From a virus: DNA of 42,734 nt. The notes beneath the pieces were generated by a model. It was given only the letters and a program-made list of their open reading frames with translations, had not been told where the DNA came from and did not search any database. The translations under genes and the position numbers were made by a program. Shown here piece after piece: positions 1 through 42,734 of this stretch (positions are counted from its first letter, which is position 1; each line of letters opens with the position of its first letter). The DNA lies in the IMG/VR virus record IMGVR_UViG_3300005647_000006; one strand, written 5' to 3'.

Positions 1-5
1 GTATA

Positions 6-344
6 ATGTCTTTGTATGCCATACGTGGAAATGGTGGAGTTGGCTCATGGGTTCAAGTGGGCAAAACACCACATGGTGGGCTTACTATTGAATTTGTTAT
101 TCGTGATGATAACACTGGTTTTGATGATGTAACTTTCTCATCATTTTCTCAAGTGTATGGATACTTCATCATACTCAATGATCATATTGACAATAACAAT
201 GCATGGAATTTAAGAATATTACAAATTACAGACGGTAGAACTTCAATTGCGGATATGGATATCTTAACTAAAAGTCAAATGCATTCACAGCTTAAAGCAG
301 ATTTTGAATGTAGAGGTGTAATAGATGCTTTATCACGTATGTAA
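6..344 (+). CDS. Hypothetical phage protein ending IDALSRM (C-terminal motif family); start uncertain at window edge
   Basis: ORF track; first of a tightly coupled + strand run of small ORFs. Confidence 0.65.
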   Translation: MSLYAIRGNGGVGSWVQVGKTPHGGLTIEFVIRDDNTGFDDVTFSSFSQVYGYFIILNDHIDNNNAWNLRILQITDGRTSIADMDILTKSQMHSQLKADFECRGVIDALSRM

Positions 345-621
345 ACATTTATATAATGTCGGAGACAAATTTTTAGTTATCGAAAATAATTCGTTCAAGT
401 GGTATGAACATCGATTTGATGAGTTTACGTTTTGCGAATTAATATCTTTTAAAGATGAATTAGATGAAATTGGTGGAGTGACTTACTATCAACATAAAAT
501 AGAATACAATGTCGATAGGAAGGTTATAACAGAACGTACATTGATAACTAATCTTGATGATATGATGAAAGAGTTTGAAGAACATTTAAATTTTAGTGTC
601 GAAAAAATGAAAAAATTATGA
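325..621 (+). CDS. Hypothetical protein ending VEKMKKL
   Basis: ORF; GAGGTG upstream; ATGA overlap with next gene. Confidence 0.75.
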   Translation: MLYHVCKHLYNVGDKFLVIENNSFKWYEHRFDEFTFCELISFKDELDEIGGVTYYQHKIEYNVDRKVITERTLITNLDDMMKEFEEHLNFSVEKMKKL

Positions 622-974
622 GTGAATATATCTACAGATGCTGTCAATTGAATTTTGGGGAGGAAGTTATGGTGTATGTAAAATACTTCTATCCAAAATC
701 AGATTCATTTTCGTTAGTTGTCGAGGATTCATTGGATGTTAATGATGATTCGGTGGAAACACAATATTGTGGTGATTATGAATTTGCATCAACTTTTATG
801 AAAGATATTGCAAATTCTCTTTATGCGGATAGTGCTAAATTTCAAAATGGTGTTAATTCTGTAGAAGATATTAAAGATAAATACCTGTTTTTACAGGCCA
901 GATTTGCTGATGGTGGCGGTGAATGGTATAATTTAGATGTAATTAATACGATATCTAATATGGAGAAAGTTTAA
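618..974 (+). CDS. Hypothetical acidic protein ending ISNMEKV
   Basis: ORF, ATGA-coupled. Confidence 0.75.
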   Translation: MSEYIYRCCQLNFGEEVMVYVKYFYPKSDSFSLVVEDSLDVNDDSVETQYCGDYEFASTFMKDIANSLYADSAKFQNGVNSVEDIKDKYLFLQARFADGGGEWYNLDVINTISNMEKV

Positions 975-977
975 ATT

Positions 978-1199
978 ATGCGTAGAACCGTAGTCGTGAA
1001 ACGACATAGACAAAGATTAATGATTCATTTATATTTTAATAAAGAAAAAACGGTTCTTCATTACGATTGCACTGAAGCTATGGCAATGGCCTATTGGTAT
1101 TTTAGGACATTTTTTTCTGAGCCAATTACACGACATAATTTTGATCAATCAATAATAAAGATACAGTCGTTACATTACGACAAAATGGAAACACCATGA
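978..1199 (+). CDS. Hypothetical protein
   Basis: ORF, GGAG upstream, ATGA overlap with next gene. Confidence 0.7.
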   Translation: MRRTVVVKRHRQRLMIHLYFNKEKTVLHYDCTEAMAMAYWYFRTFFSEPITRHNFDQSIIKIQSLHYDKMETP

Positions 1200-1480
1200 A
1201 TTATGATACTGAATGTACATTTTGTATGTCATTAATAGAAGAAAATGATGCACTAGAAAACAAAATTAATGATTATAAAACCGAGCTGGAAGAAGCTGAA
1301 AAGGAAGATCTTATAGTCGCTAAGGCAATTGAAGATTATATGACAAATATCGAAGATCAGAAATTTGAGATAAAAGAATTGGAGAAAAAAGTAGAAGATC
1401 TAGAATGGGAGCTTGAAAATTCACAGATTTCAGAGAAACGTCTTTCTACTATTTTAACTGATCGAATGGAGGATATATAA
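1196..1480 (+). CDS. Coiled-coil hypothetical protein with N-terminal CxxC, ending TDRMEDI
   Basis: Heptad-like E/K/L-rich sequence. Confidence 0.75.
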   Translation: MNYDTECTFCMSLIEENDALENKINDYKTELEEAEKEDLIVAKAIEDYMTNIEDQKFEIKELEKKVEDLEWELENSQISEKRLSTILTDRMEDI

Positions 1481-1680
1481 TGAATGACATTAATGATTTA
1501 ATTAAATCTATTAACAACTTTGTAGAATATCAGCCCAAGCTTGAAGATTTGACACAGATATATGATTCTGTTAGTGATAAGGATATGGTGAATACTGTTT
1601 GGCAGGCAGTCGAAAAAGAAAAATTAATCAGATTGCAAAATGAAATGAATGTCAAAATTAAGGATCTTGATGAGCTATGA
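1480..1680 (+). CDS. Hypothetical protein ending IKDLDEL
   Basis: GGAGG RBS, TAATG overlap. Confidence 0.75.
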   Translation: MNDINDLIKSINNFVEYQPKLEDLTQIYDSVSDKDMVNTVWQAVEKEKLIRLQNEMNVKIKDLDEL

Positions 1681-1856
1681 ATGGTGATGATATTAAAATA
1701 AGTCAGGCTGCAATGCGTAAATTTTTATTGGCAATTGAAAATTCTAATATTGGCATACCGGAAGAACGATTGAAATCTATGTTTAGTGGAATGACAGATG
1801 ATGAAATTGATACTGACAAAATGGATGCTGATATCGAAGCTTTAAATGAATTATGA
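1677..1856 (+). CDS. 59-aa hypothetical protein (MNGDDIK...IEALNEL), not in ORF track
   Basis: Translated by hand; ATGA overlaps at both ends. Confidence 0.7.
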   Translation: MNGDDIKISQAAMRKFLLAIENSNIGIPEERLKSMFSGMTDDEIDTDKMDADIEALNEL

Positions 1857-2029
1857 AGTTGTTTGATTGGTTAGATCATCGCGAGAGAGAAAAAATCACT
1901 AATGATAAAGTTATTGTATTGAATGTATACGATGGTGAGCTGCTAGAACAATCTGAAATAGATAATCGTATCAGAATAAAGAATGAAAGTGAGTTAGAGC
2001 CGATATTAGATGAACTGGAAAAACTCTGA
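1853..2029 (+). CDS. 58-aa hypothetical protein (MKLFDWL...LDELEKL), not in ORF track
   Basis: Translated by hand; ATGA-coupled to previous ORF. Confidence 0.7.
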   Translation: MKLFDWLDHREREKITNDKVIVLNVYDGELLEQSEIDNRIRIKNESELEPILDELEKL

Positions 2030-2060
2030 GCCTAACTGAATGGACTCAGAATTAATTGTT

Positions 2061-2138
2061 TGGAGCGGATAGCCGGAATCGAACCGAATGCAATTTCTGT
2101 TTGGAAAACAGAGGTTTTACCAATTAAACTATACCCGC
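2061..2138 (-). tRNA. tRNA-Gly(TCC) with encoded CCA and an atypical T-stem
   Basis: GCGGGTA/TATCCGC acceptor stem, U73, TCTGT-TTTCCAA-ACAGA anticodon arm, TTCGATT T-loop, CCA end. Confidence 0.9.
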
Positions 2139-2183
2139 TAAGGTTTGTTTATTTATTATAAAAACATTTTAAGGAAAAATCAA

Positions 2184-2429
2184 GTGAATTATTTTTTAGT
2201 AACTGAAAATGAAAGTGGTGAGAAGCTATTAAATATGAAATGCTCTAATTACGATGATGCTTTGCACGAGTATGATGTATGTTTAGGTGTGGGATACAAG
2301 GCTATCCATATCATGGCAACATGTGAAGATGTGTTGTTCTTACGTGATGCCAAATCAATAAAAATATTAAAATCCACTGATAAAGAATATAATTTTGAAA
2401 TCAGTATCGATGAATTAATATCAATCTAA
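2184..2429 (+). CDS. Hypothetical protein ending IDELISI (likely GTG start at 2184)
   Basis: AAGGA RBS 8 nt before in-frame GTG. Confidence 0.7.
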   Translation: MNYFLVTENESGEKLLNMKCSNYDDALHEYDVCLGVGYKAIHIMATCEDVLFLRDAKSIKILKSTDKEYNFEISIDELISI

Positions 2430-2438
2430 GGAATTGAC

Positions 2439-2822
2439 ATGAGATTATTTGAAAAAGATAGAATGACAAAAACACAATTTCATAAAAGCTACGATCCATT
2501 TCAGTTAATGAGTAAATTATTAGCTGATGGTGATTTGCTTCTTGCTGCGGAAAAATTAAAAGAAATACACGATCAAATTTTAGCATCTGATTCTACTGCT
2601 ACTAATCCAATACTGATGATGGAAAACAATTTTGATGAATATACTTTCAACATAACTTATCAAAGAGATGAAACTGATAGAGAACTCAAGAATCGATTGA
2701 AGTATAGAGAAAAAATAAAAAATGATGCTAAGCGAAATCATGAACGAATTGATACAGACGAAATAAAAAGACTAAAAGAACTTGCAGGCAAGCATGGTTT
2801 CAATGTCTCTAAGAGAGGGTGA
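2439..2822 (+). CDS. Hypothetical protein, paralog of 3031..3414
   Basis: Shared ETDxELxxR...ExKxLxxLAxKxG motif. Confidence 0.8.
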   Translation: MRLFEKDRMTKTQFHKSYDPFQLMSKLLADGDLLLAAEKLKEIHDQILASDSTATNPILMMENNFDEYTFNITYQRDETDRELKNRLKYREKIKNDAKRNHERIDTDEIKRLKELAGKHGFNVSKRG

Positions 2823-2823
2823 T

Positions 2824-3021
2824 ATGCCAGATCATGCTAAACAGGCATTAGAACATTTAAGGCTCGTATCACAGGGCAAGGCTACTCTTGAGATACATTC
2901 AACCATGTATTGTATTAGGCAATTACGAGCAACAATTGAAGATCAACAAGAAGAAATAGATAAGTTGAAACAATTTAATTCTAATATGACTGAAGAAGTA
3001 GATACACTCAAAAAACTCTAG
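2824..3021 (+). CDS. Small coiled-coil protein ending VDTLKKL
   Basis: GAGGGTG RBS before ATG at 2824. Confidence 0.7.
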   Translation: MPDHAKQALEHLRLVSQGKATLEIHSTMYCIRQLRATIEDQQEEIDKLKQFNSNMTEEVDTLKKL

Positions 3022-3030
3022 GAAATTATC

Positions 3031-3414
3031 ATGGCAGTTAAAGCATTTGCAGATAGGAAATTTGAAAAGAAATTAACTACTCACAACTTTGGAAGGATTG
3101 AATTTTCTGAATTGGTTGGTAGTATGGATTATATCATTTCTTATATTTCAACCCATGAAGATGCGCTACTAGAAGAATATCCAACAGCAGTTAATATAAG
3201 AATAGAGCGACGTGATGATGGTGGATATGATTGGGATGATTCGTGGTATCAAGTTAAGTTTGATCTTCCTGAAACCGATGAAGAACTTGCAGAGCGTATG
3301 GATATAGCCAGAACTGCTGACTTACGAAAACAAGAACATAAAGCAGAAATGAAAAAAGTTGAATTAAAAAAATTAGAAAAGTTAGCAGCTAAATTGGGTA
3401 AGACAGTTGTATGA
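3031..3414 (+). CDS. Hypothetical protein, paralog of 2439..2822
   Basis: ETDEELAER...ELKKLEKLAAKLG; AGGA RBS. Confidence 0.8.
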   Translation: MAVKAFADRKFEKKLTTHNFGRIEFSELVGSMDYIISYISTHEDALLEEYPTAVNIRIERRDDGGYDWDDSWYQVKFDLPETDEELAERMDIARTADLRKQEHKAEMKKVELKKLEKLAAKLGKTVV

Positions 3415-3650
3415 CAGAGCTTAAACGAAAATCATCTGAACAAGCATTGATTAATGACTTTGCTATTAGATATTACACAAGTACTAAAAATTCTGATTTC
3501 TTCACATTCAGTATTTCATTAAGCGGATATAGAATGGAGTGTAGGGATCTTTTTCGTACTGAAGAAGATGCTCTAGATGCTGGAATATGTGTTGCTATGG
3601 AACATCTTGGTATTAAACAATTACTGGATGATATGGAAAATGTTGATTAA
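3411..3650 (+). CDS. Hypothetical protein
   Basis: ATGA-coupled ORF. Confidence 0.7.
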   Translation: MTELKRKSSEQALINDFAIRYYTSTKNSDFFTFSISLSGYRMECRDLFRTEEDALDAGICVAMEHLGIKQLLDDMENVD

Positions 3651-3987
3651 AAACATCATAGAATATATTCTTACTCAATATTATCGATATTTGCAGGATA
3701 AGAATGATCGCAATTCAATAAAAGAAATTGATAGAATCTTTAAAGACAATACAATTATTGATATTCCTACGTTTTTACTTGCACGAAAAACAACATACGG
3801 CATTACAGAGGAAAATGTTAAAGCTATTTTAGTTGATATTAAAAAAGGTGAACGAGAATTTATAATATCCACTACAATAAATTCTATATGCACAAATTTT
3901 ATTAGATTGCGAGTAGATAAAATTGATTTTTTGGGATATCACAAAACAACAATCAACGATATAGTTGATGAGATGAAATTGATATGA
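3640..3987 (+). CDS. Hypothetical protein ending VDEMKLI (likely start 3640)
   Basis: In-frame ATG with short overlap to the previous gene. Confidence 0.7.
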   Translation: MLIKNIIEYILTQYYRYLQDKNDRNSIKEIDRIFKDNTIIDIPTFLLARKTTYGITEENVKAILVDIKKGEREFIISTTINSICTNFIRLRVDKIDFLGYHKTTINDIVDEMKLI

Positions 3988-4148
3988 CTATCGATATAAG
4001 ATGGAGGGTAACTGTCGAACTGTTAAGATAATAGTGGAAGTTAAAGATGTGTATGGGCGTGAAAAATGGTATAGACGCTCAATAGTAAGAACTTTTAATC
4101 GGCCTGACAGAACTAAAATGTATAATAAATGCGATGCTATGGAATGAT

Positions 4149-4724
4149 TTAACGGCGCATAAAAATAACGACTCGTGGATCGTCATTATGTACCTGTCCG
4201 GCATCATCAACAAAAGAACTAACACCATTAACTATTGCATAAGGTTCGCCAGCAGTTCCTTCATTCTTTGATTTATCTACTCTGTAACCAGCTTTACTAT
4301 ATAGTGAATATAGTGGCCCAGACAAAGAACCATCTTCACTACGAGTTGCAAAACAATCAAGGTTGTTAGCACCATTTTGGTTTGCTGAAGCCATGATAGC
4401 CCTTCCAGCTCCACTATTAGCACTAAAAACTGATACTAATTCATTACCAGATTTAATCGCATACCCACAAGCATTATTTGAACCAAGAAAACAAGCTGCT
4501 TTCTGATAATCGCTAGCAGAATATACTGTCAACGATTCAAGACCTTTGGCATGATTGCCTTTAGCCATATCATTTTGTCGGATTCTTGTGATTGCTTTAT
4601 GGAAGATTCTACCATCTACTTGTTTAAAGGTTAATGGTGCTATTTCAGTATTGCTTTTATCAAGCTGATCATCTGACAGCTTCCCCATATCCGAAAAAGC
4701 TTCTGTTAATTCATATAATTTCAT
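4149..4724 (-). CDS. GNAT-like (polyvalent-protein type) domain protein with capsid-targeting-like N-terminus MKLYELTE
   Basis: GYAIKSGNELVSVFS..GAGRAIM..A..GA..LDCF..LY.KAGY resembles GNAT motif A/B; late promoter 6 nt upstream. Confidence 0.6.
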   Translation of the reverse strand: MKLYELTEAFSDMGKLSDDQLDKSNTEIAPLTFKQVDGRIFHKAITRIRQNDMAKGNHAKGLESLTVYSASDYQKAACFLGSNNACGYAIKSGNELVSVFSANSGAGRAIMASANQNGANNLDCFATRSEDGSLSGPLYSLYSKAGYRVDKSKNEGTAGEPYAIVNGVSSFVDDAGQVHNDDPRVVIFMRR

Positions 4725-4730
4725 ATAATG

Positions 4731-4738
4731 TATTTATG
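4731..4738 (-). promoter_or_regulatory. T4-type late promoter CATAAATA, 6 nt before ATG (leaderless)
   Basis: Matches the TATAAATA consensus at 7 of 8 positions; intergenic. Confidence 0.7.
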
Positions 4739-4747
4739 CAGTTTTCG

Positions 4748-5098
4748 TTATAGATCAACAAGATCTGAGACACTTTTAGCTACTTTATGGGACTTGTGTA
4801 AATTACACAGCATTATAGACTGTAGGTTCCCACATTGCTCCCAGTACTCAGCTACCATCGATCTATGCTGTAGCATATCTTCAATAGTATCGTAGATCAC
4901 AGCCATTCTAAGAGAGTTACACCAGATTGGTTCTGATGTTCCTTTGAAGCCAGATAGATAAAAATATCTATTCCCCATCCCTTTAACTGGATTCTGTGCA
5001 ACAACCACAAACGGTGGAATGTTGGTGTGTTTTGCCATATTCATAATACATAATTCTTGTAGCCTATGTATATATTTAGGATTGGAATGGAATAACAA
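4748..5098 (-). CDS. Hypothetical protein ending VSDLVDL (true start probably near 5044)
   Basis: ORF track. Confidence 0.7.
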   Translation of the reverse strand: MLFHSNPKYIHRLQELCIMNMAKHTNIPPFVVVAQNPVKGMGNRYFYLSGFKGTSEPIWCNSLRMAVIYDTIEDMLQHRSMVAEYWEQCGNLQSIMLCNLHKSHKVAKSVSDLVDL

Positions 5099-5138
5099 AT
5101 TTTTATTTTAAAATGATTTTAGTAATAAATATATGTCG

Positions 5139-5363
5139 TTATATGTTATCAAGTTCTTCAAAAAAATCATCATCTAAAATATAATATCTTTTATAAGTGA
5201 ATGTTCTTCCATCCATTTTTTGAAGTTCTATTAACTCATTAAACTCTTTAATAGAAGTAAAAATACGATTGACTGCTGGATCTACTTCTTTCGTGCCTGA
5301 TCGATTTGACGAGTAGAAATAAGAATCTCCATGCACATCTGTAATCTCAACGAAAAATTTCAT
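5139..5363 (-). CDS. Hypothetical protein ending FEELDNI
   Basis: ATGA-coupled ORF. Confidence 0.75.
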   Translation of the reverse strand: MKFFVEITDVHGDSYFYSSNRSGTKEVDPAVNRIFTSIKEFNELIELQKMDGRTFTYKRYYILDDDFFEELDNI

Positions 5364-5659
5364 ATATCAGAAAGACCAGAAGTATCTTCTTCAATATCAG
5401 ATTTTGTCTTTTTTACTTTCTCTACTTTATAAGTGTATTTGCTTTTGGTGCTTGATAGATTTATACATTTTTGTTGTGCCATATCATATTCAGAATATAT
5501 TTTAGCTCCATGTGATGATTTGTTGAATGAGCCATCCGCCATAAGATATTCCAGTGAATCAAGTACTACTGATCGAGTAACATAAAATAAATTATTGGGA
5601 TCATTAAAAAACTCCCAACCACTTTCAAAGTCTTCAATACCGAATATCATTTTATCCAT
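5360..5659 (-). CDS. Hypothetical protein ending TSGLSDI
   Basis: Coupled ORF. Confidence 0.75.
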   Translation of the reverse strand: MDKMIFGIEDFESGWEFFNDPNNLFYVTRSVVLDSLEYLMADGSFNKSSHGAKIYSEYDMAQQKCINLSSTKSKYTYKVEKVKKTKSDIEEDTSGLSDI

Positions 5660-5907
5660 TATATTTTTCCTAAATCAACTAATGATTTTTTAATTGATTC
5701 TTGATCCAAAAGTATATCTACAACCAATACACATGTAGGATCAATGAAAGTTAATCTATCACTGTGTGGATCACCAGTATGAACACCAACTCTTTTCGCT
5801 GTTATTTTCTTAACTTCATAGACACTTACGCCTGCATACTTGGTTTTCCCACCAACCCATACAATTCGCGATCCGACTTCTATTGTGCTTCCCAATCCAT
5901 CTTTCAT
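5659..5907 (-). CDS. Small SH3/KOW-like beta protein ending LVDLGKI
   Basis: DGLGSTIEVGSRIVW...VKKITAKRV pattern; GGAG RBS. Confidence 0.7.
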   Translation of the reverse strand: MKDGLGSTIEVGSRIVWVGGKTKYAGVSVYEVKKITAKRVGVHTGDPHSDRLTFIDPTCVLVVDILLDQESIKKSLVDLGKI

Positions 5908-6007
5908 TTTGATATTCTCCCAATTAAACTATTTTATAGTATTTTGTGGGTGGATTCAATTTTAATTTTAATTAGCTGATATACGCTGAAACTAATTGAA
6001 TTAATTC

Positions 6008-6015
6008 GATAAATA
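6008..6015 (+). promoter_or_regulatory. Late promoter GATAAATA, 6 nt before ATG 6022 (leaderless)
   Basis: Motif and spacing. Confidence 0.65.
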
Positions 6016-6021
6016 ATATCT

Positions 6022-6249
6022 ATGAAGGATTTTATCGTTAGGCGATTTGCCAAAGACTCATTACAATTTGATTTTTATCAGTCAGGACAATGGACTGGTG
6101 ATGCGGTTGCTGCTACCAAACTATCTACAGTAGCTGCTAATAAATTAATTGAGAAATTAAATTCTAAATCAGATGAATATATCTATTCAACAATGTTTCG
6201 TAGACAACCACCATTTGCTGGAGTTGTTAATGATATGACTAAATTTTAA
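6022..6249 (+). CDS. Hypothetical protein ending VNDMTKF
   Basis: ORF after late promoter. Confidence 0.75.
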   Translation: MKDFIVRRFAKDSLQFDFYQSGQWTGDAVAATKLSTVAANKLIEKLNSKSDEYIYSTMFRRQPPFAGVVNDMTKF

Positions 6250-6502
6250 ATAATTCATCCATAAATAGATCAGCCTGATGTTCTGGCATTTCTTGTATCT
6301 CATAATCGTATTCTGTTTCACCATCAATATCCAGAAACGATTTAATTTCTATTAATCTATCTTCACACACAGGAGTTTTGATTAGATCAAAACTTGTCCA
6401 ATCTTCTTTCATTGATAAAGGGTCGCCCACTTTATCTGAACCACAAAAATGATATAGATGATCGGATGTTGAACTGTTTAATATAACGGTATAGTGCATC
6501 AT
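6239..6502 (-). CDS. Hypothetical protein ending MDELFKI
   Basis: ORF track. Confidence 0.7.
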   Translation of the reverse strand: MMHYTVILNSSTSDHLYHFCGSDKVGDPLSMKEDWTSFDLIKTPVCEDRLIEIKSFLDIDGETEYDYEIQEMPEHQADLFMDELFKI

Positions 6503-6508
6503 TGAATT

Positions 6509-6673
6509 TTAACCTATGAGAAATCCAGTTAAAAAGAATAAACCATAGCTCAATATTCTATAAACCGATGCCACTGGTTTTTCCTTATGGTATATCGAAA
6601 GGTATATAAAAAACAAGCCATTTAAAAAAACCAATATGGCTGCGAAGTGTTCTGGTTGTAGTGAATTTAACAT
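6509..6673 (-). CDS. 54-aa two-TM membrane protein, not in ORF track
   Basis: Translated by hand (MLNSLQPEHFAAILVFLNGLFFIYLSI...); TATAAT 6 nt upstream. Confidence 0.6.
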   Translation of the reverse strand: MLNSLQPEHFAAILVFLNGLFFIYLSIYHKEKPVASVYRILSYGLFFLTGFLIG

Positions 6674-6716
6674 GTGAGTATTATACACTAAAAATTAATT
6701 ATTTTCTGTTAACTGA

Positions 6717-7598
6717 TTAACGATATTTGTCTTGTGGGATTTCGTCTGTAAGGTTTCTCATATCGTGTATCAGGCTATTAATGTTTCTAACCAGATAACA
6801 ACTATTACCATAGTCGATGCCATTAGCAACTAGCGTTTGAGTTAAATCATTTATCTGAGTTTGATCTAAGATAAACACCCCATGAATCGTGTATGACAAT
6901 AAATCAACTGAGTTTACAAGACTTGCTAATCCAGCAACATCGGAAATGATCTTCACCAGATTGGGCTTGAAGGGGTCTACACCAGTCGTTATCGCGAATA
7001 CTGGTTGCCCCTCATACTTGTTGTAAACGTCCTGTCTGTAGTCCTCTGCCATCTTCTGACGATGCTTTATTTCCTCAACCTTATCTTTAATGTCTGTTCC
7101 CAGCCATTGAGCAAAGGTTTTACATTCATCATATTTGTGCGTTGGATGCCGTGGTAGTCTATCTATCGGAAGTTCTCTATCTTCTTCGTGTATTAAATAT
7201 TGATCATCATAAAAAGCCAGCCAATCGTCGCGAGTTTTTACTTCGTATTTGACCGCAAGTTTATGAACGATTCCAATTGCTTCGTAGTAAGGCAAGTAAT
7301 CCTTTACTCGTAACATGTTTGGATGATCTGTTGAAAGATAGTCAGGCCAGCCAGTCCATTGTTTACGATAAACAACTTCTGGTGTTGTTGGAATGAAAGT
7401 AAACTTTTTTACTCGACACCAAGTTTTGTATTCTTCTTTGGTCGTGATGTAAGGAACAGTTGCTATATAAGCAACTGCCTGTTCATACGTTAAATATTTT
7501 TGGTTCAGCCCATCAACAAACGCACTTTTATGATGAGGATTTTTGCGCCTATCTTTTTTAGGTTTTCTTTTACGAACCTTTTTTTCTGTATCAGCCAC
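6717..7598 (-). CDS. Protein with 'phage-integrase repeat unit'-like repeats (probably DNA-binding; not an integrase)
   Basis: Two YLxYxxA...P..P...Y..W..W..LG/ST repeats; basic N-terminus. Confidence 0.65.
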   Translation of the reverse strand: MADTEKKVRKRKPKKDRRKNPHHKSAFVDGLNQKYLTYEQAVAYIATVPYITTKEEYKTWCRVKKFTFIPTTPEVVYRKQWTGWPDYLSTDHPNMLRVKDYLPYYEAIGIVHKLAVKYEVKTRDDWLAFYDDQYLIHEEDRELPIDRLPRHPTHKYDECKTFAQWLGTDIKDKVEEIKHRQKMAEDYRQDVYNKYEGQPVFAITTGVDPFKPNLVKIISDVAGLASLVNSVDLLSYTIHGVFILDQTQINDLTQTLVANGIDYGNSCYLVRNINSLIHDMRNLTDEIPQDKYR

Positions 7599-7722
7599 AG
7601 TGCTTATATTAATTCAAATACATTAATTAATACTATTAACACTACAAAACCCAAATAAGCCAATAGAGTAGTATAGGGCGATAATTTAGTAAAAAATAAT
7701 AGTAATTTATTCATGTGAATAT

Positions 7723-8070
7723 TTATTCCTCGAAAATGTTAATGTCACATGGGTATTCAACCTTATCAAAAGACGCGGTTGATATGTTTGTAAAATTAAA
7801 TTTCTTAGTAATATCACAAACAACATCGTGATCATCGCTATCATTAAGAATGATTAATGCGCCTGCTTCTTTTTGTTTAATAATAAAATTAATTATATCA
7901 GCATCAGTTAGATTGCATTCAAGATCATCTTCTTTACATGGTGATACTTTTGAATTATTGTCTAACATTGGAACTGGTGGCGTACCTATCATCATAGGAC
8001 CACTATCAGTAGCGAAAATAGCTGTGCTACTAATCAACAATGATAAAGCTGCAACAATTTTGATTTTCAT
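7723..8070 (-). CDS. Secreted hypothetical protein
   Basis: Signal peptide MKIKIVAALSLLISSTAIFA; four Cys. Confidence 0.75.
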   Translation of the reverse strand: MKIKIVAALSLLISSTAIFATDSGPMMIGTPPVPMLDNNSKVSPCKEDDLECNLTDADIINFIIKQKEAGALIILNDSDDHDVVCDITKKFNFTNISTASFDKVEYPCDINIFEE

Positions 8071-8171
8071 ATTATTAGTTCTCGTGATTTTTAAATTTGA
8101 GTGAACAATATATCATAGTAATTGATTATATTACAGCCATCGAAAAATTAATTAATTTTTCGTATGAGTAA

Positions 8172-8187
8172 TGTGATATATGTCACA
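8172..8187. promoter_or_regulatory. CRP-family binding box TGTGA-N6-TCACA between divergent genes
   Basis: Perfect core TGTGATATATGTCACA in an AT-rich intergenic region. Confidence 0.55.
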
Positions 8188-8284
8188 CAATTAATTATGT
8201 TTAATATAATGATATATGTTGATTGATTATGTGATAATATTACCAGCGTCAACCAAATCAAAAAATTAATCTAGAGGAACATAT

Positions 8285-10441
8285 ATGAAAAAAATCAATT
8301 TATTTGTGGGCATCATGTTGATGGCTACATCTTCAATACTATTTGCGCAAGCTAATCCACCTACCAATTGGGCTGATAGTTATTCTTTTAATGGTGAGTG
8401 TTATATTGACAGTACGTTTGATCATTTTCCAAACGCTGGTAATACTACAATAAACACTGCATTCGGAGTTAAAACTTTTCAACAAATTGTAAATGCTTTG
8501 GGTGGGCCGGGCCGTGGTAACAATCCACTTTATAATGACATTCAATGTGGTAACGGTCCAGCTAATAATGCAGGAGATGAAAATTCAAACGTATGTCCCG
8601 GTCGAGTTGGGATTTCTAGATCCAATGGTGGATGTACCACTATTGGACCTAAATGGAATCTTGCTAGAGTATTTTCAACATCTGGTAATGGTGGTACTAC
8701 CAATCCAGTTACAACTCCGGTTGTAGTAACTTCTAATTCGCCAGTTGTAGTTCGAGCTGGTTCACTTGGTGCTGCAATGGAATTATTTGCTGCAACAACA
8801 AATACACCACGAGTTGATTGCGATCCCGTAAATTCTATGGGTGGTGATTGGATTTGCGCCAATTACACTAATCCTACTGTAAGTGATTTTTCAAATTCTT
8901 CTATTACATCTGTTGTTGCGGGAGCGCCTATAGTTGTGGTTGATGAACCTATAGTTGTAGTTGATGAAGTTCAAACTCCAGTCAATTTTTCAGCAAGCGT
9001 TTACTCAGAAACAGAAGGTGAACTATTTTGGGATAGAGATACTACTCAATTTGTTACATACGATATTTTTCTAGATGATGAATTACTGGTATCTGGTTTA
9101 GATGCATTAAGTTATATGCTACTTGATTTATCTGGTGATTTTGAATATACAGTATCACTTATTGCTGTAGATGCAAATGGAAACAGATCGGATGCAACAC
9201 AACTTACAGTTCAAACATTTTCATCTAACACAATTGATGAAGTATTGGTTGAAGAAGAAACTCCAACTACTAATATTATAGGTAATTCTGATAATGGTCG
9301 ATTTATCGTTCGTGGTAGTTCGCTTGCGGATGCTATCCGATTATTTGCAGCTAATACTGATTTGGAACGTGTTGATTGCGATCCTGTGAATGAATTTGGT
9401 GGTGATTGGATTTGTGCAAGTTACAACAATCCAGTTGTTGCTGACTTGGGTGGATTAACGATTATAGATACACAAGATCCAGTTATTGATTTGGTATTAG
9501 AGGGAGATAGAAATTGTAATGATTTTAATACCCAATCTGAAGCACAACGTTTCTTTGATGTTGTATCAACTACTAATGATTCTGATCCACATGGCTTGGA
9601 TTTTGATAATGATGGTATTGCTTGTGAGTCTTTACCAGATGATGGAAATCCAATAATCGTAAATAACAATTCTAATGGTGATCTGTATGTAAATCATTAT
9701 GATGTAGCTCCTGATTTAGATGATTTGGGTGCAATGGTTGCAGCCAAAATGATTTTTGATTTTCACAATATTATAAACATTTCTGCAACCATTGGAACAT
9801 ATGGCAATGGAAATATAACAGCAAATGGAAAAACTCAAACTAACAAATCGTTATACAATCCAGTAGGTGAAGCACTATTTTTTCAAGTTTTTGCATCTAA
9901 TAGTTTTAATGCTCATAATAATAGAGCAGGGGCTGTTATAAATTCTAAAAATTTATGGGATGCGACCGCAGACAGTGGTAATAGGATATTTGTTGCTGAA
10001 GGTGGTCAGTCTGATTTTACGGCTGATGTTATTAGAGTAATGAAACCAGCAAATAGAAAAAATGTTACAGTTTTCCAACACTCTCTTGGATACAATGAAG
10101 GGAATACCGAGGCTAGAAATATTACATATTTAAAAAATAATGCTAATTATGTAAATATTCCGAATGGAAACATTGGTGGGAATGGATCGGCTGATTTAGC
10201 CAGTCAATTTGGTAATACACCAATTCAAAGCAACAGGGATTTCGCACATATGGTTAGAAATTCAAAATATGCTAATTTATGGGATCAAGTATTTGAATTA
10301 TTGGATCTTGAATGTGGTGGTGAATTCATTCAACGCTACGCATGTCGTTTGGATTTTAGTGATGCTGTAGAGCAGCTATTTATTGTTGGGGATAGTACTA
10401 TCGACGACTTTAATGATTTCGCGGATAAGTACGCGAACTAA
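8285..10441 (+). CDS. Secreted multidomain protein: Cys-rich N-domain, two ~50-aa repeats, FN3-like domain, Excalibur Ca-binding domain, C-terminal hydrolase-like domain
   Basis: Signal peptide; [18 protein letters not shown] twice; [26 protein letters not shown]; D..PD.DD motif; GAGG RBS. Confidence 0.8.
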
Positions 10442-10472
10442 ATAAACAGTGGAGATAATAATAAAATTAACT

Positions 10473-10509
10473 ATCACTCCGTTGAGAAATCAGCGGAGTG
10501 GTCCTTTTC
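10473..10509 (+). terminator. Rho-independent terminator
   Basis: CACTCCGTTGA-GAAA-TCAGCGGAGTG stem followed by T-rich tail. Confidence 0.75.
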
Positions 10510-10524
10510 ACTGGAACATAACAA

Positions 10525-11007
10525 ATGAGAGTCCGATTAACCGCACTAACAATACTATTTTTAATAATTAATTCACAAATCGTTAAAGCATCCAACCCAA
10601 CATTTCCATTCGAATTACTATCTGAAGGTGTTATATTGGGAGTTTCCATACCAGATGAAGGTGGAAACAAAATATGTGTATTTGACGAAAGAACAAAATA
10701 TGGCAATTGTTGGAATAAAGCAGCATTTGATTATATAGCCGACAAACCACGCACATTAATGCCAAGCACCTTACCACCAGATAAATATCGCAATACTATT
10801 ATTATCGAAAGAGCAATTGGTGGATTTATGTTTATCGATGAAGCAACAAATGTGAAATACTTTTGTGCTGTTGCACAACAAACTAGACATGGTAATTGCT
10901 GGCCTATGGATGAAATTAAAATTGCACAAACAAAGTATATTCCGTATATACTTGAGAACATCGTAGCTAAAAAAGCTGTGAAGGTTGAACCAAACAAAGG
11001 AATTTAA
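10525..11007 (+). CDS. Secreted protein with internal duplication
   Basis: Signal peptide; ICV..ERTKYGNCW and YFCA..QQTRHGNCW repeats. Confidence 0.75.
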   Translation: MRVRLTALTILFLIINSQIVKASNPTFPFELLSEGVILGVSIPDEGGNKICVFDERTKYGNCWNKAAFDYIADKPRTLMPSTLPPDKYRNTIIIERAIGGFMFIDEATNVKYFCAVAQQTRHGNCWPMDEIKIAQTKYIPYILENIVAKKAVKVEPNKGI

Positions 11008-11402
11008 TGCGAATTCGATTAAAGCACCATTATGGATTATCACACCACGATTTTGATGATGGTATAGATCATCAGTTGGGTGCATACTTTGCTGTCAGGA
11101 GTTCTCACGACTTCCTAACAGATGATAATCATAACTTTCGTGTACTAGCATCCAGCATTACACATGCTGGCGAATTAATTAAATTCGACCAAATTCAAAT
11201 TTACAAGAACTCGAACACAGAATCTATTGTATATGATGGTAGGATAGGATCATTACAAACTCAATACGACTTTCTATACACTGACAATGAATGGTTTTCA
11301 TGTGAATATTTTTACAACAAAGAAAAATTCACAAACGATAAGAGGCGTTATTATTCGTATAAACGAAAAGCAATTCCCCACCTAACAGTGGCTTATGCTT
11401 AA
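11007..11402 (+). CDS. Hypothetical protein
   Basis: TAATG-coupled ORF. Confidence 0.7.
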   Translation: MRIRLKHHYGLSHHDFDDGIDHQLGAYFAVRSSHDFLTDDNHNFRVLASSITHAGELIKFDQIQIYKNSNTESIVYDGRIGSLQTQYDFLYTDNEWFSCEYFYNKEKFTNDKRRYYSYKRKAIPHLTVAYA

Positions 11403-11760
11403 TTATTTCAAATCGATTTTAAATAATCGCAGAGAAAAGAAAAAAATAAAAAAATTATATCGTTGCATAGAAGTTGGTGATTATATTTCTATTAACAACG
11501 ATGATGTTGCGATATCTGGAAAAGTTCTTGAATTATTTACCAAAGATCCATCTACAAATAATAGATTGCTTATTAGTGTAGATAAAATTGCACTTTCTGG
11601 TGATTATAGTGACATTGCTGATAAAATGGCTGCGGATTATCTTATAGATAGAATTAAAGATACCGGAACTCATTATTTTTTTGGATATAAAGAAATAACA
11701 TCATTAAAAGATACTGAAAATAGAATCAATAGAACTATTGCAGAATTGGATGACATATGA
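11395..11760 (+). CDS. Hypothetical protein ending IAELDDI
   Basis: ORF track. Confidence 0.75.
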   Translation: MLNYFKSILNNRREKKKIKKLYRCIEVGDYISINNDDVAISGKVLELFTKDPSTNNRLLISVDKIALSGDYSDIADKMAADYLIDRIKDTGTHYFFGYKEITSLKDTENRINRTIAELDDI

Positions 11761-12413
11761 AAATCATTGGATCAGAAGATTATTATGACTATGTAGCCAA
11801 CATCTATGGTGTTGATAACAACGTAGTATTAGATCGTCGCGAAGGATTGAAGGTAAAGCCTCCAAGCCGACTTTTATACGATGATAAATTGTTTAAGGGA
11901 CGACAAATATCTATTTGTTTTTGTGGTACTGAATATTTTGGTGTTCAGATGGTCAGTGGTAAATGCTACTGGGGTGATGAAATCTTAAAACTTGGTACAC
12001 CAGTAAAATCAAGAAAAACATGGTCAGGTAAAAGAACTCCTGCTACAGTAAAAGTTCCTTACCGAAACACTTATTATAAAAATAAACAGACTGTAGAAAA
12101 TGCTTATCTTTTATATGAATCGAGGCCAACCGATGCTAATGATATTGAAAAATGTCCAATTTTATATAAGAGTGCCTTTAGAAGTAGTAGTCGTTTTTGG
12201 GATGATTATTACACAGATGATGAATATCTAGCATTTCCTAATAGACTGCAAGATTTAGGCTTTAGCAGTGTTGTCGATCCTGATACTGCATTTAAAACTA
12301 TCTACAGTTGGGTGTTGAATCGAAAAGAAGATAAAGATTTTGATGTTCTTAGTGATAATGAAAAAGTCGAAGCTAAAGGATTTGATAAAAAGGCATCATT
12401 CAGGCATCGTTAG
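11757..12413 (+). CDS. Conserved-type phage hypothetical protein
   Basis: MKII...DYYD...YG.D N-terminus and K.E.KGFD.K.SFR C-terminus recalled from large-phage hypotheticals. Confidence 0.8.
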   Translation: MKIIGSEDYYDYVANIYGVDNNVVLDRREGLKVKPPSRLLYDDKLFKGRQISICFCGTEYFGVQMVSGKCYWGDEILKLGTPVKSRKTWSGKRTPATVKVPYRNTYYKNKQTVENAYLLYESRPTDANDIEKCPILYKSAFRSSSRFWDDYYTDDEYLAFPNRLQDLGFSSVVDPDTAFKTIYSWVLNRKEDKDFDVLSDNEKVEAKGFDKKASFRHR

Positions 12414-12628
12414 AATCCATGCATGAAGTATGCGTATGCTTCATTAACATTAATGTAATATGTTTTATTGAACATATCTTCGTCTTTTGTGTTTGATGAA
12501 ACATAGCTGCATATGCAAGTCTCACCATTTACTCGTTCGATGAGTAGTTTGATTTCAATACATCTACACATCCCTTCAATCGTTTCATTGCGATGAACTT
12601 TTATATGTTTGCCAATTAATTCTTTCAT
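12410..12628 (-). CDS. Hypothetical protein
   Basis: ORF with GAGTG upstream. Confidence 0.6.
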   Translation of the reverse strand: MKELIGKHIKVHRNETIEGMCRCIEIKLLIERVNGETCICSYVSSNTKDEDMFNKTYYINVNEAYAYFMHGF

Positions 12629-12645
12629 GTCACATCACTCTTTTG

Positions 12646-12653
12646 TATAAATA
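12646..12653 (+). promoter_or_regulatory. Late promoter TATAAATA
   Basis: Exact T4 late consensus upstream of AGGA RBS. Confidence 0.75.
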
Positions 12654-12680
12654 CTAAATAATATTTATCAGGATACGATA

Positions 12681-13370
12681 ATGGCAGAAGAACTAGTGGA
12701 ACAACCAAAAACAATCAAAGGTAAAGTGTCTACGCTTGCAAATATTGCAGTTAGAATCTATGTAGCCCTTTCTTTGTTTATATTGGGTGTTTACTTATAT
12801 GAGCGCTATGTAGTTAAATTTAGTGATGTTATTAATTATACTCCTGTTGTATTTGTTGAAAATTCATATATCGATACAGATGCTGTTGAATTGTATTCAT
12901 TTGTTGGTGCTACTTATAATAATACATCATTTACTACTCAAGCTGGATTATTGTGTTTAGATGAAGATAATTATTGGGTTAGAGAAGTATTTGTCGAGCC
13001 AATAACTTATAATTTAAAGGTAAATGAAGCATTAAATAAAAATATCCAAAAAACCAATGCTAAGTTTGATTTTGGATTTCTTGATAGTTTAGAAGCTGTT
13101 ATTGCTGTTCGAGAGTTGGGTGAACGACTATCTGCTGAATCAGATAAAAAAGAGGTGTTTGAAGAAAATCTAGAAGAACAAACCATTTCTTCAAGGTCAG
13201 AATTTGAATCCGGCGCAGGGACACGGTTTGCTGTGTCGTTTGATATTTCTAAGGTGAATCATGATGTAGCCAAAACTTGCAGATTAAAGACTTATTACTT
13301 CACCAGCACTCGATTTTTTGATTTAACAAAGTCTACTTCTTTTTTCACGCATCCGGTGACGATCAAATAA
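12681..13370 (+). CDS. Single-TM membrane protein with periplasmic two-Cys domain, paralog of 37422..38024; possible lysis-control protein
   Basis: N-terminal TM; adjacent to endolysin; late promoter. Confidence 0.7.
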   Translation: MAEELVEQPKTIKGKVSTLANIAVRIYVALSLFILGVYLYERYVVKFSDVINYTPVVFVENSYIDTDAVELYSFVGATYNNTSFTTQAGLLCLDEDNYWVREVFVEPITYNLKVNEALNKNIQKTNAKFDFGFLDSLEAVIAVRELGERLSAESDKKEVFEENLEEQTISSRSEFESGAGTRFAVSFDISKVNHDVAKTCRLKTYYFTSTRFFDLTKSTSFFTHPVTIK

Positions 13371-13376
13371 TTAATC

Positions 13377-13384
13377 CATAAATA
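13377..13384 (+). promoter_or_regulatory. Late promoter CATAAATA
   Basis: Upstream of endolysin RBS GAGAGG. Confidence 0.7.
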
Positions 13385-13406
13385 CTATTTTAGAGAGGAA
13401 TTGTGT

Positions 13407-14213
13407 ATGCCAGTTGCACAGAATAAAATAGTAAAGCTAGTCCAAAAAGAATTAAATGCTCGTTATGGTGCTAATCTTAATGTTGATGGTAGTATTAAAA
13501 AAGACACTATGGATGCGTTAAATCGTGTATCTGCGATTCCGTCTACATGGCCTGTTAAGAGAAAATTTATTGGATTTGTTCAATACCTGACTCATTTAAT
13601 TCCACAGATAGATGATATTCCAGTCGATGGTTACTACGGAAATGTATCGGAATCAGCATTTCAAGAACTCATTGAGTTTTCTGAAACTGGTAAAGTCACA
13701 AAATGGCGTGATGAAGTTGAGGATGAAGCTTATGATGGTGATCCTTCTCTTAGATGGCCTACCTATGAAAATTTAGAAAAATTCTACGGCCCAGCAGGAA
13801 GTAATTTAACGAAGGTGAAAGTTCCGTATAGTTTACGTTTGAGTTGGAATCTGGATAGATATATTAATCAATTTACATGTCATGAGTTAGTAGTAGAGCC
13901 AATCCAAGAAGCAATGGAGGAAATCTATAAAGTTTATGGTATGGACGAAATTAAAAGATTGAATCTCGATTATTTCAGTGGTTGTTACAATAATAGGAAG
14001 ATGGTGGGGTCAAGCAAATTATCAACCCATGCATTTGGAATTTCCGTTGATTGGGCGAGCCAGTTTAATAGAATTCGATGGGATCACACTAGAGCATCAT
14101 TGGCTAGACCTGAATACGAGCCTTTCTGGGAGGCTTGGGAGCGTACTGGGGCCGTGTCTTTAGGTAGAGAAAAAGACTACGATTGGATGCACATCCAATA
14201 TAGTAGATTTTAA
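13407..14213 (+). CDS. Endolysin: peptidoglycan-binding domain plus M15 Zn-peptidase
   Basis: VDGxxG PG-binding repeats; GCYNNR...S.HAFG..VD...DWMH.Q M15 motifs. Confidence 0.88.
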   Translation: MPVAQNKIVKLVQKELNARYGANLNVDGSIKKDTMDALNRVSAIPSTWPVKRKFIGFVQYLTHLIPQIDDIPVDGYYGNVSESAFQELIEFSETGKVTKWRDEVEDEAYDGDPSLRWPTYENLEKFYGPAGSNLTKVKVPYSLRLSWNLDRYINQFTCHELVVEPIQEAMEEIYKVYGMDEIKRLNLDYFSGCYNNRKMVGSSKLSTHAFGISVDWASQFNRIRWDHTRASLARPEYEPFWEAWERTGAVSLGREKDYDWMHIQYSRF

Positions 14214-14239
14214 AATAAATCTGTGATACGATTATATGA

Positions 14240-15421
14240 ATGCGAAAAAATCCAGAAAAGAATTGGAAAAATAGATTAATTAAAAAATATGGATATTATC
14301 CATATTTTGAGCCTGTAAATGATTCTTACACTCAATTAACTAAAATAGATATTCAATGCAATACTCATGGTAAAACGCAACGTTCTATTTGCATGTTAAT
14401 GGACAAAAAATCACAAAACCCCTGTAAATATTGCTCGATGGTAATAATAAACAATAATAAATGTATTAAAGATAGGCAGGATAAAATAGATAATGCAGTT
14501 AAAATTCATAATAACAAATATAATTATTCAAATATTCCAACTATATTAAAAAGTAATACAAAGGTTAAAATAATTTGTCCATTTCACGGCGAATTTACTA
14601 CAAGATGGTCGGAGCATATCAATAAACAAAGTGGATGTAGCACTTGTGGGCATTTAAAACCAAGACAATATTATATTGATAAAGCGGAAAAGTTGCATGG
14701 TGTTGGGACTTATTCGTATGAGTTACTTCCAGAAATTGTTTATTCTAGAGATAAATATGATTTCATTTGCAATAAACATAATTTTACTTTTTCTCAGCAA
14801 TTATACACACATTGTAAAAATCAAGGCTGTCCTAAATGTGGACGTGAAATCGTAGATAATGCTCTTAGAGACAAAGTAAGTGATGATGAATGGAGAAAAC
14901 GATTTATAAATTCACATGGTGACAAATATGATTATTCTCTTGTCGGTGATGATATATATGGATGTAAAAAAATCACTATAATTTGTCCGATTCATGGAGA
15001 ATTTAATCAAGATGTTGAAATTCATGCAAGAAGTAGTGGTTGTAGAGAATGTGGTAAACGTCAATGTGAAACTTTCATGGTTTACTCAGAAAAATCGTTT
15101 GAATTAAAACCTGAAATGAAAAATTGGAATGGACGTGTATATGTAATCAGATTACACAATGGAGAAGAATCTTTCATTAAAATTGGAATAACTAAGAAAT
15201 CAATAAAAGAACGATGTCGAGAAATTCGCAGAGTTGGATATACTGTGGATATCATATATCAAGAAAAAATGAAATTGTATGATGCTTATAATCAAGAACA
15301 GCGATTATTAATGGAAGTGGCCGACTTGCAATACCTTCCAAAAAATAAATTTAACGGCCACACAGAATGCGTAATAGATTCTCCATTAACTTTAAATAAG
15401 ATCGAAAATCTGTTATCATAA
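14240..15421 (+). mobile_element. Free-standing homing endonuclease (DUF723-like Zn repeats plus C-terminal GIY-YIG-like domain)
   Basis: Repeated HGxKYDYS...IICPxHGEF...GCxxC; VYVI...FIKIGIT...R...E...G.TEC. Confidence 0.85.
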
Positions 15422-15450
15422 ATATCTATAATCAAAATAGGATCAATAAA

Positions 15451-15783
15451 ATGACTTAGAAGAATCAACCAAATTGTGGATGTAAAAGTAACAATACTGT
15501 TTATTGTATCGTTAATCCAAAATCAAACAAACTTCATCGATGTACATTCTCTGCATCACTTGCTAAACATATCATTAAAAACCATTTCCCTGATTATGAA
15601 ATCAGAGAAGCTAAAGCCATAAGAGGCAACAAACTTAAATCAGGTGAAACATCTGGTGGTTTGTATGGAATCGTTGGCACCAAAAAAGATCTACTGTTAA
15701 GATGCCCAATGACTAAGGAACATGCTGAAATCTATGCTCAATGTGACTCTAGGCATATCGAGGAAGTGTTTCTCATGTTTTAA
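15451..15783 (+). pseudogene. 110-codon late gene with in-frame TAG at codon 3 (pseudogene, read-through or sequence error)
   Basis: CATAAATA at 15417, AGGA RBS, ATG ACT TAG then an open frame to TAA 15783. Confidence 0.6.
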
Positions 15784-16116
15784 TTATTCTGTTATTGTAT
15801 ATTCTACAATTTCTATTCCAGCTTCTTTAATTGCTAGTGTGCAGGCAGGGCAAGGTTTTGCAGTTGCAGGTTTTCCATTCTTCATATATCTGGATATGAA
15901 GATCCTGTGTGCTTTTGCTATATTATTACATTTAATGATTGCTGCTATCTCAGCATGGATGAATTGTCGCTTGGGTTGGCCTACCTTAGCTGCATAGTGA
16001 GCTTGTACGGTGTGAGTCTTTACATAGCTGTTCTGGCCTATGCTCAGTGGCCGACCGCGCTTATCATAGATAATAGCTGTGATATTGTGCTTCTTACTTG
16101 ACTGTGTGCCACACAT
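15784..16116 (-). CDS. Cytidine/dCMP deaminase-fold protein
   Basis: HAE...PCxxC Zn motif. Confidence 0.85.
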   Translation of the reverse strand: MCGTQSSKKHNITAIIYDKRGRPLSIGQNSYVKTHTVQAHYAAKVGQPKRQFIHAEIAAIIKCNNIAKAHRIFISRYMKNGKPATAKPCPACTLAIKEAGIEIVEYTITE

Positions 16117-16357
16117 GGATTATTTGATGGATTCCGATTCTATGATATGTTTGTTCTTTTCGAACTTTAATATTATAAACTTTTCCAGTATCAGTATCAA
16201 CAATAGAAGTAACTGTGCCTAATAATGATATTTTTTTATTAATATGCATTCGTTTATTTAAATCAAACTCCGTACCATTAATTGTAAAATTAATTCGGGA
16301 TCCGATTTTAGGCGATTTTTCATCACCGTAATGTTCTATTACACAAAGATTATTCAT
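16094..16357 (-). CDS. Hypothetical late protein
   Basis: CATAAATA 5 nt before ATG. Confidence 0.7.
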   Translation of the reverse strand: MNNLCVIEHYGDEKSPKIGSRINFTINGTEFDLNKRMHINKKISLLGTVTSIVDTDTGKVYNIKVRKEQTYHRIGIHQIIHVWHTVK

Positions 16358-16378
16358 GTAGATATTTATGACATTTTG

Positions 16379-16669
16379 TTACAATCGTTCGAGTTCGTCT
16401 ATTACATCATCGAAAAGCTGTCGGGCTATATTTTTAGAGCTGACGATTGAATTGTTGCCTAATTTACGTTCTGGGATGTTTTCTCTAATCATCCCACATT
16501 CCTCACACTCAAATGAGTATAGAAGATTTTCGTTGCTTTGTACTGGGCCAAAACATGAATTATTGTTTGGGGCGCGACAATGACTATGAAAATTATAATA
16601 AGTTACGTGATGACCTATTGAGAATTTTGGTTTTTTAAATCCAAATAATTTCTTGAATAATTTTAACAT
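16379..16669 (-). CDS. Hypothetical Cys/His protein ending IDELERL
   Basis: CxxC; ORF track. Confidence 0.7.
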   Translation of the reverse strand: MLKLFKKLFGFKKPKFSIGHHVTYYNFHSHCRAPNNNSCFGPVQSNENLLYSFECEECGMIRENIPERKLGNNSIVSSKNIARQLFDDVIDELERL

Positions 16670-16676
16670 CCAACAA

Positions 16677-16889
16677 TTATATACTACCTGAAACCGATAA
16701 GCAAAAATTAATCACATCTTGAAGATAAAAATAATAATTGTAGCCATTAACTTCTATGCCCAATCCACCAACAACATCAGTTAATTGTTGCCCATTATAT
16801 AAACGCTCATCAACTATATGGCAAACTTTATCATTTATTTGTGCGAGGGGTACTTTACCGGATTTATCATCCGTTATTACTGGTTCCAT
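16677..16889 (-). CDS. Hypothetical protein
   Basis: GGGA RBS. Confidence 0.65.
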   Translation of the reverse strand: MEPVITDDKSGKVPLAQINDKVCHIVDERLYNGQQLTDVVGGLGIEVNGYNYYFYLQDVINFCLSVSGSI

Positions 16890-16941
16890 TGTTAAATCCC
16901 AAAGACTAATAATTATATTTAGTCTTTGGATGTGTCAATTA

Positions 16942-17223
16942 TTAGATAGCTGACAGACCATCTGTTATGCATATGGCTTCAAAAGAATCATCAGCCGTTA
17001 TCACTATTTTATTGACTCTGGAAATTGTTGACCAAAATGCACCATCGTGATTACGCACTTTAATACGTAGATCATCTTCATAATGATGTGTATAGGGAGG
17101 ATCATTGGATTGATACCATCCGTAATGCTTAGCTACAACATCTGCTACGACTAATTGATCATCATCGTTGAGGATTTCAACGGTATCGTTTATATCGGCT
17201 TCTAACCATTCTGGATATTTCAT
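16942..17223 (-). CDS. Hypothetical protein ending TDGLSAI (start revised to 17223)
   Basis: Upstream 'CYNIA' codons are the TGCTATAAT promoter. Confidence 0.7.
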   Translation of the reverse strand: MKYPEWLEADINDTVEILNDDDQLVVADVVAKHYGWYQSNDPPYTHHYEDDLRIKVRNHDGAFWSTISRVNKIVITADDSFEAICITDGLSAI

Positions 17224-17251
17224 TGCTATATTATAGCAAAATGGCATTAAA

Positions 17252-18034
17252 TTAATGTGATCTATTCGATATTAAAGTATCGTTTTTGAGTTCTTCTACT
17301 GTTGAATACACAAATGATGTAGGTGTGATAAAACTCTCACCAGTGTTCACTATAGCAAGTTCAACAATCTCAATACCAGAAACCACCTTAGATGATAACT
17401 CATGCTGCTCGTAGACGTATGATGAAATTGTGCCAATAGCAGCAGGCTTATTATATTCATCACACACGAATGATAATCCACCAGACATTCCACCCATTAC
17501 TCTTGCATCTGTAAATAATTTATTATTGCCGTGGCCGATTACTGTACCTTCAGTTATAAACAATTCACCTTTATTTTCTGATGGATATCCTACATTCCAT
17601 ACTGGTGTAAAGAAATCAAACGAACCTTCATGTAAAATTGGTATGGGAGTTAGTCCAGTAGAATTTCCCTCTAATACCATTATATCCAAATCTTCATATC
17701 GTGCTACAACAAATAGAAGTTCTTCTTCACCTTCTGAATTTATAATTACGTTTGTTGTATCATCTTTTGGAGAAACATGATCAGCGGAAACCCATATGCC
17801 ATCAGCAACTAAAAATACGCTACCCTCACCAATAGTTCCACTTGTTTCATACACAATCATTTGTTTGACTGGTAAATCTCTGGAAGCTATACAATTTGGT
17901 TCCACTGAATTATTTAAATATGTTGCCTGTGCTAAAGCCGCTGGAGGCCAAAGTTCTAAAGCAGTTGAATAAAGAAATGCTACCATTAATAAGAGTAATA
18001 CTATCATTTTAGTATAAAATATTTTATTTAACAT
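17252..18034 (-). CDS. Membrane-anchored or secreted trypsin-like serine protease
   Basis: SADHV (His), DIMVL (Asp), GMSGG (Ser); N-terminal hydrophobic segment. Confidence 0.85.
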   Translation of the reverse strand: MLNKIFYTKMIVLLLLMVAFLYSTALELWPPAALAQATYLNNSVEPNCIASRDLPVKQMIVYETSGTIGEGSVFLVADGIWVSADHVSPKDDTTNVIINSEGEEELLFVVARYEDLDIMVLEGNSTGLTPIPILHEGSFDFFTPVWNVGYPSENKGELFITEGTVIGHGNNKLFTDARVMGGMSGGLSFVCDEYNKPAAIGTISSYVYEQHELSSKVVSGIEIVELAIVNTGESFITPTSFVYSTVEELKNDTLISNRSH

Positions 18035-18039
18035 TAATT

Positions 18040-18195
18040 TTACTCTACTATTTCATCTGAATTTTTTTCAGATGTTATAGAATCTATTAATTGTTCTATT
18101 TCTATATCAGTATTATTGACTCGTTCGATTAGATCGGTGATTGATTCTTGAGAGGATTGATAGTAATTATCTTTATTATCTTTATTATCTGGCAT
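18040..18195 (-). CDS. 51-aa acidic protein, not in ORF track
   Basis: Translated by hand (MPDNKDNKDNYY...); GAGAG upstream. Confidence 0.5.
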   Translation of the reverse strand: MPDNKDNKDNYYQSSQESITDLIERVNNTDIEIEQLIDSITSEKNSDEIVE

Positions 18196-18267
18196 TATTA
18201 TTTTTCTCTTAATTTTATGGTTGATATCTTACTCCATAAAAAACAATTAAGCAAACTGGGTCACACT

Positions 18268-19119
18268 TTAATCGTCTTCAAATAGATAAATATTTTCTAT
18301 TGCTGATTTAATTTGCGTATATTCATCTTCATTTCCTTTCGCAAATCCATTAATATTTAATAACGATAAACTTTTATGATCTTTAACTTCTAATAAAGAC
18401 ATTTGAATTGAATTTTTTACTTCTGGATTTACATAGGCACCAAAAATCCACGGTCTTGCTATACTTGGAAATCGCGTCAATTCTTTAATTTCAACACCTC
18501 GCTCGATCAAACTCTTAAATACAGCCTCGGTTATCGCACCCACTTCATATTCTTCATTGCCTATAGAATTACCAACTAAATCATATCTTCCAAGATAAGT
18601 TATATCACTCAAATCAGAACCACTGATGCCATTTTTGCGTAAAAATTGTTGTGATAGATATCGTCCGACTGATGATGCTTCATCACCAAAAGCAAATGAC
18701 TTACCTTCAATATCTGCAATATCTTTAATGGTAGAATTTTCATTAACTATGATTATGCCGTAATATTCTTTAACATCTCTAGTTAGCTCAACTGCTGCTA
18801 TTGAAATATCAGGATTTTTTTGTTTGGCTTGAACATAACTAACTGGGCCAAAGCGAACTAAATCAAAATCACCCTTGACGAATGCTTCCAATGCTTCGCT
18901 GTAGGTTTTAGTTATTTTAATTTCGATTGTATAATCAACGCCCGTATCTTCTCTGAGCCTACGTTCTAATAATTCTATGATTGGAGTGTATTTTTTAATT
19001 AACCAAGATGGTTTTTCAGACGAATATAAGCCAAAGACAAGCTCATGATCATTGTCTTTGTTTGAATGCGCAGATATTGGTACTAGTGAGAGAACCAATA
19101 ATAACAGTAAATGTTTCAT
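18268..19119 (-). CDS. PhnD-like phosphate/phosphonate ABC substrate-binding protein
   Basis: Signal peptide; GPVSYV, YYGIIIV, GKSFAFGDEASSVG motifs. Confidence 0.85.
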   Translation of the reverse strand: MKHLLLLLVLSLVPISAHSNKDNDHELVFGLYSSEKPSWLIKKYTPIIELLERRLREDTGVDYTIEIKITKTYSEALEAFVKGDFDLVRFGPVSYVQAKQKNPDISIAAVELTRDVKEYYGIIIVNENSTIKDIADIEGKSFAFGDEASSVGRYLSQQFLRKNGISGSDLSDITYLGRYDLVGNSIGNEEYEVGAITEAVFKSLIERGVEIKELTRFPSIARPWIFGAYVNPEVKNSIQMSLLEVKDHKSLSLLNINGFAKGNEDEYTQIKSAIENIYLFEDD

Positions 19120-19153
19120 AATTGCTAAATCCTAATATAGTATTTAGCAATTA
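19119..19153 (-). promoter_or_regulatory. Late promoter CTAAATA within a 12-bp RBS-occluding hairpin
   Basis: TAATTGCTAAAT / ATTTAGCAATTA perfect inverted repeat. Confidence 0.75.
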
Positions 19154-19585
19154 ATCGTATATAATGTCCGAATCGTAGTCTTCTGAATCATCCTTTTCTG
19201 TTGTTGTTTCTACATCAACGAAAAGATTAAGATCTAAATCATGCTTATTTCGATACTCTACCGTCTGCTTAAATACTTTGCGAGCAATTGATAGAAATTC
19301 CACGACTGGAGACAGTCTCAGGACTTCTGTGGGGCTTTCAGCTAGACATACTGTAGTGCCATCACTTACTGAAATAATGCCGCCTGTGGCTGCTGTAGTT
19401 GGATGCCAGTAGAAACTAACCATATGGTCAGTTTTATTTTTGGGGGAGCGATTTAATCCGATATATACCTGATGTGGATTGATGTATTTTGTTTCAGAAT
19501 TAATAAAAACAACCCATATAGGTCGAGCTACATAATCACACAGTTCAAGTTTGTCTTGAATGATTAAATTCATTACGCACAACAA
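19151..19585 (-). CDS. Hypothetical protein
   Basis: ORF track. Confidence 0.65.
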   Translation of the reverse strand: MLCVMNLIIQDKLELCDYVARPIWVVFINSETKYINPHQVYIGLNRSPKNKTDHMVSFYWHPTTAATGGIISVSDGTTVCLAESPTEVLRLSPVVEFLSIARKVFKQTVEYRNKHDLDLNLFVDVETTTEKDDSEDYDSDIIYD

Positions 19586-19998
19586 TCTTGTTTTTTACGA
19601 GAAAATAGATTTAATAAATGAAATGAAATTAATAATGTTCCACCAAGAATAGCAAAAATGGGATTTTCTTCGTGTGATTCAGCATGTGGACTGAAATTTG
19701 GAGCATCTACATGAGTGATGCCGTGTGCATGTCCTGCATGACTAAAAAATTCAATTGCTAAATCGGTTCCTAATAATAAAATACCAGCAATTCCAAAAAA
19801 CAAAACAATGTGTTTACAGTGATGTTTGTAGGCGTGGTAAATGGCATGACCTGAAATTATTAAAGCCAATGCAAAAAATACTGAGTGAAATGCTATTGAC
19901 CCCAATATGAGAAAAAATGGTACTGCCAAGCAATGAATAATGCAAGCACAAGATACAATTATTCCAATGTGATCATTTATTGATTTTTTTGTTTTCAT
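19573..19998 (-). CDS. MerC-domain, His-rich membrane protein
   Basis: DxIGIxxSxACIIHCLAVP and ILGGTLLISFHLLN motifs; His-rich loop. Confidence 0.8.
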   Translation of the reverse strand: MKTKKSINDHIGIIVSCACIIHCLAVPFFLILGSIAFHSVFFALALIISGHAIYHAYKHHCKHIVLFFGIAGILLLGTDLAIEFFSHAGHAHGITHVDAPNFSPHAESHEENPIFAILGGTLLISFHLLNLFSRKKQDCCA

Positions 19999-20024
19999 GT
20001 TCAGAGTATATCCTATTAAAACCT

Positions 20025-20048
20025 AAAAGGGAAGCATATTGCTTCCCT
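20025..20048 (-). terminator. Rho-independent terminator after hsp20
   Basis: AGGGAAGC-AATAT-GCTTCCCT-TTT. Confidence 0.75.
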
Positions 20049-20070
20049 AATAGTTATTAAAATCACAGAA

Positions 20071-20541
20071 TTAATTAATATTGATTTCCTGCTTTTTTGG
20101 TTCTTCTGTGTTATCCATAATTTCAATTCGCAAAAGACCATCTACAAAATCCACCTTTTCGATAGTCATATCAGGTGCTATTGTAAAAATCTTCTCAAAT
20201 TTCTTTTTGGATATTCCACGGTGCCGATATGAACGAGTTGGATCTTCACCAGTTGAATCGTCGTTAAATGTTTTCATATCTGGTTTGGTTGCAATCGTTA
20301 ATTTATTATTGAATGTCGATACCGTTAAATCATCTTTCGTGTAACCAGCCAAAGCTAATTCTATAAAAGCTTTCTTATCTATACGATAAATGTCGTAAAA
20401 TGGAAAAGATGAAATCTTCCCAGCATTATCGACGGTTCTGGATACAGTTTTGAACATATTTTCAAAATCGTCAAAACCAACGGTTTTTCCAAAGATGTGA
20501 TCAAAAACTGAATTCAGGGGATCTGTGTTAGTGTTTTTCAT
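20071..20541 (-). CDS. hsp20: Small heat-shock protein (Hsp20/IbpA family); start revised to 20541
   Basis: FPFYDI, IELALAG, YRHRGIS..F..IF, DGLLRI; AGGAG RBS. Confidence 0.92.
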   Translation of the reverse strand: MKNTNTDPLNSVFDHIFGKTVGFDDFENMFKTVSRTVDNAGKISSFPFYDIYRIDKKAFIELALAGYTKDDLTVSTFNNKLTIATKPDMKTFNDDSTGEDPTRSYRHRGISKKKFEKIFTIAPDMTIEKVDFVDGLLRIEIMDNTEEPKKQEININ

Positions 20542-20610
20542 AATATTTCTCCTATTAAGCAAGTTAAATTAAATTGTGAGCCTTCTAAGAAGCACTCACA
20601 TATATTTATA
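20542..20610 (-). promoter_or_regulatory. Late promoter TATAAATA plus ROSE-like RNA-thermometer 5'UTR
   Basis: Upstream hairpin and CUUGCU-UAAU-AGGAG hairpin. Confidence 0.7.
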
Positions 20611-20795
20611 TTAAAAAATCAGTAGTGTTGTTATTATTGTTAATATTATACATATTAACAATAATGCACAAATTTCGCTGGTATTTTTTATACTTTTATT
20701 AACAGAATCATATAATTTAATAAAAAATATTATAGTCAATAAAGCAAAGCACCATGCAAAGAAATACAATTCATTCATATAAATTTAATATCCTG

Positions 20796-21371
20796 TTAAA
20801 ACATCACATTAGTTAGTAATTCTAAATCTTTTTGGTATTCATCGTGAGCAGCTTGTGCTTCTGGAGTTCTGCCTAAGATAGCAATCGCTGCAAACATTTG
20901 ATATTTCAGCAATCCACTATTGGTGTTTGTACGAATCCATTTGGCTTCATCTATGTTAGTACCATTTGAATCGTATTCTTTGAAGTAATGCGATAATCCC
21001 TGATCTTCATCATCAAGGATGGCAAACGAACCAACATAGTGACTGTCATAATATTCTTTTATTTCTATACCGTGATGACTTGATGACATTGAGCGCCTTA
21101 GAGTTCTATCGATAAATCTTTCTCTTGGAAGTGTCATACCAGCTTCTACTAAGAATTCGTATAGTTGATCATCCGAATGTTCATGTCGCCAGTTCGTGCT
21201 AAAGACAACATCACAACCAGTCTGTATCATGATGATTTCGATCATAGCTACACAGCCACGAGAAAGTATCATCGATACGTCTTCTTTTTTAGCGCGAGCG
21301 GAATATTCCATTAGGCTGGCGTCGTTGGTGATTACACCATCAAAGTCTAAAAATAGTATTTTGTCATTCAT
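20796..21371 (-). CDS. HAD-family phosphatase (Swiss Army Knife RNA-repair type); start revised to 21371
   Basis: FLDFDGV, VFSTNWR, FAILDD, GL motifs; TATAAT 6 nt before ATG. Confidence 0.85.
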   Translation of the reverse strand: MNDKILFLDFDGVITNDASLMEYSARAKKEDVSMILSRGCVAMIEIIMIQTGCDVVFSTNWRHEHSDDQLYEFLVEAGMTLPRERFIDRTLRRSMSSSHHGIEIKEYYDSHYVGSFAILDDEDQGLSHYFKEYDSNGTNIDEAKWIRTNTNSGLLKYQMFAAIAILGRTPEAQAAHDEYQKDLELLTNVMF

Positions 21372-21407
21372 AATCCCATTATAATGCAATGAGATTAAAA
21401 AATAAAG

Positions 21408-22019
21408 TTACTTGTCACACAATTCAGTACGTAATTGGTCTAATTCTGCCTTATATTCTGGTGGGAAATCTACTTTATAGGTTAATCCAATACGCAGGTA
21501 TCGTAGGACAAATGCACACTTATTTTTGGGAGGTAGCCATTGAGTTGGATTCTTTGCACCCTTAGCTCGATTTAATGAAGCTTCGACTGCTGCTAAATTA
21601 ATTGGATCGTTCGCAAATTCTTTACGTTTTTCTGGAGTCCATTCATGTGAGCCGTTCAACCAACTGTCTTTCAAAGAAAAAATATGATCAATATCTACAG
21701 TACTTGCATCAGTTAAAATATCATCCGTGAATATTGAAATCCAACGACCTCTTACTACTCGACATTCTTTATCATCTGCATAATAAACCGGACTGGTCGA
21801 TTGATTAATCAATTCTTCTTGTCTTGTATTTTGACAATCTCTATCAACATCAGCCCAACTACTACCAAAATTCTTTCGTTCATATTTTGGTACATCAGTA
21901 CCTTCTACTCTACTAACATCTGCAATTAATATTAAAATTATTAATACGAGACTCAATACTAACCTAAAGATTAGTGTCGCATTGAAGATGCCTTTAATTT
22001 TTTCGTTTAGTTTACTCAC
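21408..22019 (-). CDS. Membrane-anchored HNH nuclease (DUF1524 type)
   Basis: W.D.D.DCQNTR, DIDHI, FANDP.NL.AV..S.NR.KG...W.PP; N-terminal TM. Confidence 0.88.
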   Translation of the reverse strand: MSKLNEKIKGIFNATLIFRLVLSLVLIILILIADVSRVEGTDVPKYERKNFGSSWADVDRDCQNTRQEELINQSTSPVYYADDKECRVVRGRWISIFTDDILTDASTVDIDHIFSLKDSWLNGSHEWTPEKRKEFANDPINLAAVEASLNRAKGAKNPTQWLPPKNKCAFVLRYLRIGLTYKVDFPPEYKAELDQLRTELCDK

Positions 22020-22024
22020 ATAAA

Positions 22025-22062
22025 CCTCCCTGCAATTAACCTATTTATCAATCACAGGGAGG
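22025..22062 (-). promoter_or_regulatory. Late promoter GATAAATA in the loop of an SD-sequestering hairpin
   Basis: CCTCCCTG...CAGGGAGG. Confidence 0.8.
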
Positions 22063-22070
22063 GTATGGTC

Positions 22071-22928
22071 TTAAATCACTGCTAAGTTTGTAGAACAATG
22101 TGAACAAAAGTTAGCAGATGGCTTGTTTTTCTTCTTACATGTAACACAAACCTTTTTTTCTCGTGATTTTTGTACACGTTTAACTGGTTGATTATCTGCG
22201 GTTTGTCCAAGTAATTTCATAACAATTACATGAGTTTCTTCTTCTACTGGAAAGCCAGAAACTGTTATAAATTTTTGATCTGATATAGAACCCGGCACCG
22301 TTATACCATTTTCACTTTCTGGCTCATCCATACCTTGTGGAGTTACCACATCTGAAGTTGTTGCTGAAGAAGCTGAAAGATTAGCATTGACTGACATTGT
22401 GGATACCATGTCAGGTGTGCTACCAACGCTCTGACTTCTTAGAAAATTATTTGATGTTACCGTAGGTTTAAATTGCTCAGGATTAAATTCAGTACCTTTA
22501 TTCCATTCAGTTGGGCCATAAATCTGATTATTTCCATCTGGTTTATATTCCCACATAGGAAACATTATTGGATTTCGTATTACTTCTTTTTCGAATTGAT
22601 ACTCGACACGAACAATACCATCTTCAACGCCAATCCCACGAGTTTCTTCGATTGATCCAGTACGTTCTATGAATCGGAAACGATTGCCATAATCATTGTC
22701 TTTAACAAATCGTTCTATATCGATTGATTGATTTGCTTTGACGATAATTCCACCATCACATACATTATTACCATCAAGAGTAATATTAACGATAGCTCGT
22801 TTGTTGTTAAGATTTTTAATTAAAAGTGAATATTCACATCCATATGGAAGGTATATTTTATCACCATCTTCGCGAAGTATTTTTCCGTTGTTTTTAATGC
22901 ACACTACTAGTTTTTGATTGAACACCAT
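22071..22928 (-). CDS. Conserved-type phage protein with C-terminal zinc ribbon
   Basis: GKILRE..IYLPYG.EYS..IKNL; GITVPGS; CVTC..FCSHC. Confidence 0.8.
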   Translation of the reverse strand: MVFNQKLVVCIKNNGKILREDGDKIYLPYGCEYSLLIKNLNNKRAIVNITLDGNNVCDGGIIVKANQSIDIERFVKDNDYGNRFRFIERTGSIEETRGIGVEDGIVRVEYQFEKEVIRNPIMFPMWEYKPDGNNQIYGPTEWNKGTEFNPEQFKPTVTSNNFLRSQSVGSTPDMVSTMSVNANLSASSATTSDVVTPQGMDEPESENGITVPGSISDQKFITVSGFPVEEETHVIVMKLLGQTADNQPVKRVQKSREKKVCVTCKKKNKPSANFCSHCSTNLAVI

Positions 22929-23057
22929 TAGGTTTCTCCAAATTGTAAAGTGATTCTGACTAGCTCACTTGTTAATTCTTAAAGTCAGATTGGTATTATT
23001 ATTTATGTCTCTCACACAAACGGTGAGTATAAATAATTAAGTGTTAGAGATTATTAT

Positions 23058-23396
23058 ATGAAAATTGAAGAATTAATGCAAGATGATATAGAATTAAAAA
23101 TTCTGTGTGAAGGTGAAATTCTTGAAGAAGTTGAATATCAAGGCAAAAAAGTCACGCTTGGCAAACCAACTAGAGATACTGGTGGAAATAAAAAATTCAA
23201 GGTTTATGTAAAAAACGATAAAGGTAATATTGTTTGTGTTCGTTTTGGTGATCCTGACATGGAAATCAAACGGGATGATCCTAAACGTCGAAAGGCTTAT
23301 CGTGCACGACACAACTGCGAAGATCCCGGCCCTCGTTGGAAAGCAAATTATTGGAGCTGTAAACAGTGGAGAGCTGGTGCGAAGGTGATGGATTAA
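23058..23396 (+). CDS. Small basic T4-like-phage protein with capsid-targeting-like N-terminus
   Basis: KKFKVYVKN..G...V.FGDP.M...RRK.YRARHNC...YWSC; TATAAATA at 23028. Confidence 0.85.
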   Translation: MKIEELMQDDIELKILCEGEILEEVEYQGKKVTLGKPTRDTGGNKKFKVYVKNDKGNIVCVRFGDPDMEIKRDDPKRRKAYRARHNCEDPGPRWKANYWSCKQWRAGAKVMD

Positions 23397-23399
23397 TTA

Positions 23400-24002
23400 T
23401 TAAATATTATCCAATGGATCTAATGCCAAATTAAATGATTCGTTTTTATGTTTTATAAGATCTGTAAACACTTCCCCTATTATACAGTAAATAAATTTTA
23501 TGATTTGCTCGCTGTAATATTCGAGAGCGACGTTATTATAACTTGAATGTGGAAATACATCTAAATTATTTACTATAGTTACTCCATGTTTTCTGTAAGT
23601 TAATTTGTTTTTTACTGGAATTGCAGAAATTGTCAATGCTCCAAAACTACGATTAATTTCATTGATTTCATTGATTTCGATATTATATCTTATATCGTAT
23701 TCATTTTTTGGTTTTGGTGGTGTTAAAGAAACTCCAGAAGATACATGATTATCTGATTGTGCTTCAAAATAATAAAAACGAAACAAAATTTCAGATATGC
23801 CACCATCTTGTATAAGAGAAGACATGCGCTCGATTGTCAGTTGGTCAAAGAATCCATACTTGGTATGTGTGCCGGTGCCGGTTGTTATGAACATGCTATA
23901 CAGATTGAGATAATCATTAGAAATTAACTGTTGGGTGTCACCAAGAGTTAAGTCATTTGGTGCAAACTTTTCATCTACACCCCGAACGACTACGGTTGAC
24001 AT
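23400..24002 (-). CDS. Hypothetical protein ending LDPLDNI
   Basis: Coupled ORF. Confidence 0.75.
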   Translation of the reverse strand: MSTVVVRGVDEKFAPNDLTLGDTQQLISNDYLNLYSMFITTGTGTHTKYGFFDQLTIERMSSLIQDGGISEILFRFYYFEAQSDNHVSSGVSLTPPKPKNEYDIRYNIEINEINEINRSFGALTISAIPVKNKLTYRKHGVTIVNNLDVFPHSSYNNVALEYYSEQIIKFIYCIIGEVFTDLIKHKNESFNLALDPLDNI

Positions 24003-24301
24003 TATCCCTCTTGCTCTTTAGCAGATCGAGATTCTGAGGGCGGCTGGAATTTATCCCTTGCTCTGTTATATCCAGCAACAAAACCATATTCAGCATATTG
24101 TTGTGGAGTTAAATTTTCTTCCCACGGTTTATAATCTAATGCCCAATCATTAGCAAGTTCTTCGGGAGATTCATCATCACGCTCTCTTGATAACTTTAGG
24201 GCATTATGCATTTGAATAGCATATAAAACATATCCGAATGCCATACTACATAATCCTACTACTATATAAGAAAAATACAATGGTATATTTTCAAAACTCA
24301 T
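24002..24301 (-). CDS. Membrane-anchored hypothetical protein
   Basis: N-terminal TM; AGGA RBS. Confidence 0.75.
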   Translation of the reverse strand: MSFENIPLYFSYIVVGLCSMAFGYVLYAIQMHNALKLSRERDDESPEELANDWALDYKPWEENLTPQQYAEYGFVAGYNRARDKFQPPSESRSAKEQEG

Positions 24302-24310
24302 GATTATTCC

Positions 24311-24514
24311 TTATGTGGGAGAGGCGTTTCTCATATGTAAAACTTTCATAGCTTTACTTTTATCACGTTTACGACCATTGCCATTAACAATATCCAATAG
24401 TGCTTGTGTGGACAGTTGCAATGCACCTTGAGTGCTAGACCGAGTTCCAATTTTATGTTTAACTCGAATTGTATTAAATGATTGTTTAGATATTGCTATT
24501 TTTGACTTTGGCAT
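24311..24514 (-). CDS. Small basic hypothetical protein
   Basis: GAGG RBS. Confidence 0.75.
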   Translation of the reverse strand: MPKSKIAISKQSFNTIRVKHKIGTRSSTQGALQLSTQALLDIVNGNGRKRDKSKAMKVLHMRNASPT

Positions 24515-24515
24515 T

Positions 24516-24749
24516 TTATTTCCTCTGCATGGTCTTTATTGTGTAATCCATTTTAGCTAATTGAAATATAACTGTCCAATCAGCACAATATGGATCTACA
24601 AGCTCTGGTATTGGATAAGATTCAACTGTAATCATATAACCGTTTTCATGGGTTAATACACGATCTGTACTATCGTGCCTATTGATATATAACTGTGCTT
24701 TGAATATATCTCCATACACATTAATATATCGTATTAAATCACCCATCAT
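24516..24749 (-). CDS. Hypothetical protein
   Basis: ATGA-coupled. Confidence 0.7.
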   Translation of the reverse strand: MMGDLIRYINVYGDIFKAQLYINRHDSTDRVLTHENGYMITVESYPIPELVDPYCADWTVIFQLAKMDYTIKTMQRK

Positions 24750-25084
24750 GATTTTTTAGTAGTAGCCTTCTTTTTTGTTGTTGGCTTCTTAGCAGTTTTC
24801 TTTGCAGCGGGTTTTTTCTTAGTTGCTACTTTTTTCGCTGCTGCGGTTGGAGGTGTCTGCTCTGCTTTTGGTAATTCAGGCATTTCCTCTGGAGGTGGTG
24901 CTTCTAATAGTTTTTTAATAGCAGCAACACGAGTTAGGTCACGAGAAAGTACATGGCATAAATCATCTAGAGCTGCATTATAACCTTCATTCCATGTACG
25001 ATCAGGAGTGACTGGTGCTCTATGCATTCGAATATCTTCAATTACATCTTCTAGTTCAACAGTACCATCTTTTGTAATTTTCAT
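24746..25084 (-). CDS. Protein with histone H1-like K/A/P/T tail
   Basis: AAKKVATKKKPAAKKTAKKPTTKKK. Confidence 0.8.
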   Translation of the reverse strand: MKITKDGTVELEDVIEDIRMHRAPVTPDRTWNEGYNAALDDLCHVLSRDLTRVAAIKKLLEAPPPEEMPELPKAEQTPPTAAAKKVATKKKPAAKKTAKKPTTKKKATTKKS

Positions 25085-25099
25085 TATATGTTCCTTAAA

Positions 25100-25462
25100 T
25101 TAAATTTCTACTTTTGCGTAATTTTTAAAATTCATATGATCAATAATAAACTGAATTTTCTTTTTACCAGTTTCATCAAAATCATCAACCAAATAATCAT
25201 TATCTGGATCGTTAAACTCAATCATGTAATCAGCCAAATTCTTTTCAAGAAAATGTCCACCACCGCAATTATAACCTATTGTAATGTCGAGGCCGGGTTG
25301 ATCTTCGGCTAAATCAAGAATTATTGATTGTGGTACTTTTAGTCGCTTGGCTAAATCACGGACTGTTAAATCAGTATCTTCATTGGTCATTACAGCACCA
25401 AGTAAAGCAACTCGTAATTTAAGCCATTCGTTAAGTGAAAAATCGTTTGCAGTTCTTGTCAT
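25100..25462 (-). CDS. Putative HTH DNA-binding protein
   Basis: LTVRDLAKRLKVPQSIILDL. Confidence 0.65.
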   Translation of the reverse strand: MTRTANDFSLNEWLKLRVALLGAVMTNEDTDLTVRDLAKRLKVPQSIILDLAEDQPGLDITIGYNCGGGHFLEKNLADYMIEFNDPDNDYLVDDFDETGKKKIQFIIDHMNFKNYAKVEI

Positions 25463-25536
25463 TATTATACTCTCATTGAAAATTAATTATATCTTTAATT
25501 AATTAATTTTTATTAAAACTGTGTCCCACTTTCTGA

Positions 25537-26010
25537 TCAATCTTCGTTAATTTCACCAACTACTTCACTCAATGCTTGTTGATAGCCCATGTAATATAGA
25601 CTGTTCTTCATAGCAGCATTTGGGCTGGCTTCCATCTTCTCCATTAAATTAGATGTTACTCTCAGAATAGCCTCTGGGCCACTCTCTACGGGATCGGAAA
25701 TATCTTCCCTACCGATAGACCATCCAAAGGGGATATCGTCGTCATCAAGGGTTTCTGCTATTAGCAGAGCTTGTTCTTGGGTGTCAGTGTGGGTGATATA
25801 AACTGATCCGCGCTCATCTGGCGCTAGTGCGACGTAGATAGCCCACACTTCTTGAAATTCCATTTTTTCAGAAATCATTACAGGGCCGTGAGTCACGTCT
25901 ATAACCATTCCCTGATCGTTTGTTATTCGATACAATGAATCTTTAATTTTCTTAACTTTCATATCTGGTTTTCTCCAGTAGCGAAAGGCAGTATACAGCG
26001 AGTGATACAA
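25537..26010 (-). CDS. Hypothetical protein (probable start near 25962)
   Basis: GGAG RBS before internal ATG. Confidence 0.7.
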   Translation of the reverse strand: MYHSLYTAFRYWRKPDMKVKKIKDSLYRITNDQGMVIDVTHGPVMISEKMEFQEVWAIYVALAPDERGSVYITHTDTQEQALLIAETLDDDDIPFGWSIGREDISDPVESGPEAILRVTSNLMEKMEASPNAAMKNSLYYMGYQQALSEVVGEINED

Positions 26011-26039
26011 ATAAACACAATTAATATGTTATTTAATTT

Positions 26040-26375
26040 TTAATTTTTTCGACGTTTTTTAACCAACTTTAATGGGCGGGGTTTTTCAAAGGTAATTCCC
26101 TTTTTGTATGCTGGACGCCAAGCACCAAAACACTGCGAATGCTCTTTATCTACTGCGTATAAATCTTGTGAAAATTCTTCTTCTTCACCACCACTTAATG
26201 TGACGGCTTGACCAGAAGAATTAACTACATCAAAATTATCCGCACCATGTGAATTTTTAATATCAGAAAACCAATGTGCTGGTGCACCAAACCATAAACT
26301 TTTTTTAGGGCGCTTGCCATCATCAGGTCTTCCCGATCCTTCACCACCTTCTATTAGCCACTGTTTGAAACTCAT
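26040..26375 (-). CDS. Putative internal head protein (MSFKQWLIE leader)
   Basis: Leader resembles T4 internal-protein capsid-targeting sequence. Confidence 0.6.
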   Translation of the reverse strand: MSFKQWLIEGGEGSGRPDDGKRPKKSLWFGAPAHWFSDIKNSHGADNFDVVNSSGQAVTLSGGEEEEFSQDLYAVDKEHSQCFGAWRPAYKKGITFEKPRPLKLVKKRRKN

Positions 26376-27670
26376 TACAACTTATCCAATTCACCGTTAA
26401 CGTTATAACCAATTTTTGGAACCGTAATGCTATTAACATATGAACGCAATGAACGAGATTCACCACCTTGAGCAATGAATATAGCAACATCACTAGGTAT
26501 ACGATATAACATTGGTCCCATAAGAGTAGTCATAAAGGTTTGTGCTTCTTTAAGACCAGAAACAGTTCCCTTCTCAAGCATTCCACGTAGATCATCAAAA
26601 GCATTTGCAAGATCAGTATAGAAAACTTTATCATCAGTTTTTGTACTGATTAATTCTTCAGCAGTTTTTCTTGCATCAGCAGCACTTTCTTTTAATTGCT
26701 TTTTAAGTGCTGGTGGTATTTTAAGTTTAACTTCATCTTCGTTATCAAGTGCATCTTGCTCAGATGGTTGATAAATTCTAGATTCTTTATCTTTCATACC
26801 ATACACAGTATCGTATTTTGGTGATGGTTTAATATCACCATTGAAATTACCTGCTACTTTATTTACGGTTTTCAATACATTATTAGTCGAATGATCAGCA
26901 TAGTAATGCTCATTTACTGTTTTACTTTCCTTAACACATTTAGCACAAGGCTTTTTCGCTTCTTTAGCGTGATAATCGGCGAGATTAGCAGTTGGCTTAG
27001 CAAGCTCATGTCGTTGCTTACTAAGTGATTGAGCCTTAGTTCGATTTAATTTTTCTAAACGTGTGTGGCTCTTGTTATGTGCCAAGCAGCTCTGACATGA
27101 AGTATCTTCCGTAACTTTATTAATTTTGCTTTCAGTATCTTTCAATGTTTTTGCCTTTGGTGATGGTTCGTTATTTTTCTTTTTTTCTATTTCTTCACAC
27201 GAAGCGCATTGACCCATTGTAGAATTCTTTACATGTTTTTCTGAGGCTTCTAGATTTCCTTGTTCCTTTTCTTCTCTAGACTTTACAAGTTCTTCGCGTT
27301 TGTACTCACCACAAGTACAATTAGAGTGTGGGCTTCCAGCATCTTCGGTTACAGTTTCTGCTTCTTTAGAAGCTTTTTCTTCAAGTTCATTTTTCATAAG
27401 TTTGGCTCGTCGTTTGGCTTCTCGTTCAGCTTTAGATTTATCATCTTTATTAAAGATTGCGATAGTATCTAGGCATTTGCGGGTTTTTATATTCTTATAG
27501 AGCTTAGTTATGGTATTAATTAATCCTTGAGCATTAGTTCGATGAACATACTCTTTATAATCAACAGAATCGCGACAATCAAGTACCAACCAAAAATCGT
27601 TAGCAGTTCCACGCTCAGTGGCTTCAGCTAATACACGACTATTAATTGCACTTAATTCTTTGTAACTCAT
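26375..27670 (-). CDS. Putative internal head (poly)protein with Cys/His modules
   Basis: VLAE/VTE/VNE sites; CxC and CxxC pairs; late promoter at 27707. Confidence 0.6.
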   Translation of the reverse strand: MSYKELSAINSRVLAEATERGTANDFWLVLDCRDSVDYKEYVHRTNAQGLINTITKLYKNIKTRKCLDTIAIFNKDDKSKAEREAKRRAKLMKNELEEKASKEAETVTEDAGSPHSNCTCGEYKREELVKSREEKEQGNLEASEKHVKNSTMGQCASCEEIEKKKNNEPSPKAKTLKDTESKINKVTEDTSCQSCLAHNKSHTRLEKLNRTKAQSLSKQRHELAKPTANLADYHAKEAKKPCAKCVKESKTVNEHYYADHSTNNVLKTVNKVAGNFNGDIKPSPKYDTVYGMKDKESRIYQPSEQDALDNEDEVKLKIPPALKKQLKESAADARKTAEELISTKTDDKVFYTDLANAFDDLRGMLEKGTVSGLKEAQTFMTTLMGPMLYRIPSDVAIFIAQGGESRSLRSYVNSITVPKIGYNVNGELDKL

Positions 27671-27755
27671 ATTTTAATCTCTAAAAAAAGTTTGATTGTT
27701 ATGAGTTATTTATTAACTTTAGAACCAAAAATTCAGAAATATCGGTTAAAAATGC

Positions 27756-27783
27756 AAAAACGGCGATATTATTAATATCGCCG
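27756..27783 (-). terminator. Rho-independent terminator after RNA ligase
   Basis: CGGCGATAT...ATATCGCCG-TTTTT. Confidence 0.8.
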
Positions 27784-27830
27784 CTAATGTCCAAAGGGAA
27801 CAGATATACTGAATTTTGTATATTTTGCGG

Positions 27831-28820
27831 TTATTCATCAGTTTCTTCCAGTACACCATACTTAAATGCTGGTGTTATAGTTTTAACATTCTTCTCTAAG
27901 ATTTGCTTGTAATCGACAGGTCGATCTAAGTACAAGTTCATCACCGCACCAAACGCATAACTTTCTACTTCTGCTTTGGCTTTAATTGCATAGTCCTTAC
28001 GCTCAAGATCTTTATTTATTTCATAGAATGATTCTACTGATGAAATAAGATCAGCTATGATTGGTTGAGCAAAATTCTCCATAGCGACTATAACATTAAT
28101 CGCATCTGGATTATCATGAAAGATACTTTTCAAATCATCACTGGCGTTTGCCACCACTGCCATGAACAATGCGTTCACGTTCTTAACAGTGTCTTTTAAT
28201 CGATGTTGAGTAACATACCATTCAGTCTTTCGCTTCATGCGAACATCATCTTCGAATACGTAAACGTATCCTTCGATACCAGTTTCACTCAATGCTAATT
28301 TATTAAATTCTTCTGGATCGGTAATTAGTGTTCGCTCAACCGAATTCAAGACCAGTATTTCGCGCATCTGTTTTTTGTATTCATCAGAACAATCACCAAC
28401 CAAACCTTCGTCATGACGATAATCAATGATTTGACCATCACTATTTCTTCGCACACCAAAAATTATTAATTGTGGTTTATCATAAGCCAATACAATTCTA
28501 GATTCTGGCTTAGTTGAATCGCACCACTCACCAACAATTGTGTATCCAGCATTATGATAATGTCGCATTGCTCTTTCCAAATCAGCATTTTCTGGCAATT
28601 GTAGATATGATTCTGCATCTTTAGCCATAATTGATTCTAATGCTGTTTTTGATTTTAATCGCATAGGACCATTATCAGAGTATGTGGCTATCATACTTCC
28701 GTCTGCTTTATTTTCTGCCCATTTAAACTTACTCCAATTTAATGGTTTAAGATGTGGAAAATAATCATACAATGATTCTAATCCATTTGCTTCAACTAAG
28801 TCATCGAATTCTTTTTTCAT
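27831..28820 (-). CDS. rnlA: T4 Rnl1-type RNA ligase, C-terminal fragment (catalytic motifs)
   Basis: KADGS (motif I), RIVLAY, IEGYV, KRKTEWYV, ASDDLK, RKDYA match T4 Rnl1. Confidence 0.9.
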   Translation of the reverse strand: MKKEFDDLVEANGLESLYDYFPHLKPLNWSKFKWAENKADGSMIATYSDNGPMRLKSKTALESIMAKDAESYLQLPENADLERAMRHYHNAGYTIVGEWCDSTKPESRIVLAYDKPQLIIFGVRRNSDGQIIDYRHDEGLVGDCSDEYKKQMREILVLNSVERTLITDPEEFNKLALSETGIEGYVYVFEDDVRMKRKTEWYVTQHRLKDTVKNVNALFMAVVANASDDLKSIFHDNPDAINVIVAMENFAQPIIADLISSVESFYEINKDLERKDYAIKAKAEVESYAFGAVMNLYLDRPVDYKQILEKNVKTITPAFKYGVLEETDE

Positions 28821-29673
28821 AGCGTTCTATTAAGTCCTGTAATGATCCATTTGATTTATTTCCCTTTGTTATATTTTTTCCTGCTGGGATAAATCGTAAA
28901 TTTATAATATTACCTATTATTTCGGGTGGTACATCTTCCATAAAACCTTCGTACATAGAAATTACGTGATCTAAATGATATGGATTTTCATCTTTGCCAA
29001 TAACTCCCCGCAATTCATGATTTTCTAAAGTATTAATTGGCTGTTTTCTAGTAATCAATTCAACTTGTCTTTTATATTCTAAATATTCATCTCGAAGTTC
29101 ATAAGGAACCATATTACCATTATTAATTCTTTTTTTAATTGCTTCTTCTGTCCAACCAGAATTATAATCTTCTCCATATATTCTAACTAAAGTTTTTCTT
29201 CTTTTTTTCTGGGCATTAGAATAATCAAAAGTGTGTTTCACATTATATCTAAACTCAATACCTCGCTTAATTCGTTCATGTGGTAATTGAGCAATAAATT
29301 CGACACCATATCGTTTTTTATTTGTATCCCTAACTACCATTTGCCATTCACTATGGTTTGCTCTACATTTTACTGAACAATAAGTTGAATATCCCAGACC
29401 ATATCTTTTAAATTTAACCATTTTTTCACAAACTGGACATAAAGGTAATATATCAACATCATTAATTATGACAAATAATCGTTCATCCAATCTAGCATCA
29501 TATGGAATAAATGATGTTTTTTCATATATATTAGTTCGCAACTCTACTAAATTATTTTTAATCCAAAATTTTTCTGTATAGATATATTTGTTTATTATTC
29601 CGCTTTTAAAAAATAGTTTATTTTTTATTTCTCTTTTTAAATCTGTTGAATACATCTTCTGATAATCTCCCAT
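28801..29673 (-). mobile_element. HNH homing endonuclease inserted in the RNA ligase gene
   Basis: CPVC...YCSVKC; KRYG repeats; YHLDH...NL.FIP..KN..K. Confidence 0.85.
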
Positions 29674-29971
29674 CTCTAACTAATGCTTCTGCTAGAGTAT
29701 TTATATCGTCGGACGCCTCGTAAACGTTAAAAAATTTAGGAAATGGTAATGATGCTAATGCAATAGGTTCTTCACCATTCATTTGAAACATGATGCCACG
29801 GCATTCTAATGCAGATGGAAGTAACCAATCAGAATATGATCCCATGTGATAGCTGAAAACTCGATAATGGTTTCCATCTCGTTCGTGATCTTTAAAGAAA
29901 AACATTTTCTTCTTTGATCCAGCGACCAGCGCCATCAAGTCAGAATATAGTGTTTGTTGATAATCGTTCAT
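29618..29971 (-). CDS. rnlA: T4 Rnl1-type RNA ligase, N-terminal fragment
   Basis: YRVFSY..SYSDWLLP.ALECRGIMF...KFFN..E matches the T4 Rnl1 N-terminus. Confidence 0.9.
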   Translation of the reverse strand: MNDYQQTLYSDLMALVAGSKKKMFFFKDHERDGNHYRVFSYHMGSYSDWLLPSALECRGIMFQMNGEEPIALASLPFPKFFNVYEASDDINTLAEALVRDGRLSEDVFNRFKKRNKK

Positions 29972-30053
29972 GTGGGTGCTCCCGATGTATATTCGGCAAT
30001 AATACAGGAGAAATTAATTATAATGTGGAACTACATCACACAAAAAATTAATT

Positions 30054-30590
30054 TTAGGGAGTGATTTTTTGAATCTTAATTGATTTTGGCTGTTTGATAC
30101 TCCACTTACTAAATGATATAAGTGCATCTGAATCACCATCTTGCTCTACAGAAACATCATACAAGTTACTCATTACATCAGTTGTGCTTTCAACAATAGA
30201 TTGAATATCTTCATCACGCACAATGTAGCTTTCGCTTATACCTTTATTAGTAACAGTAACTTCATAATCATTAAATTCAGTTGATTCTCGAAATGCATGA
30301 GAACTCATTCGCCAATCACCATCAATACCTCGAAACTTTAAAAGCTTTTCAGTTGCATAATGAATCAATTGGGTAAATTGATCCCATGCTTTTTTCATTG
30401 ATGGATCTGGAAGTTCTACATGTTCTACTTTAAATGCTTCTTTGACCAATTCCAATGCATTTGCATAGGTTCGTTCTAAGTCTTTAGCGCCTTTATGAAT
30501 GTGTTCTTCAAGTTCATGATAAACATCAGAAGGAAATTGTGTAAGATCAGTGGCTTCAGACATTGTGGTTAATTCTTTTAATATACTCAT
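30054..30590 (-). CDS. Putative internal head protein (MSILKEL leader)
   Basis: Leader identical to that of 32684..33037. Confidence 0.6.
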   Translation of the reverse strand: MSILKELTTMSEATDLTQFPSDVYHELEEHIHKGAKDLERTYANALELVKEAFKVEHVELPDPSMKKAWDQFTQLIHYATEKLLKFRGIDGDWRMSSHAFRESTEFNDYEVTVTNKGISESYIVRDEDIQSIVESTTDVMSNLYDVSVEQDGDSDALISFSKWSIKQPKSIKIQKITP

Positions 30591-30850
30591 TAGCCAGTAC
30601 TCTTAATGAAGGAATGAAATTTTCCTATGGCACCTTTAAGTGATGGAGCGGTATTAAATGCTCGATGAGAATTTGTAACATAAACGAAAGATCCATCTTT
30701 CTTTTTAGATTTCCAAACAGCAACTTCGTCGTTACCCCAAACACCATCTTTAGCTAAAACTTCAGAACGTTCTTCAGGTGTCAGTTCCACTTTATTCTTT
30801 TTAAGTGTTTTGAAATCCTGCCCTTCTTCTAAAATTTCTTCTAATAACAT
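30590..30850 (-). CDS. Putative internal head protein (MLLEEILEE leader)
   Basis: Acidic leader then basic domain. Confidence 0.6.
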   Translation of the reverse strand: MLLEEILEEGQDFKTLKKNKVELTPEERSEVLAKDGVWGNDEVAVWKSKKKDGSFVYVTNSHRAFNTAPSLKGAIGKFHSFIKSTG

Positions 30851-30863
30851 TTTATATCAAATT

Positions 30864-31853
30864 TTACTTACATTTATCGCATTTAATAGATGCTTTTTTA
30901 TCATTCCATTTTTGTTGATGATCAGCAGCTTTTTTGTTTAATGCAGACGCTACATCACGAGGTGCACCACGAGCTTGTGAGCGTAATTTCCAACCTAATG
31001 TAAAATCAGTATCTTCTTTTTGCTTAGCATCGCAATCAGCACAACCAGCTTCTTCTAGCTTATCTTCTTTCTTTTCTGCTTTTTTCTTTTCTACTTTTTT
31101 CTTATCTTTAGAATCGTCACGCTGTGCATTCCATTTTTCCCATTTTTCAGCATTAGAACCAGATTCTATGACTATTTCTAATCGCTCTTTGGCTTTTTCT
31201 GCAACTACATCATCCCAATCACTTGAGTGTCGATCTGCAATACCATGCTCATGCAGGTAAACTTCAGCATAGTGGATTGATCGATTAATCATATCAGCTT
31301 GTTCTTTAACTAAGAAATCTTCTGCTTCGGTAACAGCTTCTTTATTATCTGATTTAGCTTTAGCAGCTTTTGCTTTTAACATTGCATCGATTTGCTTACC
31401 ACGCTCACGAGCGGCAGCTTGATGATCATTTTTGTTGGCTTTTGTTTTAGTTTTATCCTTTTGAGTAAAAACTTCTTTTTTATCAACGGCTATTTCTTCT
31501 TTATCATTAGCTTTGTTATATACTGAAACAAGATCTGAATCTTTAGCATAATCAGTACGGACACCTTTTCCTTCAGTAACTACACTTTCATTAGTTTTTT
31601 GCTTAGTAGAGTCAGATTCTTCCATTTTATCTTGATCATAATATACTTTAGTCGGTTCCGCTTCTTTTTTAGAATAGGTTCTGTTAGCTTTAGACTTATT
31701 ATATTTTTCTATAGCTGCATCACGCTTTTTCTTTTCTTTTGGACTTAAATTAAGATCGTCTTTTGTTTCAGACAATAGGAAATCTTTAAATCCACCCGTA
31801 TTTGTAGTTGGGGATTCTTTTTTGACACTTTCTAATAATTTTTTAGAAACCAT
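30864..31853 (-). CDS. Highly charged putative internal head (poly)protein with C-terminal CxxC...CxxC module
   Basis: LLE, FKDFLLSE, VTE x2, LEE sites. Confidence 0.6.
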   Translation of the reverse strand: MVSKKLLESVKKESPTTNTGGFKDFLLSETKDDLNLSPKEKKKRDAAIEKYNKSKANRTYSKKEAEPTKVYYDQDKMEESDSTKQKTNESVVTEGKGVRTDYAKDSDLVSVYNKANDKEEIAVDKKEVFTQKDKTKTKANKNDHQAAARERGKQIDAMLKAKAAKAKSDNKEAVTEAEDFLVKEQADMINRSIHYAEVYLHEHGIADRHSSDWDDVVAEKAKERLEIVIESGSNAEKWEKWNAQRDDSKDKKKVEKKKAEKKEDKLEEAGCADCDAKQKEDTDFTLGWKLRSQARGAPRDVASALNKKAADHQQKWNDKKASIKCDKCK

Positions 31854-31878
31854 TATATTATTCTCGCTAAGTTTATAC

Positions 31879-31912
31879 CCAGAATGCCCAACATATAGCT
31901 GGGCATTTTTGG
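31879..31912. terminator. Intergenic stem-loop (terminator or processing site)
   Basis: AATGCCCA...TGGGCATT-TTT; U-tract on the + strand only. Confidence 0.5.
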
Positions 31913-31934
31913 TTATTATTGAAATTAAAAGCTA

Positions 31935-32642
31935 TTATTTAGCTGTTTCTTTCTTTTCGTCACGATTAACCTTTAAAGTCTTTCGTTTTGCAGTTGTCTC
32001 ATCTCGATCAGACATCTCTTTCTTAATGTCTCTAGCACGATTTGGCTCTTTAGCTGCTATTTTATCCATAGATTTTTTATGCGCTGCTTTATTTTCTTGC
32101 TTACGCTCAGCTTTTTCTGATGCTTTAGCTACAGACTTTTTAGCTGTCTTTTCATCTCTATAATCTTTACTAGCTTTTCGTTGACCTTGAGTATATGGAT
32201 CATTATCATCGAACTCTTTACGCTTAGCTTTAGCTTTAACTGGATCTTTCTCATCACCAACATGAGCTGCTTTAGCTGCTCGACGTTTTGCAGTTCTTTC
32301 TAGATAATCACCATCTTCTGCACCAGCAGCTCGACGTGCTTTTGCTTCAGGACTATCATAAGTGTCTTTAGACTTTTTAGCATCAGCCTTTTTCTTATCA
32401 TTTGTAGCTTTAGCTTTAGCAGACAATGGCTTTTGTTTAGAACCGACAGTACCATCACCATCTTCACCTTGAGCTTTTCCTACTTTTTTGCGGAAAGCTT
32501 CGCTTCGACGTTTGGCTGCATCACCAGCAGTTTCTTTTTCGTCGTCTTTATCTTTGTTCTTTGCATTAATTTTCCTGAGTTCAGCGTCATCTTTTTCAAG
32601 ATCGCGTTCTTCTTTTAGATTACGTATTTGATTGATTTTCAT
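31935..32642 (-). CDS. K/A/D/E-rich low-complexity putative internal head protein
   Basis: MKINQIRNLKEE leader; highly charged. Confidence 0.65.
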   Translation of the reverse strand: MKINQIRNLKEERDLEKDDAELRKINAKNKDKDDEKETAGDAAKRRSEAFRKKVGKAQGEDGDGTVGSKQKPLSAKAKATNDKKKADAKKSKDTYDSPEAKARRAAGAEDGDYLERTAKRRAAKAAHVGDEKDPVKAKAKRKEFDDNDPYTQGQRKASKDYRDEKTAKKSVAKASEKAERKQENKAAHKKSMDKIAAKEPNRARDIKKEMSDRDETTAKRKTLKVNRDEKKETAK

Positions 32643-32683
32643 AATTTAATATCCTGTACTGTTTAATAGTTTGGTTTAGGGTT

Positions 32684-33037
32684 TTATTTTCTTTTAAGAA
32701 TCCACATTTTTCGGCCCATATGGTACTTCAATTTTTGGATTCGATAATCTCCACTCTTAACCAGTGAATCAACAATGCCAGAAACAGTCCTACGTTCGTG
32801 TCCATCTTTAGCATGAAGCGTTACGGTTTTTCGTGTATTTTTATTAAACTTGTTAAAATCACTCAATGCTATAACCGAAGCATTCTGAACAAGCTCTCTA
32901 TTTGAATTGAAAAATTTATTAAATCGAGCACTGTTTTTAGCTTCGCCAAGAATTTCAGCCACAGCATCATCAATACATTCCATTAAAGGAATTTCCGTAT
33001 CGTTTTTCCGCTCGTTCAATTCTTTCAGTATCGACAT
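32684..33037 (-). CDS. Putative internal head protein (MSILKELNE leader)
   Basis: Acidic leader to ILGE, basic C-domain; late promoter at 33064. Confidence 0.6.
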   Translation of the reverse strand: MSILKELNERKNDTEIPLMECIDDAVAEILGEAKNSARFNKFFNSNRELVQNASVIALSDFNKFNKNTRKTVTLHAKDGHERRTVSGIVDSLVKSGDYRIQKLKYHMGRKMWILKRK

Positions 33038-33105
33038 TAATCTTTTCCAGCAAATGATACATCTATTTAGTATAGATAAACATCATTGTGCTAAAAAATA
33101 TTAAT
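33036..33105 (-). promoter_or_regulatory. Long start-codon-sequestering hairpin with late promoter CTAAATA at its apex
   Basis: Nested pairs AUUAAU, UUUUUU/GGAAAA, AGCA, AAUGAU, AUCUAU. Confidence 0.75.
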
Positions 33106-33115
33106 TTAAGGGATT

Positions 33116-33448
33116 TTACTCCAGAATAGGAGTTGCTTCGTTAGCCTTTTCTTCTAAAGCTTCACTTATTAACTGATAATCATTAAGTGCATCTTCCAAT
33201 TCCTTAGAATATCCTAGAAGTTGGATTATAGTAGCTTTATAATATTGAGCTATAGTACCAGCATCTTTCTTCTGAGCTTCTGTCATCTCATGGATTGCTA
33301 GCACTGGTCGCACGATAACTGGTGGTTTAGGTGAATATAGTACGGGAACCTTGACTTCTATTGTTTCAGTTACGATACGCTGCTTACCAAACACACCACA
33401 TCCTGTGAGAATTGGAGTAATTAATAATAGTACAAAAATTAATTTCAT
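33116..33448 (-). CDS. o-spanin-like lipoprotein
   Basis: Lipobox LTGC; Pro-rich EVKVPV...PPVIVRP; overlaps i-spanin stop. Confidence 0.8.
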   Translation of the reverse strand: MKLIFVLLLITPILTGCGVFGKQRIVTETIEVKVPVLYSPKPPVIVRPVLAIHEMTEAQKKDAGTIAQYYKATIIQLLGYSKELEDALNDYQLISEALEEKANEATPILE

Positions 33449-33924
33449 TCGAACAAATCTCCATCGATTAGATCATCTGTATAATTAAGTTCTGGAATTG
33501 CATCTCTTAAATATTCAAATGCTGCTGAACACGAAGTAGGAGTATCTTCACGTATAACTTCTCTAACTGTAGTATCTGTGTTGATACGAGCTACAATTAA
33601 ATCCATCTGCAATAAATCAGATTGCTTTTCTAGACTTTTTGATAGTATACGCCATCCCGTTATTTGATCGTTAGTTTTTTCGATAGATTCTCGTAATGTA
33701 CTGTTTGCTTGGAGTGCAAGATCTACTTTGAGTTCGGCATCTACAATTTCTGCCTGTAGATATGGAATAGTATCAGCCCAGAATACCCAGCGAGTGTTTG
33801 AAATGTTTTGATAAACAACAATAACCATCAATGCAACAATTAATAATTCGCGCCATCTAGTTCCGACAACTTTAAGAATCGGTCCTAGTTGAGACATTAT
33901 TATTTTAGTTACCATTGCGTACAT
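33445..33924 (-). CDS. i-spanin-like protein
   Basis: N-terminal TM, coiled coil, C-terminal P.SC..A..YL. Confidence 0.78.
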   Translation of the reverse strand: MYAMVTKIIMSQLGPILKVVGTRWRELLIVALMVIVVYQNISNTRWVFWADTIPYLQAEIVDAELKVDLALQANSTLRESIEKTNDQITGWRILSKSLEKQSDLLQMDLIVARINTDTTVREVIREDTPTSCSAAFEYLRDAIPELNYTDDLIDGDLFE

Positions 33925-33925
33925 A

Positions 33926-34147
33926 TTAATACCTACCAGTTAAACTATCCAGTGCGCGTGTTAATTTTGCAGTAGATTGTTTTTGATTAGAATCCAATCG
34001 TTTAGTTTCACGTTGGAGTTTATTGCAGGTATTTAGGAGACTTTTGTTTTGGGCGAGAAGCTGAGTTACAACCTTTTCTAATTTATCATTGCGAGCAATT
34101 AATTTCTCGATAGCCTTTTGTTCAGCCGTTTTTTCTTCCTTTGCCAT
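33926..34147 (-). CDS. Small coiled-coil protein
   Basis: Heptad pattern; GAGG RBS. Confidence 0.75.
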   Translation of the reverse strand: MAKEEKTAEQKAIEKLIARNDKLEKVVTQLLAQNKSLLNTCNKLQRETKRLDSNQKQSTAKLTRALDSLTGRY

Positions 34148-34322
34148 TGATCATCGCCTCTCTTAACTTATCGTGTATGTTATTTAGAGCCTTTTTGTTA
34201 TTAGCACAATTGCATGGTTTGCCAGTCACAGCAGTATATGCTGTTGCTAACCTATCCAATCTAGCGGCTCTGAGAGCGTCGGAAGTTAAATCGCCTAGTT
34301 TACGTTCTGTTTTTTCTGCCAT
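34122..34322 (-). CDS. Small late protein with CxC motif
   Basis: LGD.......LD.LA......GKPCNC; CATAAATA 6 nt before ATG. Confidence 0.75.
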   Translation of the reverse strand: MAEKTERKLGDLTSDALRAARLDRLATAYTAVTGKPCNCANNKKALNNIHDKLREAMINGKGRKNG

Positions 34323-34345
34323 AATTAATATTTATGGCGATCAAA

Positions 34346-34660
34346 TTATTGTTCTAGGAGATTTTTTATCTCAGATTCTGACAATTGACTGCATCCACGA
34401 TGGTCGCCTACAACCTCACCATTCTTATAAACGATAAGAGTTGGTATTGTTTTAACTTTATTCCGCATCGATGCTTCAAAATTATGTTCAACATCCACTT
34501 TAACAATTTTTCCAGAAGTAATACTTCCACTAACATTTTCCAATTTAGGCATCAATCGTTTGCATGGTGCGCAAGAGTTAGAATAATAATCTACAACTAC
34601 AATCCCTTTACTATTCAAAACTTCTGTCTCAAACGTACTATCATTGACTTCTAATAACAT
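34346..34660 (-). CDS. trxA: Thioredoxin
   Basis: VVVDYYSNSCAPCK, KVDVE, IPTLIVYKNG. Confidence 0.9.
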   Translation of the reverse strand: MLLEVNDSTFETEVLNSKGIVVVDYYSNSCAPCKRLMPKLENVSGSITSGKIVKVDVEHNFEASMRNKVKTIPTLIVYKNGEVVGDHRGCSQLSESEIKNLLEQ

Positions 34661-34758
34661 CTAGGCTGCTCTCCAAATTGAGTGAATATTATACCTCAAC
34701 AGGATAGTCGAAGTATACAATTTTATTTCTTCAATAAAATCTATACTTCTATTTAGAA

Positions 34759-35355
34759 TCAAATTCTAAAACTTTGAGAATTAAACCACGCATCTAATTG
34801 ATTTGGAGAATAGTCAACGTATCTTAATTTTATTCCAGCCTCTCTGAACATTTTTTTGGTACATATAAAACTTTCTTCCCAATAACTTCCGTCTTTTCCA
34901 GAACTAGTTTCGTAAAGTGATTGACCATTTTTATGAACAATTACTTCAGTGATTCCATGTTGAATAATTATACCAGCGCAAGTATTACATGGTGTTAAAT
35001 TAACGTATATAGATGCATCGATTAATGACATTCCATTTCGTCCAGCATTCGACATTGCATTAACTTCTGCATGAATCATCCATTTATATTTTTCTGGAGA
35101 TTCTAATATCTCTGGCCTTGCGCTTACGCCTCTAGGAAAGCCATTATAGCCAATTGTTTTAATTGTCATGTCTTTACCAACAACCACAGAACCAATCTTA
35201 GTACGAGGATCGTGCGATTTTGCAGCTATGGTGTAGCACATACTAATATATGTTTGATCCCATGATGGTCGCTTAGGAGGCTTTGGTGGATGATCTTTAA
35301 GATTTTTAACCACTTTAATACTAGGATCAATCGGACTAACGTTATTCTTTTTCAT
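34759..35355 (-). CDS. dCMP deaminase
   Basis: RPSWD, S.DP.TK.G, GYNGFPRG, HAE.NA, PCxxCA. Confidence 0.92.
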   Translation of the reverse strand: MKKNNVSPIDPSIKVVKNLKDHPPKPPKRPSWDQTYISMCYTIAAKSHDPRTKIGSVVVGKDMTIKTIGYNGFPRGVSARPEILESPEKYKWMIHAEVNAMSNAGRNGMSLIDASIYVNLTPCNTCAGIIIQHGITEVIVHKNGQSLYETSSGKDGSYWEESFICTKKMFREAGIKLRYVDYSPNQLDAWFNSQSFRI

Positions 35356-35769
35356 TTAAGTAGCTCCTGTTATTCGATTATATATTTCCGTATCTCTATT
35401 GTCTTTGAACGTATCTGATTGACATTTAAGACAATTTACTACTAACCAATTAACATCCTTTGATTTTATACCCCAAATACCATCAGTGCTTGAACATTCC
35501 ATACACACAGTTGATGATTTTTGTTCGTATCGGCGCATTACATCTATAGCAGTTTTTAATGGATTTTTATTTTTTATATATTCAACATATATTACTAATA
35601 CACCAAATTTTTCTTTAATTAATGTTAGTTTATAATCTTCATCCACAGCAACTAATTCTGTATGTAATTCTTCAACCAATGATTTCCATCCTACAGGAAT
35701 GTGTGATGAATATTTTTCATCTAAATGTTTTTTCATTTCTTCTGGTATGTTTATGTGCTGTTCTTTCAT
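35356..35769 (-). CDS. Conserved-type phage hypothetical protein (GW...IKEKFG.L..Y...CxxC...CxxC)
   Basis: Motif recalled from a widespread phage family. Confidence 0.8.
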   Translation of the reverse strand: MKEQHINIPEEMKKHLDEKYSSHIPVGWKSLVEELHTELVAVDEDYKLTLIKEKFGVLVIYVEYIKNKNPLKTAIDVMRRYEQKSSTVCMECSSTDGIWGIKSKDVNWLVVNCLKCQSDTFKDNRDTEIYNRITGAT

Positions 35770-37031
35770 TTCAAATTCTCCACCAAATCATCTATTGATT
35801 CTATGTGAGCTAAACATAAATGCTGTAATTCTGCAAATGTTCTAGGTTCCTGTGTTGGTATATCTGCGGGAGATATCTCAGATTCATAGAAATGGTTTAT
35901 GTGATTTACTTGTGAATCATGATTTAATCTTCCAATGTGAATTTTTTGATCTAATCTGCCGGGTCGAATTAATGCACCATCCAAATCATCTGGATTTTTA
36001 TTTGTAGTAGCTACAACAATACATCCATTGAAATCAATAATACCATCAAGTACATTTAAAAATTGTTGCATTGTTGATTCATCTTTCTTTTTTGGTTCTT
36101 CGGCTGTCTCTGATTTTTTATTGCCAGCACCCCTTCGTTTCTTTCCGATAGATGTAAAATCTATATCTTCAATTACAATTATAGAGTTTGGTTTTATCTG
36201 GTGCATCAATTGAGAAAAATTAGAAATTGATTCTGCTTTTAAAGAATACAAATTCAAACTATGTTTGTAGGAGAGATGTGAAATAATTGAAGTCTTCCCA
36301 GTACCCGGCTCTCCATACAATAAATAACCTCTTTTGAATGGAACATTTCTTTTCTTATATAGTTCCTTCTTCTCCAAAAAGTTTTTAATATCATTTAAAA
36401 AATAATTGGCTTGCTCACCCACTGGTGGATATACCTTCTTAGGCATTCCCAAATTGCGCCACCATTGTGAATATGAATCTGATGTATCATAGACAAACGG
36501 GCCATCATCATCTTCTAAATGAGAAATTGCGCTGAAAAATTTAAGAATATTTAATGCTGAAAAAGAAAAGAATCTAACGTACAGTGATTCTGTCTGTGCA
36601 TAGACTTGCTTGTTTTCAATTTTCTGTCTTGATATAGACATTAGTTTATATTTTGGATGGAACATCCATATAGTACCGTAGCCTGCAACTAACTTATTAA
36701 CTTTCTTTTCTTTAGTAACTGATGTTTCATAATCATCATGAGCAGTTTCAGTTTCACCACGAGGTGTTATTATTTTATAGGTGCGTTGAAATCTAGTATA
36801 CTGTTGATTTTGTTCAATCCAGATATTAATTTTATTATAATCAGGATCTGCAACATAGACTTCAAGTTCTCTTACAATCATATTGTAAAGAGATTTTTGA
36901 AAACCATTCAGTACTGGTGCTATGAAACCCCAAATAAAATGAAATGCAGTAGATAATGCTGCAAGGCCAATGAGAGAGGCTGACATCTCCCCTAAGCCCA
37001 TACTGTCTAAATATGATGCAAATTGTTCCAT
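35766..37031 (-). CDS. BCS1-like membrane-anchored AAA+ ATPase
   Basis: N-terminal TM; PFKRGYLLYGEPGTGKTS, IVIEDID, LNVLDG, TTN...LD.ALIRPGRLD. Confidence 0.9.
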   Translation of the reverse strand: MEQFASYLDSMGLGEMSASLIGLAALSTAFHFIWGFIAPVLNGFQKSLYNMIVRELEVYVADPDYNKINIWIEQNQQYTRFQRTYKIITPRGETETAHDDYETSVTKEKKVNKLVAGYGTIWMFHPKYKLMSISRQKIENKQVYAQTESLYVRFFSFSALNILKFFSAISHLEDDDGPFVYDTSDSYSQWWRNLGMPKKVYPPVGEQANYFLNDIKNFLEKKELYKKRNVPFKRGYLLYGEPGTGKTSIISHLSYKHSLNLYSLKAESISNFSQLMHQIKPNSIIVIEDIDFTSIGKKRRGAGNKKSETAEEPKKKDESTMQQFLNVLDGIIDFNGCIVVATTNKNPDDLDGALIRPGRLDQKIHIGRLNHDSQVNHINHFYESEISPADIPTQEPRTFAELQHLCLAHIESIDDLVENLK

Positions 37032-37070
37032 GATATAATTATTAATTAATGAGAAATAATTATATCATGG
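37028..37070 (-). promoter_or_regulatory. Extended -10 promoter (TGATATAAT) in a perfect 16-bp inverted repeat covering the ATG
   Basis: CCATGATATAATTATT / AATAATTATATCATGG. Confidence 0.75.
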
Positions 37071-37100
37071 TTTTACATTCCAAAATACCTTAATCTAAAA

Positions 37101-37307
37101 TTATTTAGCTTTCCACGGAAAATACTTTGGTCCCTTATTAAGCAAATGAGGATCTATGCCGATATCAAATAATTGTTGATTGGATAAAAACTTTAGCTGT
37201 TTATATGCCATTTTTTTATCGCGTCGATCTTTAAAAAAATTTCTAACCATTTCAGCTCGTAAAATATGTGCGTGTCTTATGTGTTTCTGGTAATCAATTT
37301 GTTCCAT
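37101..37307 (-). CDS. DUF1127-family small protein
   Basis: RR...AYKQL..LS...L.DIGI motif. Confidence 0.8.
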   Translation of the reverse strand: MEQIDYQKHIRHAHILRAEMVRNFFKDRRDKKMAYKQLKFLSNQQLFDIGIDPHLLNKGPKYFPWKAK

Positions 37308-37421
37308 GATGGAAAATATCCCCTTAATTTAAATACTATTATACCTACTATATAGTATAATAAGGGATTGTAAATCTTAGAAACTGACTACTTTAATATA
37401 TGCCTTAATGGAATGAATTAA

Positions 37422-38024
37422 TTAGTCATCAAATGGAGAGTAATACCAGACATAATCGAATGGATAGCTTTGCAGAGATAATGTTTTTTCTAGACCAAAT
37501 CTTTCGGTGAATGTTATAAATTCATATTCAATTAAACATTCTGATGTTGTATTAGGAAGTGATCCTTTGTATATAACAGTATCCGAATTTGCTAGGCTTT
37601 TTGCTAGCTGGCGTAATGTGCTTGATATTTGAGAGTAGGACATTACATCCTTACCTTTGGATATAATTGTTCGTGCATCTTCTGATTCTATTAATAGATC
37701 AGTTTCGATTGTTACATTCTGAGATGATATTACTTCAAACCCTGATGTACTTCCAGCATCACAGCGTAATGATTCTATAACAGTTAAATCTTTATCCTTG
37801 TGTTCATCAGTACCATCTTCATCAGTCATGAAGATATAAAATTCAATATCTTCTTCACCTTCAAATTCATTCTTTGTTGGAACAATAGAAACTATATCAG
37901 TATATGAATTAAACGTTAGTATTTTACTTTCGTAGAAATAAAAACCAAATATCACTAAAAATACTAGTGCTAAAACATTGTGCGTGATTTTCCATACTAA
38001 CCGCTTCGACTCAGACATTCCCAT
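37422..38024 (-). CDS. Single-TM membrane protein, paralog of 12681..13370 (start revised)
   Basis: TM followed by YE..., LxC, C......T..F.L.K.......P. Confidence 0.75.
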   Translation of the reverse strand: MGMSESKRLVWKITHNVLALVFLVIFGFYFYESKILTFNSYTDIVSIVPTKNEFEGEEDIEFYIFMTDEDGTDEHKDKDLTVIESLRCDAGSTSGFEVISSQNVTIETDLLIESEDARTIISKGKDVMSYSQISSTLRQLAKSLANSDTVIYKGSLPNTTSECLIEYEFITFTERFGLEKTLSLQSYPFDYVWYYSPFDD

Positions 38025-38278
38025 TACATTAATCCAGTTAAAAATGCGCCTAGTTTTTCGATGCCAAGATAATATGCACCAACAACCACGGTGATCCATA
38101 TGGCACCGTTTTTCATCCATGCTGCTACAATTCCAAAAGCTTCGTTCTTTTTAACAATTTGTAGTATGTCAGGATGGCGTTCGACTATCTTCAAAAGACC
38201 TTTAAGATCTTCTTGAGATAGATCGGACAATTTTTGAAGCATTTCCTTACGCTCCGGTGACATGTCATTTAAATCCAC
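38024..38278 (-). CDS. Small protein with C-terminal TM (holin-like topology)
   Basis: C-terminal hydrophobic helix; TATAAATA at 38316; GTG start in hairpin. Confidence 0.6.
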   Translation of the reverse strand: MDLNDMSPERKEMLQKLSDLSQEDLKGLLKIVERHPDILQIVKKNEAFGIVAAWMKNGAIWITVVVGAYYLGIEKLGAFLTGLM

Positions 38279-38346
38279 TAGCAAATCTCACATTTTAATT
38301 AATAATTATAATAGATATTTATAGATTTAGCCTAGTGAAGCTTGAA

Positions 38347-39792
38347 TTAAATTAAACCAACGCCAATTGATGTTCTATCAAAACCATCATCTGTTTTGCC
38401 TACGGTAGTATTACCTGTGAATGTTCCACCAGAATCTAAGCTAATAGTTTGATTAGTACCGAACGCTGCCACGTCTGGTGTATCAGCAGGTTCTGATTCG
38501 CCCTCTGCGACTATAACGCCAGATGATTCAACTCCACTAGCAGTAAGTTGACCACGTTCCTCAGTTCCAACTCCAAGCCTATATTCTAACCATTCATAAG
38601 GTATTACACGAGTCCACTCTCGTTGATCATATCTCCAAGTAAATTTTAATACTTGAAGTAAATTTTCACCGCCTGATATCGGACTATACAATTCAAATGG
38701 TATTCCTATTTCATGAAACAGATCTGCCACTGATACGGACAGTCCAAGTATTTCTGTGTCAACACTTTTTAATATTAATAATCCATAATTTGGAATCTTC
38801 TTTCCAAATTCTATTGTTGCAGTACCATCCAACACTGTGTTTATTTCTTCAATAAGAGTATCTAGTCTAGTAACATTATCACCAGTCACTCTAATTACCT
38901 TCGCTCTTTGATTACCTTCAAGTCCCTTAACTCCATTGGTTGCAGAATTTAAACGTTCGAATGTAAATGAATATGTTTTGGTGGAATCTAATTTTGTTAA
39001 AATGGATCTATCATCAATTGCAGGAAGTGGTATATAAATTTCTGCATTATCACCATCAACTGTTGTTGATACTGAAGTATTTGAATAGTCATTTTCTCCA
39101 TCAATAGAATAATCATAATCAAATATAATTTGAACCGTTGCTTCACTAACAATTGCTACTGTAGGTGGACTATCATCAATCGGTGTTAAGTTGGCTGGTT
39201 GGCCTGTTACGTTACTTTTAAATACTAATCCATGTTCGCCTGTTTTATAATCCAAGCTTACATATGTAACAGTTCCATCTAAACCATTTATAGATATAAT
39301 TTCATTAAGTTTATCGATTAACTTATCATATGTTTCAATATCAGCCCCATTAATAATTCTTTCACCTACTTTATCTCCAAAACCAAATTTAAATCTAAAG
39401 TTTCTGGTAGTTTCAACATGAGTTAATACGCGATCTGCTGGTATGTTTTTTAGCTGCATTGGTTGTGCACTATTGAATGGGCCAGTGCCTTGATTTGTAT
39501 CGATAGTATTAATACTATTGACTACATCTAATAGCTCACCTAATTGATCTGACATGGCTACACCACTGTCATCATCTTCATCTAACTCATCATCGATTCT
39601 ACTTGTATCAGCAAATATAACTTTTTCAGTTTCAATAATATCACTGTCAGCAATTTCTGCTGCTGTCATATCAACTGTATTTTTAACCGTACCGTCAGAA
39701 ATACTTTGACGTTTTTCGTCAATACGATTTAATATTAAACCTTTACGTGAACCGTCAGGCGTAACATCAACGATGTAATCAGATAGTGGCAT
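38347..39792 (-). CDS. Putative virion structural protein with internal repeat
   Basis: T.D.LI...N....GT......GL...KS twice; late operon. Confidence 0.55.
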   Translation of the reverse strand: MPLSDYIVDVTPDGSRKGLILNRIDEKRQSISDGTVKNTVDMTAAEIADSDIIETEKVIFADTSRIDDELDEDDDSGVAMSDQLGELLDVVNSINTIDTNQGTGPFNSAQPMQLKNIPADRVLTHVETTRNFRFKFGFGDKVGERIINGADIETYDKLIDKLNEIISINGLDGTVTYVSLDYKTGEHGLVFKSNVTGQPANLTPIDDSPPTVAIVSEATVQIIFDYDYSIDGENDYSNTSVSTTVDGDNAEIYIPLPAIDDRSILTKLDSTKTYSFTFERLNSATNGVKGLEGNQRAKVIRVTGDNVTRLDTLIEEINTVLDGTATIEFGKKIPNYGLLILKSVDTEILGLSVSVADLFHEIGIPFELYSPISGGENLLQVLKFTWRYDQREWTRVIPYEWLEYRLGVGTEERGQLTASGVESSGVIVAEGESEPADTPDVAAFGTNQTISLDSGGTFTGNTTVGKTDDGFDRTSIGVGLI

Positions 39793-39795
39793 TTA

Positions 39796-40038
39796 TTAAT
39801 CTACAAGTTCTGTGTAAGCTGTAATAGCTGATTCTTTAGTTGCGTAAATATCGTCAGCAGACACTATTTCTGAATTGCTAAGTGAAGTAGATACAGTGTA
39901 TTCGATAGTTGTTTTTGTTGACACTACTTCAACAGCCACCTTTATAACTTTGGCTGGTAATACAGAATGTGATTTACCACAATCAACTATTACATATACT
40001 TCGTCGGATGGTTGGTAATCATATGTTATATCTGGCAT
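39796..40038 (-). CDS. Hypothetical late protein
   Basis: GAGG RBS. Confidence 0.75.
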   Translation of the reverse strand: MPDITYDYQPSDEVYVIVDCGKSHSVLPAKVIKVAVEVVSTKTTIEYTVSTSLSNSEIVSADDIYATKESAITAYTELVD

Positions 40039-40042
40039 TTGT

Positions 40043-40216
40043 TTATTCCTCGTTAGAATCTGAATTAAAAATACGCTCTAAATCCTTCTGAAATTTAAAT
40101 TCTGGGTCATAAGCTGCCCGAAACTGATCTTCCTGTTCTGGAGTCAATTCCGGTTCATCCCTCAAACCAAGTTCTGATAAAATCTTTATTAAATGAGCAT
40201 CTTTGTTGTTTGACAT
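40043..40216 (-). CDS. 57-aa late protein, not in ORF track
   Basis: Translated by hand (MSNNKDAHLIK...); TAAATA 5 nt before ATG. Confidence 0.65.
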   Translation of the reverse strand: MSNNKDAHLIKILSELGLRDEPELTPEQEDQFRAAYDPEFKFQKDLERIFNSDSNEE

Positions 40217-40231
40217 ATTGCTATTTATTAA

Positions 40232-41146
40232 TTAGCCACGATATGGTTTCAAAGATTTTGGTAAATATTTCTTTATATTTTTAATCTCTGGATATGCCTC
40301 TATTGCATCCTCTAATTCTATTATACCAGTAAAGTGTCTGCCTGCTTCTATTTTAAGATCAAACCCATGTTCCTGACAGGCGAACATCCATTTTATATGA
40401 ATATCAGAATCGTAATCATGTCCACAGTTAACCAGTCTGGAAACGATGGCTTTATCATATGATTCTTGAACATTAATTAATGAATTAAAACTATGGTACT
40501 GTTGAAGTCTTGCATTTTCTAATCTGGTGGTTTTAATTGTTTGATTTAAATACGAGACTATTCTTACAAATTCAGATAATTGAAAGTTAGGTTTACCTTT
40601 CATCATTGTTTGAAGCATTGCCTTTCGTAGTATAAGTGGTCCAGCGTTTGCATACAGTGAAAAGAAATGCTCATTTGTGTTAGTGGTGGCTCTGTCTGTG
40701 AATTTGCGCTTAGATGCAATATTAGTTAAAGCATCTAATGAATATAGGCCAGATTGAATTGCTGGAAGATCATACAACTTTGCACCAATGGTTCTGCCTG
40801 CATCTCTAAGATAGTTTTCTATCTCTTGTTCTTGACCGCCTGCTTTAATTTTACTTAGGATTTTTAAATGAAGGAAATTTGCTAAATCATAAGCACATTC
40901 AAGTTTAAACATTAATGGTGGTACTTGATCGGTGAGTATTCTTTCTCGGCGTTTTCGTTGTACTTCACGTCGATTAAATTCGTTCTTACATTCTTCTCTG
41001 AATTTATATAGCTTTTTATTCTTTATTAATTTTTTGAAAAGAACTTTCTTACTGGTAAGAATTATTTCGTCTGGTTCAGATGAAACTGAGTTTGTTTCTT
41101 TAAAACGTTCAAATGCTTCTATAACTAATTCATTTTCTATTATCAT
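40232..41146 (-). CDS. Hypothetical protein
   Basis: 304-aa ORF; TTGATT-17-TATAAT promoter upstream. Confidence 0.8.
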   Translation of the reverse strand: MIIENELVIEAFERFKETNSVSSEPDEIILTSKKVLFKKLIKNKKLYKFREECKNEFNRREVQRKRRERILTDQVPPLMFKLECAYDLANFLHLKILSKIKAGGQEQEIENYLRDAGRTIGAKLYDLPAIQSGLYSLDALTNIASKRKFTDRATTNTNEHFFSLYANAGPLILRKAMLQTMMKGKPNFQLSEFVRIVSYLNQTIKTTRLENARLQQYHSFNSLINVQESYDKAIVSRLVNCGHDYDSDIHIKWMFACQEHGFDLKIEAGRHFTGIIELEDAIEAYPEIKNIKKYLPKSLKPYRG

Positions 41147-41198
41147 AGATACTCTCGCTTTTTACTATTATAGTATAAAACGAAAACTGAATCAAACT

Positions 41199-41576
41199 TT
41201 ACTTTGTTAAATATCTTTTAACTATTGCTTCTATGTTTTCACAACCCACAGGATTAGCACTATGGATTTCTATCTTAGGTGGTACATATAATCCATTATG
41301 GTTTCTTGTTGCTAACCACATTGCTATATCTGCGCCAGTAATTTCCTTGTTACCTATAAACGATGCTATATCATGATCTAATGATACAAGCTCGAAATCT
41401 ATTAATTCAAGCTTAACCAAAGCTTCCCAGCCAGTTCTAGCGGTAGTCCATCTATACTCATCGGTATCTTCTGGACATGTTCTTATATCGTCTACGTAAA
41501 GAGCATTGAACCCAGTTGACATAAATTTCTCCCAACGAGAATTTAACATTGTACTGTATTTAATGATATCTTCCAT
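41199..41576 (-). CDS. Cyclic-phosphate-processing receiver (cREC)-like domain protein
   Basis: LYVDDIR.CP...SLDHD...TG.D...IHSANPVG. Confidence 0.82.
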   Translation of the reverse strand: MEDIIKYSTMLNSRWEKFMSTGFNALYVDDIRTCPEDTDEYRWTTARTGWEALVKLELIDFELVSLDHDIASFIGNKEITGADIAMWLATRNHNGLYVPPKIEIHSANPVGCENIEAIVKRYLTK

Positions 41577-41618
41577 TTTTAAAACGTTTATTGATTATTC
41601 AGTTAAATATATTATACT

Positions 41619-41753
41619 CAATTGTTCTGACAAAGTGGTTATTAAATCGATTGCATCATCATAATTATCATCACGATCAGGAGCATTATCCTGTAAATCA
41701 CGAACAACAACTTCCATATCTTCTAACAACTTTTCTATGTCGGATTTAATCAT
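41619..41753 (-). CDS. 44-aa acidic protein, not in ORF track
   Basis: Translated by hand; AGGA upstream. Confidence 0.45.
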
Positions 41754-41757
41754 GTTC

Positions 41758-41940
41758 TTATCCTAGAAGAACTTGTTGGCCGTTTTCGGCAACTTGAGTA
41801 ATTTCGGCGAGGGATTTTTGATCTTCTGGAAGATTAGATTTTGCCATTTCAGCAAGCATCTGTGATTCATGACGCTCAGTTGATACTGGTCTTCCGTCTA
41901 TAGTCACTACGTAATAAGTTTTTTCTTGTTCAGTAATCAT
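41758..41940 (-). CDS. Small hypothetical protein ending GQQVLLG
   Basis: AGGAG RBS. Confidence 0.75.
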   Translation of the reverse strand: MITEQEKTYYVVTIDGRPVSTERHESQMLAEMAKSNLPEDQKSLAEITQVAENGQQVLLG

Positions 41941-42009
41941 TAATTATCTCCTAATTCCTTAATACTTATTAAAGTTAAGAGAGGACGAACCAATTAATTT
42001 AATTATTAA

Positions 42010-42333
42010 TTAAACATTAAAACTTTCACCGCAACCACATTCATCGGCTACATTTGGATTATTGAATTGAATTCCTTCATTTAATCCATCCTTTCCAAAA
42101 TCAAGTTCAGTACCATCAAGATAAGCAAAGCTTTTTTTATCAACAAAAATATTAATATCATACTGTTCAAATACAATATCTTCTTCATTAACTTCATCTA
42201 CGTATTCGAGAACGTATGCCATACCAGAACAACCAGTCGTGCGTACAGCTAGGCGTAAACCTATACCCTTACCACGTTTAGTTATACAGCTACTGATGTG
42301 CTCAGCAGCTTGTTCTGTTATTGTAATTGCCAT
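42010..42333 (-). CDS. iscA: A-type Fe-S cluster carrier (IscA/HesB family)
   Basis: GLRL.V.T.GCSG..Y, F.NPN...CGCGESF. Confidence 0.95.
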
Positions 42334-42344
42334 AATACTATTTA

Positions 42345-42632
42345 TTAGAGTTTACCATTTTTCTCTTCAGCAATATCTTCGTAGGGTGATGCTACTTTAC
42401 GATAATATTCCTGTTTTACATTCTCCAACATACCAGTGGCTTTAGAGATTTGTTTATAGCTAGTGGAAAATTCGTCACTGCCATAAAATTCATGAACCAG
42501 TTTAGTAATGGTATAATTCATAATACCTTCTAAGTTTTCTGGTTCACCAGATGCTGTAAATTTAATTGCGGTGAGCAATTTATCAATTTGTTTATCTAAA
42601 TCATCTCGTTTATTTTGTTTAATATAAGGCAT
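42345..42632 (-). CDS. Conserved-type phage hypothetical protein (MPYIK...G.MNY.IT...E.YR....PYED...NG)
   Basis: Motif recalled from a widespread phage family; GAGG RBS. Confidence 0.82.
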
Positions 42633-42734
42633 TATGTTTCCTCTAATACGTCTTTAAAATGTTGGTATCGATCATACATCTTTTCTCTGGTTTCTTTAAC
42701 CACATCAACTGCTGGTTTAGAATACAGTGGTTTT

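Follow-up and report, generated by a model that had tools for sequence, protein, structure and literature searches.

Tail-bearing genes in the window

The window analyzed here is the whole 42,734-nt stretch of DNA in IMG/VR record IMGVR_UViG_3300005647_000006, from an uncultured giant marine phage. Its first part (positions 6-6502) carries small ORFs on both strands, as had been reported, many of whose products end in a similar short C-terminal tail. An earlier note, made from the sequence alone, had listed 16 such C-termini and two near-matches in this region, and all of them are present in the sequence exactly as given (minus-strand genes had been entered there by the coordinates of their stop ends). 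The tails were scored in two ways. The core motif was [LM]-x-x-[LIVMF]-stop, with its internal frequency of 0.038 as the expectation in a binomial test; the 12-residue profile was scored leave-one-out, and a C-terminus passed if its score exceeded the 99.5th percentile of 16,317 internal windows. The extended set consisted of the window plus 16.5 kb of upstream DNA of the same phage (134 ORFs, ∼59 kb). Tagged ORFs and near-matches in the window are the following (the last number is the profile score):

6..344 (+), 112 aa, tail ..GVIDALSRM; no Pfam family; 4.2
325..621 (+), 98 aa, tail ..SVEKMKKL; same protein on 4 public contigs; 4.2
618..974 (+), 118 aa, tail ..TISNMEKV; core match only; -1.6
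978..1199 (+), 73 aa, near-match ..YDKMETP; M at -4, terminal P; not counted as tagged
1196..1480 (+), 94 aa, coiled-coil-like, tail ..LTDRMEDI; core match only; 0.2
1480..1680 (+), 66 aa, tail ..KIKDLDEL; 11.9
1677..1856 (+), 59 aa, tail ..DIEALNEL; 7.7
1853..2029 (+), 58 aa, tail ..ILDELEKL; 16.2
2184..2429 (+), 81 aa, tail ..SIDELISI; 9.7
2794..3021 (+), 75 aa, coiled-coil-like, tail ..EVDTLKKL; 9.6
3411..3650 (+), 79 aa, near-match ..LLDDMENVD; tail-like plus one extra residue; not counted as tagged
3640..3987 (+), 115 aa, tail ..IVDEMKLI; 14.0
4748..5098 (-), 98-116 aa, tail ..SVSDLVDL; orphan, only itself among 5.8 billion proteins; 7.4
5139..5363 (-), 74 aa, tail ..FFEELDNI; 6.9
5360..5659 (-), 96-99 aa, tail ..DTSGLSDI; 8.2
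5659..5907 (-), 82 aa, strands then C-terminal helix, tail ..SLVDLGKI; 4.8
6022..6249 (+), 75 aa, tail ..VVNDMTKF; core match only; -3.0
6239..6502 (-), 87 aa, tail ..FMDELFKI; 9.4
11395..11760 (+), 121 aa, outside 6-6502, tail ..TIAELDDI; 7.1
16379..16669 (-), 96 aa, outside 6-6502, tail ..VIDELERL; 15.5
16942..17247 (-), 101 aa, tail ..ITDGLSAI; core match only; 1.3
23400..24002 (-), 200 aa, tail ..ALDPLDNI; orphan, only itself among 1.84 billion representatives; 7.7
26375..27670 (-), 431 aa, K/E-rich, tail ..VNGELDKL; core match only; 1.4

Thirteen of the 16 tails noted earlier pass the stricter 12-residue profile, but three (618-974, 1196-1480, and 6022-6249) match the core alone. The earlier figure of about 20 tagged proteins was too low: the tail is also found upstream of the window and on five more genes farther along within it. 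The recognizable enzymes do not carry it, in agreement with the earlier note.

Position, composition, and level of selection

In positions 1-6700, the core motif was found at the C-terminus of 16/23 called ORFs vs. 0.9 expected (p ∼4e-18, binomial), and in the remainder of the window at that of 9/66 ORFs vs. 1.9 expected. In the extended set the 12-residue profile was passed by 36/134 C-termini (0.67 expected), while only three profile matches were displaced by 1-4 residues from the end, which indicates selection for the exact terminal position. The tail is therefore fixed to the stop codon, and the comparison with internal positions that the earlier note had proposed as a check came out far in favor of the C-terminus. 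About a third of the phage's small, otherwise unrelated proteins end in the shared tail.

The consensus of the tails is h(-11)-[EDN]-x-x-h(-7)-[DES]-[ED]-[LM](-4)-[DE]-x-[IL](-1)-COOH. Among the positions that played no part in selecting the set, -11 (1.1 bits) and -7 (1.4 bits; occupied by I, V, L, C, or M) are hydrophobic, and -6, -5, and -3 (∼1 bit each) are acidic, against a random maximum of 0.73 bits. Of 42 tails, 33 have L and nine have M at -4; -1, which is hydrophobic in all by selection, is I in 21, L in 17, and F once; an acidic residue (D or E) occupies -3 in 23; and no position shows a conserved aromatic residue. The net charge is about -1.4. The seven-residue pattern described earlier is thus real, but the element is longer, at ∼12 residues, with an additional hydrophobic position at -11 and acidic ones at -10, -6, -5, and -3. 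The hydrophobic positions are spaced as expected for a single face of a helix. In the AF2 model of a 7-paralog family (pLDDT 80, shallow alignment), a TM helix and a small beta-barrel are followed by a terminal helix of its own at residues 101-113, and a single-sequence AF2 model of ORF 5659..5907 places a helix at residues 70-81 with a pLDDT of only 39. These two models, one from a shallow alignment and the other poor, suggest a helical and exposed tail. We infer that the tail is a portable, amphipathic, net-acidic element of ∼12 residues that probably folds as a helix.

Position -4 is encoded by TTG (13), ATG (9), TTA (8), CTT (7), CTG (3), and CTC (2), and no multi-copy DNA repeat is present. 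The use of five Leu codons besides ATG, together with the lack of a repeat, indicates selection on the peptide, as the earlier note had held. A different explanation is that the tail is a by-product of constraints on the nucleotide sequence where genes end, imposed for example by base composition, by the context of the stop codon, or by the ribosome-binding site of the following gene. Of 67 genes with a stop coupled to the start of the next gene, 26 carry the tail, as do 16 of 67 uncoupled genes, and GGA or GAG is found within codons -5 to -2 in 18/26 of the coupled vs. 6/16 of the uncoupled tagged genes, so that the acidic codons may serve as a Shine-Dalgarno element as well. However, the tail is equally present on genes that precede long gaps or convergent genes, its synonymous codons vary freely, none of the 17 shadow (out-of-frame) ORFs of region 1-6700 has the core motif, and phage T4, with equal G+C content and gene packing, shows no tail. 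The by-product explanation has already been largely refuted, and we regard it as extremely improbable.

Protein bodies and a possible common partner

The tagged proteins are nearly all small (median 98 aa), with bodies that range from 58 to 431 aa and include both soluble and membrane-anchored types; none of the tagged bodies belongs to a Pfam family. After removal of the tails, all-against-all blastp and phmmer comparison gave four two-member families and nothing more. Profile searches gave one 7-member and one 4-member paralog family, arranged in tandem, and the profiles of three upstream families recruited no window protein, even at E below 1. The view that unrelated bodies share one tail was thereby upheld, with no similarity detectable by blastp, phmmer, or profiles. 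Tandem paralogs and the very fast divergence of small phage genes would fit a common origin of the tagged genes in one small ancestral gene or a few of them. In that case the terminal helix would be only the last structural element still conserved, packing on the protein's own body, and would have no common partner. Against this stand the spread of body sizes, the existence of a TM plus beta-barrel type beside coiled-coil-like types without cross-recruitment by profiles, and the consideration that neither an end precisely at the stop codon nor conservation of L/M at -4 and of the acidic positions across different folds would be required of a purely structural helix. Such common descent is in our judgment very unlikely to account for the tail.

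The tail is specific to this phage lineage. With the same ORF caller and profile applied to the first 50 kb of each control genome, it was detected in 0/88 ORFs of T4 and 1/79 ORFs of KVP40; two other phages, for which only the core motif was counted, gave 0/32 (L013) and 0/42 (L014). A relative at ∼55% identity carries the tail on one 97-aa protein. Public data contain no orthologs of the tagged proteins, and the comparison of conserved tails with diverged bodies was made on paralogs and the one protein of this relative.

We somewhat favor the interpretation that the tail is a common docking handle read by one shared partner. The hydrophobic stripe (-11, -7, -4, and -1) and the free C-terminal carboxylate would insert into one hydrophobic pocket, probably basic-rimmed, on a single shared receptor, and the different heads would thereby be gathered at one place or machine. 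Binding to the common partner would thus be by the tail. Basic residues follow the TM segment in the 7-paralog family, which points to a cytoplasmic orientation of the tail; the partner would be cytoplasmic and is probably encoded by the phage. By analogy with a T4 epitope discussed below, a gp45/PCNA-type clamp is the foremost specific candidate. In the 59 kb of phage DNA there is no clamp, polymerase, gp33/gp55, PDZ, TPR, or BRCT gene; for the clamp the search was by Pfam, PHROGs, and tblastn, and tblastn with T4 gp43, gp44, gp45, gp55, and gp62 found no match in the 59 kb or in relatives. None of the partners suggested earlier (ClpX/ClpP, Lon, FtsH, Hsp20, the BCS1-like ATPase, and the clamp) could be tied to the tail. 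More than 100 clients on one pocket would be unusual for a phage. In a broader form, which is plausible but which we rate below an even chance, the tail is a genome-specific "address tag" by which more than 100 small, fast-evolving proteins of unrelated folds plug into one phage-encoded receptor or into each other, and other jumbo-phage lineages may use different tags in the same way.

The tail could instead be a shared degron or turnover tag, by which a protease or unfoldase would remove this class of small proteins jointly; host ClpXP, ClpAP, FtsH, or Lon could read it, or else an AAA+ protein of the phage, for example the BCS1-like ATPase. As in known bacterial C-terminal degrons, its position is strictly C-terminal and its final residue non-polar; a membrane-anchored BCS1-like AAA+ protein is among the phage's gene products, and relatives encode ClpS. 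However, tails ending in [DE]-x-[IL] with their net negative charge do not resemble ssrA-type LAA or the basic MuA-type C-motifs recognized by ClpX, acidic residues close to the C-terminus usually stabilize proteins, a conserved three-turn helix exceeds what known degrons need, and no result here links a protease to the tail. We consider a degron unlikely.

Somewhat less probable still is binding of the tails to one another, in which case the many small proteins would assemble, as mixed oligomers or in a single complex, and no receptor apart from the tails would be needed. The a/d/e-like heptad pattern of the hydrophobic positions agrees with it, and a motif that recognizes itself can be expected to be the same throughout one genome and to differ between genomes; yet 12 residues are short for a stable coiled coil, and the net charge of about -1.4 disfavors self-association.

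Finally, the tail could serve as a packaging or translocation signal that loads small folded proteins into the prohead or hands them to the BCS1-like translocase, in a manner comparable to the T4 capsid-targeting sequence, the cargo-loading peptides of encapsulins, and the C-terminal helices of scaffold proteins. Unrelated cargo with one terminal peptide has precedents in T4 internal proteins and encapsulin cargo (PMC3012670; PMC8229669), phage BCS1 has been proposed to move folded proteins into heads (Iyer et al.; PMC7824862), and nearly all the tagged proteins are small. On the other hand, in a crude count a T4-late-type TAAATA box precedes only ∼2/36 gap-preceded starts in the tagged arrays vs. 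∼16/40 elsewhere in the window, no conserved protease site lies before the tail, head genes are absent nearby, and ∼100 different cargo species would be unprecedented. We think packaging an improbable function, about as much so as common descent.

In giant phages, small orphans that offer no clue to function make up the majority of the genes. If the docking-handle interpretation is correct, a large part of these orphans would act via one common partner or site, and an address tag would be an undescribed way of organizing the accessory proteome. With a protease or translocase as the receptor, the tail would instead represent a phage-wide code for sorting or turnover. The 12-residue peptide can serve both as a bait for its receptor and as a class label in metagenomes.

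Comparison with known terminal peptides

The T4 capsid-targeting sequence is an N-terminal segment of ∼10 residues that the prohead protease removes at an L/I-x-E site. The tail is C-terminal, and only 13/42 tails have E at -5, so that there is no consistent cleavage site. T4 capsid targeting and the cargo peptides of encapsulins share with it the principle that unrelated proteins carry one short terminal peptide, in their case addressed to a single protein shell (PMC3012670; PMC8229669). The T4 sequence differs in being N-terminal and cleaved off, encapsulin peptides are Gly/Ser-rich whereas the tails appear to be acidic helices, and the tagged genes mostly lack late-type promoter boxes. As for class III PDZ ligands ([DE]-x-h-COOH), D or E occupies -3 in 23/42 tails, and -1 is, by selection, hydrophobic in every tail; the periodicity, however, is helical and not strand-like, and the 59 kb encode no PDZ protein.

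The C-terminal translocation signals of Legionella Dot/Icm effectors, and adaptor tails such as the SspB XB motif and poxvirus PRANC/F-box elements, have known readers. They resemble the tail in joining many heads, unrelated or variable, to one C-terminal element that a single machine reads; their sequences and organisms are different, and this phage has no evident secretion system, ClpX, or cullin-type partner. The PIP box of PCNA clients, Q-x-x-[LIM]-x-x-[FY]-[FY], is often C-terminal, and acidic residues often follow its L. One hub, many clients, a short motif, and a spacing of three residues from [LIM] to a hydrophobic residue are common to both elements, whereas the tail is strictly terminal and its clients are small orphan proteins. 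The tails do not conform to the PIP consensus, as -7 is I, V, L, C, or M instead of Q and the aromatic pair is absent.

Another close likeness is to the clamp-binding C-terminal epitope of T4, which can be swapped from one protein to another and docks on gp45 (PMC2988020). The earlier note knew of no phage system of this kind; our literature search found no paper describing such a shared tail, but the T4 epitope is a small-scale analog on three proteins. [quoted passage not shown] In the T4 record, gp43 ends in ..SLDFLFG and gp55 in ..SLDFLYEAND. The T4 consensus [ST]-L-D-F-L-[FY] is rich in aromatic residues, none of which is conserved in the tail; the tail has L/M at -4, a terminal I/L, and helical spacing over ∼12 residues, and it is found on well over 40 small proteins without annotated function, whereas the T4 epitope is found on three replication/transcription proteins (gp43, gp33, and gp55). 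If the receptor were a clamp-like hub, the "tool-belt" idea of T4 would be extended from three proteins to a hundred.

Enrichment and form of the C-terminal tail

The earlier note had listed small proteins at 6-6502 that share a C-terminal tag, and every C-terminus that it quoted is in the sequence exactly as given. ORFs were taken from a simple longest-ORF caller, and the core motif of the tail ([LM]-x-x-[LIVMF]-stop) was compared with internal positions, where the two-position pattern occurs at a frequency of 3.8%. In 1-6700 the motif closes 16 of 23 ORFs vs. 0.9 expected (p 4e-18), and none of the 17 wrong-frame ORFs of the same DNA. In the remaining window it was found in 9/66 ORFs (1.9 expected); five of the nine appear genuine (11395-11760, 16379-16669, 16942-17247, 23400-24002, and 26375-27670). 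The 16.5 kb of same-phage DNA upstream of the window (L001 and L003) carries the tail on about two dozen additional small genes. With a leave-one-out 12-residue profile, 36 C-termini among the 134 ORFs of window and upstream DNA exceeded the 99.5th percentile calculated from 16,317 internal windows, where 0.67 would be expected. No more than three matches of similar strength sit 1-4 residues before the end, and therefore the placement at the free C-terminus is itself conserved. This stricter profile retains 13 of the 16 tagged proteins in the earlier list; the remaining three fail it. Two near-tails are also present in the array: the ORF at 978-1199 (+) ends in P, and the one at 3411-3650 (+) runs one residue beyond a good tail (..LLDDMENV-D). 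Both are possible decayed members.

In a logo of 42 tails the information reaches far past the two positions used for selection. Position -11 is hydrophobic (I/M/L/F in 29/42), as is -7; positions -10, -6, -5, and -3 are acidic or polar, and -2 is often K. P or N is enriched at -14, as expected of a helix N-cap. The tail looks like a docking peptide, because it is a short predicted helix with one conserved face that stops exactly at the carboxylate and occurs on dissimilar proteins. That the tails instead associate with one another is rather improbable in our estimate; a complex prediction for two unrelated tagged proteins, aimed at tail-tail association, scored 0.00, which as a single prediction without controls carries no weight either way.

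The tail is neither generic nor a DNA effect. In phage T4, which has the same G+C content and equally dense small early genes, the core motif was found in 1/83 annotated proteins and the profile matched 0/88; in KVP40 the profile matched 1/79. Two unrelated marine viral contigs (L013 and L014) gave 0/32 and 0/42 for the core motif alone. Five Leu codons and ATG are used at -4 and ten different codons at -1, and no repeat family was found in the DNA, in agreement with the earlier observation that the DNA is not a repeat. Of the genes with a stop overlapping or directly adjoining the next start, 26/67 carry a tail, vs. 16/67 of the genes located before gaps or convergent genes. GGA or GAG occurs in codons -5 to -2 of 18/26 coupled tailed genes vs. 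6/16 uncoupled ones (window and L003). The acidic tail codons may thus double as the ribosome-binding site of the next gene, a small secondary effect that does not account for the tail.

Bodies of the tagged proteins

After removal of the last 10-12 residues, all-against-all blastp and phmmer comparisons of the 134 proteins grouped no more than four pairs, in line with the earlier claim that the bodies are unrelated. Profiles of three upstream paralog families recruited none of the tagged proteins of the window, even at E < 1. Pfam assigned no family to any tagged protein (two yielded coiled-coil noise only), and in homolog searches two of them (window 4748..5098 and 23400..24002) matched only themselves and are orphans. 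Extreme divergence of the bodies from a few ancestors, which sequence comparison by itself might miss, is a very unlikely origin, and even then the tail would remain the sole constrained element. An AF2 single-sequence fold of an 82-aa tagged protein was poor (pLDDT 39). The sole family with enough paralogs to align is the following:

L001 1591-4020, (-) strand, 2.7-5.1 kb upstream of the window: seven paralogs in tandem, all of which combine a transmembrane (TM) helix and a small beta-barrel with the tail

The model of the family (pLDDT 80) has an N-terminal TM helix and a small Sm/Tudor/SH3-like barrel of five beta-strands; a separate helix at the end (residues 101-113) corresponds to the tail. 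Its profile recovered only this phage's own paralogs. Basic residues follow the TM segment in 7/7 members, which by the positive-inside rule suggests that barrel and tail would face the cytoplasm. Taken with the other bodies, the model means that one tail is borne by a membrane-anchored beta-barrel, by coiled-coil-like proteins, and by many proteins of unassigned fold. In one paralog (L001 3001-3315) the tail has decayed to ..SLEKDNVH, as though this member had left the system. Within the tagged array of the window there are also two untagged 127-aa paralogs, at 2439-2822 and 3031-3414 (+), which have another, basic C-terminus in common (..LKELAGKHGFNV.. and ..LEKLAAKLGKTV..).

Gene content, distribution, and expression signals

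The window (G+C ~33%, densely filled with short genes) corresponds approximately, in reverse orientation, to the first 42.7 kb of JGI contig Ga0114957_1000124 (108.9 kb); the same phage is also present on ENA contig ERZ27241782 k141_181523 (168 kb), which reaches 48 kb past the window, and on one Logan contig. A 302-kb contig is listed in protein clusters. By its annotated genes, the phage is a large relative of T4 that carries many auxiliary genes:

Window: Rnl1-type RNA ligase, split by an HNH gene
Window: dCMP deaminase, thioredoxin, Hsp20, PhnD, and MerC (Pfam/PHROGs annotation)
Window: HAD_SAK_2 and cREC_REC RNA-repair domains, and GmrSD_C (Pfam/PHROGs annotation)
Window 17252-18034, (-) strand: Trypsin_2 (HtrA-like) protease, 260 aa, probably exported; its N-terminus resembles a signal peptide, and it has no PDZ domain
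Window 35766-37031, (-) strand: BCS1-like AAA+ ATPase with a hydrophobic TM-like segment at about residues 16-45, as in mitochondrial Bcs1

Nucleotide and protein searches found no close cultured phage. There were zero phage matches to window 1-6600 by megablast and to the 481-aa and 200-aa window proteins by tblastn, and IMG/VR scans with four window proteins found no relatives; a scan with the RF-1-domain protein led to two unrelated phages, both without tails. Syntenic ENA relatives (L009, L010, and L011; ~55% protein identity) additionally encode rIIA/rIIB, DNA ligase, and ClpS: their block syntenic with window 29-42 kb runs on into ClpS, guanylate kinase, IMPDH, DNA ligase, PRPP synthetase, and rIIB/rIIA. 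One 97-aa protein in this block ends in ..MSMINNLKEI, the same tail pattern. The BCS1-like ATPase is kept in a relative (L009 12932-14212); its C-terminus in the window (..IDDLVENLK) is tail-like with the register off, and this ending is not retained in the L009 relative.

Two further readings of the tail draw on these genes. It is unlikely to be a degron, a reading favored by the ClpS of the relatives and by the phage's own membrane-anchored BCS1-like AAA+ protein. A packaging or translocation signal is very improbable; it would fit the role proposed for phage BCS1, transport of folded proteins into heads (Iyer et al., PMC7824862). None of the Trypsin_2 protease, Hsp20, or BCS1-like AAA+ protein could be tied to the tail.

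The tagged proteins are small (median 98 aa, with exceptions of 200 aa and 431 aa) and somewhat acidic overall. According to annotation and the profile, no recognisable enzyme carries the tail, as had been noticed from the sequence earlier. In a crude count, a T4-late-type TAAATA box lies within 60 nt upstream of ~16/40 gap-preceded starts beyond 6.7 kb vs. ~2/36 in the tagged arrays. This scarcity suggests by inference that the tagged genes mostly do not belong to the late class; the genes with the box at window 12.4-34.3 kb include the tagged 431-aa gene. A sigma-70 promoter scan returned fewer sites than shuffled sequence. The palindrome TGTGAGTATATCACA (TGTGA-N5-TCACA) is found in a divergent intergenic region at L001 6141-6241, 500-600 nt upstream of the window, with an array of tagged genes diverging on either side of it. 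Classical N6 CRP boxes are as frequent in the window as expected by chance, and L003 has none.

Candidate readers of the tail and comparison with T4

Among all larger proteins of the window and 82 additional ORFs, Pfam and PHROGs searches detected neither a clamp nor a PDZ, TPR, or BRCT domain; for BRCT the Pfam result covers the whole 59 kb. The closest described case is that of phage T4, in which gp43, gp33, and gp55 carry hydrophobic and acidic C-terminal epitopes on divergent linkers, freely exchangeable, that dock on the gp45 clamp (PMC2988020). On this analogy, the obvious expectation would be the same tail at the C-termini of this phage's polymerase and late-transcription factors; tblastn with T4 proteins and Pfam detected no polymerase, late-transcription-factor, or clamp gene in the 59 kb of window and upstream DNA. 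The earlier statement that no phage system of this kind has been described holds for a proteome-wide C-terminal tag, of which full-text literature searches found no description in a phage, and has to be qualified by the T4 clamp epitope as a related docking case. The architecture is common to both, whereas the sequence differs: the present tail lacks aromatic residues, has another register, and shows helical periodicity. Hubs that read C-terminal docking peptides are known in principle; what is new here is the scale, the sequence, and the kind of client protein.

Follow-up and report, generated by a model that had tools for sequence, protein, structure and literature searches.

The question raised by the DNA considered here, a stretch of 42,734 nucleotides (the window; IMG/VR virus record IMGVR_UViG_3300005647_000006) from an uncultured giant marine phage (~300 kb), is how many of its genes may be kept silent by a hairpin over the RBS until their own promoter fires. 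The model for such control comes from T4. In the transcripts of T4 e (lysozyme), soc, and 49, a hairpin holds the SD and/or the AUG, and the read-through RNA is silent; TATAAATA-type late promoters are located in the region encoding the 5' strand, such that the late RNA is made without that strand and is translated (Uzan and Miller 2010, PMC3014915). For I-TevI, I-TevII, I-TevIII, segB, and Aeh1 mobE, transcripts from late or middle promoters likewise omit an RBS-inhibitory structure (Edgell et al. 2010, PMC2988022). A preliminary description of the window had drawn this parallel correctly with respect to both sources, and the fit is good at five or six genes.

The window provides a sound new example of the T4 timing device, and no new mechanism. 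Translational occlusion with an internal late promoter, as in T4, is probably in use at five to six genes, possibly at eight. About one third to one half of the genes with a T4-type late-promoter box are gated, the hairpin being predicted to hide the RBS on read-through RNA. As predicted from the sequence, the phage shares with T4 e, soc, and 49 both the hairpin over the SD or start codon and the placement of the late promoter. The gated genes, however, are unrelated to the T4 examples and encode a PhnD-like binding protein, a GmrSD_C-like nuclease, and small proteins that lack a functional assignment. Whereas the T4 lysozyme gene e is gated, the endolysin gene of this phage is not. With this, a classic T4 device reaches different genes in a giant marine phage that is uncultured and very distant.

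The proposed mechanism is as follows. A transcript entering from the upstream gene on the same strand would contain both arms of the hairpin, the SD and/or start codon would be paired, and loading of the 30S subunit would be blocked. A transcript from the gene's own (A/C)TAAATA box would begin ~6 nt past the box (a position assumed from T4), and because this start lies in the loop or the 3' arm, the RNA would lack the 5' arm and its RBS would be open. If the RBS is open only when the 5' arm is missing, translation would therefore be tied to the firing of the gene's own promoter.

The putative late-promoter box

In the 45 nt before starts, the top-enriched 6-mer is that of (A/C)TAAATA, with 20 copies observed versus 3.1 expected and with 20 in the sense orientation versus 6 in the antisense. 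The window contains five copies of the exact TATAAATA (9.2 expected window-wide), and all five lie sense-upstream of a gene. No window-wide excess of TAAATA was found (76 observed versus 91 expected). The residue flanking the box is A or C, never T or G, giving the consensus (A/C)TAAATA; a C occupies position -12 in 6 of 19 boxes, and position -13 (A or T) shows little conservation. The late box of T4-like phages, located at -13 to -6, is known to vary and includes CTAAATA in Aeh1 (Nolan et al. 2006, PMC1524935). The C at -12 is common to Aeh1 and the phage described here, the poor conservation at -13 is seen in other T4-like phages as well, and the A and C variants coexist here in one genome. 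T4-type late promoters share a conserved TATAAATA-like octamer, most constrained at positions 2-8; the box found here fits that pattern and is oriented toward, and positioned near, the gene that it serves. We infer for it the role of a gp55-type late promoter, with gp55 presumably present in the phage and the genes behind the box probably expressed late.

The spacing between box and start is bimodal, with values of 5-6 nt and 20-36 nt. Gated genes are found at 4 of 6 C-variant sites versus 1 of 12 A-variant sites (p 0.02, small sample). A further variant, TAAGTA, previously suggested for the leader of the gene at 41940, was rejected as a box, since just 1 of its 9 copies in the window is intergenic.

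Masking of ribosome-binding sites across all starts

Masking of the RBS by the sequence 5' of the predicted late start was scored at all 84 starts, the opening energy of the RBS on a long RNA being compared with that on a short one and with the values obtained after shuffling the pre-TSS segment. Excess folding was evaluated as the MFE versus 200 dinucleotide shuffles per site. Masking with z > 2 is observed for 5 of the 12 genes having a box 20-36 nt upstream versus 6 of 66 others (Fisher p 0.010), or, as quantified with these controls, ~40% of box-headed genes versus 9% of other starts. The pooled Z of masking is 4.9 for box genes versus 1.2 and 0.1 for others. Box-headed starts differ from all other starts both in masking (Mann-Whitney p 0.012-0.019) and in the independent MFE z test (p 0.014-0.028). 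Perfect inverted repeats of at least 8 bp number 56 in the window versus ~29 in shuffles; six repeats reach 11 bp, and three of these coincide with an RBS and a promoter box.

The gating had been described as a general rule for late genes, which is overstated, since the endolysin gene, for which no gate was found, and most box-headed genes are ungated. Beyond the 5 of 12 given above, zero or one of the six genes with a box 5-6 nt upstream is gated, and four of the nine leaders originally listed behave as their shuffles do.

Strongly supported leaders

Genes are referred to in the following by the position of their start codon. Six leaders, those of 19119, 22019, 33037, 16889, 27670, and 34322, have MFE z values of -3 to -5.7 and a stable helix that includes the SD and/or start codon. 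Their features are listed below.

19119-19153, minus strand: hairpin preceding the PhnD-like gene (18268-19119), perfect over 12 bp; MFE z -4.26
19141-19147, minus strand: CTAAATA box of 19119; late transcription predicted to begin near 19135, within the loop
22025-22062, minus strand: 16-bp hairpin of 22019, 8 perfect pairs plus an extension with 4 G-U pairs; MFE z -5.74
21408-22019, minus strand: gene for a membrane-anchored GmrSD_C-like nuclease (Pfam GmrSD_C), GTG start
22042-22047, minus strand: box of 22019, in the apical loop; predicted late start near 22036
33036-33105, minus strand: hairpin of 33037 (117-aa gene, 32684-33037), long and imperfect, with 30 pairs including 4 G-U; MFE z -4.40
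33064-33070, minus strand: CTAAATA box of 33037, apical in the hairpin; the start predicted near 33058 falls in the 3' strand
16899-16929, minus strand: hairpin of 16889 (70-aa gene, 16677-16889), perfect over 11 bp; MFE z -3.03
16916-16922, minus strand: CTAAATA box of 16889; predicted start near 16910
27663-27708, minus strand: hairpin with a 9-bp perfect stem and 28-nt loop before a 431-aa gene (26375-27670); MFE z -2.97
27707-27712, minus strand: box of 27670; the 3' arm of the hairpin lies over the ATG
34318-34338, minus strand: hairpin with a 7-bp stem, whose 3' arm contains the ATG of 34322 (66-aa gene, 34122-34322); MFE z -2.95
34329-34334, minus strand: box of 34322, 6 nt before the ATG

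At the strong sites the energy required to open the RBS falls from 9-23 kcal/mol on the long RNA to 1-5 on the short RNA, and at all of them the predicted start lies in the loop or 3' arm. In the leader of the PhnD-like gene, the 3' arm terminates on the A of the ATG, and opening the RBS costs 12.9-13.9 kcal/mol on the long RNA versus 1.1-3.3 on the short RNA (z 4.7-6.8). The GGGAGG SD of the nuclease gene constitutes the 3' arm of its hairpin, with opening energies of 22.9 (long) versus 5.0 kcal/mol (short) and a z of 4.25. The helix before 33037 extends to the base preceding the ATG; here the values are 10-12.4 (long) versus 1.9-4.9 kcal/mol (short), with z 2.2-4.4. Part of the GGGA SD of 16889 lies under the 3' arm, and its RBS opens at 11.5 versus 3.0 kcal/mol (z 3.99). 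The effect is weaker at the remaining two genes. For 27670 the opening energies are 7.2 (long) versus 2.8 kcal/mol (short), with a z of only 1.4. For 34322 a second MFE test gave z -3.86, and RBS opening gave z 0.9-1.95; as its box is 6 nt before the ATG, this 66-aa gene belongs to an apparently leaderless class. The strongest hairpin, that of 22019, gates a gene with a nuclease domain, as do the leaders of the T-even homing endonucleases, but this gene is not among the recognised homing endonucleases.

Weak, marginal, and unsupported leaders

The other leaders considered are the following.

34147-34192, minus strand: weak additional helix between the GAGAGG SD of 34147 (73-aa gene, 33926-34147) and the bases just 5' of a CTAAATA box (34181-34187)
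29674-29705, minus strand: weak additional site before the HNH homing-endonuclease gene (28801-29673), exact TATAAATA at 29698-29705 followed by a 7-bp stem at 29674-29697
38274-38339, minus strand: marginal site of 38263, exact TATAAATA at 38316-38323 and 8 bp of long-range pairing with an SD-like GTGGA word
23008-23050, plus strand: site not above chance, exact TATAAATA at 23028-23035 in a 10-bp stem with one mismatch, before the gene 23058-23396
41947-41982, minus strand: bulged helix of 15 pairs that covers the AGGAGA SD of 41940 (60-aa gene, 41758-41940), TAAGTA in the loop
12641-12673, plus strand: palindrome made of divergent boxes (12646-12660 on plus, 12662-12667 on minus) between the genes 12410-12628 and 12681-13370

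At 34147 the RBS opens at 9.2 kcal/mol on the long RNA versus 3.2 on the short RNA, with z 5.2 in one run and 2.2 in the other, and the MFE z is only -1.79. The stem before the HNH gene, whose 3' arm abuts the ATG, is more stable on the sense than on the antisense strand (-7.1 versus -3.6 kcal/mol). This leader resembles those of the T-even endonucleases in its exact box and stem, but it is weak (MFE z -1.58; RBS opening z 0.6-1.2). Masking at 38263 has a z of 2.25 with the ATG and 0.36 with a TTG start, and the MFE z is 0.01; the TTG at 38284 was rejected as the start of this gene, the ATG at 38263 fitting better. No masking or folding excess was found at 23058 (opening z -1.5 and -1.7; MFE z -0.39), no excess over shuffles at 41940 (opening z 0.4-0.7; MFE z -1.28), and no excess RBS masking at 12681 (z -0.69 and 1.65; MFE z -1.29).

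The hairpin coordinates in the preliminary description are accurate. The MFE helices run 19153/19119, 22062/22025, 27708/27663, 33105/33036, 34338/34318, and 41982/41947, and in all six the 3' arm extends as far as the SD or start codon, the box being contained in the loop or 5' arm. With respect to folding in excess of shuffled controls, the proposal holds at 19119, 22019, 27670, 33037, and 34322 (z -3.0 to -5.7) and fails at 23058, 38263, 41940, and 12681 (z 0 to -1.3), where no stable helix over the SD or start codon beyond chance was found. RBS opening versus shuffles is strong at 19119, 22019, and 33037 (z 2.2-6.8), weak at 27670, 34322, and 38263, and absent at 23058, 41940, and 12681. 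The clear case of 16889 and the weaker ones of 34147 and 29673 had been missed. That the stems share no sequence, as first stated, was borne out, apart from the box and a recurring SD-like word. The outcome includes a short list of leaders fit for reporter tests.

Sigma70-type boxes and upstream transcription

The strongest masking in the whole window (z 8.9) is located at a TGnTATAAT box, where a 16-bp perfect repeat (37028-37070) precedes the AAA ATPase gene (37031). A second masked start with a TATAAT-type box is 21371 (z 4.0). Given its presence at these two boxes, the device is not specific to late boxes. The promoter class of 16889 is ambiguous because a TTGACA plus TATAAT-like pair overlaps its box. 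All three cases would be expected if the hairpins insulated translation from any upstream transcription, such that a gene is licensed by its own promoter independently of temporal class and late timing is one use. The sigma70-type cases number only two or three, however, and most TATAAT-headed genes are without masking. Such licensing, which we regard as unlikely, would refine the T4 model and not contradict it. It is similarly doubtful that a hairpin bypassed by the gene's own promoter constitutes a genome-wide insulation rule, covering both late (A/C)TAAATA and sigma70-type boxes and rebuilt on captured host genes such as phnD. If it did, early and late genes could sit intermixed on a single strand and still be translated strictly according to the promoter of each. 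Neither a genome-scale quantification of such a rule nor a genome-wide description of the design was found in the published literature.

The T4-type reading calls for transcripts that enter the leaders from upstream. Every gated gene is preceded by a gene on the same strand, from which read-through RNA would be made and, as predicted, repressed. No terminator-like site was found in the scan upstream of 16889, 33037, or 34322; the gene preceding 19119 contains a weak one (19510-19525). Just upstream of the hairpin of 27670 there is a strong terminator-like hairpin (27759-27785), which leaves less need for a gate at that gene.

The stems might instead punctuate the transcript as weak terminators, as stabilisers, or as sites at which RNase III or another activity processes the RNA; tight intergenic spacing would then account for their overlap with RBS and box. 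The hairpin of 22019 matches a loose terminator pattern (three consecutive U), the imperfect 30-pair duplex of 33037 is in principle long enough to be an RNase III substrate, and true terminators are located nearby at 27759-27785 and 20028-20048. Against this, the signature of an intrinsic terminator (G+C-rich stem, short loop, U-tract) is lacking its U-tract at every stem except that of 22019, and at every strong site the 3' arm covers the SD or stops only a few bases from the start codon. Control starts with a spacer of at least 25 nt, moreover, are seldom masked (3 of 29, two of the three having a TATAAT box). We consider punctuation distinctly improbable.

It is very unlikely that the hairpins are chance palindromes in AT-rich spacers, chosen by eye. 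Such an origin would suit the leaders of 23058, 38263, 41940, and 12681, which fold no better than shuffles, the purine-rich SD of 41940, which is masked about equally well by shuffled upstream sequence, and the lack of window-wide enrichment of TAAATA. Yet the unbiased scan of the 84 starts shows significant enrichment, and only 0-1 of 200 shuffles equal or beat the leaders of 19119, 22019, 33037, and 16889.

Least credible of all is a role at the level of DNA, with the repeats acting on the promoter as operators or cruciforms after the model of I-TevI autorepression at its late promoter: several stems are strand-symmetric, being perfect Watson-Crick repeats, and T4 intron endonucleases provide a precedent for operators that overlap a late promoter, but at 22019, 33037, 29673, and 41940 the G-U pairs preferentially stabilise the mRNA strand, and a common binding protein is unlikely because the stems share no sequence. 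The preference for the mRNA strand amounts to 8-10 kcal/mol at 22019 (sense -24.0 versus antisense -14.4 kcal/mol) and 33037 (-22.8 versus -14.8 kcal/mol).

The PhnD-like gene and relatives of the phage

The PhnD-like phosphonate-binding protein is of bacterial origin: its nearest relatives are bacterial, with 35-44% identity, and the leader must therefore have arisen after capture of the gene. A Megablast search of 23 kb against phages gave no match, and tblastn against phages gave only matches below 44% identity, in unrelated jumbo phages. In IMG/VR, an exact-pattern scan and three protein scans returned nothing or only one AAA homologue of 30% identity, and a scan of JGI metagenomes with the 431-aa protein returned nothing. 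A scan with a PhnD alignment yielded 80 loci; the 21 inspected have a G+C content of 38-63% and are bacterial, not phage. An identical PhnD protein is present on three contigs, the longest of which is 302,232 bp.

The late box

Over the whole window TAAATA is not enriched, with 76 copies observed versus 91 expected. In the 45 nt preceding gene starts, by contrast, its enrichment exceeds that of every other 6-mer (20 observed versus 3.1 expected), and its orientation there is strongly biased, with 20 sense versus 6 antisense copies. The base that precedes the hexamer is A at 13 sites and C at six, and is never T or G. All five copies of the exact TATAAATA, for which 9.2 are expected window-wide, lie in the sense orientation upstream of a gene. 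The T4 late consensus is TATAAATA at -13 to -6, the first T of which is poorly conserved among relatives, and the late promoter of Aeh1 is CTAAATA (Nolan et al. 2006, PMC1524935). The A/C variation of the window boxes agrees with this published variation among T4-like phages, CTAAATA of Aeh1 included. The spacing between box and start codon falls into two classes, 5-6 nt for six genes and 20-36 nt for twelve, with none between. On the basis of the enrichment, the orientation, the A/C flank, and the bimodal spacing, the late box, (A/C)TAAATA, is accepted at the level of the sequence motif as a T4-type late promoter. Several box-headed starts are closely preceded by a recurring SD-like word, TTAGAGA(T/G), at 23043-23051(+), 27678-27686(-), 29674-29682(-), and 13392-13400(+).

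Predicted masking of the ribosome-binding sites

The window has a G+C content of 33%, and most of its genes are small and of unknown function. Genes are named below by the positions of their start codons; the few recognizable features are as follows.

13407-14213, endolysin
18268-19119 (-), PhnD-like phosphonate-binding protein with a signal peptide
20071-20541, Hsp20
21408-22019 (-), GmrSD_C-domain protein with an N-terminal membrane anchor
27831-28820, RnlA-like RNA ligase piece, adjoining the HNH gene
28801-29673, HNH gene, adjoining the ligase piece
34759-35355, dCMP deaminase
35766-37031, AAA ATPase
one tRNA-Gly

For 84 gene starts, curated by eye, the free energy required to unpair positions -14 to +3 was predicted by folding models in two RNAs. 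The long RNA, standing for a read-through transcript, extended from -60 to +20. The short RNA began at the predicted late start, assumed from T4 to lie 6 nt after the box; for boxless genes it was given a mock start, at -19. The null came from dinucleotide-preserving shuffles restricted to the sequence 5' of this late or mock start; a partial run used a wider context.

For the 12 starts whose box lies 20-36 nt upstream, the pooled Z was 4.9, and five of them exceeded z = 2. The corresponding values for the boxless starts (n = 66) were 1.2 for spacers of at least 25 nt and 0.1 for shorter spacers, with 6 of 66 at z > 2. Masking thus differs between the two groups (Fisher p 0.010; Mann-Whitney p 0.012-0.019), and a simpler test, based on MFE z scores for -50 to +10, gave a concordant result (4/12 versus 5/66, p 0.028; Mann-Whitney p 0.014).

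Predicted opening energies (kcal/mol) of the five starts with z > 2
Start; long RNA; short RNA
16889; 11.5; 3.0
19119; 12.9; 1.1
22019; 22.9; 5.0
33037; 10.0; 1.9
34147; 9.2; 3.2

The preliminary description had taken a promoter within an RBS-masking hairpin to be a general rule that lets late genes be scattered among early ones. The enrichment of masking at box-headed starts (5/12 versus 6/66) stands, but the rule does not: excess masking is absent from seven of the twelve genes with the box at 20-36 nt and from five of the six with the box at 5-6 nt. The former include the endolysin gene, 13407, whereas in T4 the endolysin gene is the paradigm for gating, that is, for masking of the RBS by a hairpin containing the box. 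Excess masking is likewise absent from hsp20 (20541) and 22928, which have long leaders and exact or near-exact boxes. The device is therefore frequent in the window, at ∼40% of the normal-leader genes that carry a box, and is not a rule. The observation is partly confirmed and its interpretation partly supported. In a small sample, gating accompanies CTAAATA (4/6, at 16916, 19141, 33064, and 34181) more than ATAAATA (1/12; Fisher p 0.02).

Structure of the hairpins

Folding bore out the nine hairpins listed earlier, at the positions given for them. Against 200 dinucleotide shuffles, five are well above chance, namely those at 19119 (z -4.26), 22019 (-5.74), 27670 (-2.97), 33037 (-4.40), and 34322 (-2.95), and four are not, namely those at 23058 (-0.39), 38263 (0.01), 41940 (-1.28), and 12681 (-1.29). 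At 41940 a real helix covers the SD, yet shuffled upstream sequence masks this purine-rich SD about equally; TAAGTA at this site has no support as a box. The hairpin at 12681 is a palindrome, an inevitable product of two divergent boxes. A clear hairpin missing from the earlier list, with an 11-bp perfect repeat, precedes 16889 (z -3.03), and weak ones precede 34147 (z -1.79) and the HNH gene, 29673 (z -1.58).

Perfect inverted repeats of at least 8 bp with loops of up to 30 nt number 56, versus ∼29 in block shuffles. Six perfect repeats reach 11 bp, three of which lie on an RBS and contain a promoter box. The mRNA strand folds more stably than its complement at both 22019 (-24.0 versus -14.4 kcal/mol) and 33037 (-22.8 versus -14.8 kcal/mol) due to G-U pairs, which argues for action at the RNA level. 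As previously claimed, the stems are independent constructions, since apart from the box and an SD-like word no sequence is common to them. A perfect inverted repeat of 14 bp, 20633-20665, whose loop measures 5 nt, is positioned shortly upstream of the hsp20 copy of the exact TATAAATA; it falls within a 55-aa ORF, 20611-20778, that may not be a gene.

Hairpins with sigma70-type boxes

Of all the control starts, that of the AAA ATPase gene, 37031, deviates most (z 8.9). Its hairpin, 37028-37070(-), is formed by a perfect repeat of 16 bp, the 5' arm of which contains TGnTATAAT and the 3' arm the ATG. The start at 21371 is similar (z 4.0), with an 11-pair stem, 21371-21400(-), that contains a TATAAT box before the gene 20796-21371. 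Additionally, the box of 16889 is overlapped by a TTGACA and TATAAT-like pair. That masking hairpins carry sigma70-type boxes as well suggests a common logic, translation solely from the gene's own promoter.

Possible read-through from upstream genes

Each gated gene is preceded by a gene on the same strand. In a pattern scan, 16889, 33037, and 34322 had no terminator-like site before them. The scan did pick up a weak site, 19510-19525, within the gene that lies upstream of 19119, and the hairpin at 22019 loosely resembles a terminator in its own right. Upstream of 27670 there is a strong terminator-like hairpin, 27759-27785(-). On the minus strand sigma70-like and late boxes alternate, and the early-type dCMP deaminase gene is located near box-headed genes. 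Transcripts reading through into the gated genes are therefore plausible. A second strong terminator-like hairpin, 20028-20048, has U-tracts on both strands.

Boxes adjacent to the start codon

In 4724(-), 6022(+), 16357(-), 34322(-), 40216(-), and 42333(-) the late box lies 5-6 nt before the ATG, and there is no SD. Given a T4-type start, the mRNAs of these six genes would be leaderless. The pattern occurs 12 times versus 4.3 ± 2.1 expected, and gene starts account for six of the 12. In two further genes, 6673(-) and 21371(-), it is TATAAT that lies 6 nt before the ATG.

Comparison with T4 and origin of the gated genes

In T4, inhibitory structures cover the translation initiation regions of e, soc, 49, and I-TevI, with the late promoters located within the region encoding the 5' strand, and gene e of close relatives is predicted to have leaders of this kind (Uzan and Miller 2010, PMC3014915). 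The same arrangement is found for I-TevII, I-TevIII, segB, and Aeh1 mobE (Edgell et al. 2010, PMC2988022). The mechanism is thus already known from textbook T4, and the gated window genes are probable further examples; a literature search found no paper giving a genome-wide quantification of the design.

No phage in the collection matched 23 kb of the window at the nucleotide level, and the best protein matches of the window, 25-44% identical, are from T-even and assorted jumbo phages. Records of the identical PhnD protein exist for three contigs, up to 302,232 bp in length, which makes the source a jumbo phage. The nearest relatives of the PhnD-like protein are 35-44% identical, and the 21 of its 80 homologue loci that were inspected are bacterial, as judged from their G+C contents of 38-63%. 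The gene resembles an auxiliary gene acquired from a host, and the bacterial homologues show that its phage leader was built after capture.

The most tightly gated gene, 22019, codes for a protein whose GmrSD_C nuclease domain follows a hydrophobic anchor at the N terminus (mean hydropathy of 2.95 over 19 residues, from residue 15). This protein may be an exported or membrane nuclease.
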